This document shows, piece after piece, positions 1 through 64,000 of a stretch of 64,000 bases of DNA. Source of the DNA: Mustelus asterias (taxonomy: Eukaryota). Under the pieces are notes generated by a model. That model was not told the origin of the DNA. It made no database searches and saw nothing but the letters and a program-made list of their open reading frames with translations. Where the stretch lies: positions 109,306,001-109,370,000 of the forward strand of contig NC_135809.1 in NCBI RefSeq assembly GCF_964213995.1, written 5' to 3'. The stretch's first letter is position 1; each line of letters starts with the position of its first letter. The position numbers and the translations under genes are program-made.

Positions 1-526
1 TTGAATTCAAATTCCACCATCTGCCATGGTCCCAGGTCCTCAGAACATTAGTTGAGTTTCCTGATTAATATTTAGCAGTAATACCACTCGGCCATCGCGT
101 CCTCTACCACCAAATCCAGATAACTAATTATCCTTATGCTCACTGACCTACTTTGGTCCTTGGCTCCCCAAAACCCTTAATTTGCAATTCCTGTTCATCA
201 GATCCTTCATAGTGTCACCCCTCCTCAACTCTCTAACCTAAAACCTTTAGACAATTCTGTGTCCCTCCAATTTTGCCCTTGTGCACCCGCCACTCTTTTT
301 GCCCTACTGTTGGCAACTGAATCTTCAGTTCTTTAAGCCCTTGCTTCTAGAATGTGCTTCCTGCGCCTGAACTCCTTGCGCTTTCTCGCCTTTTAAATAG
401 CTTGTGAAAACCTACTGCTTTTGTTCACCCTATCAAATATCTCCTCTTTGTCTTGGATTAAATTTTGATATTGCTACTGTGAAGCACTTGGAATGCTGTA
501 CTGCTTTGAAGGTGTTATATAATTTT

Positions 527-832
527 GGTTAGCACTGTTGCCTCACAGCACTAGGGACCAGGTTCGATAACAGCCTTGGGTGACTGTCTGTGTGGAGTTT
601 GCACATTCTCCCCTTGTCTGCATGGGTTTCCTTCAGGTGCTTCGATTTCCTGTGCAGGTTAGGTGGATTGGCTATGCTAAATTGGCCCTTACTGTCTAAA
701 GATGGTAGGTTAGGTAGATTAGTGGGGTAAATGCATGGGATTACAGGGATAGGACTTGGGTACGGTATCCTGTCAGAGTGTCAGTGCAGACTCAATGGGC
801 TGAATGGCCTCCTTCTGTACTGTAGGAATTAT
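527..832 (+). mobile_element. HE1-like tRNA-derived V-SINE
   Basis: ggttagcactg..ggttcga..gtgtggagtttgcacattctcc core and CR1-like tail; multi-copy in the window. Confidence 0.75.
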
Positions 833-1279
833 GGGATAAATGCTAGATGGTGTTAGGATGGCTGAAGTGACAGGAAGTGCTTTGCTCGTGAGTGTTATGT
901 GCAAGACTAAATATTAAAGATCCATAGCATCTTTATCAAGATCTTCATTTAAAAAATGGGTTAAAGGGATGTGGGGAGGTGAATTTGAGACCAGGAAGAG
1001 ATCAGCCATGATCTGATTGAATGGTGGGACAGGTTCGAAGGGCTGAATTGCCTACTCCTACCCCTAATTCCTATGTTCTTAAGTAAATATTAGGAAATCT
1101 CCCAATGGAGTTGTTTAGTCAGTTAAGGATACACTTCTTTAGAATGATATGTGTGTTTATGAAAGGAATAACTTCAGCGTCACTGATTTACAACAACTGA
1201 ACAAGTGATCATTTTGATTTTGTTTTGCCCTACTGTTATGAATTTTATATATTGATAACTTTGGTCTTAATTATTGCAG

Positions 1280-1642
1280 AGCAAGGGGACTTGATTGTGT
1301 CAATGAATTCGAGAAGTGAGAAAGCTATCGTAAATAAAGATGTTCTTCTCGAATGCCGAGTGTCTGGTTACACGAGAGAAATTGACCTTAAAAATGTGGG
1401 AGTCCAGTGGTTCTACCAAAGATTAGGTGCTCCGGATATGCAAAAAAGAGAGGTATATCAATTCACCAGTGGAAAACATACGCCGTATAGAAAAGGAGCA
1501 ATAATATTTGATGATGAGCTGAAGAAGGGAATTGCTTCCCTTTTTCTTCCAAGCGTGCAGTTTGCTGAAGAAGGAGATTACACTTGTGTTGTTTTTATAA
1601 CCCCAGATACCGGAAGTGGAAAATCATCAATGACTGTTTCAG
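1280..1642 (+). CDS. Gene 1 exon: IgV domain of a B7-H6/NCR3LG1-like protein
   Basis: Acceptor ttattgcag|, donor |gtagga, 363 nt, phase 1-1. Peptide LLECRVSGY..VGVQW..EVYQF..YRKGAI..LKKGIASLFLPSVQFAEEGDYTCVVFITP resembles the B7-H6 V domain (recalled motifs FRPGAI..LKSGDASLRLP..EEAGEYRCEVVVTP). Confidence 0.9.
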
Positions 1643-2356
1643 GTAGGAGTCACTAACAATGATTTCTTTCTTTGTTCGTGTAATCTGTTGAATTGCGACT
1701 GCATTAAAGTTAATACCGGTCAGCCAAGAATAGTCAATAACATTCCACACACACTGGTGTGATATCCAAAATCCAGCAGCTCTGGGATTGAGACTATGGG
1801 ATTTCAGGCTTTCCTGGACAAGTAGTCAAACTGTGCATGCTGGGGGTACCCACAAGCGGCTCGGCAAAGACTTTTAAATGCGAGCGACTGTGACTCTCAA
1901 GCAGGTGTTGGCAGACTAGGGGTAGCCTGGAAATGGGTATAGTAACCAAGAAGGTAGCGGTCAGAAATGGGGACAGCCAGTGGCCAACGGCAGCCTGTGT
2001 TTTCACAATACTCCTTCACCTCCTGGTTTTGTATACATTTTTACATTTTTTTGGTAGAGGCTGACTGGTCTCTTTTAAAGACTGTTGTTTAAGCTGTGTG
2101 TCGTCCTTGGTTGCTGCCTTCGGGGCAAACCAATTGAAAAAAGGGAAGGGGGAGCATAAAATAGGAATTAGACCTTCTATTGGTAGCTGCAAAGACACTA
2201 AGGCCTGTTTCAGCACAGCTCCTGGGTGCCAGTTTTGATGCAGGTTGGATTTCTAGTGACCTGGAAACTGAAGGACCAATTGCTCAAGGAAATGAGTAAA
2301 ATCATTGGCCATTTGTTACCTTCATTGGTTCTATTCTCTCTGGGTGCCTCCTAAAT

Positions 2357-2547
2357 ACAGTAAGAAGTCTCACAACACCAGGTTAAAGTCCAACAGGTTT
2401 ATTTGGTAGCAAATGCCATAAGCTTTCGGAGCGATGCCCCTTCGTCCATTTGGTATTTGCTACCAAATAAACCTGTTGGACTTTAACCTGGTGTTGTGAG
2501 ACTTCTTACTGTGTTTACCCCAGTCCAACGCCGGCATCTCCGCATCA
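2357..2547. mobile_element. Penelope terminal-repeat remnant with inverted duplication
   Basis: ~55-bp inverted arms; TSD tgcctcctaaat at 2345-2356 and 2548-2559. Same sequence as the 60540-60590 terminus. Confidence 0.8.
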
Positions 2548-4628
2548 TGCCTCCTAAATGCCAATACATTCAGATCTATAGTGCTTTGAAAGTAGGGCCA
2601 ACTTAGGAAGAAAAACAACCTGATTCCTCGTGAAATTTTCTTTGGGAATCGTAAAGCTGGATGCTAACTGGTGTTTAGATTCTGGAAGATTTACAGAACG
2701 ATTGCATTGTGACTGACACATAGCACTGCATGGCTACCAATGTTGATTGAAATGTGCAATTTTGGCAAGCTGAGGTGGTGCCGCAATCATCAAATGTGTT
2801 CCGCCTTCATGTTAATAGATCTGTTGAAATGTGTGATTGAAAAGAATAGGCTGCTATTAGAGTATAAGGAGAGATTGCAGGAATCTGGCGATGAACCAAA
2901 GATCTATTCAATGTCAGATGCTGTGTTCAGAAATGGCAGAAATGGCATAAGCAAGGCAAGAGTCAGCACAGAAACCAATACATGGAGATTTGTTGAATTT
3001 ATTTCGCCACTGAGTCTCCTAAAATATCAATTCCAATAAGATAGATACTGTTTACTATTGAAAAAATGTTTCTTTTTTTTAAGTAAACTGGAGCATATTG
3101 TCAGAAACAGATCACTGTCATTGTCACGAAGGAAACTTGCTTTGCAGAGCAATTGGATTGCAAAAGATTTCAATGCTATTTCCCTGGCTTTGACAGTACC
3201 TAACTTGGCCTTGATTGCTGATGGTTTAAAATTTGAAGCCTGTTTTCAAAAGATTATGCATTTGGTTAATATTGTTGCTGTGTATATTTTGTATATGAAA
3301 TATACAATTTTCAAATATAGTGATCTGATCGTCACAAGTTTGGCAAACACCAAAATTCGTTTGGACAATATTGATCTACTGGAATCACTGCACTTAATTT
3401 TTTTTGAAAAAGTCATTCAATTTACTAATTAGAAAGAAACAAAACTATTGCATCAGCATTAACAAAAATGCCACACTTTTAATTGGATCAGATCTTTTGC
3501 TGTTTGATTGCTAAAAATGGAACTTGAATTATTTGTATGGATATTTGAGGAACCCATGTTGAAACAATACGATACAACCCCCACACCTATAGATGCAACT
3601 GTTATGTGTTGTGAGCACCTTCCTTTCCCTCCTCCCCTCTGCATCACCACCCACCCCCAGATTTGGCACCATCATCCTGAAGCTAAATGCACTCCTAAAT
3701 ATACTCAGCCAATGTGTTGAATTTCTTCAAGTGAGACAGGACTTGTTTTTGGCTAGAATGAAGACCGCCTTATACAAAAGCATACAGCATAAATTTTATC
3801 GGGGCCAAGGTGGTCTGCACGGTTATTTTCAATTGTGCAAGAAGATTGGAGAGGATTTTTGTGAGTTCTCAACTCTCCCAGGAGATTCCATGAATTTGTG
3901 TGGATTGGGGACTGTTATATATTGTGATACACAAGGCACCATAACCGGATGAGACTGGCTGATGGGCTAATGGGGTTTTTCCTGTCCAAAATTGTTCATA
4001 TGTCAACATGCTCAGTTCTAAAATCAAGGTAGCATTTCAAACTTGGTGTGTTCTGTCATTAAGTTTATTTAGCAAAACTATTAATGCACCAGCAGGCTAC
4101 CCATATTGCTGATTTAGAGGTACTTTGATACAGAGGGAAAGGGGTGCACAAGATCCTCCAAAGGATTTTGAGAGGACATTGTGTGAATTGAGGTCAAGTA
4201 GCGAAATAATCGTGTTTTCATTCATGCATGGGAAATAAAATGACTTCTTACTGCAGGTTAGAAAAATGTTATCCTCATACATAATGGTTGCATGCAAATA
4301 GTTAAATTGAGCATAACATGGAAAGAGAAAGCTTGTTAATTAACAGCGACATGCTGTGCACTGTTTTACTGCATTATTTTTCTTTTGAATAAAACAATGA
4401 AATGGGAGCATTATGAAGTGTTGGGTTTTCTTAGGGTAGAGAGCCCTAAATATCCTACGCTTTGTCGAGGTACTGCTTTTCCCCACACATTGCGTTTCTC
4501 TCCTTTTGTGAGGAAAGGACATTTGCAACTTTGTTTATTTCAATGTGTGCAGTCATTACATGGCCATATTATGTGAAAGAGTGAAAAAATATGCCTGCGT
4601 TAAACATCTGTTATATTGATCTTCACAG

Positions 4629-4949
4629 CCCTACCAAAGGTGAACTTATCCTCAACTGCAATCACAATTGAGAATGGTACAGAGAAGTCAGTGAAGTGTG
4701 TCAGTTTTGGTTTTTATCCTGTCTTAATTGAAATGAATTGGAAACAGAAAACAAAAGATGGGGAGCAAATCCTTTCAAAACACATCTGTACAGAATCCCC
4801 AGTTAGAAATGATGATGGGACCTACAGTGTTTCTAGTCGCTTGAGGTTGCGTCCAACTCTCCAAGACAATGGCAATACATATATATGCTACGTAAACCAC
4901 CGATCACTTAGTGAAGCTTTGCAATTGACGACTCAACTGACTGTCAAAG
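4629..4949 (+). CDS. Gene 1 exon: extracellular IgC1 domain (B7-H6-like)
   Basis: Acceptor cttcacag|, donor |gtaagt, 321 nt, phase 1-1. C1 motifs KCVSFGFYP..W, NDDGTYSVSSRL, YICYVNHRSL; both canonical Cys present. Confidence 0.92.
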
Positions 4950-5672
4950 GTAAGTTAAATGTTTTTAAGTACTTGCACATGAACTATGCTTTGTATTGAA
5001 AAGTTCAGATACAAAATGAACGCTAAAATTTTACTCAGATCATCGAAATGTACATTTAAGTTTAACGTATTAATCAGAGACTCTTCTATATTTTGGGTTG
5101 AATGATGCTGGTGAAAATGGCAGATGCGAATTTTAGATGAATGTAATAAGTATTTATTGCCTTAACTTCAGGCGGAAGCGTTTTTTTGTTCATATATTCT
5201 AAACTGAAAATACAATGCCCCGATTGTTTTGGGCTCCTATCACAGTTACTAATCTGAACTAAATGAGCTCTGTTGAAGGTTTGTGCTTCTGGAGTTTGAT
5301 GGCAGTATCGAGTCTGACTGAAGTTCTCCACAATTAAACAGCCGATCCAAACTGAGTGTCAAGTTTGTCATATCAGCAATGGCTGCTTTACTGATGCATT
5401 AGATGATAACTAGAGCCTGTGGAACTTTCTGTACAAACTTGAGGAGGGAAAAAAACTAAGTGTGCAGAGCAGTTCAATAATTCTGATTATATTAATTCAC
5501 AGACAAAATTTGTGTTTTATTGTTGCCGGTGATCAAAGTGACTTTTATTTGTGAGGTGTGTGCATTGTTTATACTCAGTGAATTGTCTTAGTTTAAATAA
5601 TTTCCAGCAGCAAGTTTTTGTAAATTTAAAGATTATTTACTAGCTTACTCTTACCCTGAGGTTTTAACACAA

Positions 5673-5884
5673 TGGCTGGAGTTCTCTGGCCTCCCATCAA
5701 TGGATTTCTCTGGAGCGAAACGTGGCACGCTGTTAGCTAGCGTGGGATCAGTTGGTCCTGCCGCTGTAAATGGGATTTCCCATTGTCCCCACTCAACGCC
5801 ACCGGAAACCTGTTGGGGGGGGGGGTGCACGCCCAGCAGGACAAGAGAATCAGCCACGAGCAAACTGCTGGAGAATTCTGGCCA
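5673..5884. mobile_element. Short GC-rich MITE-like element
   Basis: Imperfect TIRs tggctggagttctct / ggagaattctggcca; GC-rich island in an AT-rich intron. Confidence 0.5.
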
Positions 5885-6780
5885 ATATCTCTCACGCTAT
5901 CACACACACACAACAGACAGGGCATGGATAAAAACAGCACAATTGCAAGTTATAATGATTTCAGTCACTTTTGTAGCAGGTCTGTAATTTCTTAGCTGAA
6001 TTGATCTGTAGCTGGACTGGAGTTTGGATAAAAGCAGAGGATTCTCAATAATCTGTGCAGTTCTTACAGTTGAATTGCCAGGAGGTCAGTTGTCTGGTGA
6101 ACTTGAAGATGGGAAGGTTTAGAGGGAGATTCCTTTCCCCTCTTTCAAAGTATTGCCGTTTCACCTTGGCTGTCTTACAGCTGGTCCAATGGCTTTACAG
6201 ATTTTTTTTCCCCAGAATATACTTTATTCATATAATTGGTAGAAGTATATTACAAAACATTTTGACTTGGAAATTACAGAAAGTGTGATAAAGTTCATCT
6301 TTGCATATTCTATTCTTGGGTGCCTCTACACAGTAGTAATACTCTTGATATTTATAATATATATTCCATGTCAAGAATTCAGCTTTGAGGCAAAACATTA
6401 CAAATTTAAAGTGAAATAGAATTCAACTTTTCTCGGTGCTGCATGTTCCACTCTGTGGTCCCTCAATACAATTTCAATGCACCTGATGTTCATAATGGTT
6501 TATTTGTCAGACATGCAACCTGAGAAATTCGACATAGTTTCCAGCCCCTCAGTGTACTATGGCTGAAAGGCCCTAGACAGCAGCCTTTTCCCACTGTGTC
6601 TGTGTAACGGCTGATCCAAGCTCATAGTCCTGGGCCTTAGATTGTGCAGCCTGCAATACTTGATTGACGACCACTCTTTGAACTGAAAGACAGCAAATTT
6701 TGGGCAGACCAATGAGGGTCTTTCACCAAGTTGATGGTCTTGCAGTTGTGTGTGTGTGTTGCTGGAAACCGGCCATAGAA

Positions 6781-7585
6781 CAGTGGTTTTCAACCGGTGT
6801 GCTGCAGCAGCACATTGATGTGCCATCAGAACTGTCCAAGTGTGCCGTGAAATTATGTACAAAGGTAATGAAAATCAATGTAAACCAAGCGTATTGTTTC
6901 ATCTTAAATAATATTCAATCCAACAAAAGCTACAACTTGTAAAGCTCGTGAAAATTTATCGTAAAATACTTCAAGAGTGAGGAATCAGTCTTTCAATTCT
7001 AAAATGTGGACATTCTAAACGCAGTGGCCAAATGGTGAAATTGAGATGACGTGATAGTTTTTACTAGTCACCATAGAAACCAAGCAATGCCGTTTGCGTG
7101 CTTTTTTTATTGATGGTAAAACAAGACCAAAAAAGCTAACAGACACGGCAAAATTAGCCATATCCGCATTTCTTTACCGGATCAATTTTATATCCCTTGA
7201 TCTAAGAAGTAATGGATCAGTTTGATTCCTCTGCTTACTCAGTTCATAAAGCAAAAAGATGAAATTCAGGCACCTGAATTGAATGCTGTGTGGGGAACAG
7301 ATTTAGGGCTATGAATAGTTAGAAATAGTTGAGTTGAGCAGATTTTGAAAATGTGCCTATGCTCACTGTCAAAGATGGTGTATTCTGTGGTGGATCTGAA
7401 ACATAAATGCATTTGATTCTCGTTTACCTTGTATGCACTATGTTGTAAACCTCTCTGGTAAGACTGTGACCATAGTAAATATGATGTTTATGAGCAATTG
7501 ATTCTACTGAAATAAATTGGGTATGCAGTAGAATTGTTTGTCTCACTGAAGTGTGCTGTATTACTGAAAAGGTTGGGAACCACTG
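6781..7585. mobile_element. Non-autonomous hAT (Charlie-like) DNA transposon
   Basis: TIRs cagtggttttcaacc / ggttgggaaccactg; 8-bp TSD ccatagaa/ccatagag. Confidence 0.8.
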
Positions 7586-8323
7586 CCATAGAGCACCAAG
7601 TCCTGTGTCATGGATCTGCTTGGGGAAAAAGCTCTACATAAACCGTTGCATCTTTCTCTGGGCTTTCTTTGCAAAGGCGCACTCCGCAAGAAAGTAGACA
7701 ATCTCTTGGTCTTTTCAAATGGGCTTTCTCATGGTGGTTATCATTAGAATAACTTCTGCTGTTACTTTTAAACAGATACTAAGTGACTGGTCATGCGTTG
7801 TCTAGCCGAACTTAATCTAACCTGGATTTAATACTTAGATGTAACTTTAATGTTAACCATATAGCTGTGGTATTCTGTGACTTGTGTTTCAGTGTTCTCG
7901 GTTCCCCAGCCTGGGAAAACAGTTCTGTGTCTACCCTGTCAAGTCCTCTGGTTTTGAAACAGTTAGATTTTGATCTTTTAGCATTTTCTGGGAAGTTTCC
8001 CACCCAAGATGATTTTTTTGGTGCAACCAAGATTTTAAAACTAAAAGAGTTAAAAAGACAGCACCCTAACCATACAGACCAACCGTAGAAAAGAACCAGA
8101 ATCTTTCAAAAATCTCGTTTCCACTTTTTCTCCTTTAAGACAGTTTTCAAGTTCCGATGTTCAGTACTTATCCAAAGTTGAAAGGAGCAACCAGTAAAGC
8201 GTGTATTTAATTTGAATTTTATCAGTTCTCCTTTAGCTCCGGTGCAAATGCTTTGAAAAATTCAAATTTAGATTTTGAATCTGCTTTTGCTCCTCCTCTC
8301 TTAAGCCTTGCTGGACCCACTCA

Positions 8324-8510
8324 TGGGCAGCATGGTGGCACAGTGGTTAGCACCGCTGCCTCACGGAACCATGTTCAATTCCTGGCTTGGGTCAGTGTCT
8401 GTGTGGAGTCTGCACATTCACCTGAACAGGTGCCGGAATGCGGGATTTTCACAGTGACTTCATTGCAGTGTTAATGTAAGCCTACTTGTGACACTAATAA
8501 ATAAACTAAA
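8324..8510 (+). mobile_element. HE1-like SINE, internally deleted, alternative tail
   Basis: Same head; tail ..cttcattgcagtgttaatgtaagcctacttgtgacactaataaataaact. Confidence 0.7.
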
Positions 8511-9029
8511 GTCCCACTGTATGACCCAACATCTCTCATAGTGGAAAGTTCCACATTCAGTTGATGATCTTCCTCCTTTTCCCTCAGAACCAGCATCAGA
8601 TTTGGTGATCATTTTGCTGAACACCACCAATCTGCCTACAGATGTGGCTCTAAATTTCCTATTGCTTGTTACTTTCTTTCTCCATTCTATTTCCACACTG
8701 ACCTTCCTGTCTCCAACCTTCTGTATCATTCTAGTGAAGCTCAAGATCAGCTCCAGGTACAGCACTTTACCTTTCTATTAAGTACTGTTCGATCTTTTAA
8801 TTTTAATATTGACTTTATAAACTTGGCTGCCACTTTGTCTCTGGTAGGAGCTAATGGTGATTGGGTTCGATGCATTTGTGCTATCAGCTTAGAAAATGCT
8901 GTTAACAAGCAGCCTACATCCTTGGTGTTAACCTGCTTTTATTCTTTTCCCAGGTTCTAGGGTTCCTGGACTTTACCCCACTTTGTCAGTTTTCTGTGCT
9001 GTAATTCTATCTGCCTAACCTCCCGCAGA

Positions 9030-9303
9030 ACCGTAGAATCCTACAGTTCTGAAAGAGGCCATCCAGTCTGCACCTACTCTCTGAAAGAGCATCCTATCCA
9101 GGTCTTCCCGTCTGCCCTATCCTGTAACCCTGTGCATTTACCATGGCCAATCCACCTAACCTGCACATGTTTGGACTGTGGGAGGAAACCCACAGAGACA
9201 CCAGGTGAACGTGCAAAATCCACACGGTCACCCAAGATTGAAATCCAACCCGGATCCCTGGTGCTATGAGGCAGCAGTGCTAACCATTGTGCCACCATGC
9301 CTC
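9030..9303 (-). mobile_element. HE1-like V-SINE
   Basis: Reverse-complement match to the 18433 copy. Confidence 0.75.
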
Positions 9304-9469
9304 AGCTGTTTAAATATACTCTATGTGATGTATATTCCTTGTTTTTTTTTATATACATATATCTTGGGTTTCCTTTTGTTGCATTTTTAGATGCTCCTTT
9401 TCAAATGCTGTTCATTTGTCACATTCTTTATTTCTTTAATGTTGTAATCCAGTTCTATGATTTATGATT

Positions 9470-9793
9470 GGGGCGGCACAGTGGTTTGCGCTGCTGCCTC
9501 TCAGTGCCAGGGGCCTGGGTTCAATTCCGGCCTCGGGTGACTGCCTGTGCAGAGTCTGCATGTTTTCCCCAAATCTGCATGTGTTCCTCCGGGTGCTCTG
9601 GTTTCCTCCCACACTCCAAAGAAGTGTGGGTTAGGTTGATTGGCCATGCTAAATTGCCCTTTAGTGTCAGGTGGATTAACAGGGTAAATACGTGGGGTTA
9701 CGGGGATAGGGCCAAGGTGAGATTGTTGTCGGTGCAGACTCGATGGGCCGAATAGCCTCTTTCTGCACTACAGGCATTCTATGATTCTATGAT
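9470..9793 (+). mobile_element. HE1-like V-SINE
   Basis: Head, V-core and attctatg tail repeat. Confidence 0.78.
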
Positions 9794-10107
9794 CTTTTGA
9801 ATTTATGATTCATTAATGGGTTTGGCAGCTGTTTAAAAATGTTTTCCCCATTCCATCTAATTATACAAATAGCTCTGTCTGCTTTTATTTTGATTCAGCA
9901 TCCAAAAAATTAACTTTTGCTTTCTCTCCACAGATATCACCTGACTAGCAGAATGCTTGTAGTGTTTCCTGTTTCCAATTTCTAGTATCTGTTTTCTTTT
10001 CATTGTGATTTACTGTTGTGCCATGTATAATGAGCTAAGAAAGTTACATCATAGTAACATTTTCATTTCACATAAATATTGTGAAAGATTTTTTCAAAAC
10101 TTTAAGT

Positions 10108-10393
10108 TAAAGTTTATTTATTAGTCACAAGTAGGCTTACATGCATACTGCAATGAAGTTACTGTGAAAATCCCCTAGTCGCCACCTTCTGGCGCCTGTT
10201 CGGGTACACCGAGGGAGAATTTAGCATAGTCAATTCGCCCAACCTGCACATCTTTTGGACTGTGGGAGGAAACCGGAGCATCCGGAGGAAACCCACGCAG
10301 ACACGGAGAATGTGCAAACTCCACACAGACAGTGACCCAAGCTGGGAATCGAACCTGGGTTCCTGGCGCTGTGAGGCAGCAGTGCTAACCACT
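10108..10393 (-). mobile_element. HE1-like SINE, alternative tail
   Basis: Reverse complement of the 37787-38050 type. Confidence 0.78.
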
Positions 10394-10652
10394 GTAATTC
10401 TGGGGCTCAAGTAAAATTGAGGAATGCTGTAATGCTGCAAAGGCTGACTAACTTTTCAGAGGTGGAAGTTAATGTTAATCAGACTGCTGAGCAACCTTTA
10501 ATGTGAAATGTTAAAAATTCTCCACTAACTTGCTGTCCATTTGTAATGTTTTACTGTTTAATATAAGCCATTGCCCTGGAATAAGTCTCAATTTGCAGAT
10601 ATTGCTCCATTTTGCTATTTGCCATTGAAACAAATGTTTATTTTATCTACAG

Positions 10653-10769
10653 AGCCTGAGGTGGTTGTACCAGTGGGGATAATAACTGGATGTGTAATTC
10701 TGAGCATACTGATATGTACAGCGATCATTGGCATTGGATTTTTTATGTATTTGAAGTATCTCAGGAAAG
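10653..10769 (+). CDS. Gene 1 exon: transmembrane segment
   Basis: Acceptor ttttatctacag|, donor |gtaaaa, 117 nt, phase 1-1. EPEVVVPVGIITGCVILSILICTAIIGIGFFMYLKYLRK is a hydrophobic run followed by basic stop-transfer residues (type I topology). Confidence 0.9.
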
Positions 10770-12347
10770 GTAAAATAGCTTTCAAATTACTTGACAGGAA
10801 GTATATATAAACTGTCAGATTATTCTTGATCTGTACTGTGATGGCTCATCACTGTTGGAGATTTGGCCCATAGCTTCTTGGCTCCCCAGTGCCGGTTTTT
10901 GGGGGTAGCACAAAGATGTACTGGGGAATCCCTCTGGGAAGTTTCCAGGTAAAGGTTGACTCGGCAATTGTCCAGAAACGCTAACTTCCTCTGGGCAATT
11001 GCGCTGGGACCCTGTCTGACGAAACGATTTTAATTGCTAACTTTGGATGGTTCTGCCAGTGTTATGCTAAAAGTTCCTCTGAAAGAGTTAGAAGAAATAA
11101 CTTCAGCGTAATCATTTTAAATGCCCAGACCCTGCACAGGATTCCCAACCCCCCTGACCATACCTAAGTGTCTTACCGCACTTCTTTGAAATTTACACTA
11201 GTTAATTTCCTCTGAAAAATAGTTATGGGTCTATGTGCCAGAAGCTCATGAAAATCATGCAGCTAATTGGTACTGATGTATCTGGAGAAACTCTGCGCCC
11301 CACACAGTCGAAACAGCAAAGAATAAATTCAGCTTAAAGTCACAGCTTGAAGCAAACGCATCAATTCGAAAACAAGGCTTTGGGAGATGTGGAGGCTTTT
11401 AGTAAAAACTTTAATAAATTCATTAAAAGACATGAATTTAAATAATATTGAAATTATGTATGTAATTAAAAAGATTTATACATCTCATTTAAACCCTTAC
11501 TTTGTAATTGGATGCAAAAAACTATTTTCCAAATTATTTTGAGTTATTTGTGGGAACTTAGTTCCCATATTTCACAGAATGACTTGGTTACATCAGCACA
11601 ACCAATTTAAACCTGGGTATAGCAATAATATAGTGATAGCAGGAAGTCAAAGGGCAGGCAGCATGTTTGCACATGCAAGTTTTTAAAAACCTGTTTTGGA
11701 TCTCCTGTGATGTTGCTGATAGTGTGTTCTGATTTCTTCTCCTTTGTCTTTGCTTTTGATTTGATTGTGCTGATCTGTGTTAGTCCACCATACTCTGCCT
11801 GTCTTTTGCACACATCCCGTGTGTCTATTTTGCCATCTCCCTCCCTTCTTTTGACACTCATTATGGTGGTTGCCTGCTCTTTTTATGTCCACTGATCTTT
11901 CTCCCAGATCTGTGTTCTGTTTGGGTGTAGCCTCTTCTTTGCTGATGTTCCTCACTATAATGCGGAATGCTAGTTTATTTCATGCATTACTGACCTCTGC
12001 TGTTTTGTTTAATTGCTGCTTTCTGTCCTTGTGTCCTGATGTTTCAGTAATTTTGCCTTAGTTTCATACTTGCTGTGTAATTTGTCTCTGGCTGTCTCTC
12101 TCTCTCTCTCTTTATTTTAACCTGGGGATGCTAATCATTTTAGTCCAGGCAAATTTGTTTCAATAAGAAACATGTCCTCATTTGATTTTATTTTGGCTAA
12201 ATATTAATCTTCCTGTTCTATTATTGTTACTATTTATTATTCCAGTAATAATAGTCAGTCATAGGATGGATTTGTGCTGTTATTTGTTTGAAATGACAGA
12301 CCCTGTGATAAAGAATGGATAAAGTGCTAAATGTTTTTGTTTTAAAG

Positions 12348-12779
12348 TCCCTCCGAAAGTTTCAGACATCAGCAAACCTCCACGGATTGTACATTTGCAA
12401 GAAGCTCTTCTGAATTGTCAGATTTCTGGGTATAGGCCTGAGAATATTTCTGTTAAGTGGTGCCTACAACGAAAAGACAAGAAACCAAATGTGATTTTTC
12501 AGTGGACCCATACCCTTAGCAACATGCAGGATCCTGCATCAGTTGTCCGCCAGAATCTTATTTCAACATGTGAACCTCAATATGGTGAACACGATGAATC
12601 CTTCAAATTTGAGGAGCCTGCTGTTGAGTGCAACAGTGATGGTAGCTCCAGTGTCAATTGCAAAGCCATGTTCTGGCCTGACATGTATAAAGATGATGGA
12701 GCTATTCTTCAGGTTCAAATCGACCATAGTACTCTCGGAAAGCCTATAATTAAGAAAATCAAGCTGAAAGTTGAAGGAA
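12348..12779 (+). CDS. Gene 1 exon: post-TM Ig C1-like domain D1 (long internal loop; F-strand Cys absent)
   Basis: Acceptor tgttttaaag|, donor |gtaagt, 432 nt open, phase 1-1. PPKVSDISKP..LNCQISGYRPENISVKW..NSDGSSSV..DDGAILQVQIDH. Confidence 0.85.
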
Positions 12780-13631
12780 GTAAGTATAAATCCCTCAGTT
12801 AATTTGATTTTGTTTAATTGGTTGGTACACAAAGAGGTACCAATGATGCCAAGCGAACATAACTAAAGAAATCTTGTTTATGAAGTGCATCTTTTTTTGT
12901 TTGACACAGATTAAGCTACCTTGTTAAAGAATGGTTTCCAGAATTATATGGATAAAATGATCCACAACTACACATGTCACCGGAATATTAAGCCACAAAT
13001 TGCTATGTCCATTTTATCTAAGTCCTTCTGTAAATTTTACACTTCGCCCTTCAATTCCACAGCCCCTGTGTTTAGAATTAACTTTACATTAGGTGCAGTT
13101 GTGAAATGCATGCAACAGTGTTGCAACATTTGGAGAGCAGGTACTTTATCGTTTCTCATAGGTCTGTAATTCATCAATCTTGTGCATTTAAATCAGGGGT
13201 TGGCAAATTTTGTTGAGCTGAAGAACATTTTCAAAAAAAAATTCAAACTATTGGGACAAAACAAAAACAATGGAGTAAAGGCATAACCATACCTTTTAGA
13301 GGAAAATAGTTGTTCCTTCAGAAGCTAGGGAATATTATCTGCATATTTGATGCTGTAAGAATAATTTGCTTTAATCTCTCTCTGATGCTTATAAGAATGA
13401 TAATTACTATACAAATTTCAAATAAATTCAATCCAGTCGGGCAAAAATCCAGTTCTTATGTCCCTCGGATAGGTTAAAAAGTTATTTTTGCCTTCAAAGT
13501 TGAATCTTAATGCTACACAGATCTTACATTTGCCTTCAACTTTGTCAGTAATTTCCTAGAGAATCATAGTGTATGTTTCTCTTCACATAGCATTGCAACA
13601 ACTTTTTCTTTCCCCTGAGTTATTGATTTTA

Positions 13632-13788
13632 ATGATGTGGAGATGCCGGCGTTGGACTGGGGTGGGCACAGTAAGAAGTCTCTCAACACCAGATTAAAGT
13701 CCAACAGGTTTATTTGGAATCACGAGCTTTTGGAGCGCTGCTCCTCCCTCAGGTGAGTGATGATGAAGGAGCAGCGCTCCGAAAGCTC
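13632..13788 (-). mobile_element. Penelope terminal-repeat remnant
   Basis: Same family; flanked by a ttgattttaatgat duplication. Confidence 0.75.
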
Positions 13789-15389
13789 TTGATTTTAATG
13801 ATAAAAAACCAACAGGTCATTTAATTTATTATTTTACCTATGCTCGAAACAATAATGATAGCAACCATAAAACCAGTTCCTCGAATCAAAAGCATCATGC
13901 AGTTGTAGCTATACCACACAGTTTATTTAGAGCACAGTGTTGGGTTTTGTTAAAATGATTATTTGAAACCATAAGGTACAGCCTAATTAACTTTTAATCC
14001 CCATCTTTAAAAAATGGCTCTTCAGCAAACAAGACAAATTCCCTAAGAATGCTATTTCTCCTGATATTTGTAAAGTTCAGTAAATTCCAGCATTAAATAC
14101 TTGTGAATGCTAATGTTGTTAACATTTCAGAATTGAATTATGAGATAAACAGTCAACAACTTGGAGACCACAATTTTAAGATAGTTTGAGCATGTTATTT
14201 TTAAGATGGCAATTACCATATAGTTTCCGGAATAATTTCTAAAGATGCCATTTTGAAACCCGAAAATCTAAATTCTTGATTAATCAAATGAACTACTCAA
14301 TGGAACATTATTTTGCTTTCTAACTCTTTGATTTGTCATTTTCCTGACGTTTTAAGGCTTTTTAAAAAATGTTAATTTCATTAATCTGACAAGGATTGGG
14401 AGCTGACAATGAGACGTTAATCAGCCACATGTGGTTCCAGAGCCAAATCCCCAATTTAGACAGAGGAAGTACTTGTGCAGATTTTATGTCCTAGTGTCAT
14501 TTATGCCCAAGGTTTAATGGAAGAATATTTAAACAAGCATCAGACATAATTCTGTAACTTTTATGCTAGATTTGCTCATTTTCCTTTTCTGAACTGATGA
14601 GAATAAGAGCAAGATGCAAGCAAAGGGCTTTTGGTTGCAGATGGGACCATTTTTGATTCCATGTTATGGGAATGTTTAATTACCCATTTTAGGGCAATTT
14701 CTGGGAGCCCACTCTCTATACTATTTGTAATGTTGAACTGATTATCTTACATGTGCTATTTTTTTTGAATGAACTGACAGACAAAATACATCATGACCAG
14801 GGATCAGTGGGAATCAGATCATTATATTCACCATGGCACACAATCTCGCAAATGATCAGTTCTAGGGCTGTATCATCTACAAAAAGGGAAGTTGCAGACA
14901 CCTTACAACATACATATCTCCTAATGGGAGATCAAGTCAACAGTCCACTCAACGTTTACACCCACTGCTCATCCCTGTATCTAATCTAAAAACAAACAAT
15001 CTCCTTTTGTACTGGATTGCATAGCACAACGCTTTGAGAGTCATAGAGGTTTACAGCATGGAAACAGGCCCTTTTGGCCCAACTTGTCCATGCCGCCCTT
15101 TTTTTTAAAATCCCTAAACTAATCCAATTGCCCGCATTTGGCCCATATCCCTCTATACCCATTTTACCATCTTGACTTGGAACCTTGGGCTGTTTTGCAG
15201 ATATATGGTACTGTTGGGATCACTTAGCTCATGAGACTCTTTGAAGTCTTCGTCCACATTTGTTCTTGGATCCTACAGATTAACTCTTGCTTTTTACCTC
15301 TGTCTACACTAGTAAAGCTTAACATGTTTAAAAACCAGTGGTTTTTGAACATCTGAGCCTAAAAACTGCACAGTTGCATTTTTGTTATT

Positions 15390-15730
15390 AATTTGTTCAT
15401 GGGATGTGGGCAATAATACTGGCTGTCTGGGCCAGTATTTATTGCCCTGAGGGCATTTAAAAGTCTTTGCTGTGAATTTGGAGTCACGCATAGGCCAAAC
15501 CAGATAAGGACAACAGATTACCTTCCCTGAAGGGCATTACTGAACCAGACAGGTTTTTACGGCAATCAGCAATAGTTTTGTTGTAGTCATTAGATTTTTA
15601 ATTCCAGATTTTTATTGAATTCAAATTTTACCATCGGCCGTGGTGGGATTTGAACCCAGGTCCCCAGAGCATTGTACTGGTCTCTGGGTTATTAATCCAC
15701 TGACAATGCCACTATGCCACCGCCTCCCCT
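15390..15730 (-). mobile_element. Second tRNA-headed SINE family (SacSINE/Deu-like)
   Basis: Reverse-complement match to 25555-25885 and 62727-63000; a further fragment lies at 1-100. Confidence 0.7.
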
Positions 15731-16017
15731 TTCGAATGACCTCCCATAGTTACATTTTTTGAATAAGCCTGAAGTTTTAAAATTATATTCCGAGTGTTTC
15801 TGGCCTTGTCAGATGCTACAAGTCTGCCAGCACACAGTTTGAACCTTGCGCTGTAGAATTAACAACTTTTCATTGTCAGCATTGCAGAAGTGCCTGTTAT
15901 ATCTGTTAATAAGGTCGTAGGTATCATAAACGTTCAGGTTTAAGGTAGTCTTTCTTCTACACATTCTAAGAACTTTTAAAACATTCTATTTTTCCCTTTT
16001 TTTTTCCTAACAAAAAG

Positions 16018-16395
16018 TTGTACCGAGGATAACTGATATAGTGATACCTCCTTGTATTATTCATGAAGAAGTGCTGGCCGTGACCTGCCCAATTAATGGA
16101 TTTAAACCGCGACCGCTGGCTATCACTTGGTACAAATGGAAGGACAATGTAATAAAAGAAATTGTGAAACTTGAACCAGAGAAAGCAGAGTTCATTGAAG
16201 GGAGCAAAACAGAGCAGCCCAAATATGCTCACAGTATAACTGAGCTCGAATATGAAGACAAGACGTACAGTGTTGCCAGCGTTCTGCATTTTATACCAAC
16301 CATTGCGGAAGACCATGAAGCAACATATGGTTGTGAAGTAAAACATCCAGCCACAGATTCCACAATATATAAAGAGGTTATCTTAAATGTAAAAG
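16018..16395 (+). CDS. Gene 1 exon: post-TM Ig C1 domain D2
   Basis: Polypyrimidine tract plus caaaaag|, donor |gtattg, 378 nt, phase 1-1. VTCPINGFKPRPLAITW..EDKTYSVASVL..YGCEVKHPA. Confidence 0.88.
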
Positions 16396-16925
16396 GTATT
16401 GTCGGCATTTCTCCATTTTAGTTAAGATGCTTTTCTACAAATTTAGCTGCAATATTTAAGTTCTCTTAAAATCAGCATTGAATCAATAATTGAAATGCAT
16501 TTCTGAAGAGGTAAAAAGAATATTGGGTTGGATAAGTAGTTGATTAGCAATAAGATTGATTACCTAATATGGCTGGCGATGCAAACCCAGGACTGATTGC
16601 CCCTTAAGATCTTGGATAAGGTGATGGGTGGAATAACCTAGAACAGTGCAACATTTCGCCCTGGGGGCGAGAAGGAGATTTGCTACAATGTGAAGTACTT
16701 CTCGTAGATTATCTTTCTGCAATAAAGTAATCAAGTGAAGAAAGGAAAATTGTCACCAAGAGCTTCTGGTTATTAAATATAGTGGGTCCTTTTTATGTTG
16801 ATTTTAATTTACTGAATTTCTGTTTAGATTTGGAGCTAATCTGTTTTAGCTTCAAATTATGCTGAATTTTACTTTGATATCAGGCTGACTTTGTGACAGG
16901 AGTTACTTTCTCCTGACTTCTTTTC

Positions 16926-17262
16926 TGGCACAGTAGTTAGTACTGTTGCCTCACTGCGCCGGGGACCTGGGTTTGATTCCAGCCTTGGGTGACAGTGTGG
17001 AGTTTGCACATTCTCCCTGTGTCTACGTAGGTTTTGTCTGAGTGCTTCAGTTTCCTCCCACAGTCCAAAGATGTACAGGTTAGGTGGATTGGTCACACTA
17101 AATTGCCCCTTAAGGGTCCAAATATGTGTAGATTAGGTGGATTAACCAAGGTAAATATGCGGTGTGAAGTGAATAGGGCAGGAAGGGAGGGCCTGCTCTT
17201 TTGGAGAGTCGGTGCAAACTCAATGGGCAGAATGGCCTCTTTCTGCACTGTCGTGGTTCTAT
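16926..17262 (+). mobile_element. HE1-like V-SINE
   Basis: Head, core and tail similar to other copies. Confidence 0.75.
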
Positions 17263-17797
17263 GGTTATTTACACCTTTTCTAGTCTCCAATTCCCCTTGT
17301 GGATATTGTGGTGTCTATATTGAAGAAAAGGTGCTTCATAAAGGCTTAATCAGAACAAGTCAGAGATGTAGACATTGGGAAGATAAGGAGAACTTGAAAG
17401 AACAAAAGGAGATGGAGATAGGAACTGAGGGAGAGAATTTCAAAGCATGCAGACCAGGGCTGTGAAATTAGTATATCCTTTCCAGTCAGGGTACATTTCA
17501 GAAAAGATCAGGAGCGATAGCTAATGGACCTATCCAGGGTTAGAATGGATAGTAGCCTTCTGTTTTTATTTTGCTTTGTTGCGTTCTGTGAAGAGCCAGC
17601 AATGCAGATGCATAATTAAAGTCATAGGTTTGTATCAAAGTTACCGAGCTGAAATTGGCTTCTGTTTTAACAATTAGCGATTATCTGTATCCTTTTAAAT
17701 GATTCAATCTAAAATCAGTTTAAAAAATTGTTGTGGTCTGTTTCACTATTGTCATTGCTATCAAAGTTCCACAATTTATTTTCTCATTTTTCCTCAG

Positions 17798-18109
17798 CTA
17801 TCCCAAAATGTGATAACATAAGACTGTCACCAGAAGTTCCAATAGTAGATGAACTTACGTATGCATCATGTAGAATATATTCCTTCTTTCCAAAAAATCT
17901 GGAAGTTATTTGGAGAAAGGATGGCATCATACTGGAGAAAATGAATGCTGATTCTGAAGCAGTCTTTGGAAGGGATGGTCTTTGGTGTTTCACCAGTCGT
18001 TTGAAATTCATTCCTGTGAGGGAAGATTTTGGGAAGATATTAACTTGTGAATTCCAACATGAAAGTATCAAAAAATGCAGAAAAACTGCTTGTTCACTGG
18101 CTCCATTGA
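17798..18109 (+). CDS. Gene 1 exon: post-TM Ig C1 domain D3
   Basis: Acceptor tttttcctcag|, donor |gtaaga, 312 nt, phase 1-1. ASCRIYSFFPKNLEVIW..DGLWCFTSRL..LTCEFQHESI. Confidence 0.88.
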
Positions 18110-18432
18110 GTAAGAAAGATGTTTTATATTTGTTAATGTACTATTTTCAAATATTCTAATGTTCACCTTAGAACAGCAACACCATATATAGTGGAATTTG
18201 TTAACCTTTTGCAAAAAAAACCCCAACTTGATGAAATGGATAAGATACTGGGTTCGTGACCTGTATTTAATCCCTAGATCGTGGTTCAATTTTGGCCAGA
18301 TTAATGAAATGAACATCTCCTTTCCCTTGTTGGGAAAGTTCAGCCAGTTTTTAGTTGACATCAGTGTAAAATTAGCCCTCAAAATGATTCATTACAAAAT
18401 CGGAAATCTAGCCAGAAATGCCAGAATGAACA

Positions 18433-18773
18433 TGGGCGGCACGGTAGCACAGTGGTTAGCACTGCTGCTTCACAGCTCCAGGGTCCTGGGTTCGATTCCC
18501 GGCTCGGGTCACTGTCTGTGTGGAGTTTGCACATTCTCCTCGTGTCTGCGTGGGTTTCCTCCGGGTGCTCCGGTTTTCTCCCACAGTCCAAAGATGTGCG
18601 GGTTAGGTTGATTGGCCAGGTTAAAAATTGCCCCTTAGAGTCCTGAGATGCGTCGGTTAGAGGGATTAGCAGGTAAAATATGTGGGGATAGGGCGTGGGT
18701 GGGATTGTGGTCGGTGCAGACTCGATGGGCCGAATGGCCTCCTTCTGCACTGTAAGGTTTCTATGATTCTATG
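18433..18773 (+). mobile_element. HE1-like V-SINE, full length
   Basis: gggcggcacggtagcacagtggttagc (A box), ggttcgattcc (B box), V core and ttctatgattctatga tail. Confidence 0.85.
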
Positions 18774-21488
18774 AAAGCAGAAAAATTCATACTGCCCACT
18801 GATGTTGAGGCTCAAACTACAATCCGGGACAGATTGAATGAGGTTTGCTCAGTAGCTGGCTTTACTAGACTTGACTTGGGAATATTTGATGTTGACACCG
18901 GAGACTAAGTTGGAAAAATCAATTTCATCCTTCGCACTTTTACCTTGAATACCCATTTTTACAACTGTTTTCTATCAGTCTCTGCCTGTGTTGATGTATT
19001 GGCTCTAACAAAATGAGGTTTGATCTTGTGTGGTAGCCTTTTATGTGTCACTTTGTTGAATACCTATTGGAAATCCAAATGCACCACATCTGCTCATCTC
19101 CCTTTATCCACCCTGTTCCATGCACTCTCAAAATAGTCTAATAAATTTATTGAACACAATTTCGCCTTTCATAGAACTATGTTGAATCTGCTTTTCTTAA
19201 TCTCCTGCTACAACTTTCTTAATAATGTTAGACTAACTGACCAATCATTTCCTACTCTCTGCTTCCCTCATTTCTTGAATTAGGGGTTTCTCCAATTCAT
19301 TGGGACTTTTCCAGGGGCAGAATTTTAAGCTCACGCACCCTACCCCACCCTGCCCCCATCCCCTAGGTGGGTTCTGAGGTAGGGTGAATATGAAATTGCA
19401 TGGATTTGATTCCCTCTGGAATTCTGCCTTCCTGCCCTGACCTAGATGCAATTTCACAGTGGGCCAGGCAGCCTTGGTGAGAGGCCTGTCTTTCCCCTAT
19501 TAAGTGGCCACTTAAGGCCCCTTCAGATTTGGGGCCCCCTCCCCTCTGGGATTTGCAAGTTCCGATCCTTCCCCCCCGACCCCTGGGACTTACCATAAGA
19601 ACACTCCCTGGACTTAGTTCCAGGTAGAGCATTGCAGTAACTCTTCTGGCCATTGCAGCGCTGTGCCTGAATGGGTTAGGGAGCTATCAGATTGGCCGAG
19701 GCTGGACTTCCTTCCAAGGGTGAATGGAATTCTCTCAACTTGTCAATTGGACCTCAAGTGAGCGTGAAAAGGTAGTGGGCTTCTGAGAGTTGGTGGGAAT
19801 GTGTTGTACGCTAACTCTCGGGATGTCGAGCCCTGAGTGCTCCCATCCTGATAATTCTGCCTCAGAATCTAGAGAATTTTGGAAGATTACCACCCGTGCA
19901 TCTACTATCTCTGTAGCCATATTTTTAAGACCCTAGGATGCAGGTCCAGGAGACCTTTCAGCCTTTAATCCCATCAATTTGCTTAGTACTTTTTCCACCA
20001 GTAACAATTGTTTTAAATTCGTCCTTTCGTTTTGCCTCCTAATTTTCTCCTATTGTTGGGATATTTATCATGTCTTATTCCATGAAGGCCAACATAAAAT
20101 ATTTGTTCAAAGTCTGCCATTTTCTAATTTTCCATTAATAATTCCCCATCTCATTCTCCAAGGGATCAACGTTTGTTTTAGCCATGGATCAGATCATTAA
20201 TTAATTCTGTCTAATACATATTGCTAGATCTTAAAATAGACCATTCCCTGGTTTACAACATAGTTTTCTAATAAACTGTCCTGAATAGACTTGTATGAAA
20301 TCCTGAAGGCTCTCTTTGCCAATTTGAATTGTCCAATCTATGTGAAGATCAAAGTTGCCCATGATTATTGCAGGACTTTTTTTTGTTGCAAGTCCTTATT
20401 ACATCTTGATCTGTACTCCTGACCTACAATATAGCTCATGTTAACCAGTACCTGAGGAGAGACAAAAATGCTTCTGTGAAGTAGAGGGAGTAAAGGAGTA
20501 CCTCTGAAATTAAAGGGGAAGAGTAAGTGTATTTGTGACCTGTGGCTAGCCACGGAGTGGGTATGTAGAAAGAGCCCCTCGTTAGGCTGTAGATATGTGA
20601 GGGAAAGGAAAAGTGCCTGTGAACTGGGGAGACTTGTGTCATCAATTGGATTTTACTGAAATGCATATTTTGTGTCGTTTCTACAACAGAGATAATGGAA
20701 CCCCTCTGATTATGGTTTGATTTTGTCTACTCCCATCAGTTATAGCCCTGTCTGCAGCTACTGAGGGCCTAAACTCTTGAATCCCCTTTTTCGATCTCAC
20801 TACCCATCTTATTTGCTTTAAAATGCTCCTTTAAACCCTATCTCTTTAATCAATCTGCCTGAATACCTCCTTATGTCACTCGGTGTCAAATTTTGTTTAA
20901 CAATGTTCTTGAAGTGCTTTAGGGTACATTGTATGGTCGGGAAGGTGTTACATAAATATAAGTTGTTGTAATCATATATTAACATGTTTGGTACTTTCAT
21001 TTCTGTTATTGCACAATGTAAAATATGGTTTATAGTATAATTTGTCGTAATACAAACATTTGTTTGCCCAATGTATTGCCTATGCTGAGGGTTTAGAAGT
21101 ACATTCGTGCCAAAGCCTGGTAAAATCACTGCATCGTCCCATTCATTGACTTATCTCACAATTCTGCTGGTAATGTATTTTTCAGGCCATCAATTTAATT
21201 ATTTTTGTGCATAACGTTTTGATGCAAACAAACTACAGATTCTGTAAACTTTTTAAACGTCTGAATTTGTGCATTATATATAATTTTGGCACACATTGTA
21301 TTCACTAAATTAGAAGTTGTATGATAGAATTTGAATGATCAAAATTTGAGATTTAGTGTAACCTCATCCTGTAGCCAAATGCTTGTGACGAATAACTTTA
21401 CTAGCTTTCTTAAACTTTATTTTCTGTCAGTTATTGAAGTAACTTGCAAGATGATACTCCATCTAACTTTTTGTTTGCATTGTTACAG

Positions 21489-21812
21489 TATCTCCTCCAT
21501 TAGTAAAATACATAAGATGCGAACCAGAATTCCCAAAGGTAGGAGAAGAAGCAGTGATTGTATGCCGAGCACATGGCTTCTTTCCAAAGGAAACAACGTT
21601 CATGTGGTTCAAAGATGATGAAAGAACAGATGATCCAGGAATTACTTCTACTGATTCCCAATTGGATGAAACGACTGGCTTCTTCTACTGTGAAAGCCAA
21701 TGGAAATTGTTAATTAAGCCAGAATATGATCAGATGGCATTCAAGACTGAGGTTCTTCATTTCCCAACCTCACACAGGCCTTCGAGGGCCTGTTTTACCA
21801 TGCAACTTAGAG
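21489..21812 (+). CDS. Gene 1 exon: post-TM Ig C1-like domain D4 (F-strand Cys replaced by Thr)
   Basis: Acceptor tgttacag|, donor |gtatga, 324 nt, phase 1-1. IVCRAHGFFPKETTFMW..TGFFYCESQW..MAFKTEVLH. Confidence 0.85.
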
Positions 21813-22511
21813 GTATGAATTTAGTGCATATTTTCCCTATACTTGATTTGATTTATTATTGTCACATGTATTAATGTACAGTGAAAAGTATTGTTTCTTG
21901 CACACTATACAGACAAAGCACATCTTTGTAACATGGGCCGTAAAATGCGATTTAAATCTCAAACTTCAGATAGTTACGATAGGGTTACACCAATAGTTAC
22001 ACAGAGAAGGTTAGAAGAAATAAAATCACTGATAACTGTCAAGTAACTATTGTACAGACTCTTCTCCCCCCCCCCCCCCCCCCACCCCTCCTCCCACCCC
22101 AACAGGTACAGGGCTCTTTCCAACTCCGCATCTAGACATGACTGGACCAATCCAAGGCACTTCGTAGACATGCCTCTGTCCTCTACTTTAGCGGGGTCTC
22201 CCGCTAGTTACCCGAAAGTGGGAAGCTACTGTAAACCCTGCCGGAGTAAATTTATACTGCCGGGATGGGAGATGCTATCGGGCCCGGAGAATTCAGTCCC
22301 GGTCCTGATAATGACATTCAAATAACATTAAAAATAGATTAAAATTACTTAACTGGTCTTCCCACCGGTTTCCTGCGTGATCCTGACCGCGCGGATTTCT
22401 GGCAGTGGGAGACGTGCATGCATCGGGAACACATGCGCGAATTGGCACACGCACGCATTTCCCGATTCGACACGCCAAAAAGTTAGCAGGTCGGTATGGG
22501 AGAATTGCCCC

Positions 22512-22833
22512 CATTGAGTCCCTACAGTGCTAAAGGTGGCCATTCAGCCCATCAGGTCTGCACTGATTATCTGAAAGAACATCTTACCCAGACCCCATCC
22601 CCGTAACCCCATGCATTTACTTTGTCTAATCCACCTAGCCTACACACCATTGGACACCGAAGGGGTAATTTAGCATGGTCAATCCACCTAATCTGTACAT
22701 CTTTGGAATGTGGGAGGAAACTGGGGAATCTGGAGGAAACCCATGCAGACGCCGGCAAAATGTGCAAACTCCACACAGACAGTGATCCTAGGCTGCAATG
22801 AACCCTGAGCTCTGGTGCTGTGAGCCAGCAATG
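22512..22833 (-). mobile_element. HE1-like V-SINE
   Basis: Reverse-complement match to other copies. Confidence 0.7.
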
Positions 22834-23499
22834 CCAAATTTTCAAATGTTGTATTTTTACATCCTTAAAAACCAACAAATACCAAACAAACGTACATTTA
22901 TGAAAAATGTGTTGTATCAAAATAAATTTCACTAGAAAGCGCTGATGTGTCCTTGCGTATGAAAAACAAATACGTAGTGCTAATATTTCCTGTATCTGGT
23001 CTCTTTTTTTAAAAAGTAGATTACAATTAGCATGACATGGCATCTTAGTTGAATTTAGAACTATTTTGAAATTTTAATACTTATAATTCAAATTGATTAA
23101 ATGTATTTGAATCAAAGCATTTGCAAGAACAGCAACAGAAGAGAATGAATATTTATAAGCATAGACCCCAATCAGACAAGATTATTATTGGAACAGATTC
23201 CAATGGACACTGCCCTAATTCATGTATTCTTGTTTCATTGTAACCCCTGGAATTCAGGTAAACCTACACTGTACTCCCTGCAAGGTGTGTGTGTGTATGT
23301 GTCTCTGTCTGTTCGTTCACTGGATCAACATGTTATCTTTGTCATAGAGCTTTACAGCACAGAAAGAGGACCTTCAGCCCATCCTGTCTGTGCCACCCAA
23401 CATTTGTGTTTCATACTGATTCAGTCCACACCACACTACACAAGTGTCCCCCTATGAAGCCATGCCAGGCAGATTGATCAGAATTTCACGTCATTTAAC

Positions 23500-24650
23500 C
23501 TTGACTTCAGTGCTTCAACCCATGAATTGGCTTGAACAATTGCTACGGCACATAGACACTGAACAGGATTGCAGTAAAGAATTTGGAAAAGTGAAAACAG
23601 ATTGAAAAGCAATTTGACAGAAAGGTACACCTTGCAGAATACCAAGCAGGTGATCAGGCCATGATCATGAATTATGGGTAAGAACAAACACTATTTTGAA
23701 CACAAATGGAAGGGACCATACCATGAAATGGACAAGTTGAACCCAGCAGTCTACCTTATTGAAGTACTTGACAAAGCCATTGGAAAATGTAACAAAGCCA
23801 AAGTGGTATCTTATCAGCTGAAAACTATAAAACTAAATACTGTTCTTGTCTTACAGACCACTGAAAGAAGGTGTAAAATGTGGAACCCTGCCTGATACTA
23901 TTATCGATCCACCTGTCCCTGACCACTGTTTATGTTAAAGATTTTGTTGCACAATTCTCAGACCTGATACCACATTTTCCTCAACACAAACTTGTGGATA
24001 TACCTGGGACCAAAAAGAACCTAACTGCATTATGATGGCCACTGAGGAAGAGAATTTCCTGTACATTCAGCTTACGAAGGGAAAGGTGAATACTATATAA
24101 CCACGACCTCCAAGAATGTCTATATAGTAATCTGACTTGCCCGATTGATTCAGGTACCTTTTGTTTGAGCCCCACCCTGTCAGTACAGATGTGGACATGC
24201 ACTTTGCGCAGTCTGTACAACCTCTGCAGTTAGGCATCATTATTGGGCATGGTGTGAAGGAACACTTACCTGAGTACATGAGCAGATCTGGATAAGATAT
24301 TTTCCCCATTGCCTGAACATCTGATGGAACTGATACACTGGATTAATTCCTTCAACTGACTTTCATCTGTTGCGAGAACGGAATGCAGAAGTTAAAGAAA
24401 AAATACCTGAGGTTGGAGGTCCGAGACATTGGTTAACTTTAGTCTGAACATTAAGATAGCACCTTGGATTAAAGTGGTAGCACACACTTTGGTTGCGATT
24501 CAATAATTATTGTAAATGGTTTGATCGTTCCACTCAGATATATGAAGAGAATATATGACTGCCCTCCTGGGAACACAACATAGATTCAGATTAAATATAG
24601 ATTTTGAGAGGAACCAGTATCAATAATCTTCCCTGAGGTGGGATTTTAAG
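23500..24650 (+). mobile_element. Highly decayed Gypsy/ERV-like remnant
   Basis: FEHKWKGPY..LNPAVYLI resembles an integrase GPY/F module. A downstream hydrophobic fragment (PWIKVVAHTLVAIQ) may be env-like. Confidence 0.4.
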
Positions 24651-24849
24651 ATTTTGATGAATATAAGGATTTTATATCAATTAGGACAAACATTTTGGGA
24701 TCTCGTTCACCACGTTTTAAATAGACGAGCTTAAGTTCGTGCCTGCTGAATGGAGATAATTAAACAGTTCTGTTGCATAAGAATAGGTCTGCCGTTCAGC
24801 AAGTAAGTCGACCAACAGTCACTACCAGAATGAGTGCAAAACATGCACC

Positions 24850-24977
24850 ATGATGTGGAGATGCTGGCGTTGGACTGGGGTGGGCACAGTAAGTAGTCTC
24901 ACAACACCAGATTAAAGTCCAACAGGTTTATTTGGTAGCACGAGCTTTCGGAGCATTGCCCCTTCATCAGATGAGTG
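24850..24977 (-). mobile_element. Penelope terminal-repeat remnant
   Basis: Same family sequence, including the CTGATGA..GAAAGCTC motif on the minus strand. Confidence 0.72.
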
Positions 24978-25531
24978 CTAAATGCTACATTGTTCCAATA
25001 GCAGCATCGGGGCCATTTAAAATTAAAGTGCCTCAAAAACCTGTAAGCATTAAGTGCCAGATTTGAAAGAAAGAAACTTTGTTGAATGTAAGTGGATTTG
25101 GAAGCCTTCTGTAACTAATCTCTGAGCTACACCAGGCAGGCTCCCAAGTCCAATTTGGTCGCTCAATGCAGAAAAGGCCCTACGGCCCAGTTAGAGGGGT
25201 TTATCCAGGAGATTAAAAGAAGCCTGAAGATTAGCAGAGGTCTGGGAGACATCATGCTGGACAGAAGTCTCACCAGGCACTGGGCACATCCCAATTCTGC
25301 AAAGTAAAACATCTAGCTCACGGTATCGCATGTGTTAATTTTTCTTCTACTTGGCATATCCAATCAAGTCCTGGCTCCCAATGTATCAGGTCATGTCCTT
25401 GATGTCACTAAGGATAATTATTGTATGAGATCAAATCTCAATTATGATCATGATGGAATGCTTCTAATAACTATTGCTTGTAAAAAAAAAAATGTTTAAC
25501 GTACATTACTTGAGTCATTTTTTTTATTTAG

Positions 25532-25554
25532 CGTGGTGGAATGCAACCAAATGA
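25532..25554 (+). CDS. Candidate terminal coding exon of gene 1, (A)WWNATK*
   Basis: T-rich acceptor tttttttatttag|. Phase-1 joining gives a short frame to TGA. AT-rich sequence follows, with AATAAA at 26558-26563. Inference only. Confidence 0.25.
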
Positions 25555-25885
25555 GGGGAGGCAGTGGCCTACTGATATTGTCACTCGACTAGTAATTCAA
25601 AGACCCAGGGTATTGCTCTGGGATCCCGGGTTCGAATCCATGGCAGATGCTGGAATTTGAGTTCAATAAAAATCTTAAGTAAACGTTTAACAATGACCAT
25701 GAAACCACTGGCGATTGCCATAAAAGCCCACCTGGTTCACTAATGCCCCTTAGGGAAGGAAATCTGCAGTCCTTACCCAGTCTGGCCTGCATGTGACTCC
25801 AGATCCATAGCAATGCGGTTGACTTTTAAGGGATGGCCAATAAATGCTGGCCCAGGCAGCAACGGCCGCATCCCATGAACAAATT
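25555..25885 (+). mobile_element. Second tRNA-headed SINE family (SacSINE/Deu-like)
   Basis: B box ggttcgaatcc, core cctggttcactaatg..tagggaaggaaatctgc, tail gggatggccaataaatgctggccc. Confidence 0.75.
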
Positions 25886-28800
25886 TTTTAAAATTACGAT
25901 TTAAAATTAGCTGCAGGTGCAATCTCATTTTCCACTGCATCCGTGGACTTTGGAACTTAATTATTGCCTTATGCAATAATTTGTGTTAATCATAAGATGC
26001 TCGAGATTCACCAACTTGAAAATTATAGCCAGAATTCAGCACAATGGCAGACTTTTAAAAATTTCTTCCTTCCTTCCATTGTTTCCTTTAGTCACCCATG
26101 TTTATTCAGCATTGGTCAGAAAATGCTCCACCTCAATTTAATGCTCTCTTTGAATGGTGACTCAAAATAAATTATCTATTTTATCTGTAAGAATTTTTTC
26201 AAGTGTTGTAAATGCTGAAAACCAGAAATTAAATCAAAAAATGGTGGGAATACATCTGCACTTCTTTCAGACACTGATCAGTCTATTGTGCATTTCCGTT
26301 ATTTTCAGTATTAATTATGTGAATGCTTTACTATTGCCCAACTTAAATGCCACTGTACTTAATGTTGCAATGCTTCCCATATCATATTTATAAACTGGTG
26401 AATTGTTATTGGAGCTTAATTTTCTACTATATACGCAAGACAGTAAATACAAAATTGTACTGTTTGTAAATCTCCGTAATTAAACTAGTGATTGTATCAC
26501 AATGAGCTGAAATATAAATGTGGTAAACAGTGATGTGTAAGTAAAGTCTTTCTCACTAATAAATATTAAATTTGCTTCATTACTGGCATACTTTCTTGAC
26601 AACTGTTTGTGTGCCTCCAGAGCCACTTCAGAGATGTAATTATAATTGTCTTTAGAATCACCAAATGTTGGGTAAACTGGTTCTCCTCGTGTATTTTGTC
26701 TGCATCCTAGTCATGGTTGTGTCGCTTTTCCTAAAATAAGGCAGCCAAAACTGGACACTATTACACTTATGGTTTATACAATGCCTTGCATTGGTTTTGC
26801 ATCAACTTTGCTTTTTATGCAGTATCTATTTATAAGTGCTTTCCTGGTTTCTTATTATCCTCTTTTTAACTTTTGGCTTTCAATTTTAACAATTTATACA
26901 TCCGATTAAAAGGGATTAAGTGGAGAATCTGAAGTAAAGTTTTATCAATCGGAATATATTTCTTCATATTTCTGACTAAATTACTTATGCAGTCTGCCAA
27001 GGGGATCTATCTGCTCTTCCTCATCTGCCTGTTACCTCCTGACAACATCATCCAAAGTCAAACTTCACATGTAGCACAGCTCTACCTCACCAATGCACTG
27101 AATCCCTCCATTGCCTCTGTGTCATTAGATTGCCTATCCTAACATCCATCTCCTGGAGGGGTTACCACTCCCTCATGTAGAATGTTGGGAAAACCAAAGT
27201 TGTCCTCTTATGCCCCCTCCCCAGTAGAAACCAAAATCCTTTTCCACTGATTCCATCCCATCTCCAGCAACCAGACAGGTTCAATATGATTCATTGTGCC
27301 TTATTTATCTGGACTTGAGCTTCTGAACCCATTTCAACTCCATGGAAAATCTATCCCTGCCTCAGTCCATCAACTGCTGAGCCTCACTTTGTGTTAGTGC
27401 CACCCACAGACTTAGTTATTCCAATCTCTCCTGGTTGACCTATGTAGGATTGTCAATAAATTTCATGTGTTTCCAAAACTCTGCTGCTATATTCTATTCT
27501 TCACTGATCCCCATCACATTTCATTTGTGTGCTTTCTGACCTATTTAGCTCCTGATTCCCAATATCTTCAATTTGAAATATTCCCATCGGACAGGTCATA
27601 TCTCTTCATATCGACTATTCCCTGTCACTATATATGAATCCTCATATGATTTTGCTCCTTCAGTTTTGACCTCTTGCATTTTCCTCCATTTCTTTCCCCC
27701 ACTATTAGCAGCTGTGACTTCATCCACTTTGACCCTAAGCTCAGAATTCTCTACTCAAACATCTTCCCCTCTCTAAACCTCTTCATCTCCCTCTTAAGAC
27801 CCTCCTTAACATATTATTTCTCGAAGCTTTTAGTCACCCCCTTCTGCTATCTCAGATTTTTTAATGCTTTCCTGGTATATGGACATCACTGGCAAGACCA
27901 TTGTCCATCCCCGTTATTAATTGCCCTTGAGAAGACTTGTGAGCTGCTGCCTTGAACCTCTGCAGTCTATTTGGTACAAGTACACCTACAGTCGGTTAGG
28001 AAAGAAGTTTTTTGATCCAGTGACAGTGAAGAAACAGTGTTACAAACCCCAGTGCCTCTCCCATATCCCTTGATCTCTTCAGCCCCACGAGTTCTATCTA
28101 ATTTCTTCTTGAAATAACACAATTTCAATATCATTAACACGGTACTCGTTCCCTTTCACCTTTATAACCTCGTCAGAGAGACATCAGGCCAGTGAGATAA
28201 ACATCTGCTCCATAAAAGATTGCTGCAGGTGCCGCAGTAGCGAAGGGGAGTGAGGAGGTAAGTTGCTCTGACCACTGGCTTCCTTGTTGGGTGGCTGCAT
28301 GGGTGGTTTTTCTTCCGGGGTGGGGGTGGGGGTGGGGGGGGGGTGATGCTGGTCATGTGGTTGCTGGGCTCAGCACTGGTTGGGGCCAGCAGTGGGGGGA
28401 TGGGGAAGCTGCTACTGGTGTGGGGAGGGGGAGGGACAGTCTGGGGGTTTGAACTTGGGGGTGGGGGGAATAAGTAGTCTGGGGGTGCTGAGGTGGGGAG
28501 TATGAGCAGTCTGGGGGTGCTGAGCTTGAGGGTGAGGGTGGGGGTAGGGGTGTAGGGGCTGGACCTACACTGCCTTTATCCTCCCCCATCACCGAGCTCA
28601 GCACCCTAAGACAACCCTACCCACCCCCGAGCCCTGCAACCCCAGGCTGCTGTTGCCAGCCACCCCTGAAGTTTGGATCCCCAAACTGCCGATACCCCCT
28701 GACCCCCGAGCTCTGCACCCCCAAACTGCCATTACCCTCCCCATCCTGAGCTCTGTACCTCCAGACAGCTCCTACATGACCCACACCCAAGCTCAGCAAC

Positions 28801-31800
28801 CCCAGACTGCCCCTATCCCCCAACCAATGCTATTAATATGATGACGGTACCACAAACATAGTATTGAGTTGGAAATGATTCTATTCATGTTGAAGCAGGA
28901 AGACTAAACTGTGAAAGTCCCTCACCTAAAAAAACTTTTTCTTTGCAAGATTATTCATTTGCCAACCTGAATGTTTCTAATTTGCCTACTCATTCACTTG
29001 TCCAGAATACTTCTCCACTGTCCTAGTCGCAGTGTATTCCATTTCTGCTATTTGCCCACCAGCATGCTCACTGCCAGCATGCTTCCTAGCTCACAAACTC
29101 AGCTATGTGCCTCACATTTTTGTCACCTGTTCACCAAACTAGGTGTTTCTCAGCATGTCTCACACCCTAGTGTTTCATGGTCCACCTGTTCACTTACCTG
29201 TCCAAAGTGCTTGCTGATCCACCTATTTGCTCTCCTCGTCAATCCTTTTATGGCTGTCCAACCCAAATAAATTCCACCTTACCCACTGAGTTCTTTGTTT
29301 ATTTCCTGAGGATGGATAAAATGAGCATTGGTCTTCTAATTACTTTTGAGAAGGTGGCGGTGAGCCATCTTCTTGAACTGTGGCAGTCCATGTGGTGTAG
29401 ATACATCAACAGCACTACTGAGGAGGGACCAAAAACAGAAAATGCTAAAACAAATCTCAGCAGGTTCAACAGCATCTGTGGAGAGAGAATAGAGCCGACC
29501 CTTCAAGTCTGGATGACCCTTCGTCAGAGCTCCGTAATCCAGTTTTTTCTTTTATCTATTGAGGAGGGAGTTCTGACACTTTGACCTGTTGTCAGTGAAG
29601 GAGCAGCAATATAGTTGCAAGTCAGGATGCTGTGTGGCTTGGAGGGAAATTTGCAGGCGAATTCCCATGCATCTGCTTGTCCTTCTAAGTGTTAGAGGTT
29701 GCGGGCTTGGAAGAAGCTGTTGAAGGAAGCTTGGTGAGATGCTGCAGCCTATCTTTTAGATGTTACACGCTGCAGTCACTGTGCAGTGTGCAACGTGTCT
29801 TCAAAAAGAGCAAGTTGGCTATACCATGCTGTCTACAAACAATGCTGCTAAGGCCTGCTGCTGTACACACAGCTCGCCAACAGCACTCATGAGCAGATAG
29901 TGGTGTTGGTGTGGGGTGCTGGCTTGTGCTACAATTAATTGGGAACAGTAATTTTGCGTGATACTCATCTCAATCAGAATGGGTGCAGGCAGGTCAAGAA
30001 TCACCATCACCACATCCAAAAATCAAGTTATCCAGATTCTAACTCAATATCTTCCAATCTCACCTTAAGCAACAACACAAGATCATCCAGTGTTTGAAAG
30101 ATTAGGAGCAATTCATACATGTTTAAACCAATATACAAAATCTTTATTACATGTTCCTTTGGTATGTAGAAATAAACAAAGTTGCTACAACAGAATAACT
30201 TCATTTGCTGATCAAATACAGAACTATGTTGATACCAGAAGAGATACAATTCACCTTTTAAAAAGAAAACATTTGTAAGTAAAACATGAATATACAGGGA
30301 AATTCTTGACAGTTAAATCTCTCAATTGTACTTAGTAAAAATCCCAAATGTTTAACATTTATTACAATAGGGCCATCTCAATTAAAATTCTTTGGATTGT
30401 GAGATCATAAATGTGCAATTTTATGATTACAAAACAAACTGAACCAAGAAATCCTGCATCAGGTTAAAAAATGAATGAAATAGTAATATGCTTTCCTATA
30501 CATAGATTTACATAGGATATGCAGCATCAAAACAGTGGTGGGCATCCTGTGGCTGGGGGGGGGGGGGGGCACATGACATCCATCTGGGTGCTATGTGTGG
30601 CCCATGAAACATTTTATTGACCACTTCCCATGCAGAGGGTTGCCACAATCCACTGATTTCCATCTGCATAGGTTTTTTTCCTGCCGGTATGACTGAAGTG
30701 ATGCGCACGTAAAGCAAGGGCAAATGAAATGTGATGCTTGTTGTTTGCACACATTGATTGTAAGACATGTGCTCCCACTATGTCAAAAATGTAAACAATT
30801 TGCTTTTTTCCATTTGAAGTTGATGATAATTCCATTAATATACACGATTAAGCATTTTCTATAACATCATTATGAAATATTGGCACGTATTAAATGTGTT
30901 TAATCTTATTAATGAGGTCATGGTTAGTGAACAAGCCTGATTTCAATCTTGCGGCCCACTGAGATGGAGGAGGTTGTGGCCCACTCACTTGCCTAGGTTG
31001 CCCATCATTACGCTCAAGTGCATAAAGTTCACAGATTTCTGAATTCACATGAGATTGTTGACTAAGAGTCTCTGGTAAATGTATGTAAATAACATAAAGA
31101 CTGTATGGCCCTTCAAGCTGGCACTGAATGAGGCAACTCCACTTTCCTGCAAGCTCCCTAAATCCTTCCACTCTCTGAGACTAAAAAATTATCTATCTAT
31201 ATCTATCACATCTGGCCTTGAGTAGATTCAATGGTGGAGCATCCACAACCCTCTGGAATTGAGAATTCCAGAGGCGCACAACCCTCCAAAATGAAAACAT
31301 TTGTCCTTACCTCAGTCTGAAATGATTGTCCTCTTTATCGTGGGACTGTGCCCCCATGTTCTAGATTCCCCATCCAAGGGGAACAATCTCTCAGAGTTTA
31401 TCTTATCAGAATCGTGTCTGTTTCAACGAGACTACATCTCATTCTTCTAGACTCCAGAGAATACTAGCCTAATTGACTCAACCGCACCTCATAAGGCCAT
31501 CTTCTCATCTCAGCAACAATTCTATTGAACGTAGGGAAAGACAGTACTAACTTGAGGGAAAGTGGAGAAAAAAAGGGAAGAAATGAGGAGTGTTTCAGTT
31601 AAAGGGAAAATTATGGTGTAACACATGGAGAGAACTTCCCTGCTCTTCTTTGAAGAGTCACAGAATCTTTTATGTCTAACCAAGAGAGCAAGTGGGGTCT
31701 CCACTTCATATGTCATACAAATGACAGCATTCTAAACATTTAAGAGGAATGAGAGCCACCTCTGGGTCAAGGCTGAAAAGTGTTTCTGAAGTATCTTTCC

Positions 31801-33730
31801 AACTAAGAAATAATGTATGCTGTGGAGTGAATTAGAAATAACTATTCCTGCACTCATTTGTTAAAAGAAAACTTACATAGTTAACAAAATGTTTTGTCAA
31901 ATTATAAAAGTTGGTAAAGATATCTTCCAAATTTGAAACCAATATTAATATTCTTCTGCTTTATAAATATACACAGAAGAAATAGCAGCCTTCAAATAAA
32001 ACAAACTGACTCCAGTTTAAAGCAGATACAACAATCTTGTTATAAAGCAGATGTATTTTGCTTACTTGTTTTAAGTGATAATGAAAGGAATAAAATATTA
32101 GGGGTGGGGAAGGAATTCTGTAATCCTACAGTGTCAGATGTACATGTTGCAATGACAGGGAGTTGGATTTTCAATTATGGCATTTGTAGAAAACCTCAGC
32201 ACCTCGGAGTCTGCTAAATTTATCAGTCTGGTTCTTCCTTTAAAAATAGATAAAATGCATCTGTTTAACAGACTTTGTACGATACACAAAGCATATTTAC
32301 TTCTCAAATTCATGGCCATGGGATGAAAACAAAACCACTTGGACTTTCATACGTGTTGCCAGTTTATAAATCAAGCAAGTTACTCAATCGCCATGAACCA
32401 AAGAAAGAAAATACAAAGAATTTTGCCCTCATGTTCCAAACAATTAAGCTGAAACAGACAACAGAAAGCTCACCAGGTAACTCTTTTATAGTCAGTGGGA
32501 AGAGGTGACCAAGGAGGTCAATGCTAACTTAGTTCACAGGAAATGGCTGCAATCCTGAAGAGCGTCCTCAATGTTCCCAAGAATTTTACCTCTCATCTCA
32601 ATGGTCCGTTCCTGCAAGCACACAGGCACTATCCTCCACTGATTTCCTTCACTTCCTACAATCACAACACCACTCCATCTTTCTCCACACATGCACCCCT
32701 CACTTACTCATGTAACACCATAACTATTCAGTCACAACAAGCACATTCTGGTTGTCACACTTTATCCTGCAGGAAAAGGTTCCACACAGGTTAGGCAGAA
32801 GATGGTGACTATAGACACTGGAGGCCACCTGCATACCTTTACCCCACACAAAGAGAACATATGGAACATTACAGGAATGGGGCCAGTTATGATCTTGAAG
32901 AGTGACAACACAGGAGATGACACTGTGTCCTCTCATTCTCACCCTATGCAGCCAGCACAATAGTGTGTAGAGATCATTTTAGCAGTTAATTCATTATCTC
33001 CTCTCTTCCCTCACTTATATCCCTTGTTCCTCTATTTTATGCAGTTATTCTGTTTTCACAAACAGTGCATTTGAAGGCCTGTCCTCAATGCTCATTCTTT
33101 CAATTTCTATATAAATAGCTAATTAGAAACATGGGGAAAATCCATTAATCATTTAATTTTTAATTGTTCTCTGCCTTTTATTTCTTTATTTTTCTTTCCC
33201 CCTATTTTATCCCCTTCTCTTACCCTTTTCCCCTCTTTTTCTCAATATTACCTCCTCCCACCCATCTTCCCCCTCCCCCCCACATCTTCATCTGTCACAG
33301 TTTGCCCTCTGATTTCAGCTTCTCTGCCATTTGGCCATTCACACTTCCTATTCCCTCTATGGACTGCCATTAGCAGCCTTTCCCCTTGTTTTTATGGCTA
33401 TGACTCATCTTTCATTCCCTCACCCTACAGTATAAATATCTCCCACTTTCTACGCCTTTTAGCCTTGACAAAGGAGCATCTGGACTCGAAACGTCAGCTC
33501 TTTTCTCTCCTTACAGATGCTGCCAGACCAGCATTTTCTCTTTTGGTTCCATTAATCATTCAGCTGTCTGTATTATTGATTATCTTAGATACACATATCT
33601 TACAAAGATAAAGGATAAATGTGTTAGTGAGTAGAAAACGTTAGACCATAAATGATGAAATTTCATTCACCAATGGAATAGGTAATGCAAGATAAAAACA
33701 ATGGGGTTGCTTCCATCTTTCACATCAAAA

Positions 33731-34071
33731 TCACAATGAGCTGCTTCCTGTTCCTGAAATACCAACTCCACTTAATTTCAGTTGGAAGTCTCGGCAAATT
33801 GGGTCCATCTCAGTGATCACTTCAATTTGGAGTTTACAATTGCCATCCTCTTGCTTTGGTACATAAGTTAGTGCAGTGGTGAAACCTACACCAGTTTTAA
33901 ACGGTGTATTGGTAATGCAGATCATATCTTCAAAAGGGTAAACCTCTCTGGACCAAGTGATGTGGGTGTCTTCTATGGTGGATCCTGTAATTGTGCAGGA
34001 AACCGTCACAGGCTGGCCAGCTTTAGGACATTCAGTCCGGCAAGTGATCTGTGATACCTCCTGGAAATTAT
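33731..34071 (-). CDS. Gene 2 exon: divergent distal Ig-like domain (F-strand Cys absent)
   Basis: Acceptor attccaacag|. ITCRTECPKAGQPVTVSCTITG..ITW..FTTALTYVPKQEDGNCKLQIEV. Ends either at the TGA at 33731 or at a phase-1 donor at 33763 (|gtattt, 309-nt exon); a candidate last acceptor at 32448 gives A*. Confidence 0.7.
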
Positions 34072-34774
34072 CTGTTGGAATAAAATTAATAACAATAAAA
34101 CTCTTAAAAATGTGACATAGATATAGATTTAATTCTATTAATACAAGGAAAATTCTAGCAGTAGAGCTCTGCACTCCTACACTAGGGGCCTTTTCATTTT
34201 AGTCTCAACTGCTTCTAATATTCTACAAGAAGTGAGGCATTTGTCACCAAGTCCCTGCATGAATCACGAGCCTTGAAATGAAATAAGCAGGACAACAGCC
34301 AGAGACAGTCTAGCCATCCTCTGTCTCAATTGAGTGTATGTGGAGTTAAAGGAATAATGGAAATGGAGCCATAAAAGAAACAAAAATATTCAAGAGTGAG
34401 ATACAAGGAGGAATTCTATTCTTCACACCGGGAACTTTGACTGCGAGATTAAAGTGCTATACACAAATACTAAAAGGTTTTATAGTTTATATACTAGTAA
34501 TTTATATACCAGTTACACAGAAAAGCCAAATTGATACAATTTATTCATTTCTGGGCAAATATTTGTGCACTATCAGAATGGGCATGTTTCCAGTTCAGAG
34601 GTATTTACTAAAGTTGAAACAATTATGAAACATATCACATCCTGGCAACTGGCAAAGGGAGAGCCACAGGAGATAAGTGGAACAGTTAGCATGACATCAA
34701 CTATTAAGCACCAAGTCACTCCATATTACAAAAAGCTTGAACACCGTAGCAGATCTGGTAACTTTAAGATCTGG

Positions 34775-34953
34775 CTGGCTGTAGGGATTCGCATTCTAAT
34801 CAGTATTCTGTAACTTGATTTCTGTGTCTCTGTGCCCTGTTTGAGAGCACATTTCCACTCCATCTGACGAAGGAGCAGCGCTCTGAAAGCTAATGGTGTT
34901 TGCTACCAAATAAACCTTTTGGACATTAACCTGGTGTTGTTAAAACTCTTACT
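34775..34953 (+). mobile_element. Penelope terminal-repeat remnant
   Basis: Matches 60405-60590. Confidence 0.72.
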
Positions 34954-37132
34954 AAGATTCAAGAAGCCAGTGCATTATTGACTGTCTGCTACCAGGCTTC
35001 ATCAACTGAAGGTCCATGGGCTGCAGGCCTTTTATGTGGTCCCCAAAGCTACTGCTCAAAAGCTGGCACACAGGCCGGTCAGTTCAAATGCAGGCAAATG
35101 AAATTCAAGATTTTGCAAAGGGCTGATCTTCCAATCACAGGCCATTCTATTCCCATATCTGTTGCTGATAAGTGATCAGAAGCAAATGAGGGAGAGAAAC
35201 AGTGCAGGAGCAGCGATCACCGGTGGTGGCGAATGTGTCGAGGGCTGCCTGCCCAGGTGAAGCAAAGCTAAGTTGGGGAATGCCAAGCTCAGGCAGGGGC
35301 CGGTGTCTGAATGATGCAAAGGTTGCCCTTGTATCCACTATTGTCTGCATTCTGATATATCAGGTTTCCTGTGCATAAGGACAACAGATCGTTTGCACTT
35401 TTTGCATGATTTCTGCAAGGAAGAAGTCTTAAAATCAGAAGATGGCAACTTTTGGTAGACCCCAAAACTGAAACATAACATTTCAATGTGGAGAGAGCCA
35501 TGTGGATTGAGGCAAGCACTTTGGGTGATACAGACAGGAAATCAGAAAAGGTATTTGCCACATAGGGTTTGTCCTGTGGAACCTTTCATTAATCTTCAGT
35601 GAAACACAGCATGAGATCCTGATTACTATTTCAATTAAAATTAACATAAGCTCCATTCCTGAATTTCTATTCTAAGCTTTATTTCTCTTCTTTTTCTAAG
35701 TGTGTCTGAATGCAGTGAGGCTGTGCTCAGTGCATCCAGTCTTGTAGAGTGAGAACTAGCACTCATTCTCTCCCCTCCCAACGACCAGGACAGAGATGTG
35801 AGCGCACACACGCCCAAAGGGTTGGTACATGAATAATGTAATACTGATGAGATGCAGTAAAACAAGTTGCTGACTGAAGGATCAAGATGCATTGCCCATT
35901 CTCAAACAGTGACATTATGATTTAAGGTTTCTGTTTTTAATTATATACAGAACCAAGAACAGTCAGAAATTGATGGATAAACTGGAGTCCACTCTGTGCA
36001 CTGTAATCCACCTTCGAACGTTTGAATAGGGGACAACCCATCGGAGGCCACGAGAATAGTCAGCAGTTCGTTCAAAGTTTCTCCAGCTGCCGCCATAGAC
36101 TGTGTGTCAGACTGAGGAGGAATGTCTCATGGCTCTTTGTTTATCTCAATGTAATCATTTTTATGTGCAAAGATAGCCCCAGTTGCCAGCATAAAGAAGG
36201 AAAGAGTGCAGGCTCTCAGCAGCCAACAGCAGGTCCACCTCTCCTGCCTTGAGGAAATGGCACAAGATCCAGTCAACTCATATCATCTTGTCAATTAGAA
36301 GGCACCTAAGAAAATCACAAGCTATGTGCACACACACTATTCACATTTTGATTAAAAATATGGTTGCACTAAAGATGTGTTGAAATTGGATTTGATTAGA
36401 TAGTTTTTCTTCATCCTATTAGTTGATGCACTCAGGGAAAAGTTTGTGCAATGACCAGATGTGGCAGTTTTATCTTAATGTGGCAGAAATATGCTCTGCA
36501 GCTAGGAAATCGCTGAGCTCTATTTTATCCGCATGCCTAGGCTGCTGCTCCAATAAATCCTCAAGTGTGGGCTACTAATGGGTAGATGTCAAGAGCTTCC
36601 AGCGCAATCTCACCAGCCTGATTTCCCTTCCCTTCCAGGGAGCATACGAATTAGAAATGTATGTCCTGTCTTGTCTGAAGGCAAATGGCAGAGAATGAAT
36701 CATTAGGAACGGCAAACAAAAATACTAAATTACTGAAGAAATAAGGATTTTGCAAAGCTTTAATCATATTTGTGTTTGGTTATTTAACAGGCCAGCCACA
36801 AAAATGCTGTGGTGACAGGAACTGGTTAAAAGTTCATTACTCTGTCTCCCTAAAGTCTTTACATCTCCTACAAGGCACAAGACAGGATAATAATGGAATA
36901 ACCTCCACTTGCCTGGATAAGTGCATCTCCAACAATATTCAATGAGTTCAACACCATCCACAACAAAACAGCCTGTTTATTTGATACCCTATTCTTAAAT
37001 ATTCACTCCCTCCACTGCCAGCGCACAGTGACAGTAATGTGTACTTCCTATAGGAGGTACTGCAGCAACTACCAAGGCTCATTCAATAATAACCCCCAAA
37101 CCTGCCTGTAGAAAAGTAACAGGTGCATGGAA

Positions 37133-37476
37133 ATCGCTTCTCGGCCTTTTGGCTAAGATCAAGTGTATGGACGGCAGCCCATGGTCGGCCGCACTTGGTC
37201 GAGGTCATTAGGTTGCGCTGGGGCTTCGTGTGTTTCATATGAAGCAATTTTTGGGGGCGGCATCTCGGCCTTTTGGCTGAGATGCAGATGAGCTCGGGTC
37301 TTGGAGGAGGAACCTCTCCCTTCTCCAATCAGCTTGGCTCACGTAGATCAGGCCCAGGACAGGGTGGTTTGGTTGGTCGCTCGCCCTGTCTTGTCAGCCT
37401 GGATCTGAAATGTCTCAACTTGTTGAGACTCTGAATTGGATTTGATTTGATTGAATTGGAAAAGTATATAAAAAAA
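37133..37476 (+). mobile_element. U2 snRNA-headed SINE-like retroposon
   Basis: Starts ATCGCTTCTCGGCCTTTTGGCTAAGATCAAGTGTA (U2 nt 1-35). A second U2-like segment lies near 37263. A-rich tail, with TSD aacaggtgcatggaa on both sides. Confidence 0.85.
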
Positions 37477-37786
37477 AACAGGTGCATGGAAATACACTAC
37501 ACAATTTCCCCTCCAAATGACTCTCCCATCCTGACCTGGAAATACATTGCCATTCGATTACTGGAATTTCTGCCCAATGGCACTGTGGGAGTACCTACCT
37601 AGCCCAAATTGCAGCTGTTAAAGAAGGTGGCTCACCACCTTCTGAAGGGCAATGAGGGATGGACTTTTGTTGACCTTGTTCAGTGACACTCACGTCTTGT
37701 GAACAAGTGAAAAACCTTCAATTTGTTAAAAGCTAAGGAGATAAATAACTGCATTTCCTGCACATTCAGGCACCAGATTTTCTCTG

Positions 37787-38050
37787 GTTAGCACTGCTGC
37801 CAGGGACCCGGGTTCGATTCCTGGCTTGGGTCACTGTCTGTATGGAGTTTGCACATTCTCCCTGTGTCTGCGTGGATTTCCTCCGGGTGCTCTGGTTTCC
37901 TCCCACGGTCCAAAGACATGCTGGTTAGGTGCATTGGCCATGCTAAATTCTCCCTCAGTGTACCCGAACAGACGCCGGAGTGTGGCATCTAGGAGATTTT
38001 CAGAGTAACTTCATTGCAGTGTTAATGTAAACCCACTTGTGACTAATAAA
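37787..38050 (+). mobile_element. HE1-like SINE, alternative tail
   Basis: HE1 head and core plus the tacccgaacag..gtgactaataaa tail. Confidence 0.78.
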
Positions 38051-39227
38051 CAAGGCTATTGTTATCAGCTCACAGAAACCTGCCACACAAACAATATAAA
38101 TCCCTGAATGAGCAAGAACACTTCAAACTAATGCCTGTCAGATGCTCTGCTATTTTTCAAACAGACCTTTGACACAGAAGCAGAACACAAAACAAAATTG
38201 TAATTCCTTGAAAATTATGTGGAATCTGTAATTGTTTTCAAGAGTTTTAAATAGCTGCATCAGTTGTAAAAGAATTCATTGAAATTTCCTTCGATAATAA
38301 GAAATGCAGGTCCATGTGACCTGGCAACCCTTGACCTGGAAGCAGTACTAAGAGGAAGGAAGTTAATAAACAAATTGTGTGGCTGACAGCTGGGTTCAAA
38401 GGAGAGCTGCAAGCAGATGAGTTGGAGGGTGAATGTGATTGGTGTATGGATGCAAACAAAGAGAAAAAAGACAGACACAGAAAGAGGAACACAAGTGATT
38501 TCTTGTGCAGAGAAGAAGCAAATCACCCCAAGGAAAAGATCAATTGTTCTTGTTTCACAGGACAAAGGAGATGGGAGCTCTTCGGAGGTACTGTGCAAAC
38601 TTTCTAAGAGTGTCCAAATCCTGGAAAGCTGTGCAAATAGCTTGGGGATGCTTAAGTACTGAATGTTTTCCCAGAAGTGGCCAAACTGCTAAGTGGTATA
38701 AGTTGGTCAGTTGAAAGGGAATTCTGGCATCTGGAAAGCTACACCATCAGGGCTGTCATGACCGGAGAGGGTTCATAGACATATGAGTTGGTGCTGATAT
38801 TCATGAAACATGAAGGCGAAAGCTGTTGTCAGATAGGACTCCTGGCTTACCCTGTATTAATAAAGGACAACATTTTGTGGAACTGTGCAGCTATGCAGTG
38901 TCACTTTTATGAGAGAGTGAAAATCAATGCTTGTCGTTGTGCAAGATCGAGGGGGGGATTATGTGGCCTCACTCGAGCGAGGCCAGAAATTCCCACTTGA
39001 GGTCAACGGAGATTTTCATTGTTGGAACCCCGCCAGCTCCAATTCCGTGGCAGGGGAGGTAGTAGAGTTCCGCCACTACTGTCTAAAGTAAAATTTACCT
39101 ATTAGTCATATCATTTACTTGTTAATTAATGTGCGATTTGTGTTGGCTCTGATTCATGATAAAGAGAAAGCTACAAAAGTATAATCATGGGTCATTTTCT
39201 CATTTGATTTTCATCCAGTAAACATGG

Positions 39228-39586
39228 TTATTTTGATTTGTGGTTTCCCCACAGGGATTGTGGTAATGGTTGCTTATCCAGTCGATCGAGCACCCAGTTA
39301 ACTTCCGATGGCTTTATTAGGCTTTCATGTTCTACTTGGCACGTGTACGTCTTCTCAACATCAGCCCTGGTAGGTAGACTCTTCACACTACTTGTCAAGC
39401 AATAGAGTCCATCACTTCCCAGAGTTGGCTCACTTTCTTCAGATTCTTCTGTCATTATTTCACCACTTTTGAGCCAAGTAACTCTGATGATCTTGGGGTA
39501 GAAAGAATGTATTCGACAGTATAAAGTCATGGGTTCTCCGGCCATTATTTTTTCTGTACATGTTATTATGTCCAGTTTTGGAGGGG
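39228..39586 (-). CDS. Gene 2 exon: post-TM Ig C1 domain D3 (expected donor at 39277 reads AT; read-through stops at 39228)
   Basis: Acceptor tttcttattcag|. LYCRIHSFYPKIIRVTW..SDGLYCLTSSV..YTCQVEHESL; paralog of gene 1 D3. The domain ends ctg g|ATAAGC. Confidence 0.85.
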
Positions 39587-39822
39587 CTGAATAAGAAACA
39601 GGAAAAACAAACTTACTGTAGGTTTTAACGGAGGCAGATTAGAGATATTGGGGTCTAGATTCTACCCTATCTGTAGCCAATGGCCACATAATTTAATCCA
39701 TTGTGTTCTGAAAATTCAGAATGGGGCTAAGTGTAAAATAAAAAGTTACACAGTAAGCTCAATTAGAGAAACATCATGCTCAGGACACTTCATTCATTAA
39801 AGATGTTGAAAATATTACATAC

Positions 39823-40203
39823 CAGTAATGTCTAGAGTTATTTCTTTCTTCTCCACACTCTTAGTGCATTCGTGTTGTACTTCACAGATATACTTTGTGC
39901 CCTGGTCTTGAAGTATATCTGGCATAATAGTTAGGATACTGGTGATGCCATATGATTTGTCTTCATATTCAACCTCACTTATTTGATGGTCACACTTCCG
40001 CATCATCCCATGGTCAGGAGCAACTATTGTTCTGTTGTTCTGATCCAAACGAACAATTTCTTTCAACTCACCATTCATCCTCATTTGTTGCCATATTATC
40101 GTTAATGGTTTTGGTTTAAATCCAATGACTGAACAAGCCAAGGAGATAAGTTCATTATGATGAGTGTGCAGTGGCACCACAATGTTTGAAACTTTTGGTG
40201 GGA
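39823..40203 (-). CDS. Gene 2 exon: post-TM Ig C1 domain D2
   Basis: Acceptor ttcccaaag|, donor |gtatgt, 381 nt. LACSVIGFKPKPLTIIW..EVEYEDKSYGITSIL..YICEVQHE; clear paralog of gene 1 D2. Confidence 0.88.
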
Positions 40204-40445
40204 CTTTGGGAACAAAAAACAAAACAGAAAACAGTCAACTATTTAATCCAAAATAATTTTCAGCATTAATAAGAGTGAGAAAATACTATTTCACAGGTGA
40301 AATCCTCCATAATTTGGAGACCACAGATGGCAGATCTGCCTTATTACTATTCAGCACATGTCACTTCATATATTCAAAGACACAAGTTAACAAAATAAAT
40401 CCAGACTGGATTCAAAGAGCATTAATAATAATGTTCATGATTTAC

Positions 40446-40871
40446 CTCCTCTAACATCCAGTGTTACAGATTTCACAGCAGGTTGTGCACAGGTTTTATG
40501 GTGAACGTGGAAAATTAATTCAGCCCCATTATCTCTGAATACATCAGGATACATTTTGATATCGCCCTGTACTTGGAAGGTTCCATCTCCGTTATCAGAA
40601 AATACTGGCTGCAATGGCCGAAAGGATGGGTCTTCTTCTTTGCCATTGATAAGAAGCTGCACTTCATTGGTTGTATCTCTGGGTGCTGAACTGGTTCTGT
40701 TCTCTGGGCTATGCCATTCAAAAATCTTTTTTTCTGTTTGATCCCCCATCCTCTTCACGAATAAATGAATTGCAATGTTCCGAGGTTTAAATCGATGAAT
40801 TAGGTAACTGGTGATGACTTCTTCTGAATGGCGAATGATGGAAGGTTTGCTCATAATAATTTCTGGAGGAT
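40446..40871 (-). CDS. Gene 2 exon: post-TM Ig-like domain D1 (both canonical Cys and the C-strand Trp absent)
   Basis: Acceptor ttttattag|, donor |gtaaat, 426 nt. Collinear with gene 1 D1 (SKP, IFEW/IFQW, NGDGT/NSDGS, YPDVFRDNGA/WPDMYKDDGA, LDVRG/LKVEG). Confidence 0.82.
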
Positions 40872-40989
40872 CTAATAAAACAAAATAAAACTTAATTTAA
40901 ACACTCATTTGTTGACTCTTATTTTCTTGCTCGGCCACAGGCTGAGTGAAGTATATATAGAAGACATTATACTTTGTGTATCTACACAG

Positions 40990-41179
40990 TAAGAAGTCTC
41001 ACAACACCAGGTTAAAGTCCAACAGGTTTATTTGGAATCACGAGCTTTCGGAGCATTGCCCCTTCATCAGGTGAGTGGTACTCAAGCTCGTGATTCCAAA
41101 TAAACCTGTTGGACTTTAACTGGTGTTGTGAGACTTCTTTCTGGACCTACCCCAGTCCAACGCCGGCATCTCCACATCA
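40990..41179. mobile_element. Penelope terminal-repeat remnant with inverted duplication
   Basis: Inverted arms; TSD tatctacacag at 40979-40989 and 41180-41190. Confidence 0.8.
41038..41074 (-). ncRNA. Minimal type I hammerhead ribozyme motif in a Penelope repeat
   Basis: Minus strand tcac-CTGATGA-aggggcaatgctcc-GAAA-gcT-C-gtga: stem I tcac/gtga, a stem II hairpin, and a palindromic AGCT stem III. Confidence 0.6.
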
Positions 41180-41689
41180 TATCTACACAGGACAGGGATT
41201 TCAGTTAGGTTGTGCTGCTTTATTACACCCCTACCCTGTAAGGCATTTCAGCCAAAGACGACCAAAGCCGTGCAAATTGCAATCAGTGGAAATTGAATTT
41301 CTGTGACCTTTTTGTGCTCGTTCAGAAAGTTATGTGTTAAAGCTGGCCCCAGGCACAAAATTGGCTATGGCCCAAGATCAAGTTAATCACCGCACCCAAG
41401 CTCCGCTACTACCAGTCATCTGTTTGGCTTCAAGGAAGATCTTAAAATTAAGAATAAATAGAAACTCAACAGGTCCTGCAGCATCTGTGGAGGGAGAGTC
41501 AGTGCCTCAGGTCAGTGATCCCTCCAAATCAGCCAGATCTGCTGAGAGTTTCCAGCATTTTAATGTTTCTACTTCCAGCATCCACAGTATATTGCTTTTC
41601 TTTTAAAATTAGCCTTATTTTGCCACAAGAACACCAATAGTCACATTTTAAAAGTTTTGAATAGTATTTTTATTTTAATTTAATAAGGG

Positions 41690-43270
41690 GGAGATCAAAA
41701 TTAGTAGAGAAATGGTACTAGGAAAGTTGAAGGTATCGAAGGCGGATAAATCCCCAGGGCCTGATAATCTACATCCCAGAGTACTTAAGGAAGTGGCTCT
41801 AGAAATAGTGGATGCATTAGTGGTCATCTTCCAGGATTCTATAGACTCTGGAACAGTCCCTGCAGATTGGAGGGTAGCAAATGTCATTCCAATATTCAAA
41901 AAGGGAGGTAAAGAGAAAACAGGGAATTATAGACCAGTAAGCTTAACATCGGTAGTGGGGGAAATTCTCAAATCCTTTATCAAGGATCAGACAGAGTCAG
42001 CATGGATTTATGAAGGAGAAATCATGCTTGACAAATCTGTTCGAATTCTTTGAAGATGCAACTAGTAGAGTTGACAAGGGGGAACCAGTAGATGTGGTAT
42101 ATTTGGACTTTCAAAAAGCGTTTGACAAAGTCTCACAAAAGAGATTATCGTGCACGATTAAAACACATGGGATTGGAGGAAGTGTATTGAGATGGATAGA
42201 AAACTGGTTGGCAGAGAGGAAACAAAGAGTAGGAATTATGGTTGCTTTTCAAATTGGCAGGCAGTAATTAGTGGGGTGCCACAGGGATCGATGCTGGGAC
42301 CCCAGCTATTCACAATATATATTAATGATTTGGATGAGGTGACAAAATGTAACATCTCAAAGTTTGCAGATGATACCAAGTTGGGTGGGAGGGTGAACTA
42401 TAACGAGGATGCAGAGATCCTTCAGAATGATCTGGACAGGTTGGGTGAGTGGGCTAATCAATGGCAGATGCAGTATAATTTGGATGAAGTGTGAGGTTAT
42501 TCACCTTGGAAGCAAAAACAAGAAGGCAGATTACTATCTGAATGACTGTAAATTGGGAGAGGGGAGTGCAGTGGGACCTGGGTGTCCTTGTGCACCAGTC
42601 ACTGAAGGCAAGCATGCGGGTGCAGCAGGCGGCAAAGTGGGCAAATGGCATATTGCCCTTCATTGCAAGAGGTTTTGAGTACAGGAGCAGGGATGTGCTG
42701 TTGCAACTATACAGGGCCTTGGTGAGGCCACACCTAGAGTATTGTGTGCAGTTTTGGTCTCCATTCCTGAGGAAGGATGTTCCTGCTCTCGGAGGAGTAC
42801 AGCAAAGGTTTACCAGCCTGATTCTGGGGATGGTAGGACTGATGTATGAGGAGAGATTGACTAGGTTAGGATTGTTTTCCTTGGAGTTCAGATGAATGAG
42901 TGGGGATCTGATAAAGACTTATAAAATTCTAACAGGTCTAGACACGATGGACGCAGGGAGGGTGTTCCCGATGGTGGGGGAGCCCAGAACCAGGGGTCAT
43001 AGTCTGAGGATTCAGGATGGAGGTGAGGAGACATTTCTTTACCTAAAGAGTGGCGAGCCTTTGGAATTCATTACCACAAGAAGTAGTTGATGCCAAAACA
43101 TTGAATGCATTCAAGAGGCGGCTGGAGATAGCACCTGGGGCAAATGGGATCAAAGGTTATGGGGAAAAAGCAGGATTAGGTTACTGAGTTGGATGATCAG
43201 CCATGATCTTAGTGAATGGCGCAGCAGGCTCGAAGGGCCAAATGGCCTCCTCTTGCTCCTATCGTCTATG
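41690..43270 (+). mobile_element. CR1 LINE, 5'-truncated, frameshifted RT
   Basis: SPGPDNLHPRVLKE, NYRPVSLTS, YLDFQKAFDKV, GVPQGSMLGP, FADDTKLG, LVRPHLEYCVQFWSP. Confidence 0.93.
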
Positions 43271-43722
43271 TAAACAATTACTGTACATCAATAAAACTAG
43301 CAAACAGTTCTGTATGTTTTAAAAGTATTTTTCAGTTATTTCAAATCATTTCAGTTGCAGGACACGTTAAAAATACATATTTTTTTGAAATTCACAGCAG
43401 ACAGCTGTAATTACATGAACTGCAGTAAGTTTCCTAGTTATATCCTGAAATATGAAAGTGGTGCTAGAGAACAGAGGATTTGCAAATGATATGCCCTTGG
43501 TCAATAAAAAGGTGTACGGATAAATGCTGCAATTGCAGTCTAGTCAGTTCAACCAGAGTGATAAGGAAACTTTTAGAAATTATTTTCCAAGACAAAAACT
43601 GTTGGATAAATGTGGATTAATCAAGAAAAACTAACACGGAATTGGTAAAGGCAAATTACGGTTTAACTAACTTATTTTGAGGCGAAGACGGAGAGGATTG
43701 ATGAAAGGAATGGAGGTGCTCT

Positions 43723-46548
43723 TGTTATAATGCAGCCAGTGATAACATTGGATCTGTTATAATGTAACCAATGGTAACATGCTGTGAGGGTCAGCTGACC
43801 AGGTAGACATTGTAACCAATGACAGAATGATATGACCAGCTGACCCAGTATAAATAAGAAGCTGATGGGAATTGTGGGAAGCTTGTATGATCCAGGGTGT
43901 GGCCCCAAGTGTTACAGTAATGAAGTTTCTTTATTAAACCTTTTTCTTTGATTTATTTTCTGAAGTTAGTTCTTTTATTGCTTGCAACTGAAGTACCCCT
44001 ATTGCTGGATGATCAGTGGTAGCATTGATTTGAAGCATGACAAAGCTGTGGTATTTGGAAGATGTGTAGATCTACATTTTACGAGATCAGGTCACAATTG
44101 CCTTCCCTTACGTGAACTGAAAATGTCTAAGGATTCATGACAAGCATTAGCTCCATTTTCTCTACACATCTGAATGCCATGCACGCAGAGAGAAAGGCCT
44201 TCATTAAGGTTGAGGTTTCAGAATGGATAAGACGAGTCCTAAGGCATCGCATAAGACCGTTGGGGGTACAGTTTGAAAAAGGTGATATGGTCTACTATAA
44301 AAGAGAGAGGGCCTAAAAGAGTGGAATGGGCAAAGGAAAGTGATAGGGATGGATGGCAAGGTAGTCATACTACAACATGGTAACCAGACGTGCAAACCCA
44401 CTCTTTGAGAGTAGTAGAAATTGATTATGAATTTGGAGCATCTGAACAAGATGTGGAAATACAAGAAGTACCTTGTACCTCACATACACACACCTTGAGC
44501 AACTATGATGATCAGACGGCTATAGATGAGGAGGAATCTGATGATCAGCTAAGTAACAGTGAAGCAGAGGATGAAGCGGTTACTTCAAAGGTTCAGTTAC
44601 CCAAAGTGGGCACAATGGTATCATACATACCCAAAGGGTCAAGTGAGTGGAGGGATGCCACCATAATCAGAAGAGCAGGAAAGTATAAACATTGGTGCAA
44701 CATCCAAGAGCAAAGGCAAAAAGTGAAAGCTATAGTTTGGAAAGATGGAAGCCAGAAAAGTGAGATTTAAGTTCTGAGTATGAGACAGTGAGCACTTGTA
44801 AACCCAGGAAAGAGTCACGAATCTGTGACGGAAGTTGTGTTCACAGAGAATGGCGGCCTGAAGAGTAGCAGCCCTGACAGGGACAGACACTATAGTAGAG
44901 GCTGGAGCTTAATGAGGAAGGCTAGGAATCAAACAATAACAGTAATACGAGCAAAAGTCCCCATGATAGAGAAGTGTTGGTGGCTGCCAATAAAATGGAG
45001 CTCATGGAAATACGAGGCCAAAGAGAATTGGACAGTTGGAAAGAGTTTGGGGTGTACACCAAGGTACCAGATGAAGTGCAGTCTACTTTATCCATTGGTG
45101 GGTTTGGACAGAGAATTTTGCAAGATGGGACTTATAAAGCAAAAGCCAGATTAGTAGCCTGTGGGTATGAGGAACACTTGGAGAGGAAAGATTAGGATTG
45201 ATTCACCCACAGCAGGGAAAGTGACACTGACCAAAGCAGCATTTCTGCAGAGTGAAACATTTCAAGGAAAAGTTTTTTGAAGCCACCCAAAGAAGCAGGT
45301 AATACACAGGGATGGTTGTGGATACTGAATAAATGCACATATGAATTAAGTGATGCATCAAGGGTTTGGTATTTTTGTGTACGATCTGCACTGCTGAAAA
45401 CTGGCTGTGTCCAGCTAAAAGCAGATCCTGCAATGTTCTATTGGAAGTATGAAGGAAAAGTGGCTGGAATTCTTGTGATGCGTATTGATGTCTTCCAATG
45501 GGGTGGCACAGAAGAGTTTGAAAAAAGGGTAATTAATAGGCTGAAGACAGAATTTAAAGTAGGGAGTCCAGCAGCTGGTGCTTTTCGATATCTCAGTCTT
45601 GATGTCTGACAAAGCAAATCTGAGTTAATGAAGAATCATTAGGGACTGATCCTATTCCCATAACCAGAGAAAGGTCAATGGAAAAATAGGAACCGGCCAA
45701 TGAAAAAGAAACAGAATTGTTGAGGACAGTTAAATTGGCAACGCACACAGACAAGAATGGATGGAAGCTATAATGTCCTAGAGCTAAGTAATATGTTGAG
45801 GCACACTTCAGTCCGAGACATCTTGCAGGCAAATAAAGCTTTGAGGAATGTGTAATTAAATTCCCAGCCCTGGGAGAACCAGAGGACATAAAGTTAGTTG
45901 TGTTTGATGATGCTTCACCTGCCAATCCACCAGATGGACATTCGAGCAGTGCCAGATTCATAATATTCTTCGTAGGTAACGAAGGAAAATGTTGCCCCTT
46001 GGCCTGGGAAGTAAAGAAAATAAAAAGGGTCGACAAAAGTATGTTGTACGTGTTAGTGGAGGTGTTGGATATGGGGATATATTTGTCTGACACATTAAGA
46101 GTTATTTTTCATGGCAACATTGGGAAAAAAAGGTGCCAATTGAGTGTTATGTGGACAATGTTGACTGAACAAAAAATGGAACAGAAAAGTGACTGAGAAT
46201 TGATTTGGCCAGCATTAAACAAGAAGGTTTCAAATCTCAACTGGGTTGGTGCAAATCTACAGTTATCCGACTGTTTTACTAAGAGGTGCAGGTGCTGGAA
46301 AGTTGTTAGGGATACAGGAGGATGGTTACTTTAAATTAATTTGAGAAGGGGAAAAAAAGGGGAATCTGTCATAATGTGGAATAACAAAATGATGTGGTCA
46401 GCTGACCCAATATAAATAAGAAGCAGATGGGAATTGTGGGAAGATGGTGTGGCCCCAAGTGTTGAAGTTTCTTTATTAAACTTTTTTCTTTCATTTACTT
46501 TCTGAAGTTAGTTTTATTGCTTGAAGTACCCCTAATGACGAATGAACA
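43723..46548 (+). mobile_element. Decayed Ty1/Copia (GalEa-like) LTR retrotransposon, internally deleted
   Basis: Related LTRs at 43723-44015 and 46367-46548, PBS tggtagca at 44017, PPT at 46343-46364. Integrase C-terminus precedes RT (KARLVACGYEE, DASRVWY, DPAMF) and RNase H (DAS..PLAW, QLSDCFTK). Confidence 0.8.
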
Positions 46549-46549
46549 A

Positions 46550-49500
46550 TGTATAATTGTCAGTGTTAGGAATGGGTTAACAGCAAGCTTCCACTTGAGA
46601 CCTAATTTGTATGTTAATTGTTTAATAGTAGTCACTGGGATATATAAAGGGGGTTACAGGTGGCACTGGATATTGGATGTGTATGTGGAGTTGAATCAGA
46701 AAATAAAGTTAGTTTATGAAGAAGCAGGACTTGCATTTTCTTTTACTGGACTGCAAGTGAGAGGCTCAACATTGGTAGCAGAGAATGGTTGCTGGTTCCA
46801 AGTAAAGGGCTGCAAGTTCTGACATTCTCAAGGGAAAAGAAAGCCTTGACTCAGCATTCCAATTAATGAAGGAGTGACTGGGAGACAACAAAATGACTGA
46901 ACCTAGAGTAAAAGTGTCAGGATATGACTATCCACCATGCTCTGGAAAATTTTGGCAGATAGACCAAATTGCAAGTTAAATTCAGCCTTGGCATGAGAGG
47001 TACATGCAAAGAATTTGTTGCAGATGGCTGGGGGTTATAGTCCGTATCAATTAGTGGTTGGTAGAAGTCCGAAAATTCCATCTATTTTGAATGACCAGCC
47101 TCCAGCTTGGGAAGGGATTACAATTAGCTCTGCCTTTGCTGAGCATTTAAATGAACTGCATACAAGTAGAAGAGCATTTTTGGAAGCAGAAGTCTCTGAA
47201 AGAATTTGCAGAGCATCAAGGCACAATGTATGGGCATCAAACACTGTTTTTCAGCAAGGGGACATAGTATACTATAAGGGATAATTTCAATGAATGGAAA
47301 TCTATGCCCATAACAATAGATAGCAAAACAATTGTTTTGCAACATGGTAATCAAACTATTGGGGTACATTCATCAAGAATAATGGGTACAGATTACAAAT
47401 TGGCAAATTTAGAAAGAGTAGGCCAACATGATGAGGAACCAGGATCATCTGATACATAATTCTGTAACATGAGTGTAAGTTAGCTGAAACAGACAGGCTA
47501 TCTGTAGAGGAACACAATACTTCTGATGAAATAGAACCGGCCATTTTTCCTAAAGGACAACTTCCAAAAGTTGGTGCAAAAGTGACATACTTGCCTGAAG
47601 GGTTCAGTCAATGGAAGGATGCAACTGTGATTAGTAGAGCAGGGAAGACCACTGGAAAGTATAAACATTGGCTGAATGTACAGAATACAGGGGAGGATGT
47701 CAGGACCATGGATTGGGAACACTAAGTTCAAAAATGGAATGCATAGAAACGTAGTGTCAGTTCAGACGATAGTGAATGTGATCACAGGAAGAGATTGAGA
47801 ACCTCTCAACAGGAGGGAAAGATCAAGCAGTGGTAGTTCAGAACGCGATATCAAGAAGGATAGGGGACATAGCTTGACAAGGTCTTGGAGTATGGGTAAG
47901 ACTACGAACGCTACTAGGAGTAGAAGCCCGCATGCTCGTGAGGTTTTGGTGGCTTCCAATAAATTGTATGAAAATGTTTCAAACTATGTTGAACTGCATA
48001 GTTGGAGTGAATTTAGGGTATACACGGAGATACCAGATAGGGGTGTTGTGAAGTTGCATATGTAAGGTTAAAATGTGGTGTTTGACAAATGTAAATAGTG
48101 AAAAGAAATGCTAAAATCAAAAGAAGGAATCATATAGCATTGTCACCTTTTTTAAAAAAAATGGTATCTTTTGAGTGGATTTTAAATTGCAGGCTGCAGA
48201 AGCAGGTCGTTGCAACAATTGTATCAAAACCTCGCAGTCAGGGTTCCAACCTAACCAAAACAGGCTTTTGAATTGGACCAATGAATTTAAAGCAAGCACA
48301 TAGTGACACAACCAATGGAATTCAAATGTGAGAATTGACAGCCTCAAGCCACTCAGATCACAGGAATACTGGGGTAATTCCAGGCATATAAACCCAGACA
48401 AGAGGGGTAACTGTCAGAGTATGCTTGCTACCTACTGAGTCAGAAGGAGGGTAGGCAAAACTGGCATGTAAATCCTGCAGTTTCATATGTCTTCACAAAA
48501 TTATCTAAATAGAGAGAGAGAGACCAACTCAAAGTATTCTAGATGTGAGCATTACCGGAGAAAGTTTGTACTTCTAAAAGACGCTTGTTTGTATTTTAGT
48601 TGAGTGACTGAATTCTGTAACGATTTATTTCATTGTTGCTGAGGGAGTCTTGTGCCTGAACAGCATTCTATTGGGATTTTATTCCATTTGTTAATTTGTT
48701 TTAAGGTTGTCACCAGCTTTAAAAATAAAGACCTGTTAATTGTTCGTAGAGTATCAGATCCTGCTTTAATTTACCAAAACAAATAACTTCCTACTACCTC
48801 ACACATACATGTACAAGATTACGAGGCGAGGTATATCCCTTTGGGTGGTTCTAAAATTGTGCAGAGGGGAAAAAATCATCTCCACATCGTAACAGGGGAC
48901 AAAGAGCTCTATCTCACAGATGGATTTGCATGGAAAAGCTGCTTCCTGATGGAGCTTGTAAGGCAAAAGGCCAGGCTTGTAGCAAGGGGATTTGAAGAAA
49001 ATTTAGACCAGGAGATAAGGATGGCTTCATCCATGGTAGGAAAGGTTATTTTAAAGATCTTCTTGGCTCTGTTAGCTACAAAGGCCTGGGAATGCAAATC
49101 TATTGATATCAAAGTTGCCTTTTAGCAGGGGCAGCAGCTTCAGAGAGACATTTTTCTCCATCCTCCCAAAGAGGCAGCTAACACTGAAGGGATACTCTGG
49201 AAGTTAAATAGATGTGTATATTTTTTGGTACAGTCAGTTTTGTTAAAGTTAGGCTGAAAACAGACCCTGCGATGTTTTACTGGCACTATGGAGGAAAGCT
49301 TTCTGGTATCTTTATGATGCATGTCGATTTTTTTTTTTGTGGGGTGGTAGTAGTAGTGATTTTAGAAGCTATTGTGATTTCTGGGCTGAGGAAGGAATCC
49401 AAGGTTGGAAGTCAGGTTTCAAGGGCTTTCAGATATATTGGGCTGGAAATTGGACAGACTGAGTCAGGTGAGACTTTACGTTAGCAATCTTATTTGGAGA

Positions 49501-49820
49501 GTATCAGCCCAATTGCAATTAGTGGCAGTAGGGCTTCACAAAAGGATATGGTGGTTTCTAAAATGGAAAGAGGAGCTCCGAAGTTTGGGCAACTGAATTG
49601 GCTAGGTAGTCAGACCAGACTGGACATTTAGTTTTGATGTCCTAGAGTTGAGTATCAAAATGAATCTCCCTATGGTGGAAGACATAATGAGAGCAAACAA
49701 AACGTTGGCCAAACTAAAATGCAGGAGTGTGTTTTCAGGTTCCCATCTTTGGGGAATCTTAGGCACCTGAAACTCAGTTTATAGTGATGCATTCTATACC
49801 AATTTATGTGATGGGTTTTC
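46550..49820 (+). mobile_element. Second decayed Copia (GalEa-like) element
   Basis: LTR-like segment ending CA at 46771. PBS tggtagcagagaatgg is complementary to the tRNA-iMet 3' end. GYSPYQLVVG, KARLVARGFEE, DIKVAF, MHVD motifs. Confidence 0.78.
48044..48894. mobile_element. Solo LTR inserted in the second Copia element
   Basis: TGTT...AACA termini with a 4-bp GGGG TSD. Removal restores RT-region coding DRGQRALSHRW. Confidence 0.75.
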
Positions 49821-50655
49821 AAGCCACAATCAGACCAGACATGATGGTACTGAATGGGCTCAAGGGGCAAGAGCAGGGAGTGGAACTATCTCCTGTAGAG
49901 ACCCAGAATGGACCCGATAAGCCAGATCTTTTCTATATTGTAACCATTTTATAATTAAGTTAGTCATTTGGCAGTACTGAACTTCCATGTTGCTGAAAAA
50001 GAAATACATTTTTACTGAAGATTTTCATCTTGCACTCATCAGGATAATTTTCAAGAATACCAAATGTAAAGTGAACCACAATGAGATGAGATGCTGATTG
50101 GTTGACAAGTGGACTCTTGACCGGTAGAGACACTTCCATGGAGAATGCATCAGTTAATGGTGACTGCCAAGCACCACTGCACTGGCACAGAAATTCATAT
50201 ACCATGATATTCATTTGTGATGGGCAGAATGTCTCTTTGACTTGATGGCAGCATCCTGTTAGTGGTGTTGCTAAACTACTATGCGTAACATGAAGGAATA
50301 TTAAAGCCAAACTGTGCTGGTTAATGACAGCGCTTTACATTTGACAATATGAAAATTCATTACTGTCAGAACACTGGGGTGTGATTTGCAGCCAGATTGC
50401 CCATCAGAGCTAAATGTTAACTCCAGGTTACTTTTTCTAACTGTGCTGGACAACGTGCTGGGTACACAAACACAAGGATTATTACGGGAAAAACATGCAA
50501 TAAGCAGCCAAAGAATGACGAGAACAAGGTCCACTCAAATACATAGTCACTGAACAATAAAAAGGTTTCACCAGTATATACATTACCTTGTCGAAATTTG
50601 TGCCAACAGCAAATTGCAGTGAGAAACAGGGTACATGTGTGCAGTGTACCAATTA

Positions 50656-51231
50656 TTATTTTTTAATCCAATCAAGTCCAATTCAGAGTCTCAACAAGTG
50701 AGACATTCCTGATCCAAGCTGACAAGGCAGGGCTCTCACCTCCTGTCTTGGGCTTGATCTACATGATCCAAGCTGATTGGGGTAGGCATTGCACCTCCTC
50801 CAAGGCTCCAGGGTCCCGGGTTCGATTCCCGGCTCGGGTCACTGTCTGTGTGGAGTTTGCACATTCTCCTCGTGTCTGCGTGGGTTTCCTCCGGGTGCTC
50901 CAGTTTCCTCCCACTGTCCAAAGATGTGCGGGTTAGGTTGATTGGCCAGGTTAAAAATTGCCCCTTAGAGTCCTGAGATGCTTAGGTTAGAGGGATTAGT
51001 GGGTAAATATGTGGGGGTAGGGCCTGGGTGGGATTGTGGTCGGTGCAGACTCGATGGGCCGAATGGCCTCCTTCTGCACTGTAGGGTTTCTGTGATTCTG
51101 TGAAGGCTTGATCTCATTTGCATCTTAGCCAAAAGGCCGAGATGCCGCTTTTAAAAATTGCTTCAAACGACTTCAACCAAGTACAGCATGTCGATACTAC
51201 ACTTGATCTTAGCCAAAAGGCCAAGAAGCCA
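50656..51231 (-). mobile_element. U2 snRNA-headed SINE-like retroposon (older, divergent copy with a nested HE1 SINE)
   Basis: Head matches U2 through ..AAGTGTAGTATC, and the body is related but divergent. Left TSD gcagtgtaccaatta at 50641-50655. Confidence 0.8.
50808..51102 (+). mobile_element. HE1-like V-SINE (5'-truncated) nested in the U2-headed element
   Basis: Near-identical to 18478-18773; aaggct duplicated at 50802-50807 and 51103-51108. Confidence 0.85.
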
Positions 51232-51246
51232 GCAGTGTATCAATTA

Positions 51247-51549
51247 TTTTTTTTTAATACTTTTCCAATTCAATCAAATCAAATCCAATTCAGAGTCTCA
51301 ACAAGTTGAGACATTTCCGATCCAGGCTGACAAGACAGGGCGGGCGACTAAACCACCCTGTCCTGGGCCCGATCTACATGAGCCAAGCTGATTGGTTCCT
51401 CCTCCAAGACTTGGGCTCATTTGCATCTTAGCTTTTAAAAATTGCTTCATATGAAACATATGAAGCCTCAGCGTAACCTAATGACCTCAACCAAGTGCAG
51501 CATCCTCTCCATGCTACACTTGATCTTAGCCAAAAGGCCGAGAAGCGAT
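51247..51549 (-). mobile_element. U2 snRNA-headed SINE-like retroposon (younger copy in TM exon A)
   Basis: U2 5' end at 51549, body matches 37133-37476, poly(A) at 51247. TSD gcagtgtatcaatta at 51232-51246 and 51550-51564. Confidence 0.85.
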
Positions 51550-52149
51550 GCAGTGTATCAATTATACTTATAACAACTGCTGAATATTCCTCAGGCTCTG
51601 AAAGTTGAAAAAGAAATACAGAAGCATTTAGACTAAAATTGCCACAATAAACTGTCACTTGCACAAAACGTGGTCTGGTTTGCTCCATTTCTTTTAAATC
51701 ATAATTTAAGATACTCGAGTCTTTAAGGAATCTGAAATGACAGACCTGTGCTGTTAACAAACTCTCTAAATAGCCCAGAAATGCGGTGAACCACACTCCT
51801 TTAGCACCAATGAAAATAAGCTGCAATTACCCATGACCCAGAGAGGTATTTACTGTAATTTCATAGGTCAGTTCATTTGCATGCATATTGGAGTGGTGAA
51901 AATAAGAATAATGGAAATTAGAGTAAAGATTTTTAAAAGACAGTTTTAACCAAAGACTGCAGCAGGCAAATAAGGAACTATGGTCAACTTCGGCCTGAAC
52001 TTGCACAGTGACAGAGATCCTTTCTTCCTGATCTGAAAATATTGCCCCCAAATGTGGCATTTTCATGCAGGGTAGGGTAGGGTGGGTGGGGCGGAGGTGC
52101 AGACAGGTCCCATATTGAACATCTAGGGTTAACTGAAGCAGCTCGCATG

Positions 52150-53145
52150 ATTTTGGCGCATTGGGATGGGAGAATCGTGCGACGGACTGCCTTTTTGCAG
52201 GATTCGCGAATGCATGCGTGTCTCCCACAGCCGGAGAACAGGCGCAGTCGAGAGCGTGCTGGAAACCGGCGGGAAGAGAGGTAAGTAATTTCAATCTATT
52301 TTTAATGTATTTTAAATGTGATTATCGGGCCCGACACAGAATTCTCCGGGATAGCATCTCCCACCCCACCAGGGCTTAGAGTAGTTCCCCACGTGCGGGG
52401 AACTAGCGGGAGACCCCGGAAGAGTGAAGGGGGGGGGGCAATTGGGGGGCCCCCCCGGGGGTCGGGCAGTGGGGGGATGGTGCCCTCTGGGCATGGACAC
52501 CCTGGCTGTGCCAGCCTGTGCCCTCTGGCACTGTCCAGGAGGCATCATGGCACTGCCCAGTGGGGCTTAGGGGTGTGACCGAGAGGGCAAGTGGCAGCCC
52601 CAACAGGGCGGGGCTTGGGGGGAGGGGCCTGGGGAGGGGTGGGGCCAAGGGACGGAGCCTATAATGGACAGGACCTAGGGGCAATCAGTGGAGGTGAGGG
52701 GTCCAGCTACCACTCTGCATTGGGATTGGTCGGGACTGGAGGGAGGCCAGTGATCGGGGTGGGGGGAGTTTGTCTCCCGGGGAGTGGTCTGCTGTGGGAA
52801 TCGCTACTGCTTGGTTGGGGGTGGGGTGGGGTGCTGGAGATCGGGACGTTCCAGGAAGTGGGATGGTTGTGTGGGCCGCAGTACAAGGGTCCCGGGCTGG
52901 CCAGCGATTGAGCTGGCCAGCAAACTGGGAGACTGACAGATTGGGGCCACTGCGCATGATCAGAGGGCTGGAACTGTCTGACTCTGATGTGAATAGGCCT
53001 CGCCCCACATGCTTTTCATGAGATTCACGATTGTGGCCTCTGTGCAATGTAGAGTTTGGGAGATTAGAGTCTGAAGTTGAACTGAAAAAACAGTCGTGAT
53101 TTGCACCAGTTTTCACGCCAATTCTTCACTTTTGGGAGAATCGCG
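52150..53145. repeat. GC-rich interspersed repeat (homologous in reverse to ~22190-22510; partial copy at 61610-61920)
   Basis: Direct sequence similarity between the loci; ggagaatcgc/ggagaattgc-type termini. Confidence 0.55.
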
Positions 53146-53621
53146 ACCACAATGGTTACTGCTTAGACTCTGACCCATGCAAAGCTTTCCTGCACCCGTT
53201 AGTTCCCATTGACTTCAGGGCCCTAACTGGGCAGACAAGGGTCCCACAATAGAAATCTCCATTGACCTCGGGCAGGATCTTAGTCTTGTCCAAGAGGCCG
53301 TAAAATCCCGTCCCAGGATTCCCAGAGCTTCTTGGCGATGAACTTTGGGCAAATGCTGTCTGGATGTCAAGGATGGTCACACTCACTTTCCCTCAACTTC
53401 AATTCTGCTATTCATGCTTGGACCGAGGCTGTTGAAATATCTCCTCAGAGGCCGGTGTCTCTTCACCAGATTCCCCTTTACTTACAAACTCTATTTCATT
53501 CATAGAGTGCCTCTGGCACACAATCAGAATCCGGAGTGCCAGAACACCTGACACCCCCGGTTTTATACACACATGAGACTCTCTGATTGGGCAGACAATT
53601 CTGACCTCAATCAGGGAACTC

Positions 53622-56600
53622 TTTTTTTTGCTCCCCAACCAAATAAACAAACTCAAATTAACTTCGGGACAAATTAAAAGGGGCAGCTCTCCAAAAGGAG
53701 GGGGGAACAGCCCAAACAAAAAACAAAGTCGAAAGGATACTTAAAACATTAAATCATAATATGATTTTCAGTGTTTATAATACACCCCAGCCCCTGCGGT
53801 GCCCAGCGGGTATGGAAGACATCATCTGTGCCCATGGACACCACATGCTCCCTCTCCAGGGACACCTGGCTGTGAATATAGCCGCAGCAGAGGGGCAGAC
53901 AGTCAGGATGGACGACCCTGTCGATCGCCCCTGGAACTCTTGATGGCTCGCCTCGCATCGCCAGGCCCAGGAGCAGGTTCACAATGAGGTCGCCATCCCA
54001 ACCCGCCCCCCCCTCCGCACCAGGTGCCTGTAGATCAGGAGCGTGGGACTGAAGTGCAAACAAAACATCAGTAAAAGGTTTTTCAGGTAAGCAAAAAGGG
54101 AATGCAACCTAAGACACAAAATGTAGACATGGTCCACGGACTCCAAGACCACAGAAGGGGCAAGCTTGGGAGCCCGTGAACCGAAAGAACCTATGGTTGT
54201 ACGGGACTGCTGCATGCAGCACCCTCCACCCCAGGTCCCCAAGATAATTGGGGGAGATCCCTCCGTATTTGGACCTCAACTGTGGACCTCCGGCAGCAAC
54301 AAGGCCCGCCAAGGTGTATCTGGGTGACAGGCGAGGATGCGGTAGTGGAAGACGTGCCACAACAGTGGAGGAAACGCCTCCGTGCAGTGGAAAAGGACAC
54401 AGAGGACATTCGCATGAGGCGGCTCATGCTGAGGGGCACCTGACGGGGTGAGGGGGGGGGGGGGGGGGGAGGAGGAGGGAGGGTCTAGGCTTTGGGCCGA
54501 TGTGAAATTCCATCCGAGCAGGGGATTGCTCGGCGGGATCCCACTGCATGCCTGTGCCGCCTCGAGACCGCGTGTGCACTCGGGGCCGAGCACGACCATC
54601 CTAAGGTCTTGGATGGCTTTGGCCACGCGCCGGATGGCCATCCCCGCGCGCGCTCAGCCAGCACATGGGGGCTCATCCAACCCACTCCTCCACCATCCAG
54701 CACGTCCCCGATCCTGATCACCCCGGCGTCCATGGCCCTCCTCTCCGCCAGCCACCTGAAGTTGTACGGCTGGATTCCTGAGCAACGGCTGTCGCACGAG
54801 AGCTGCTACTCCTGACAGCGGAGAGCTGCGTTGCGAGGCGACCGTGTTTGAGACTGAGAAGGTCCTGGTAAAAGACGGGCAATGCCTGCAAGGAGGGTGG
54901 AACACACCCCAGATTTATATGCAGGAGCTGCATGTCATAATTCAGGCCGTGTAACTGGCGGAAGAAAGACATCACCAGGGCACAGCATTCTGGAGGCGAA
55001 AGGTCACTATCTGTGCGGAGGCACACCAGACCTTGACCTCCCTCCCCGAGCGGGAGACGCAGAAACCCAGTGCAGTCGGTTGTCCCAGAAGAGCTGCACG
55101 AGGGTTTTCCGGATATTGGTGACAAAGCCAGGGGGAGGGGTCAAAGTGACCAGCCTGTACAACAACATGCAGGTGAGCAGCTGGTTTATGACGAGAACTC
55201 GCACCCTGTAGGACAGCACTTGGAGCAGTCCTGTCCAACGACTCAGGCGAGCGGAGACTTTGGCCTCCTACTCCTGCCAGTTCGCCGGCCAGGATTCCTC
55301 AGCTGGACAGAGATGGAACCCCAAGTAGAGGAGGTTCGTCCTGCTCCAGGTAAAAGGCCTGAGCTCCTCCAGAAGAGGGTCCATTTCCCACGGACCGACC
55401 AGGAGTCCAGAGCACTTGGCCCAGTTAATCCCGGCGGAGGAAGCGGTGGAGTACGCCGCCTGGCATTCTCGTATCCTCCGCAGGTCAGTCGGGTCCATGA
55501 ACATGAGGAGCACGTCATCGGTGTAAGCGGACAGGACCACCCGGATGCCCAGGCTGCGCAGAGCCAAACCTGACTACCTCCTCCAAGAGGTACAGGAATA
55601 GCTCCACGCAAATCGAATACAGCTGGCCGGACAAAGGGCAGCCCTGCCGTACTCCTCTCCCAAATCGAAAGGGCGCTGTCAGGGACCCATTAACCTTAAT
55701 TAGACACTCTGCGGCAGAATACAGTAATCGGATCCCGGCGGCAAAATGTGTCCCAAACACCAATGCCTGCAGAGTTCCAAGTAGGTACTCGTGCTCCATC
55801 CTGTTGAACGCCTTCTCCTCATCGAGTGATAAGAAGGCGCTCGACAGACCAGCCCTCTGGGAATGGTGGATAAGTTCCCGGACGAGATGTAAATTGTCGT
55901 GTATCAACCTGCCCGGGACCGTGTAAGACTGGTCAGCGTGGTCATGTGGTCCAGCATGGAGCCAAGGTGTGAAGCCATTGCCGTGGCGAAGATTTTGTAG
56001 TCTGTGCTGAGGAGGGAGACCGGGCGCCAATTCTTGAGATGGCGGAGATCCCCCTTTGGCAACAAGGCAATAATGGCCTTGCGCCATGAAAGGGGCATCT
56101 CCCCAGTGGCTATGCTCTCCCCCAGCACCACCGCGTAGTCGTTCCCCAGGAAGTCCCAGAGCGCCCTGAAGAGCTCCACGGTCAGCCCGCCTTGCCCCAT
56201 TGGAGGCCGTCGAGGGCACCGGTCAGCTCAGCCAGGCATGTTGGGGCTTCAAGCATGCCGACGTCCTCCGGGCTGACCTGCAGCAGGTCCTCCCACAAAA
56301 CTCTGCAGGCATCCTCGCTGGACGGATCCGGAGAGAAGTGGGTAGTATAATAATCATGGGCAATAGCCCGGATGCCCTCCGGATCCGAGACGGGGGAACC
56401 GTCGTCGTCCCGCAGCGCGCTCTTCTCCCTGTACTCCAGCCGCAGGGCCGGGTCCGCGTCGGGCTGACTGAGGCGTGCCTCCAGGTCAAACCTCTTTCTC
56501 TAACTCCTCGAGCCTGGCTTTCCGCTTCTTTGTCGACCCCCTCGTGTACTCCTGACAGAAGGTACGGATGTGAGTCTTGCCCACATCCCACAATAGCCTC

Positions 56601-59600
56601 CAGGAGGGATAGCCTCCCCGCTTCCTTCTCCAGCTGGCCCAGAATCGACGAAACAAATCCAGGAAGCGCTCCGTCCTCCAGCAGCGTGTTGTTGAAGTGC
56701 CAGTACGCGGACGCCCCCGGACGCGAGACGGAACAAATTCCGCCCTCACCAGGTGGTGGTCCATGCACGGCACCTGCCGCATGGAGGCTGACGGGACGCT
56801 GGACACGTGCGCACTCAATGTAAAGGCGGTCGAGTCTGGACGCTCCGCCTCCAGGCTTCACGCAAGTGAAAATTCTGGAGCCAGGATGGAGATGTCTCCA
56901 GACGTCCACCAAGTCGTGGATCCCGAGCAGGTCCCGCAACTTTACCACCGCCAGGGTGCGCAGCCAGGAGCCGGTGCAGACCCGTGCCTCGAGGGTACAG
57001 TTGAAATACCCCCCCACCCCCGAGGATGATGCATTCGCCCCCATTGATGGTGTCGAGACAAGCGGATGCTTTCTTGTAGAAAGTCATTTGCTGCGGTCGG
57101 GGCATTGACGTTCAGCAAGTGAGTAACCACGCCCCCCTCGCGGACCATCAAGTGCAGCAAGCAGCCTGGCACAGGGTCCTTAACCCCCAAGATCTTTGGC
57201 TGAAAATGCGGGGCCAACAAGATAGCCACCCCACTAGAAGCGAGCGTGAAGTGGCTCATGTAGACCCCCCCCCCCCCCCCCCTCGCCACTCCAGGAGCCA
57301 TCGGGCGTCATCTCCTGGAATGCAGGAAACGCACCGCATACTTCCCGTCCCGGAGGACCAAGAAGTTCTGGAACCTGTGGAGTGGCTCACTGCTGCTGTT
57401 GATGTTGAGGCTGACCGTCATGTCAGTAGCTTAGTGCCACCGTCACCACTTTAAGTGTGGGGGAGCGCTGGCGCAAGACGCGCCAGTCCACTTCCCCCAT
57501 GAGCCCAGAGGACCTTCTGTTCCCAACGCCACTTTTCCAGCCAGGCCTGACGCGGCCTGTGTGGACCGGACGAGCAGCGCCAGGTCCGACCAATGGTCAA
57601 GGGCTAGTTGGACGCTGTTGGGGTGACCAGAGTGGCCTTTGATAAAGGCCCCAAGTTCCCCAGAGGGGATGAGGGCGACTCAGTTGGGGGCACGAGGCAG
57701 TCCCCCGCCTCGCTCCAGGCAGACTCCGAAATTGTCCCCATGCCCACTACCGAGCAACTTGCCTCTTCACGGCAGTCAGACTAAGAGTCCCCCGCCACAG
57801 GGCGTATGGCGGGCGGCATAGAGCCGCCAACTAGTCTGGACTCTCCCACCCCCAGGATCGGCGGAGCTGGGGTCCTGTCCCGCTCCTCCCTAGTTTCTGG
57901 GTCAGAGGGTGGCAACGGCTCAGTCCCCCGCCCTGCCCCAGACAGCTGGGCACCCCACAGGTCCAGAGAATCCTCCAGTCTGAGTTGGGGGTGCGGAGAA
58001 CCGCGGCAGCACATGTTTATTTTTTCCCTTTTTCTTTCCCTTGCCCCCGTACTGGGCGCGGGGCAGGGGATGGTATGAATTGGGAGAGGAGCGTGGTGCC
58101 ACAACCTCCAAGCAAGGGGAGGGGGTGTGGGGAGTCCCACAGGTGTCAAGTCCCCCCCTCCCCTAAGGTGTAGCGCCTCTTCTTGAGGGCCAGCCCCTGG
58201 CAGGCGATGCCCCTCGCGCTCGGTCCCTCTCCTTCCTGCCCTGCCCCTTCGGCTTTCCCTTCCCCGGGAGGTGTCTCTGTTGCCAGGTCGAGGTCACGTG
58301 TCCCCCCCCCCCCATTGGCCCGGTAGATGGTGTTGATGGGGGGGCCGGAGGTAGATTTTCTCCCTGAGCCGGCTGCTGGGGTGACTGGGGTAGTGGGGGT
58401 CGGGGTAGGTACTCGTGCTCCACCCTGTCGAACGCCGTCTCCTGAAGGCGCTCGACAGACCAGCCCTCTGGGAATGATGGATTAGGTCCTGGACGAGATG
58501 TAAGTTGTCGTGCATCGACCTGCCCGGGACCGTGTAGGACTCTTAAATTGTCCCCGTGTCCACCACCGAGCAGCCTACCTCCTGAGGGCAGTCATCCTGC
58601 GACTCCGAGTCTCCTGCCGCAGGGGGTACAGCAGGTGACATGGAGCCGCCAACTAGTCCAAACTGCCCACCCCCAGGATCGGCGGAGGAGGGGTTCCTCC
58701 CGGGCACCTGCCTGGTTTCTGGGCCCGAGGGTGGCACCAGCTCAGTCCCCCGCTCTGCCTCAGATGCCTAGGCATCCCACAGGTCTAGAGAATCCTCCGG
58801 TCCGATGTGGGGGGCGCCCAGCATCAAAGGTCTGGACAGAGAGGGGGGCCCTCCTCTCCACTACCACCCAAGGATCCAAATGACGGGGTGTTTCCGCAGT
58901 CCTCCAGCAGGCTGAAAAGGAACTCCTCCGGGGTGCTAAATTGCACCGGGTGGAACAGATCGACGGGGGCCCCGCGCTCACCCGGCCCCGGGGGAGTTCC
59001 ACTTGGAGGACCGCGGCAGCACGTTTTTCTTCTGTCTTTTTCTTCGCGCTGTTGCCTCCGATTTGGGGGCAAGGCACGAAGATGGGTGGGGGCAGGGCAG
59101 GGGATGGCACAAATTGGGAGGGGGTGTGGGCGCCACCACCTCCGCAGCTAGGGGAGGGGGTGTGGGGAGCCCCACAGGACCCAGATTCCCCCACCCCTGA
59201 GGTGTAGCGCCTCTTCTTGAGAGGCAACCCCCTGGCAGGGAATGCCCCTCGCACTCTGCCCCTCTCCTTCCTGTCCCACCCCTTGGGCTTCTCTTTTTCC
59301 ACCCCGGGAGGTGTTATGTCTGCCGGCTCGGGGTCACGTAGCCCCCCACGCCCGGACCTGGGCACCCGCAACACCGGGCCCTGCACATGGCGCTGAGGTG
59401 CCCACGGGCCAGGTAGATGGTGTTGGAGGGGGGGTCGGAGGTGGACTTTTCCTCCAAGCTGGAGGTGTCTGTTGCGATCCTCATCCGATGTGTATGAGGA
59501 GGATCGCAACAGACAGCTCCAGACGCTGAAAGATGCCCTCATAAGAACAGTATATGGGGCTCGACTCATCGATCGACAGTTCCGACGCGCCACAGTGAAA

Positions 59601-61147
59601 AACCGCACCGACCTCCTCAGAAGACAAACACGGGACACAGTGGACAGAGTACCCTTCGTCGTCCAGTACTTCCCCAGAGCGGAGAAGCTACGACATCTTC
59701 TCCGGAGCCTTCAACATGTCATTTGATGAAGACGAACATCTCGCCAAGGCCATCCCCACACCCCCACTTCTTGCCTTCAAACAACCGCACAACCTCAAAC
59801 AGACCATTGTCCGCAGCAAACTACCCAGCCTTCAGGAGAACAGTGACCACAACACCACACAACCCTGCCACAGCAACCACTGCAAGACGTGTCGGATCAT
59901 CGACATGGATGCCATCATCTCACGTGAGAACACCATCCACCAGGTACACGGTACATACTCTTGCAACTCGGCCAACGTTGTCTACCTGATACACTGCAGG
60001 AAAGGATGTCCCGAGGCATGGTACATTGGGGAGACCATGCAGACGCTATGACAACGGATGAATGAACACCGTTTGACAATCACCAGGCAAGACTGTTCTC
60101 TTCCTGTTGGGGAGCACTTCAGCGGTCACGGGCATTTGGCCTCTGATATTCGGGTAAGCATTCTCCAAGGCGGCCTTCACGACACACAACAACGCAGGGT
60201 TGCTGAGCAGAAACTGATAGCAAAGTTCCGCACACATGAGGATGGCCTCAACCGGGATATTGGGTTCATGTCACACTATCTGTAACCCCCACAACTTGCC
60301 TGGACTTGCAAAATCTCACTGGCTGTCCTGTCTGGAGACAATACACCTCTTTAACCTGTGCTAATGCTCTCTCCACTCGCATTGTCTGTACCTTTAAGAT
60401 TTGATTAGCTGTAAAGACTCGCATTCCAATCATTATTCAGTAAATTGAGTTTGTCTGTATATGCCCTGTTTGCTGTTTATGAGCAGGTCTCCCACTTGCC
60501 TGCCGAAGGAGCAGCTCTCCGAAAGCTGGTGGCATTTGCTACCAATTTAACCTGTTGGACTTTAACCTGGTGTTGTTAGACTCCTTCCTGTTGTTGGGGG
60601 ACAGAGGAAAGGTCGGGGTCCAGGTGCTCTCTTCCCCTGGTGTCAGAGAGGGGGACGGAGGAGCAGGAGGGAGGACAAGGGACAGGGCATTGAGGTGGGC
60701 TGGTGCCCTGTCCGGGGGGGTGGGGGGACTTTAATCTTTAATCTGGGCCCAACAAAAAGTCCAGGTATATTTTCACCTCCCACTCCGGTAGATGGAAATT
60801 ATTTCTTTTTCACCCCCCCTCCGCCTCCTTTTTCAGTCACAGACCTTGGTGGGTTGGGGCAGCAGCCCCTTTTTTCCCTTCCTCTCCTCGATGGTATCTG
60901 TCCACCCTCCTGCAGCTGGGAGCTGGACCCTGAGCTTCCAGGCCCAAGACCTCCTGTCTTCTGGGCCTTTCTCTTTCCCTCTCCTCTCCTCCTCTCTCTC
61001 CCAAGGAGCGAGCACTCCCCAGTGGCTGAAGGTTGGGGGCGATAGTTTTTCCTCCAAAACTGCCAGGGAGGCAGAAGTCCCTTCACAAAAATCCCTTTCT
61101 TTCCAAACTCTAACTGCAGGACACAGAGTGCTCGCAGTTAGCAGTCT
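53622..61147 (-). mobile_element. Tx1-clade (L1-group) non-LTR retrotransposon, decayed and rearranged
   Basis: EN motifs (SSGVAILL, RLDRLY, WHFNNTLLED), RT motifs (WRPVSLLSTDYKI, GVRQGCPLSG, AYTDDV), C-terminal CPFCG..ESVDH..C, and poly(A) at 53622-53629. The GC-rich 5' part (57450-61147) has internal duplications, and the 5' boundary is uncertain. Confidence 0.82.
59472..60590 (+). mobile_element. Penelope-like element 3' part (GIY-YIG endonuclease plus terminal repeat) nested in Tx1
   Basis: NVVYLIHC..C..WYIGET, RMNEH, VGEHF, EQKLI, GLNRD motifs, followed by the ..aacctgttggactttaacctggtgttg terminus. Confidence 0.88.
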
Positions 61148-61220
61148 AATGACAAGAACAAGGTTCACACAAATACATAGTCACTGCACAATAAAAAGGT
61201 TTCACCAGTATATACATTAC

Positions 61221-61562
61221 CTCCTTTACGTCTGCGCCAAATGAAAGATGCGAGTGCGTATGTCAGCAGTATAACCATTAAAATTCCTGCTGCNNNNNNN
61301 NNNNNNNNNNNNNNNNNNNNNNNNNNNNNNNNNNNNNNNNNNNNNNNNNNNNNNNNNNNNNNNNNNNNNNNNNNNNNNNNNNNNNNNNNNNNNNNNNNNN
61401 NNNNNNNNNNNNNNNNNNNNNNNNNNNNNNNNNNNNNNNNNNNNNNNNNNNNNNNNNNNNNNNNNNNNNNNNNNNNNNNNNNNNNNNNNNNNNNNNNNNN
61501 NNNNNNNNNNNNNNNNNNNNNNNNNNNNNNNNNNNNNNNNNNNNNNNNNNNNNNNCCAGATT
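61221..61562 (-). CDS. Gene 2 transmembrane exon, copy B (spans the assembly gap)
   Basis: Minus-strand acceptor ctttttcaactttcag| at 61562, donor |gtaatg at 61221. Visible part reads AAGILMVILLTYALASFIWRRRKG; N gap at 61294-61555. Confidence 0.7.
61294..61555. other. Assembly gap (262 N)
   Basis: Run of N. Confidence 1.
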
Positions 61563-62409
61563 CTGAAAGTTGAAAAAGAAATACAGAAGCATTTAGACTA
61601 AAATTGCCGGGGCGGGCGGACGCGGTGGGGGGCGGCGTGTGTGGTGGTGGTGCTGGAGATCGGGGCGTTCCAGGAAGGGGGAGCTGGCCAGGAAACATGG
61701 AGACTGACAGATTGGGGCCACTGCGCAGGCGCAGAGGCCTGGAACTGTCTGACTCTGACGTGAATAGGCCTCGCCTCATATGCTTTTAATCAGATCCACG
61801 ATTGTGACCTCTGCATTGCACAGTGTGGGAGATTCGAGTCTGAAGTTGAACTGAAAAAAACAGTCGTGATTTACACCAGTTTTCACGCCAATTCTTCACC
61901 TTTGGGAGAATCGCAACCACAATGGTTACTGCTTAGACTCTGACCCATGCAAAGCTTTCCTGCACCCTTTGATTCCCATTGACTTCAGGGCCCTAACTGG
62001 GCAGACAAGGGTCCCACAATAGAAATCTCCATTGACCTCGGGCAGGATCTTCCACTCTCGCCCAAGAGGCCGGAAAATCCCGTCCCAGATTTCCCAGAGT
62101 TTCTTGGTGATGAACTTTGGGCAAATGCAGTCTGGATGTCAAGGATGGTCACTCTCACTTTCCCTCAACTTCAATTCTGCTATTCATGCTTGGACCGAGG
62201 CTGTTGAAATATCTCCTCGGAGGCCGGCGTCTCTTCACCAGATTCCCCTTTACTTACAAACTCTATTTCATTCATAGAGTGCCTCTGGCACACAATCAGA
62301 ATCCGGAGTGCCAGAATACCTGACACCCCCGGTTTTATACACACATGAGACTCTCTGATTGGGCAGACAATTCTGACCTCAATCAGGGAGTTCCTACTCC
62401 AAAAGGCCA

Positions 62410-62726
62410 ACCTCCTGTGCCTTATTGAAGTAATTATAGCTGTAATGCAGTCGGGAGCGGAGTATCCCCAGTAGAACCCAAACTGAGCATCAGTGAGCAA
62501 GTTTTTGCGGGTGAAGTGGTGCTTCATAGCACTGACCACAACACTTTCCATTACTTTGCTGATCTTTGAGGGTAGACTGGGGCAGTAATTGACTGGGTTG
62601 GATTTGTCCTGTTTTTGTGGATAGAACTTAACTGGGCAATTTATCACATTGACATCCATGCCAGAATTGTTGTTATACTGAGTAGCTTGGCTAGGGACAT
62701 GGCAAATTGTGGAGCACCAGTCTTCA
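62410..62726 (-). mobile_element. CR1/L2-group LINE reverse-transcriptase fragment
   Basis: ORF 62180-62659 contains KQDKSNPVNYCP..SKVMESVV..LLTDAQFGF. Confidence 0.7.
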
Positions 62727-63440
62727 GGGAGGTGGTGGCAGTGGTATTGTCACTTGACTAGTAATCTGAACACCCAGGGTCAATGTTCTGGGGACCTGGG
62801 TTTGAATCCCACTATAGCTGAGTGGAATTTAAAAATGAAATAAAAGTAACTGGAATTAGAAGTCCAAAAATGACCATAAAAACATTGTCATAAAAACCCA
62901 TTTGGTTCACTAATGTCGTTTAGGGAAGGAAACCTGCCATCCTTACCTGGTCTGGCCTACATGTGACTTCAGATCCACAGCAATGTGGTTGACTCTTAAA
63001 TGCCCAGTGAAAAGGCCAAGCAAGCCACTCAGTTGTATTTAACTTCTGCAAATGGAACAGAAGGAACAAAACCGGATGGACCACCCAGTATTGACCTAGG
63101 AACTGGAAATGACAATGGCAAAACCAGCCCTGTTGACTCTGCAAAGTCCTCCTTACTACCATCTGGGGGCTAGTGCCAAAATTGGGAAAGCTGTCTCTCA
63201 GACTCGTAGAGCAACAGCCTGACATGGTCATTCTCAAAGAATCATACCTTACAGCGGTGTCTTAGACACCCCTATCACCAATTCTGGGTATGTCCTATCA
63301 GGACAGGACAGACCCACCAGAGGTGACAACGTGTCTGTATACAGTCGGGAAGGAATTGCCCTGGGAATCCTCAACACAGCCTCCTGACCTCATGTAGTTT
63401 CATGGCATCAGGTCAAACATGGACAAGGAAACCTCCCAAC
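62727..63440 (+). mobile_element. 5' part of a LINE: the same tRNA-SINE head followed by a decayed APE-endonuclease ORF
   Basis: Head matches the 25555 SINE. Downstream translates to ..IWGLVPKLGKLS..QQPDMVILKESYL..GYVLS..QDRPTRG (frameshifted). Confidence 0.65.
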
Positions 63441-63544
63441 ATGACCACCCCCTCCCCATCTCTGGTGTTGAATCAGCAAAGCCTATTGTCTTCATCTTTA
63501 CAATGACTGTGTGGGGGTCACTCCTACAAATAGTGTCTCTTTTA

Positions 63545-64000
63545 AAATTCATTTATTGGACACGGGCGTCGCTGGCTGGTCAGCATTTATTGCCCATCCC
63601 TAATTGCCCTTGAAGGTGGTGGTGAGCTGCCTTCTTGAATCGCTGCAGTTCATGTGCTGTACATTGACCCACAATGCCATTAGGGAGGGAATTCCAGGAT
63701 TTTGACCCAGTGACTGCAAAGGAACAGCGACATATTTCCAAGTCAGGATGGTGAGTGGCTTGGAGTGGAACTTGCAGGTTCCCATGTATCTGCTGCTCTT
63801 GTCCTTCTGGATGGAAGTGGCCATGGGTTTGGAAGATGCTGTCTAAGGATCTTTGGTGAATTGCTGCAGTGCATCTTGTAGATAGTACACACTGCTACTA
63901 CTGAGCGTCGGTGGTGGAGAGATTCAATGTTTATCGATGTGGTGCCAATTAAGCGGACTGCTTTGTCCTGGATGGTGTCAAGCTTCTTCAGTGTTGTTGG
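63545..64000 (-). mobile_element. CR1/L2-group LINE 3' end
   Basis: 3' tail gggcaattagggatgggcaataaatgctg; related fragments at ~27870-28040, ~29330-29790 and ~36830-37710. Confidence 0.7.

What the first reader, a model, noticed from the sequence alone, without database searches (positions are those of the whole stretch)
1280..21812. B7-H6-like type I membrane protein with four tandem Ig C1 domains on the cytoplasmic side
Seen: seven open exons, all phase 1-1 and multiples of 3 (363, 321, 117, 432, 378, 312, 324 nt), with canonical GT/AG, in the order IgV-IgC1-TM-C1-C1-C1-C1. The TM is followed by basic residues (KYLRK), and no second TM or leader exon was found before the downstream Ig exons. 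Known: B7-family proteins normally have short or non-Ig tails, and C1-set domains are essentially extracellular/lumenal (Ig, TCR, MHC, tapasin, SIRP). Inference: splicing gives a ~750-aa protein with ~480 aa of intracellular C1 domains. These could act as an Ig-fold signalling or polymerisation scaffold, or as a cytosolic pathogen-binding module. Cytoplasmic Ig-like domains have been predicted for a few fish receptors, but I know of no description for a chondrichthyan B7-H6 family.
Basis: partly seen in the sequence, partly recalled or inferred. Interest (0 to 1): 0.93.

Follow-up and report, generated by a model that had tools for sequence, protein, structure and literature searches.

The report
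B7-H6-like protein with Ig tail
A shark gene encodes a B7-H6-like cell-surface protein whose membrane anchor is followed by four antibody-type domains that should lie inside the cell, an arrangement kept from sharks to frogs and apparently never studied.

Summary
Observation confirmed. All seven exons sit at the stated coordinates, open, phase 1-1, AG/GT. They match 100% a RefSeq model, Mustelus asterias LOC144498907 isoform X1 (773 aa), which ends two codons into a terminal exon at 23857.

Spliced contigs in 4 of 4 runs laid, under three organism labels, join the TM exon to the next Ig exon (10769>12348) and that exon to the following one. This is one transcript, not two genes.

The layout signal peptide, V, C1, TM, then 2-14 Ig domains with no second TM is shared by 98 of the 150 best relatives. 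Named members are sharks, rays, chimaera, coelacanth, lungfish, bichirs and amphibians; some amphibian members are named NCR3LG1.

Topology rules put the array in the cytosol. In frogs, homologous arrays follow an N-terminal PYRIN domain with no signal peptide, so this array type does work in the cytosol.

Caveats:
- The TM exon is skipped exactly in annotated isoforms of four species, which gives an all-secreted form.
- Two array domains keep invariant cysteine pairs.
- There are no protein-level data.

I found no paper describing this; key subscription papers are not held.

The parts
1280..1642 (+). Exon encoding the IgV domain (B7-H6-like); the signal-peptide exon lies upstream of the window
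   Evidence: Open phase 1-1 exon with AG/GT. Pfam V-set 4.3e-10. Best PDB sequence hits are B7-H6 chains 6yjp_C, 3pv6_A and 4zso_E. 100% identical to P0203 residues 24-143.
4629..4949 (+). Exon encoding the membrane-proximal IgC1 domain of the ectodomain
   Evidence: Pfam C1-set 2.5e-12. PDB hits UrIg2 7e-17, Ig heavy chains, B7-H6 1.3e-11. 100% identical to P0203 145-250.
10653..10769 (+). Transmembrane exon (39 codons, in frame): EPE, about 27 hydrophobic residues, then KYLRK. It is a cassette exon in relatives.
   Evidence: AF2 helix 263-287 in P0203. Spliced to 12348 in contigs of 4 of 4 runs. Skipped exactly in isoform X2 of Carcharodon and Cetorhinus, in Bombina X2 and in Microcaecilia X3.
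12348..12779 (+). First post-TM Ig exon (144 codons). Ig sandwich with a disordered insertion; B-strand Cys present, F-strand Cys absent.
   Evidence: Pfam C1-set borderline, 3.9e-4. AF2 pLDDT 85.5 with residues 59-69 disordered. Foldseek hits to VH/nanobody, MHC II beta2 and beta2-microglobulin.
16018..16395 (+). Second post-TM Ig exon, C1-set, with the canonical Cys-Trp-Cys
   Evidence: Pfam C1-set 4.6e-9. Junction 12779>16018 in 4 of 4 runs. C457 invariant and C539 in 33 of 34 aligned relatives.
17798..18109 (+). Third post-TM Ig exon, C1-set, with the canonical Cys pair plus four sporadic Cys
   Evidence: Pfam C1-set 2.2e-7. C584 and C643 invariant in 34 of 34.
21489..21812 (+). Fourth post-TM Ig exon, C1-like; F-strand Cys replaced
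   Evidence: Pfam C1-set 2.1e-5. 100% identical to P0203 665-771.
23857..24873 (+). Terminal exon: completes codon D, then H, then stop (TGA at 23862-23864), followed by the 3' UTR. The 3' end is approximate.
   Evidence: Acceptor ...cttacag|ACCACTGA. P0203 ends ...QLRDH. The end is inferred from the 1017 nt that remain in the 3372-nt contig of run X8 after exon 5, once exons 6 and 7 are subtracted. ATTAAA signals at 24759 and 24911.

Best explanation
This is Mustelus asterias gene LOC144498907. It belongs to an old jawed-vertebrate family of B7-H6-like type I membrane proteins.

Shown:
- The mRNA joins signal peptide, IgV, IgC1, a 39-codon TM exon, four Ig exons and a two-codon terminal exon.
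- The same order, with 2 to 14 Ig domains behind the TM and no further TM, recurs in sharks, rays, chimaera, coelacanth, lungfish, bichirs and amphibians.

Inferred:
- The cleaved signal peptide puts V-C1 outside the cell as a B7-H6-type ligand.
- The hydrophobic exon stops transfer, with acidic residues before it and K/R after it.
- The roughly 484-residue Ig array is therefore made and kept in the cytosol, starting about 7 residues from the inner leaflet.
- There it most likely acts as a binding or oligomerising module that couples the surface ligand to cytosolic partners. Butyrophilins, whose folded cytosolic B30.2 domain controls the ectodomain, are a comparable case.
- In frogs the same array type is fused directly to a PYRIN domain. 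This points to cytosolic recognition or homotypic Ig-Ig recruitment feeding a death-fold (inflammasome-type) pathway.

Skipping the in-frame TM exon, annotated in four other species, would give a fully secreted all-Ig isoform. The gene can therefore probably switch between an anchored and a soluble form.
For: Gene structure:
-.
- 100% match to RefSeq P0203.

Transcript:
- Single contigs of 3372, 3197 and 3369 nt in runs X8, X1 and X2 run through the TM exon, exon 4 and exon 5 with GT..AG junctions.
- X6 shows both junctions on separate contigs.
- In X8 and X1 most intron bins have zero depth while the exons are covered, so these are RNA.
- The 786 nt upstream of the TM exon in the X8 contig fit leader + V + C1.

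Family:
- 172 hits to exon 5 in 1.84 billion proteins.
- 98 of the 150 listed have an internal TM followed by at least 2 Ig domains and no TM in the last 60 aa; 8 of 150 have a C-terminal anchor.
- Species and names.

Topology:
- In 94 single-TM members, mean net charge is -0.29 in the 12 aa before the TM and +2.53 after it; 76 of 94 have after > before.
- The crude check found a hydrophobic N-terminal stretch in 57 of the 88 models that start with Met.

Fold: AF2 of P0203 has mean pLDDT 86.2, six beta-sandwich domains mostly above 90, and a helix at 263-287.

Cysteines:
- In P0203, 5 of 5 ectodomain Cys are conserved (at least 0.97), but 11 of 18 post-TM Cys are sporadic (below 0.45).
- Across relatives, 99 of 220 post-TM domains keep both canonical Cys, against 32 of 40 pre-TM domains; extra Cys are 2.22 against 0.68 per domain.

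Cytosolic precedent:
- P0090, P0131 and P0117 have PYRIN (E 1e-17 to 1e-19) plus C1-set domains.
- 17 of 100 relatives of P0117 carry PF02758.
- 15 of those 17 have no TM, and 16 of 17 begin with the pyrin-domain sequence.
- The P0117 array is 50% identical to Bufo P0213, an alignment running from the pre-TM C1 domain through the TM into the post-TM array. Its best match in P0203 is residues 292-703, E 2e-14.
Against: - No protein-level or localisation data exist.
- The Cys pairs of exons 5 and 6 are invariant or nearly so (34/34, 33/34, 34/34, 34/34), as expected for disulphide-bonded extracellular domains.
- TM-exon skipping is annotated in Carcharodon, Cetorhinus, Bombina and Microcaecilia. 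In that isoform the array is secreted.
- The N-glycosylation test does not discriminate in the fish subset: observed/expected 1.11 for the ectodomain against 1.09 post-TM.
- Over all 94 members the post-TM arrays are slightly enriched in sequons (1.17; 0 of 200 shuffles reach the observed count).
- One post-TM sequon (N322) is shared by 13 of 34 relatives.
- PYRIN fusions were seen only in frogs, and their arrays are only about 23% identical to the shark array.
- Two frog models (P0216, P0236) look like read-through fusions of neighbouring genes.
- The runs are labelled RNA only as a guess, and contigs cannot show minor isoforms.
- Domain counts rest on my own hydropathy threshold and an HMM built here.
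Confidence: 0.7

Rival explanations
1. The working product is the secreted isoform. The TM exon is usually or functionally skipped, giving a soluble V-C1-(C1)4 multi-Ig protein whose domains are disulphide-bonded and act outside the cell. The TM-containing mRNA would then be a membrane-tethered or regulatory by-product whose cytosolic array has no function of its own.
For: - Exact TM-exon skipping in annotated isoforms of 4 species.
- The exon is in frame (117 nt, phase 1-1).
- Invariant Cys pairs in exons 5 and 6.
- A slight sequon excess post-TM over all members (1.17).
- C1-set domains are otherwise known from extracellular or lumenal proteins (general knowledge; the nearest Atlas clusters are SIRP- and Fc-like).
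Against: - All 4 runs laid show the TM-included junction, and contigs in 3 runs pass through the TM exon without a break.
- The TM exon is kept with its EPE...Y-K-Y/F-x-K/R-K frame from sharks to amphibians, at 64-81% identity among sharks, similar to the other exons.
- 11 of 18 post-TM Cys are sporadic, and about half of post-TM domains lack the canonical pair. That is awkward for a secreted protein.
- Frog PYRIN-linked arrays have no signal peptide.
Confidence: 0.2
2. The hydrophobic exon does not act as a stop-transfer anchor. It might be a cleaved, re-entrant or lipid-associated segment, in which case the whole polypeptide, array included, ends up lumenal or extracellular.
For: - No direct topology data exist.
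- The AF2 confidence of the helix and its flanks is low to moderate: 10-residue block means of 38, 51, 75 and 79 for residues 251-290.
- Cys pairs are conserved in two array domains.
Against: - The segment is long and strongly hydrophobic: Kyte-Doolittle 19-mer mean 2.75 in the window and 2.2-3.5 in relatives.
- It is flanked by acidic residues before and K/R after in 76 of 94 members.
- No second hydrophobic segment exists to re-start translocation.
Confidence: 0.06
3. There are two adjacent genes, or the model is mis-joined: a V-C1-TM gene followed by a separate C1-array gene with its own promoter and leader between 10769 and 12348.
For: A few ATG + hydrophobic + GT candidates exist in the intron, for example 11710-11776. 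This is as expected by chance in AT-rich sequence.
Against: - The intron 10770-12347 is removed as one GT..AG unit in contigs of 4 of 4 runs, and the same contigs continue upstream for about 786 nt.
- The RefSeq model and orthologues in more than 15 species have the same joined order.
Confidence: 0.02

Closest known systems
Human B7-H6 / NCR3LG1 (PDB 3PV6, 6YJP, 4ZSO)
   Same: Signal peptide, IgV, C1-type IgC, single TM. The V exon's best solved-structure matches are B7-H6 chains (E 6e-13 to 2e-12). The C1 exon matches them at 1.3e-11. NCBI names amphibian family members NCR3LG1.
   Different: As I recall it, human B7-H6 has a non-Ig cytoplasmic tail; this comes from no call. Here the tail is four Ig domains, up to 14 in frogs. 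Orthology and NKp30 binding were not tested.
Butyrophilins (B7 relatives with a cytosolic B30.2 domain)
   Same: B7-type V-C ectodomain, one TM, then a large folded beta-sandwich domain in the cytosol. As I recall it, BTN3A1 senses a cytosolic ligand there and signals inside-out. They are the best functional analogy.
   Different: The cytosolic module here is a C1-like Ig array, not PRY-SPRY/B30.2. No SPRY hit in Pfam.
Frog PYRIN-C1-array proteins (e.g. Hyla sarda LOC130284740, Eleutherodactylus coqui P0117)
   Same: Homologous Ig arrays. P0090 is hit by exon 5 at 2.1e-9. P0117 matches P0203 residues 292-703 at 2e-14 and Bufo P0213 at 50% identity. They share a high Cys content and few sequons.
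   Different: An N-terminal PYRIN domain replaces signal peptide, V, C1 and TM. Found only in frogs so far. Unnamed in annotation, and I found no paper.
UrIg2 and Ig heavy chains (V plus many C1 domains, TM at the C-terminus)
   Same: V followed by several C1-set domains. UrIg2 is the best PDB match of exon 2 (9dmx_A, 7e-17). It is described with a VJ and nine C1 domains plus TM/cytoplasmic region in passages of PMC12227049.
   Different: In those proteins all Ig domains precede the TM and are extracellular. Here the TM sits after the second domain.
Intracellular Ig arrays of muscle proteins (titin, obscurin)
   Same: Tandem Ig-fold domains that work in the cytosol without disulphides. This is general knowledge; obscurin and APEG-1 papers appeared only in the search listing.
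   Different: Those are I-set domains in soluble giant proteins. Here the best Pfam model is C1-set and the array hangs from a membrane anchor.

Membership tests
B7 family, B7-H6 (NCR3LG1)-like | N-terminal signal peptide followed by IgV then IgC in the ectodomain | tested here: met
   Pfam V-set 4.3e-10 and C1-set 2.5e-12. The N-terminus of P0203, MGRTGNLWPPLVAVLVTLAPLSE, is a hydrophobic leader.
B7 family, B7-H6 (NCR3LG1)-like | V domain closest to B7-H6 among solved structures | tested here: met
   The top three PDB sequence hits are B7-H6 chains, followed by CD276.
B7 family, B7-H6 (NCR3LG1)-like | Single-pass type I membrane anchor directly after the IgC domain | tested here: met
   TM exon 10653-10769. 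Helix 263-287 in the AF2 model.
B7 family, B7-H6 (NCR3LG1)-like | Orthology to human NCR3LG1 (phylogeny, synteny) and binding to NKp30 | not tested
   Only NCBI's automatic names for amphibian relatives. No tree, no synteny, no binding data.
Butyrophilin / BTNL | Cytosolic B30.2 (PRY-SPRY) domain | tested here: not met
   No SPRY/PRY hit in any exon.
Ig C1-set domain (post-TM exons) | Match to Pfam C1-set above the gathering score | tested here: met
   Exon 5 36.9 bits, exon 6 31.6, exon 7 25.2, exon 4 21.1; cut-off 21.
Ig C1-set domain (post-TM exons) | Canonical B-strand Cys, C-strand Trp and F-strand Cys | tested here: inconclusive
   Complete and invariant in exons 5 and 6. The F-strand Cys is missing in exons 4 and 7. 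Trp is kept in 95% of 220 post-TM domains; both Cys in 99 of 220.
UrIg2 / Ig heavy-chain-like (V + C1 array + C-terminal TM) | All Ig domains N-terminal to the membrane anchor | tested here: not met
   Four Ig exons follow the TM exon. No TM candidate on the + strand in 21813-34000. 8 of 150 relatives have a C-terminal anchor.
Cytosolic protein domain (location of the array) | Experimental localisation on the cytosolic face | not testable with these tools
   Only inference: topology rules, cysteine pattern and PYRIN-fused homologues.

The most novel reading that the evidence does not exclude
C1-set Ig arrays, thought to be purely extracellular hallmarks of adaptive immunity, may also form an ancient cytosolic module of jawed vertebrates.

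On this reading, B7-H6-like surface proteins carry the array on their cytosolic side. There it binds intracellular ligands, or pairs Ig-to-Ig with soluble array proteins. In frogs those soluble proteins bring a PYRIN domain, which would wire an NK-ligand-type surface molecule directly to an inflammasome-type pathway.

Alternative splicing of the TM exon would then decide whether the same array works inside or outside the cell.
Probability: 0.3. Interest if true: 0.92.

Novelty: new variant of a known kind. Interest (0 to 1): 0.8.

Why it matters
C1-set domains are treated as a signature of the extracellular machinery of adaptive immunity: Ig, TCR, MHC, beta2-microglobulin, tapasin, SIRP and B7-H6.

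A family more than 400 million years old (an age inferred from its range, not dated here) places arrays of such domains behind a membrane anchor. In frogs it places them behind a PYRIN domain. If these domains fold and act in the cytosol, that changes where they are thought to work.

It would also give B7-H6-type ligands an unrecognised signalling side, and it offers a concrete, testable link between NK-ligand-like surface molecules and death-fold signalling.

Practically, the genes are annotated only as 'uncharacterized protein' across more than 30 species, so a simple topology experiment would open the family.

Tried and rejected
Second TM or leader exon. A scan of both strands between 21813 and 34000 found no credible phase-1 TM exon. 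Intronic ATG-hydrophobic-GT candidates are not used in the contigs.

Further Ig exons after exon 7. tblastn with the tails of P0001 to P0004 found only a weak out-of-frame remnant at about 23846-23899. The RefSeq model ends there after two codons.

Read-through of the TM-exon donor to give a short-tailed isoform. In X8 and X1 the depth of the 10700-10899 bin is explained by the exon part alone. The low depth at 10900-11099 is not contiguous with the exon. I take that depth for a repeat; this was not tested further.

N-glycosylation sequons as a location test. There is a clear contrast over all members, 1.87 against 1.17, but none in the fish subset, 1.11 against 1.09 (the earlier 32-protein version is). 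I therefore do not rely on it for the shark gene.

Literature. Searches searched phrases for cytoplasmic or intracellular Ig domains. Searches searched B7H6/NKp30 in sharks, Xenopus, coelacanth and amphibians. One search searched pyrin domain + C1-set + frogs. One search searched six LOC or UniProt identifiers. None turned up a description of an Ig array behind the TM or of PYRIN-C1 proteins.
- I saw passages of PMC12227049, PMC10751288 and PMC11599192.
- All other papers I saw only as search listings.
- Flajnik et al. 2012 (PMC3709836) and Ohta and Flajnik 2015 (PMC4594805), the papers most likely to mention such tails, are not held, so I saw nothing of them.
- Supplements were not asked for.

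Other searches. The Atlas search gave only generic C1-set clusters. The earlier-findings search by words gave nothing.

Gene B on the minus strand. No V, C1 or TM exon and no middle Ig exons were found in the window with P0195 or P0004.

Full report
THE OBSERVATION

- Each is open in the frame of a phase 1-1 exon. Each follows a pyrimidine tract plus AG and is followed by GT. Their lengths are 363, 321, 117, 432, 378, 312 and 324 nt.
- Pfam calls exon 1 V-set (4.3e-10), exon 2 C1-set (2.5e-12), and exons 5, 6 and 7 C1-set (4.6e-9, 2.2e-7, 2.1e-5). Exon 4 only touches the C1-set threshold (21.1 bits against 21).
- Exon 3 encodes EPEVVVP, about 27 hydrophobic residues, then KYLRK. Its Kyte-Doolittle 19-mer mean of 2.75 is among the highest on the + strand within the finding's span.

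WHOSE GENE IT IS

A HMMER search with exon 5 against 1.84 billion proteins gave 172 hits at E up to 1e-3. Cluster look-ups and a word-based search then named them.

One of them, P0203, is 100% identical to all seven exon translations. It is XP_078076919.1, 'uncharacterized protein LOC144498907 isoform X1', Mustelus asterias, 773 aa.

Two details complete the model:
- The leader exon (MGRTGNLWPPLVAVLVTLAPLSE) is not in the window.
- Exon 7 is spliced to a terminal exon at 23857, which adds D, H and a stop.

ONE TRANSCRIPT OR TWO GENES

The run search returned eight runs. None is on record as RNA; four are guessed to be RNA, and four come from the organism that holds the stretch nearly whole. 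I laid four of the eight (X8, X1, X2, X6) on 10500-16499.

- In X8 (same organism), X1 (about 98% identical) and X2 (about 91% identical), single contigs of 3372, 3197 and 3369 nt contain the TM exon, exon 4 and exon 5. They are joined at 10769>12348 and 12779>16018 with GT..AG ends.
- X6 shows both junctions on separate contigs.
- In X8 and X1 most intron bins have no depth while the exons are covered. These are therefore RNA-derived, not DNA of a retrocopy.
- In the X8 contig the TM exon sits at positions 787-901. The 786 nt before it fit a short 5' UTR, the leader (70 nt), exon 1 (363) and exon 2 (321). The 1653 nt after exon 5 fit exons 6 and 7 plus about 1 kb of terminal exon.

Limits: contigs do not show minor isoforms, the 5' part was outside the stretch laid, and this was my only reads call.

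THE FAMILY

Among the 150 best hits to exon 5, by my own hydropathy scan and a domain HMM built here:
- 98 have an internal TM followed by at least two Ig domains and no TM in the last 60 residues;
- 40 have no TM (fragments, TM-skipped isoforms, PYRIN fusions);
- 8 have a conventional C-terminal anchor;
- 4 are other.

The number of Ig domains behind the TM runs from 2 to 14.

Named members come from:
- sharks (Heterodontus, Heptranchias, Carcharodon, Cetorhinus, Scyliorhinus, Rhincodon, Chiloscyllium, Hemiscyllium, Pristiophorus);
- rays and skates (Pristis, Mobula, Hypanus, Rhinoraja, Amblyraja, Narcine);
- the chimaera Callorhinchus, including the UniProt entry V9K7L7;
- Latimeria, Protopterus, Polypterus and Erpetoichthys;
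- caecilians, salamanders and many frogs.

No teleost or amniote appeared among the hits I could name, but the searches were not built to prove absence.

NCBI calls the Bombina, Rhinophrynus, Ambystoma and Pyxicephalus members 'natural cytotoxicity triggering receptor 3 ligand 1'. The V exon's best solved relatives are human B7-H6 chains. Orthology and NKp30 binding were not tested.

WHERE THE ARRAY SITS

For a cytosolic location:
- Topology. There is a signal peptide, one strongly hydrophobic segment, and no other hydrophobic segment. In 94 single-TM members the 12 residues before the TM carry a mean net charge of -0.29 and the 12 after it +2.53, with 76 of 94 in that direction.
- Cysteines in P0203. 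All 5 ectodomain cysteines are conserved in 34 aligned relatives. Of the 18 post-TM cysteines, 11 are sporadic, which fits a reducing compartment.
- Cysteines across relatives. Both canonical cysteines are present in 99 of 220 post-TM domains against 32 of 40 pre-TM domains. Alignment noise lowers both figures.
- Frog PYRIN fusions, the strongest point. Three hits of the exon 5 search (P0090, P0117, P0131) start with a PYRIN domain and go on with C1-set domains. Of 100 relatives of P0117, 17 carry PF02758, from at least 11 frog species and more than one annotation pipeline. Fifteen of those 17 have neither TM nor signal peptide.
- Their arrays are of the same kind as those behind the TM in frog V-C1-TM proteins. 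P0117 is 50% identical to Bufo P0213 in an alignment that runs from the pre-TM C1 domain through the TM into the post-TM array. Its best match in the shark protein is the post-TM part, residues 292-703 (E 2e-14, 23% identity).
- As far as I know, PYRIN domains work in the cytosol. This array type is therefore cytosol-competent.

Against a cytosolic location:
- The cysteine pairs of exons 5 and 6 are invariant or nearly so.
- The sequon test separates ectodomain from array only when amphibians are included: 1.87 against 1.17 overall, 1.11 against 1.09 in fish.
- The TM exon is a cassette exon. Isoform X2 of Carcharodon and of Cetorhinus lacks exactly its 39 residues. So do Bombina X2 (34 residues) and Microcaecilia X3 (37 residues).
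- In those isoforms the whole protein would be secreted. I could not look for the skipped form in Mustelus reads.

STRUCTURE

AlphaFold2 on P0203 with 34 relatives gives mean pLDDT 86.2. It shows six beta-sandwich domains mostly above 90, a helix at 263-287, and a disordered loop at 348-369 inside exon 4. pTM is 0.50, so there is no fixed arrangement between domains.

Exon 4 alone reaches pLDDT 85.5. It matches VH/nanobody, MHC class II beta2 and beta2-microglobulin folds. It is Ig-like but longer than a C1 domain.

HOW IT MOST LIKELY WORKS

- Shown: the mRNA, the domain order and its conservation.
- Inferred: a type I protein that shows a B7-H6-type V-C1 head outside and hangs a four-domain Ig array from the inner face of the membrane, starting about seven residues after the TM.
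- The nearest working analogy is the butyrophilins. They are B7 relatives whose folded cytosolic domain senses a ligand and controls the ectodomain (recalled, not from a call).
- The frog PYRIN fusions suggest that the array is a recognition or homotypic-pairing module that can feed death-fold signalling.
- A secreted isoform made by TM skipping may coexist.
- I put 0.7 on the cytosolic-array reading, 0.2 on 'the secreted form is what matters', and the rest on an odd membrane topology or a mis-join.

NOVELTY

The gene models are public but unnamed. Six literature searches found no description of Ig domains behind the TM of B7-H6-like proteins or of PYRIN-C1 proteins.

The two most relevant subscription papers are not held, so prior mention cannot be excluded. 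I class this as a new variant of a known kind: a B7-family or IgSF protein with an unprecedented predicted cytosolic C1-type array.

SURROUNDINGS

A diverged paralogue lies tail-to-tail on the minus strand. It corresponds to Scyliorhinus canicula LOC119971843, at 58-75% identity per exon.
- Its first three post-TM Ig exons are at 40446-40871, 39823-40203 and about 39312-39586. Its last exon is at 33763-34071.
- Its V, C1 and TM exons, and the three Ig exons expected between 39.3 and 34.1 kb, were not found in the window.
- The rest of the window downstream of 41 kb is mostly transposon ORFs.

Noticed in passing
window 33763-40871, minus strand: This is a partial paralogue of the finding's gene, tail-to-tail with it. 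Ig exons lie at 40446-40871, 39823-40203 and about 39312-39586, and the last exon at 33763-34071. They are 30-41% identical to exons 4-6 of the finding's gene and 58-75% identical to Scyliorhinus canicula LOC119971843 (P0195). No V, C1 or TM exon was found in the window, nor the three Ig exons expected between 39.3 and 34.1 kb. It is either a decayed copy or a shortened gene whose 5' exons lie beyond 64 kb.
   Followed up: partly
window 23846-23940: Out of frame, the terminal exon carries a remnant (PLKEGVKCGTLPDT...). It resembles the start of the last Ig domain of the Heterodontus and Pristis orthologues. Orthologues of 977-981 aa (Heptranchias, Pristiophorus, Rhincodon, Pristis) have six post-TM domains. 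Those of Mustelus, Scyliorhinus, Carcharodon and Cetorhinus (773-781 aa) have four. The array therefore appears to have been shortened in the latter lineages.
   Followed up: partly
proteins P0090, P0117, P0131, P0210-P0272 (frogs; not in the window): PYRIN domain plus C1-set Ig arrays, without signal peptide or TM, occur in at least 11 frog species. They are all 'uncharacterized' in annotation. Two models (P0216, P0236) run a PYRIN-array gene into a V-C1-TM-array gene, which suggests that the two kinds are neighbours.
   Followed up: partly
window 13500-13900 and 14900-15700: These are very high-copy repeats inside the intron between exons 4 and 5. Summed contig depth reaches thousands to hundreds of thousands in all four runs, with many rearranged joints. 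After exon 5 the transcript contigs also hit 13632, so a copy probably lies in the 3' UTR.
   Followed up: no
window about 50420-50662 and 61165-61290, minus strand: Two TM-like exon ends (…CCWHKFRQ|G and …SFIWRRRKG|G) are followed by the same intron start (GNVYTGETFLL in translation). They are copies of one segment. They do not resemble the TM exon of this family. An N run at 61294-61555 borders the second.
   Followed up: partly
window 41700-50000 and 52000-60000: These stretches hold reverse-transcriptase and other retroelement ORFs. One stretch, 52-60 kb, has G+C 0.54-0.62 and is full of overlapping ORFs on both strands.
   Followed up: no
Mustelus asterias isoform X2 (P0182) and Scyliorhinus torazame X2 (P0206): These annotated isoforms start inside or just before the V domain and lack the signal peptide, but keep the TM exon. 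If they are real, the TM would have to act as a signal anchor.
   Followed up: no

Follow-up and report, generated by a model that had tools for sequence, protein, structure and literature searches.

A probable young inverted duplicate of a B7H6 gene in the shark Mustelus asterias, with an apparently shortened immunoglobulin tail

On the minus strand of the 64,000 nucleotides of Mustelus asterias DNA analysed here (the window, whose numbering we use throughout, with numbers above 64000 continuing to the right of its end), a transmembrane (TM) exon is followed by a row of immunoglobulin (Ig) domain exons, an order that recurs in a convergent gene on the plus strand. This raises the questions of where the minus-strand gene (gene 2) came from, whether it still encodes a protein, and on which side of the membrane its Ig domains would lie. 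The plus-strand gene (gene 1, 1280..21812) is an old paralog with exons for V (1280-1642), C1 (4629-4949), TM (10653-10769), D1 (12348-12779), D2 (16018-16395), D3 (17798-18109) and D4 (21489-21812); its leader and last exon were not found, nor was any further Ig exon between its D4 and the end of gene 2. In a tblastn search of the window, its D1, D2 and D3 matched the minus strand at 40441-40869 (E 9e-17), 39818-40207 (E 4e-29) and 39270-39617 (E 1e-20), far above chance, each exon's best match being its positional counterpart. The domain-for-domain correspondence claimed in the initial annotation is thus confirmed, as is its view that gene 1 is no chance juxtaposition; the three motif pairs it quoted all lie in open frames at their places, and the introns are indeed unlike those of gene 1, the common parts being dispersed repeats and one 85-nt piece of V exon. 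The two genes are 36% identical and their split is an older tandem duplication. Because dS is saturated, their dN/dS of 0.24, which reflects a long shared branch, is uninformative on gene 2 and was rejected as evidence.

The true sister of gene 2 is gene 0, a full-length B7H6 gene whose exons lie to the left of the window, 21-63 kb from its start. Collinearity between the two extends, introns included, over ~58 kb at 71-97% DNA identity; they are 88% identical (86% in the ectodomains), and the per-domain phylogeny places them as sisters in each of the five domains compared. Where an old inverted duplication of gene 1 had been proposed, the inverted duplication is thus young, introns included, with gene 0 as its partner, and a direct copy of gene 1 was discarded on the grounds of this collinearity and tree position. 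The V, D2, D3 and D7 exons of gene 2 differ from those of gene 0 by 2-5%, and C1 and D1 have diverged to the level of the introns. Thirteen protein matches included the gene 0 protein and lacked that of gene 2.

Read along the minus strand, gene 2 starts to the right of the window, where leader, V and C1 exons had been expected and are present: two leader copies (84388-84499 and 90332-90443), V (76080-76418) and C1 (66002-66331), with intact splice sites. An intron occupies 61563..64000 and leads to this part of the gene beyond the window's right end. The TM exon exists in two copies. Copy a (61221..61562, minus strand; 342 nt, AG/GT, phase 1-1) reads mostly N in the copy of the sequence analysed, and its readable end encodes, in frame, a hydrophobic helix followed by basic residues. 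Copy b (50587..51597, minus strand), the counterpart of the gene 0 TM exon, is frameshifted and dead; it is interrupted by a repeat headed by U2 snRNA, with a target duplication of 16 nt and a SINE nested in it. D1 (40446..40871, minus strand, phase 1-1) lacks both canonical cysteines, has a long loop and found no match in a Pfam search; its predicted structure (pLDDT 81) is a C1-type fold, nearest to MHC II beta and beta2-microglobulin. D2 (39823..40203, minus strand, phase 1-1) and D3 (39278..39586, minus strand; Pfam C1-set 3e-18, 5 differences from gene 0) are C1-set domains with both canonical cysteines.

Beyond D3, two further lesions add to the dead TM copy. At the D3 donor, AT stands in place of the paralog's GT, and the frame consequently continues for 15 codons to a stop (39228..39277, minus strand), with no in-phase donor before that stop and no poly(A) signal within 1.6 kb after it. 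A 15-kb deletion has its junction at 36787..36830, where, within 43 bases of gene 2, the collinear position in gene 0 moves from -24006 to -38967; it took D4, D5, D6 and an acidic tyrosine-motif linker exon. The terminal exon (33731..34071, minus strand, stop at its end), previously described as a divergent fourth domain, is instead D7 of the full-length form, with 95% amino acid identity to gene 0 D7 and a sister position in the tree (100/97), compared with 24% to gene 1 D4.

Several lines of evidence indicate that these genes are B7H6 (NCR3LG1), a surface protein that alerts human natural killer cells. Human B7-H6 is the best PDB match for the family, and a profile of 16 shark and ray homologues scored human B7-H6 at E 2e-45, SIRP-alpha at 8e-27 and B7-H3 at 5e-24. 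With gene 2 V alone, human B7-H6 reached 37-38 bits in one domain and B7-H3 21-23 bits per domain, the four-domain B7-H3 coming first by summed score. Leader, V, C and TM lie in separate phase-1 exons and a type I protein is predicted, TM copy a being only partly readable; two crude scans found no TM exon for gene A. An Ig heavy chain (IgD/IgW-like) was considered and rejected, since the TM precedes the array and V is one exon; IgD matches were weak and had the TM at the end. Seven V exons are grouped in a single 440-kb cluster (C9:109.00-109.44 Mb), which makes "family" a valid description and bears out the clustered multigene immune family suggested at the outset. In the human gene order, RPS13-NUCB2 lies on one side of NCR3LG1 and KCNJ11-ABCC8 on the other. 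The link to NCR3LG1 drawn in the initial annotation gains from the first of these flanks, as it does from the PDB match and the nurse shark layout: an RPS13 exon lies at C9:108.606 Mb (minus), 390 kb left of the first V exon, and NUCB exons (NUCB1 or NUCB2) lie at 108.851-108.858 Mb (plus), 140 kb left of it. The KCNJ11-ABCC8 side of the predicted synteny did not hold: among the matches listed, and unlike the human locus, none adjoined the cluster, the nearest IRK match on C9 being at 98.3 Mb and ABC-membrane matches at 27.3 Mb. One eQTL table groups PIK3C2A, NUCB2, NCR3LG1 and KCNJ11 on chromosome 11.

Two alternative explanations concern whether gene 2 is a real and working gene. That it is an assembly artefact, an inverted second haplotype of gene 0, is largely refuted. 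Parts of it are 97-98% identical to gene 0, and its D3 donor change was not seen in DNA run X2, where the site is covered by a single, gene-0-type contig; nevertheless, the introns show ~10% divergence, many indels and private insertions, and in a read comparison covering D1-D3 of genes 0 and 2 both types were seen in an RNA-like run and, at equal depth, in the independent DNA run (22.9 of 46.5 for D2 in X2), which makes gene 2 a real second locus. More weight, while still on the unlikely side, belongs to a decaying, transcribed pseudogene of gene 0 whose exons look open through conversion between the inverted repeats. Gene 2 had been described as kept under selection, with neutral dN/dS named as the outcome that would speak against it; for the true pair, gene 0 and gene 2, the ratio is 0.84 (95% interval 0.55-1.38, 702 codons), indistinguishable from neutral. 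The three lesions fit decay, as does the patchy identity of 90-98% around D1-D3 and D7 compared with ~90% elsewhere, and residue changes are slightly more numerous on the gene 2 branch (27:24, 26:23, 30:18 and 29:18 with four outgroups; in D2, 7-8 compared with 1-2). However, the gene 0 branch has also changed heavily in C1 and D1, and the high ratio is therefore not one-sided. In six exons, gene 2 shows 124 substitutions and a single 3-nt gap relative to gene 0 but no frameshift; at intron rates, 7-9 frameshifts would be expected on one branch (P 0.0001-0.0007). Since V, D2, D3 and D7 are only 2-5% from gene 0, gene conversion may have kept their frames clean; C1 and D1, by contrast, diverged like introns yet stayed unbroken (~4.6 frameshifts expected from intron rates, P ~0.01) while the dead TM copy gained frameshifts, and the leader, V and C1 splice sites survive. 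Transcripts, the lack of which the initial annotation had named as speaking against its reading, are probably represented in run X4; X1 and X4 were taken to be RNA from their exon-only cover and a D2-D3 join at exact borders. In X4, gene-2-type D1 contigs stop at both exon borders, one of them with 0 differences from gene 2 and 30 from gene 0 and departing from the DNA at the exon border, and gene 2 D1 thus appears to be spliced in one RNA-like run. The X4 contigs of D2 and D3 were gene-0-type only, a weak sign given that contigs drop variants. One low-depth X4 contig (depth 5), of little weight, lies downstream of D3.

The remaining alternatives concern where the product and its tail would reside. 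A secreted or TM-skipped product, with C1 spliced to D1, would be a decoy in soluble form that carries a long chain of Ig domains. The TM exon orthologous to that of gene 0 is dead, all exons are phase 1-1, so that exon skipping preserves the frame, the upstream partner of D1 in the gene-2-type contig ends in AG, fitting C1 or the TM exon equally, and soluble B7-H6 has a human precedent, as PMC6514059 indicates. We nonetheless regard this as improbable given the second TM exon, with intact splice sites, between C1 and D1, and the missing cysteine pairs of D1 and D7, unusual for a secreted C1 domain. More improbable again is an array that is extracellular or luminal, or a separate gene fused to B7H6 by annotation. 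Elsewhere, C1-set domains are known as parts of extracellular and luminal proteins (antibodies, T-cell receptors, MHC), and in cartilaginous fish D2 and D3 retain both cysteines in 16 of 16. Against this, the V-C1-TM-D order occurs in 31 of 57 distant representatives, from sharks to frogs, with a TM-then-Ig layout also in rays, bichir, coelacanth, lungfish, newt, frogs and teleosts, and in the last of these single assembled contigs of 2.0-2.6 kb encode the whole 610-618 aa protein. All 17 cartilaginous-fish proteins have one TM with a net charge of -1.1 before it and +2.4 after it, a positive-inside pattern, with no second TM among them and no leader found before D1.

The array behind the TM is thus likely to be cytosolic, judging from sequence features. 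Both canonical cysteines are present in 5 of 5 ectodomain C1 domains and in 10 of 23 tail domains. Sequons per 100 residues fall from 1.42 in the ectodomain to 0.20 in the tail in 38 teleost proteins and from 1.19 to 0.53 in 31 distant proteins; the contrast is weak in cartilaginous fish (0.96 and 0.61), where the tail matches the compositional expectation of 0.60. Pfam, profile and fold all class the tail domains as C1-type, and a whole-protein fold search returned multi-Ig proteins only. A YxxI/L motif occurs in the linker of 8 of 16, and naturally shortened tails are seen in bamboo and epaulette sharks (P0009, P0010, P0012). Our literature search found no paper on an Ig array behind the TM of B7H6, though one may be described by Flajnik (2012), Ohta and Flajnik (2015) or Kinlein (2021).

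We propose, with a probability of roughly 0.6, that gene 2 is a young inverted duplicate of the full-length B7H6 gene 0 in a cluster of seven V exons, likely still encoding a type I ligand for NKp30-family receptors, with a likely cytosolic Ig tail cut from seven domains to three. In this model, leader-V-C1 would be spliced to TM copy a and then to D1, with V-C1 facing outward and NKp30 bound through a Thr-Pro-x-Lys FG loop as in human B7-H6. Gene 2 V retains 4 of 11 human NKp30-contact residues (Gly83, Thr127, Pro128 and Lys130), with Ala at human Gly62, compared with 5 of 11 in gene 0, 7 of 11 in nurse shark and 0 of 11 in a Xenopus V. Differences between the gene 0 and gene 2 V fall on the contacts in 2 of 11 cases (p 0.29) and within two residues of them in 6 of 11 (p 0.012), the latter a hint only, as we chose that distance ourselves. 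The protein would end 15 residues beyond D3 or, if D3 is skipped, run as D1-D2-D7. In the full-length gene the cytosolic C1-type array may provide a scaffold for docking, with a phosphotyrosine linker, analogous to the role proposed for the Gag-derived ITIM/SH2 tail in humans; since gene 2 lacks the tyrosine exon, we suggest that it would present a variant ligand surface and a tail with less signalling capacity. The cluster of NK ligands would then be under birth-and-death turnover, with tail length as its variable part.

By itself, gene 2 adds another B7H6 paralog to a cluster that was to be expected, and is ordinary given its true sister; together with gene 0 it offers a natural comparison of long and short tails. 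More tentatively, and at somewhat less than even odds, ancestral jawed-vertebrate B7H6 had a cytosolic C1-set Ig array with a phosphotyrosine linker, an exon-modular and fast-turning cassette (1 to at least 7 domains, tandem D1 runs, frog lectin domains) that was replaced in humans by a retroviral Gag sequence, gene 2 being trimming caught in the act. If true, a conserved C1 array behind the TM of an NKp30 ligand would make B7H6 an intracellular scaffold as well, offer a testable explanation of what stood in the place now taken by the human Gag-derived tail, and represent a so far undescribed use, inside the cell, of the MHC/antibody constant domain.

Human B7-H6/NCR3LG1 (PDB 3PV6, 4ZSO, 6YJP) resembles the shark genes in its type I topology, V and C in phase-1 exons, FG-loop Thr-Pro-x-Lys and NUCB neighbour. 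Humans have a single NCR3LG1 gene, compared with seven V exons in the shark cluster. The human tail, as far as PMC2715080 indicates, is Gag-homologous with ITIM, SH2 and SH3 motifs, whereas the shark tail consists of C1-type Ig domains and has no Gag domain. Closest is nurse shark B7H6 (QTT61906.1/UniRef A0A8A9WSM4, P0008), in which seven Ig domains come after V-C1-TM; it is 59% identical in D2 and groups with gene 0 and gene 2 domain by domain. Gene 2 differs from it as a lineage-young duplicate without D4-D6 and the tyrosine linker, in which the D3 donor is dead and the TM exon exists twice. In two Xenopus proteins (P0024, P0027) the TM is immediately followed by a domain homologous to D1 (59-60 bits), as in the shark, but tachylectin domains come next, not D2-D7; Flajnik et al. 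are said to have described, in 2012, many B7H6 genes in one Xenopus cluster. The tail domains are C1-type like those of SIRP, tapasin, MHC and immunoglobulins, yet in these proteins they are found in the ER lumen or on the outer side of the membrane and keep their disulfide as a rule, whereas the shark array follows the only TM and lacks the cysteine pair in 13 of 23 domains.

Six-frame translation and tblastn within the window confirmed the exons of the minus-strand paralog (gene 2, 33731-61562) and every motif pair quoted for it in the initial annotation. The plus-strand B7H6 paralog (gene 1) comprises V, C1, TM and D1-D4 exons, D1-D7 being the Ig domains that follow the TM, and the D1, D2 and D3 exons of gene 2 are 30-39% identical to their counterparts there (tblastn in the window, E 9e-17 to 4e-29). 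Pfam assigns C1-set domains to most Ig exons of both genes; it gave no match for the gene 2 D1 exon, whose predicted structure is an Ig sandwich (pLDDT 81) with MHC class II beta chains and beta2-microglobulin as closest folds in a fold search. As had been noted, the introns of the two genes are without evident likeness, dispersed repeats being all that is common. Putative degenerate non-LTR retrotransposon frames (RT, endonuclease-like) and LTR-element-like fragments, labelled by eye, occupy the introns that separate D1 from the TM copies (52300-60300 and 44300-49500). A splice donor follows D4 of gene 1, but 21812-31800 yielded no Ig exon beyond it.

Gene 2 had been explained as an old inverted duplication of gene 1 kept under selection, which proved wrong in partner, age and selection. 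Its sister is gene 0, the full-length B7H6 (NCR3LG1) gene left of the window and a named houndshark model (XP_078076918.1), with which it shares an inverted collinear stretch of about 58 kb that takes in the introns and is 71-97% identical. At the protein level six gene 2 exons are 88% identical to gene 0, as opposed to 34-42% to gene 1. In a tree of 57 constant-type domains, which leaves out V domains and gene B of the cluster and places the gene 1 and gene 3 rows on long branches, tail D1-D3 and the ectodomain C1 cluster by position, and genes 0 and 2 are sisters in C1, D1, D2, D3 and D7 (support 99-100). The duplication is lineage-young, because the white-shark orthologue falls outside this pair. 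The supposedly divergent fourth domain of gene 2 is D7 of the gene 0 layout.

The analysis extended beyond the window (109306001-109370000 of contig NC_135809.1) by 400 kb on its left and 200 kb on its right. The minus-strand ectodomain exons predicted on the right are present, in continued window numbering, as C1 (66002-66331), V (76080-76418) and two leader copies, all with canonical splice ends and phase 1; the 5' end of gene 2, leader exon included, is tandemly duplicated at 82423-90581. The suggested clustered multigene family was likewise borne out, with seven V exons within about 440 kb. Alongside genes 1 and 2 the cluster holds gene B (G000:C9:108999957-109058962, C9 being contig NC_135809.1 of the Mustelus asterias genome G000; V, C1, TM and three D1 copies), gene A (G000:C9:109145627-109174974; V, C1 and two D1 copies), gene 0 (V, C1, TM, D1-D7), gene 3 (V, C1, TM and six domains) and an orphan V without the first Cys. 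Genome-wide, at least six V and at least nine D1 matches were found, all inside the cluster (6/6 and 9/9). The tails of genes B and A contain nothing but near-identical D1 exons in tandem (three in B, two in A), the two in gene A differing by nine nonsynonymous and no synonymous changes; a representative protein, P0083, has seven D1 copies.

Gene 2 carries several lesions. A 15-kb deletion took out D4-D6 together with a linker exon of 48 nt. The splice donor of D3 reads AT, and the frame meets a stop 15 codons beyond it. TM copy b (50587-51597), counterpart of the gene 0 TM exon, has frameshifts and is interrupted by about 890 bases of U2-snRNA-headed repeat and nested SINE. A tandem copy of the TM region gives a second exon, TM copy a (61221-61562, 342 nt), in frame over its readable part, most of the exon reading N. 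The gene 0 TM exon measures 114 nt; the readable end of copy a is strongly diverged from it, and the splice flanks of copy a are 95-100% identical to those of copy b. The repeat in copy b (50661-51549, minus strand) combines a head that matches U2 snRNA (Rfam U2, 53 and 44 bits) with a unique body and an A-rich end, and shows a target duplication of 16 nt; the TM-exon sequence that it targeted is itself similar to the 5' end of U2. Its body has 857 candidate copies in the genome, of which the 40 that were scored are 92-100% identical, and the element appears to belong to a young SINE family with a U2 head; U2-headed SINEs (SINEU) are known from crocodilians. The nested SINE (50805-51100; 2829 candidates, 40 scored at 95-100% identity) is very young and abundant.

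Gene 2 would most plausibly be a variant whose tail is short and lacks the tyrosine exon, a reading to which we give a probability of about 0.6; that it is a transcribed pseudogene is less likely. Between genes 0 and 2, dN is 0.058 and dS 0.069 (dN/dS 0.84, 0.55-1.38, over 702 codons), and no single exon has a ratio distinguishable from 1; the ratio of 0.24 between genes 1 and 2 says little about gene 2 because dS is saturated. What argues against decay is that the six exons carry 124 substitutions but just one 3-nt gap. Across ten blocks of flanking intron, with 391 substitutions in 4240 aligned bases, there are 46-56 frame-breaking indels, and intron rates predict 7-9 frameshifts on one branch. 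Conversion could account for part of the clean frames; in C1 and D1, 10% diverged like the introns, frame retention still has P about 0.01. Residue changes polarised with four outgroups number 18-24 on the gene 0 branch and 26-30 on the gene 2 branch.

Concerning transcription, four of the five listed sequencing runs, none recorded as RNA, were compared with D1-D3. Runs X1 and X4 cover exons only and join D2 to D3 at exact borders. The D2-D3 contig of X4 (17 and 5 differences) has the gene 0 pattern and extends 1419 bases further, a length close to that of D4-D7. D1 of the gene 2 type is represented in X4 by two other contigs (0 differences vs 30 for gene 0; 1 vs 6), which part from the DNA at exon borders, one with 115 extra letters upstream; no D2 or D3 of this type turned up in the run. 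The DNA-like run X2 holds gene 0-type and gene 2-type D2 at equal depth.

The Ig tail array is very probably cytosolic. A leader and one TM, with negative charge before the TM and positive after, occur in 17/17 cartilaginous-fish proteins (a set omitting four isoforms, partials or near-duplicates), and the same arrangement recurs in 38/49 teleost proteins, eleven having been dropped for want of a TM or tail. The canonical Cys pair is present in 5/5 ectodomain C1 domains vs 10/23 tail domains (related rows), and sequons in tails are depleted in teleosts and distant homologues and weakly so in sharks. The presence of both Cys in D2 and D3 in 16/16 counts against a cytosolic location. Among shark and ray proteins the acidic linker contains Tyr in 9/16 and YxxI/L in 8/16, and all seven tail domains of the gene 0 model are predicted beta sandwiches (block pLDDT mostly 70-90). 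Most likely, the cluster would encode NKp30 ligands whose tails serve as cytosolic scaffolds; for the human B7-H6 tail, Gag-like with ITIM, SH2 and SH3 motifs, such a role has been proposed (PMC2715080).

As to family identity, human B7-H6 is the best match of the family profile among PDB sequences, and gene 2 V retains the FG-loop residues Thr127, Pro128 and Lys130, which in the human complex give hydrogen bonds and a salt bridge to NKp30 (PMC3135353). NCR3LG1 synteny is kept on one side: RPS13 and NUCB exons lie upstream, and KCNJ11 and ABCC8 are absent from the other side among the matches listed. RPS13 and NUCB2 lie near NCR3LG1 in humans. One published table lists NUCB2 and NCR3LG1 together (PMC7071772). 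A literature search, with the likeliest papers and supplements outside its reach, returned no description of a B7H6 post-TM array. B7H6 and B7H6 clusters are already known, one reportedly described in Xenopus by Flajnik in 2012, and the B7H6 name is already borne by a deposited full-length shark protein that has the array. Gene 2 is a real new paralog, and what merits further attention is the probably cytosolic C1 array.

That deposited protein, nurse-shark B7H6 (QTT61906.1, 1092 aa), was among 13 shark proteins retrieved with D2; seven tail domains follow its V-C1-TM part. Models from bamboo and epaulette shark have undergone comparable loss of D4-D6 or D5-D6, and in basking shark a near-identical long and short pair (P0003 and P0014; 1108 aa, and 645 aa ending after D3) parallels genes 0 and 2. 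Searching 1.84 billion representatives with D1 yielded 57 matches, 31 with the V-C-TM-D order (one with a second TM); the ten looked up come from electric ray, horn shark, coelacanth, reedfish, newt, lungfish and frogs. Given this spread, we infer that the layout is older than the divergence of sharks and bony fish. A family of V-C-TM-3xIg proteins, B7H6-like in layout and about 615 aa long, occurs in teleosts, some members lying on assembled contigs of 2.0-2.6 kb. In Xenopus proteins, D1 homologues directly follow the TM and tachylectin domains come next; the frog-type proteins P0024, P0027 and P0104 run V-C1-TM-D1, then tachylectin propellers and a beta-rich region presumably resembling aerolysin-type domains, and domains seem to be swapped in the tail of such B7H6-like proteins.

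Follow-up and report, generated by a model that had tools for sequence, protein, structure and literature searches.

The closest described counterparts of the element treated here are the snRNA-headed SINEs SINEU-1, -2 and -3 of crocodilians (PMC4494074, Kojima 2015); in the accessible part of this defining paper their transcription is left open, an oligo-T argument is made against Pol III, SINEU-3 is described as a modified U2, the partner LINE Tx1-Mar clusters with Keno, and no SINEU is reported from outside crocodilians. Keno (Tx1, APE endonuclease) and Utopia (restriction-like endonuclease) are autonomous and use the same U2 site, nt 39 marking the 3' flank of Utopia and the flank of Keno being identical, according to the accessible part of PMC4640811, in which neither 'non-autonomous' nor 'shark' occurs. 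R2 SIDE and R2/R1 SIDE of Drosophila are internally deleted LINEs at rDNA sites, freed by a ribozyme; they, too, are non-autonomous inside a multicopy RNA gene, co-transcribed, and moved by a site-specific LINE (PMC3414825, as far as accessible). A U2-headed SINE outside crocodilians, or a non-autonomous Keno partner, was not found in the literature searched, with subscription journals lying outside it, and Repbase or Dfam entries may hold the present family unnamed. The accessible parts of PMC5381603 and PMC5786205 yield no further lineage, that of PMC8869645 adds nothing, and the main text of PMC11979771 contains no SINE, snRNA or Tx1.

The window, a stretch of 64,000 nucleotides of Mustelus asterias DNA, holds three copies of a family that is real, young, high-copy and U2-headed. 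With SINEU, as described in the accessible text, it has in common the U2 head, A tail, TSDs, a length below 500 bp, repeated 5' snRNA additions, tandems sandwiched by TSDs, internal oligo-T and a Tx1 partner with the same head; mobilisation by a Tx1-type LINE is likewise suggested here by shared targets, namely a common U2 site and stacking. Thus the features of the class (snRNA head, short A-tailed, TSD-flanked high-copy unit, targets shared with Tx1) are found, and it is the described structures that set the families apart. SINEU prefers Mariner-N4_AMi and has no reported U2-gene source in the text at hand, whereas here U2-gene sources are seen, a U1 part is absent, antisense arms are predicted to mask U2, and the flanks of 97 sampled copies are diverse by eye. 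With SINEU compared by description, this is probably a second origin of the snRNA-headed SINE class. In mechanism the element would by analogy stand nearest to the R2 SIDEs, from which it differs in being built from a host RNA gene, in keeping the host 5' end and in its genome-wide distribution.

Window copies and the extent of the family

Copy 1 (37133-37476, plus strand) begins with a head identical to nt 1-35 of the genome's U2 genes, and its 17-bp TSD sets the outer limits at 37118 and 37493. Copies 2 and 3 lie head-to-tail on the minus strand, with U2 nt 1-36 matched in the former and nt 4-40 (one mismatch) in the latter; one 16-bp target is present three times around them, the third repeat with one mismatch, and this is the pattern of two successive insertions at one nick. 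All three copies end in an A-rich tail and are matched by the Rfam U2 model (E 1e-7 to 2e-5), the gathering score being reached by one only. Rfam matches of one young copy to SNORD94, mir-26 and ycf2 lay far under the gathering score and were discarded.

The initial annotation had described three related copies, and their places, A tails and TSDs stand; the length given for copy 3 (575 bp) is inflated because an unrelated repeat of 296 bp, which we take to be HE1-like, was inserted in it, and copy 2 is deleted internally, lacking 19 bp, i.e. most of the internal second U2 segment, and a further 12 bp. The body, which had been read as non-U2, is largely derived from U2, as comparison with U2 and with an older monomer family indicates. 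The features are compiled in Table 1.

Table 1. Features of the three U2-headed copies, in window coordinates.
Feature	Position	Strand	Basis
5' TSD of copy 1, last two bases common with U2 nt 1-2	37118..37134	+	target-site comparison
U2 head, nt 1-35	37133..37167	+	identical to the genome's U2 genes
Antisense arm, imperfect match without gaps to the reverse complement of U2 nt 11-39, predicted to pair with head	37186..37214	+	alignment, fold prediction
Short hairpin, then T5-A4 run (A4 is G4 in copy 1); probably relic tail of a left monomer	37223..37259	+	origin inferred
Second U2 stem-loop I (nt 4-27), perfect closed hairpin, no branch-point sequence after it	37260..37285	+	fold
Hairpin without match to U2 or LINE above shuffles	37288..37341	+	shuffle-controlled alignment, fold
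Part derived from older monomer: second antisense arm and diverged U2 nt 40 to about 105	37346..37450	+	alignment via monomer family
3' end and A tail	37451..37478	+	sequence
3' TSD of copy 1	37477..37493	+	target-site comparison
Target site 5' of copy 2	51550..51565	-	target-site comparison
Copy 2, younger tandem member, 19-bp and 12-bp internal deletions	51248..51549	-	alignment
Target site between copies 2 and 3	51232..51247	-	target-site comparison
Copy 3, older short subfamily, interrupted	50657..51231	-	alignment
Unrelated 296-bp repeat in copy 3, opposite orientation, B-box-like motif near its start	50807..51102	+	sequence
Target site on the 3' side of copy 3, with one mismatch	50641..50656	-	target-site comparison

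Elsewhere in the window, the region 52000-60000 is GC-rich (54-62%) and holds an RT-bearing frame of another retroelement (55518-56222, minus strand), and an N run extends from 61294 to 61555.

In the 3.68 Gb of genome searched, a 22-base tail word gave 5,028 exact matches and a reversed control pattern none. Of 46 full-length copies at loci chosen independently of this word, 31 contain it exactly, and division of 5,028 by this recovery gives an estimated copy number of ~7,500. A DNA search returned 2,305 candidates on many contigs, the 40 that were scored showing 93-95% identity over the full length. Clustering of 159 full-length copies, with 11 singletons excluded, gives six subfamilies that lie 2.6-4.9% from their consensus; in the youngest variant, that of window copy 1, many copies differ by only 0-5 bases. 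The genome-wide count and the six clusters therefore answer the call for copy number and subfamilies, and the prospect of only a few copies, i.e. one-off chimeras, fails against 5,028 exact matches: the element is a unit, a short, A-tailed and TSD-flanked retroposon that is non-coding and present in many copies. Contigs of three runs with three organism codes cover 28, 28 and 27 of 28 bins of the body; the element is therefore not confined to this assembly. Among the first 100 tail matches listed, 97 copies were fetched (position-sampled); 80 start within U2 nt 1-37, 27 of these at nt 1-2, and the remaining 17 are 5'-truncated, while TSDs of at least 10 bases accompany 46 of the 97 as compared with 26 of 477 mismatched pairings. 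It is suggested that this element may underlie thousands of the 'U2' entries produced by automatic annotation of such genomes.

U2 genes, the resident LINE and dispersed targets

The U2 genes form arrays with a unit of 1,833 bp on C24 and a compact unit of 448 bp on C21. A SINE tail joined exactly to U2 nt 39 occurs at six junctions genome-wide (control 0), two in arrays and four in dispersed pieces. In the C21 array (G000:C21:28.045-28.082 Mb), the junction with U2 lies at nt 39 for five of five LINE 3' ends and for one SINE, and the array's own upstream spacer precedes the head of this SINE. Array copies of the SINE lie at G000:C21:28,064,209-28,064,531 and at C24:43.06 Mb. Insertions in U2 end in one of two ways: cleanly, so that the body follows U2 1-37 directly, or with a duplication that runs from nt 39 to about nt 52. 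In the true arrays only three SINE copies were seen, one of them decayed (L066); a U2-embedded copy of the youngest variant was not found, and only caps and spacer remnants hint at one (L026, L042). Four intact units are left in the C21 array (28045000-28082000), where they are outnumbered by six LINE copies and one SINE, and which also contains inverted segments and a low-complexity repeat on its flanks.

The putative partner LINE is 5.3 kb long, starts with U2 nt 1-35 and is dispersed as well (221 exact tail matches). Its ORF1 contains RNA-binding domains of the ZCCHC3 type, and its ORF2 an APE-type endonuclease, an RT and a zf-RVT domain, with L1 ORF2p as the best PDB match (E 4e-82). On the basis of insertion site and endonuclease we call this LINE Keno-type, the partner assignment resting on this one LINE among the Tx1 families of the genome; in contrast to Keno and Utopia as described, it is also widely dispersed and carries the U2 head along. 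None of the first 20 LINE tails listed genome-wide stands at U2 nt 39, and its specificity is therefore relaxed; a site-specific LINE would here have loosened its target and yet kept its promoter host.

The proposal made at the outset, of a non-autonomous element in a U2 gene with a 5' end from the U2 transcript and a Tx1-type enzyme, is supported by the six nt-39 junctions and by an APE- and RT-bearing LINE at the same site, and the Keno/Utopia position near U2 nt 37-38 given with it is matched by SINE and LINE flanks that resume at nt 39. The search for a source copy was successful in part: U2 3' sequence follows downstream at nt 39, while upstream the PSE-like match is marginal (14 of 21 positions in the upstream regions of two arrays; 49 of 1000 shuffles as good) and no clear octamer was seen by eye. 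The suggested comparison of the SINE 3' tail with that of the resident LINE proved marginal, 21 and 25 of 500 shuffles reaching the score. Two body segments matched the whole LINE at shuffle level (99 and 50 of 100), and the SINE as an internally deleted LINE, i.e. a SIDE, was rejected on this ground.

At 34 dispersed target sites no U2-like consensus was detected. Nine of the first 100 tail matches listed have a same-strand neighbour 287-346 bp away; such tandem rates were obtained from samples. Within a stack a single target recurs, and the front copy is mostly the younger; in L141, for example, a LINE is followed by SINEs of falling identity. Of 20 LINE 3' ends, four lie directly before a SINE head, for which about 1 in 30,000 to 40,000 would be expected by estimate, a further one precedes a SINE without head and another adjoins an inverted head; in 4 of the 97 sampled copies the SINE tail leads into an older head at its nt 28-31. 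From the stacking and the LINE ends at SINE heads it follows that SINE and LINE share targets. Such reuse could mean that the head attracts the enzyme, or that the sites are hot in themselves. The idea that headed copies are stronger insertion magnets than truncated ones was dropped, since new insertions at 11 of 80 headed and 0 of 17 truncated copies do not differ significantly once the false flag L076 is removed (with it, 12/79 versus 0/18, p 0.07). Template-jump dimers were likewise set aside as the origin of most tandems, because in them copies of unequal age lie at one repeated target; such a dimer may yet account for junctions without TSD, e.g. L007.

Some further observations concern the insertion sites. 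At the edge of the C24 array (L061 1480-1972, G000) a second, more distant Tx1 3' end, 77% identical to the main LINE, meets U2 nt 39, so that there is more than one U2-targeting lineage. A short repeat, presumably Penelope-like, whose core resembles a hammerhead occurs in copies in the U2 array spacer (L061-L066), and several SINE and LINE copies are inserted at the AATAAA of this repeat (L014-L019, L029, L030, L073, L147, L170). One SINE-LINE junction recurs on several unplaced contigs (L127-L132 on C204, C250, C278, C305, C502 and C922), probably within a larger amplified unit. In the window itself, two fragments (6619-6736 and 7586-7690, minus strand) show 72-78% identity to the 3' part of the Keno-type LINE.

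Anatomy, predicted fold and ancestry

The RNA is predicted to fold far better than shuffled sequences (z -8.3 for L023 and -6.9 for copy 1), and 21 of 159 paired columns vary as against 61 of 125 unpaired ones. Between arm and head, pair-keeping transitions occupy 9 of 18 G-U-allowing sites and pair-breaking ones 0 of 11 in four of the six consensuses (p 0.005), the other two giving p 0.02 and 0.053; the six consensuses are related and the arm tests non-independent. Two-sided covariation was found in only 1 of 95 predicted pairs, and nine pairs are broken in one subfamily consensus. By fold prediction, the antisense arm would mask the U2 head including the U6-pairing and branch-point sequences, with selection indicated, and the 5' UTR of the LINE is predicted to have an arm of its own against the head, in a different register. 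At L098 and L240 an inverted U2 head stands at a junction; events of this kind could have founded the antisense arm.

Direct alignment of the 3' third of the SINE with U2 40-110 is weak (20 and 55 of 500 shuffles), and the homology therefore rests on an older monomer family with L035 as a member, through which this third is strongly linked to U2 (0 of 500 shuffles on both sides). This older family, about 225 nt in length with at least 2,161 candidates, lies 5-11% from its consensus at 19 of 20 loci, one mis-oriented locus having been dropped from the 20 (L216-L235, e.g. G000:C1:107737806-107737991). The monomer consists of U2 1-31, an inserted arm and diverged U2 40-170, in which the Sm site is kept. 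In the composite the Sm site is lost; reading its internal T5 run as one was considered and set aside, because A4 follows it in the family and monomer copies end in similar T/A runs. From these alignments we infer that a modified U2 gene gave rise to the composite through additions at the 5' end, for which stacking of the kind seen at present is the simplest route. Alu, which possesses an internal Pol III promoter, took a like course from modified small-RNA gene to monomer SINE to composite with A-rich linker; the family here appears to lack such a promoter. The analogy with Alu is also drawn in the accessible part of PMC4494074.

Transcription, life cycle and competing readings

Several loci bear on how the element is transcribed. 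In L106, U2, spacer and three SINEs make up a piece of about 1.66 kb between TSDs, and L101 is similar, with a LINE tail at its end; as judged from their structure, both are read as retrocopies of U2-spacer-SINE read-through RNA. Array spacer is carried over ahead of the head in L102 and L104, and U2 39-57 behind the tail in L151; the junction of array spacer and head has only 13 exact matches genome-wide. From the duplication of nt 39 to about 52 at U2 insertions it was predicted that progeny should be capped by U2 1 to about 52, and caps are seen: 25 of the first 30 dispersed 'long U2' matches are U2 ending at nt 46-56 joined to a SINE or LINE element, a range whose lower bound is imposed by the search pattern, with the class of L046 doubtful and two loci duplicates. 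Together, the read-through pieces and the caps appear to trace dispersed copies to U2-embedded sources, and transcription from the U2 promoter would agree with them. Pol III is disfavoured because runs of T4, T5 and T4 lie inside the element, in which no tRNA gene was detected.

It is accordingly considered likely that the family is a U2-gene-dwelling non-autonomous retroposon whose head comes from the U2 transcript and which is moved by a Tx1-type LINE. In the proposed cycle, the Keno-type LINE and the SINE both insert such that U2 resumes at nt 39, the external Pol II promoter of the U2 gene would transcribe U2 nt 1-38 plus the element, and each generation would take a fresh U2 head from the host gene, a promoter of its own being unneeded. 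The RNA would fold back with the antisense arm covering the head; the LINE proteins, to judge by the shared sites, would prime within the A tract and place the copy mostly at dispersed, loosely chosen sites with TSDs of 10-20 bp, in many cases where a U2-headed copy already sits and rarely back into a U2 gene, where the copy would become a new source. Dispersed copies, being without promoter, are probably dead. Historically, a U2 gene would have given rise to the modified-U2 monomer, and this to the composite when a U2-headed element was stacked before another.

It is unlikely that the head is instead acquired anew with every insertion, through a template switch from body RNA to free U2, while unrelated promoters in the flanks transcribe the body and the copies embedded in U2 are bystanders. 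The U1-like 5' extensions of SINEU-2 have been read as template switching (PMC4494074) and R2 is reported to jump to U12 and tRNA (PMC3414825), both in the accessible parts of these papers, and in L036 and L037 (G000:C1:112.24 Mb) a SINE 5' half, U2 1-94 and a LINE fragment occur twice in tandem, likely as a result of real switching; yet the head/body junction is fixed within each subfamily, an arm complementary to the head implies that the head belongs to the folded RNA, the array spacer travels with copies, and the caps, rather than spreading over the whole 188-nt U2 RNA, end within the range of TSD lengths. A self-sufficient element, whose dispersed copies would act as sources by means of a promoter inside it (either an A/B box-like Pol III pair formed by head and arm or an octamer), is quite improbable. 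It would account for several subfamilies having been active in overlapping periods and for the few U2-embedded copies visible today, against which the turnover of U2 arrays has to be set, as it would purge old sources. The octamer ATGCAAAT, which we take to be a motif of snRNA distal enhancers, is exact in all six consensuses and in window copies 2 and 3, and may be a by-product of a locked stem; the B-box-like bases are explained as antisense arm, the three oligo-T runs argue against such a promoter, and the 97 sampled copies include no large group with a common non-U2 5' flank. A host variant-snRNA gene with a function of its own as founder, and the copies as its retropseudogenes, is very improbable indeed: the strong fold, the lower variation of paired columns and the Sm site retained by the old monomer would suit it, but all promoter-bearing loci seen are insertions whose A tail is followed by U2 from nt 39 onward, the subfamilies replace one another quickly, and the composite no longer has the Sm site.

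For the U2-gene-dwelling retroposon a wider reading is put forward with somewhat better than even confidence. A promoter-less lineage would re-enter U2 genes time and again, each source being a disabled U2 gene and the head being renewed in every cycle; SINE and LINE would have gained their arms separately, hiding the head from the splicing machinery, and dispersed U2 heads would serve as decoy targets. The same logic could fit SINEU, whose 5' extensions in crocodilians would, if this is true, be target-site duplications of vanished snRNA-gene sources. For the transcription of snRNA-headed SINEs, left open in the accessible part of PMC4494074, a candidate answer is thus available as named loci, namely U2 genes in which the Keno site is occupied by a SINE, the retroposed read-through pieces forming a fossil record. 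The family is young enough, with 0-5 substitutions in many copies, for direct testing, which makes the question of SINEU transcription testable.

A last feature concerns the substitutions of young copies. Window copy 1 differs from its subfamily by 14 substitutions, 12 of which are A>G, and six or more A>G changes were found in 4 of 40 young copies (window copy 1, L098, L030 and L139), at sites that overlap without being the same; some two thirds of the 40 had been selected for their resemblance to copy 1, so that site sharing is overestimated, whereas the other three hyper-edited copies are neighbours not so chosen. Taken together, the 40 copies show 72 A>G against 8 T>C. ADAR disfavours G 5' of the edited A, and G is indeed rarer 5' of the A>G sites (5/41 versus 20/65), so that the pattern looks like ADAR editing of double-stranded RNA before reverse transcription.
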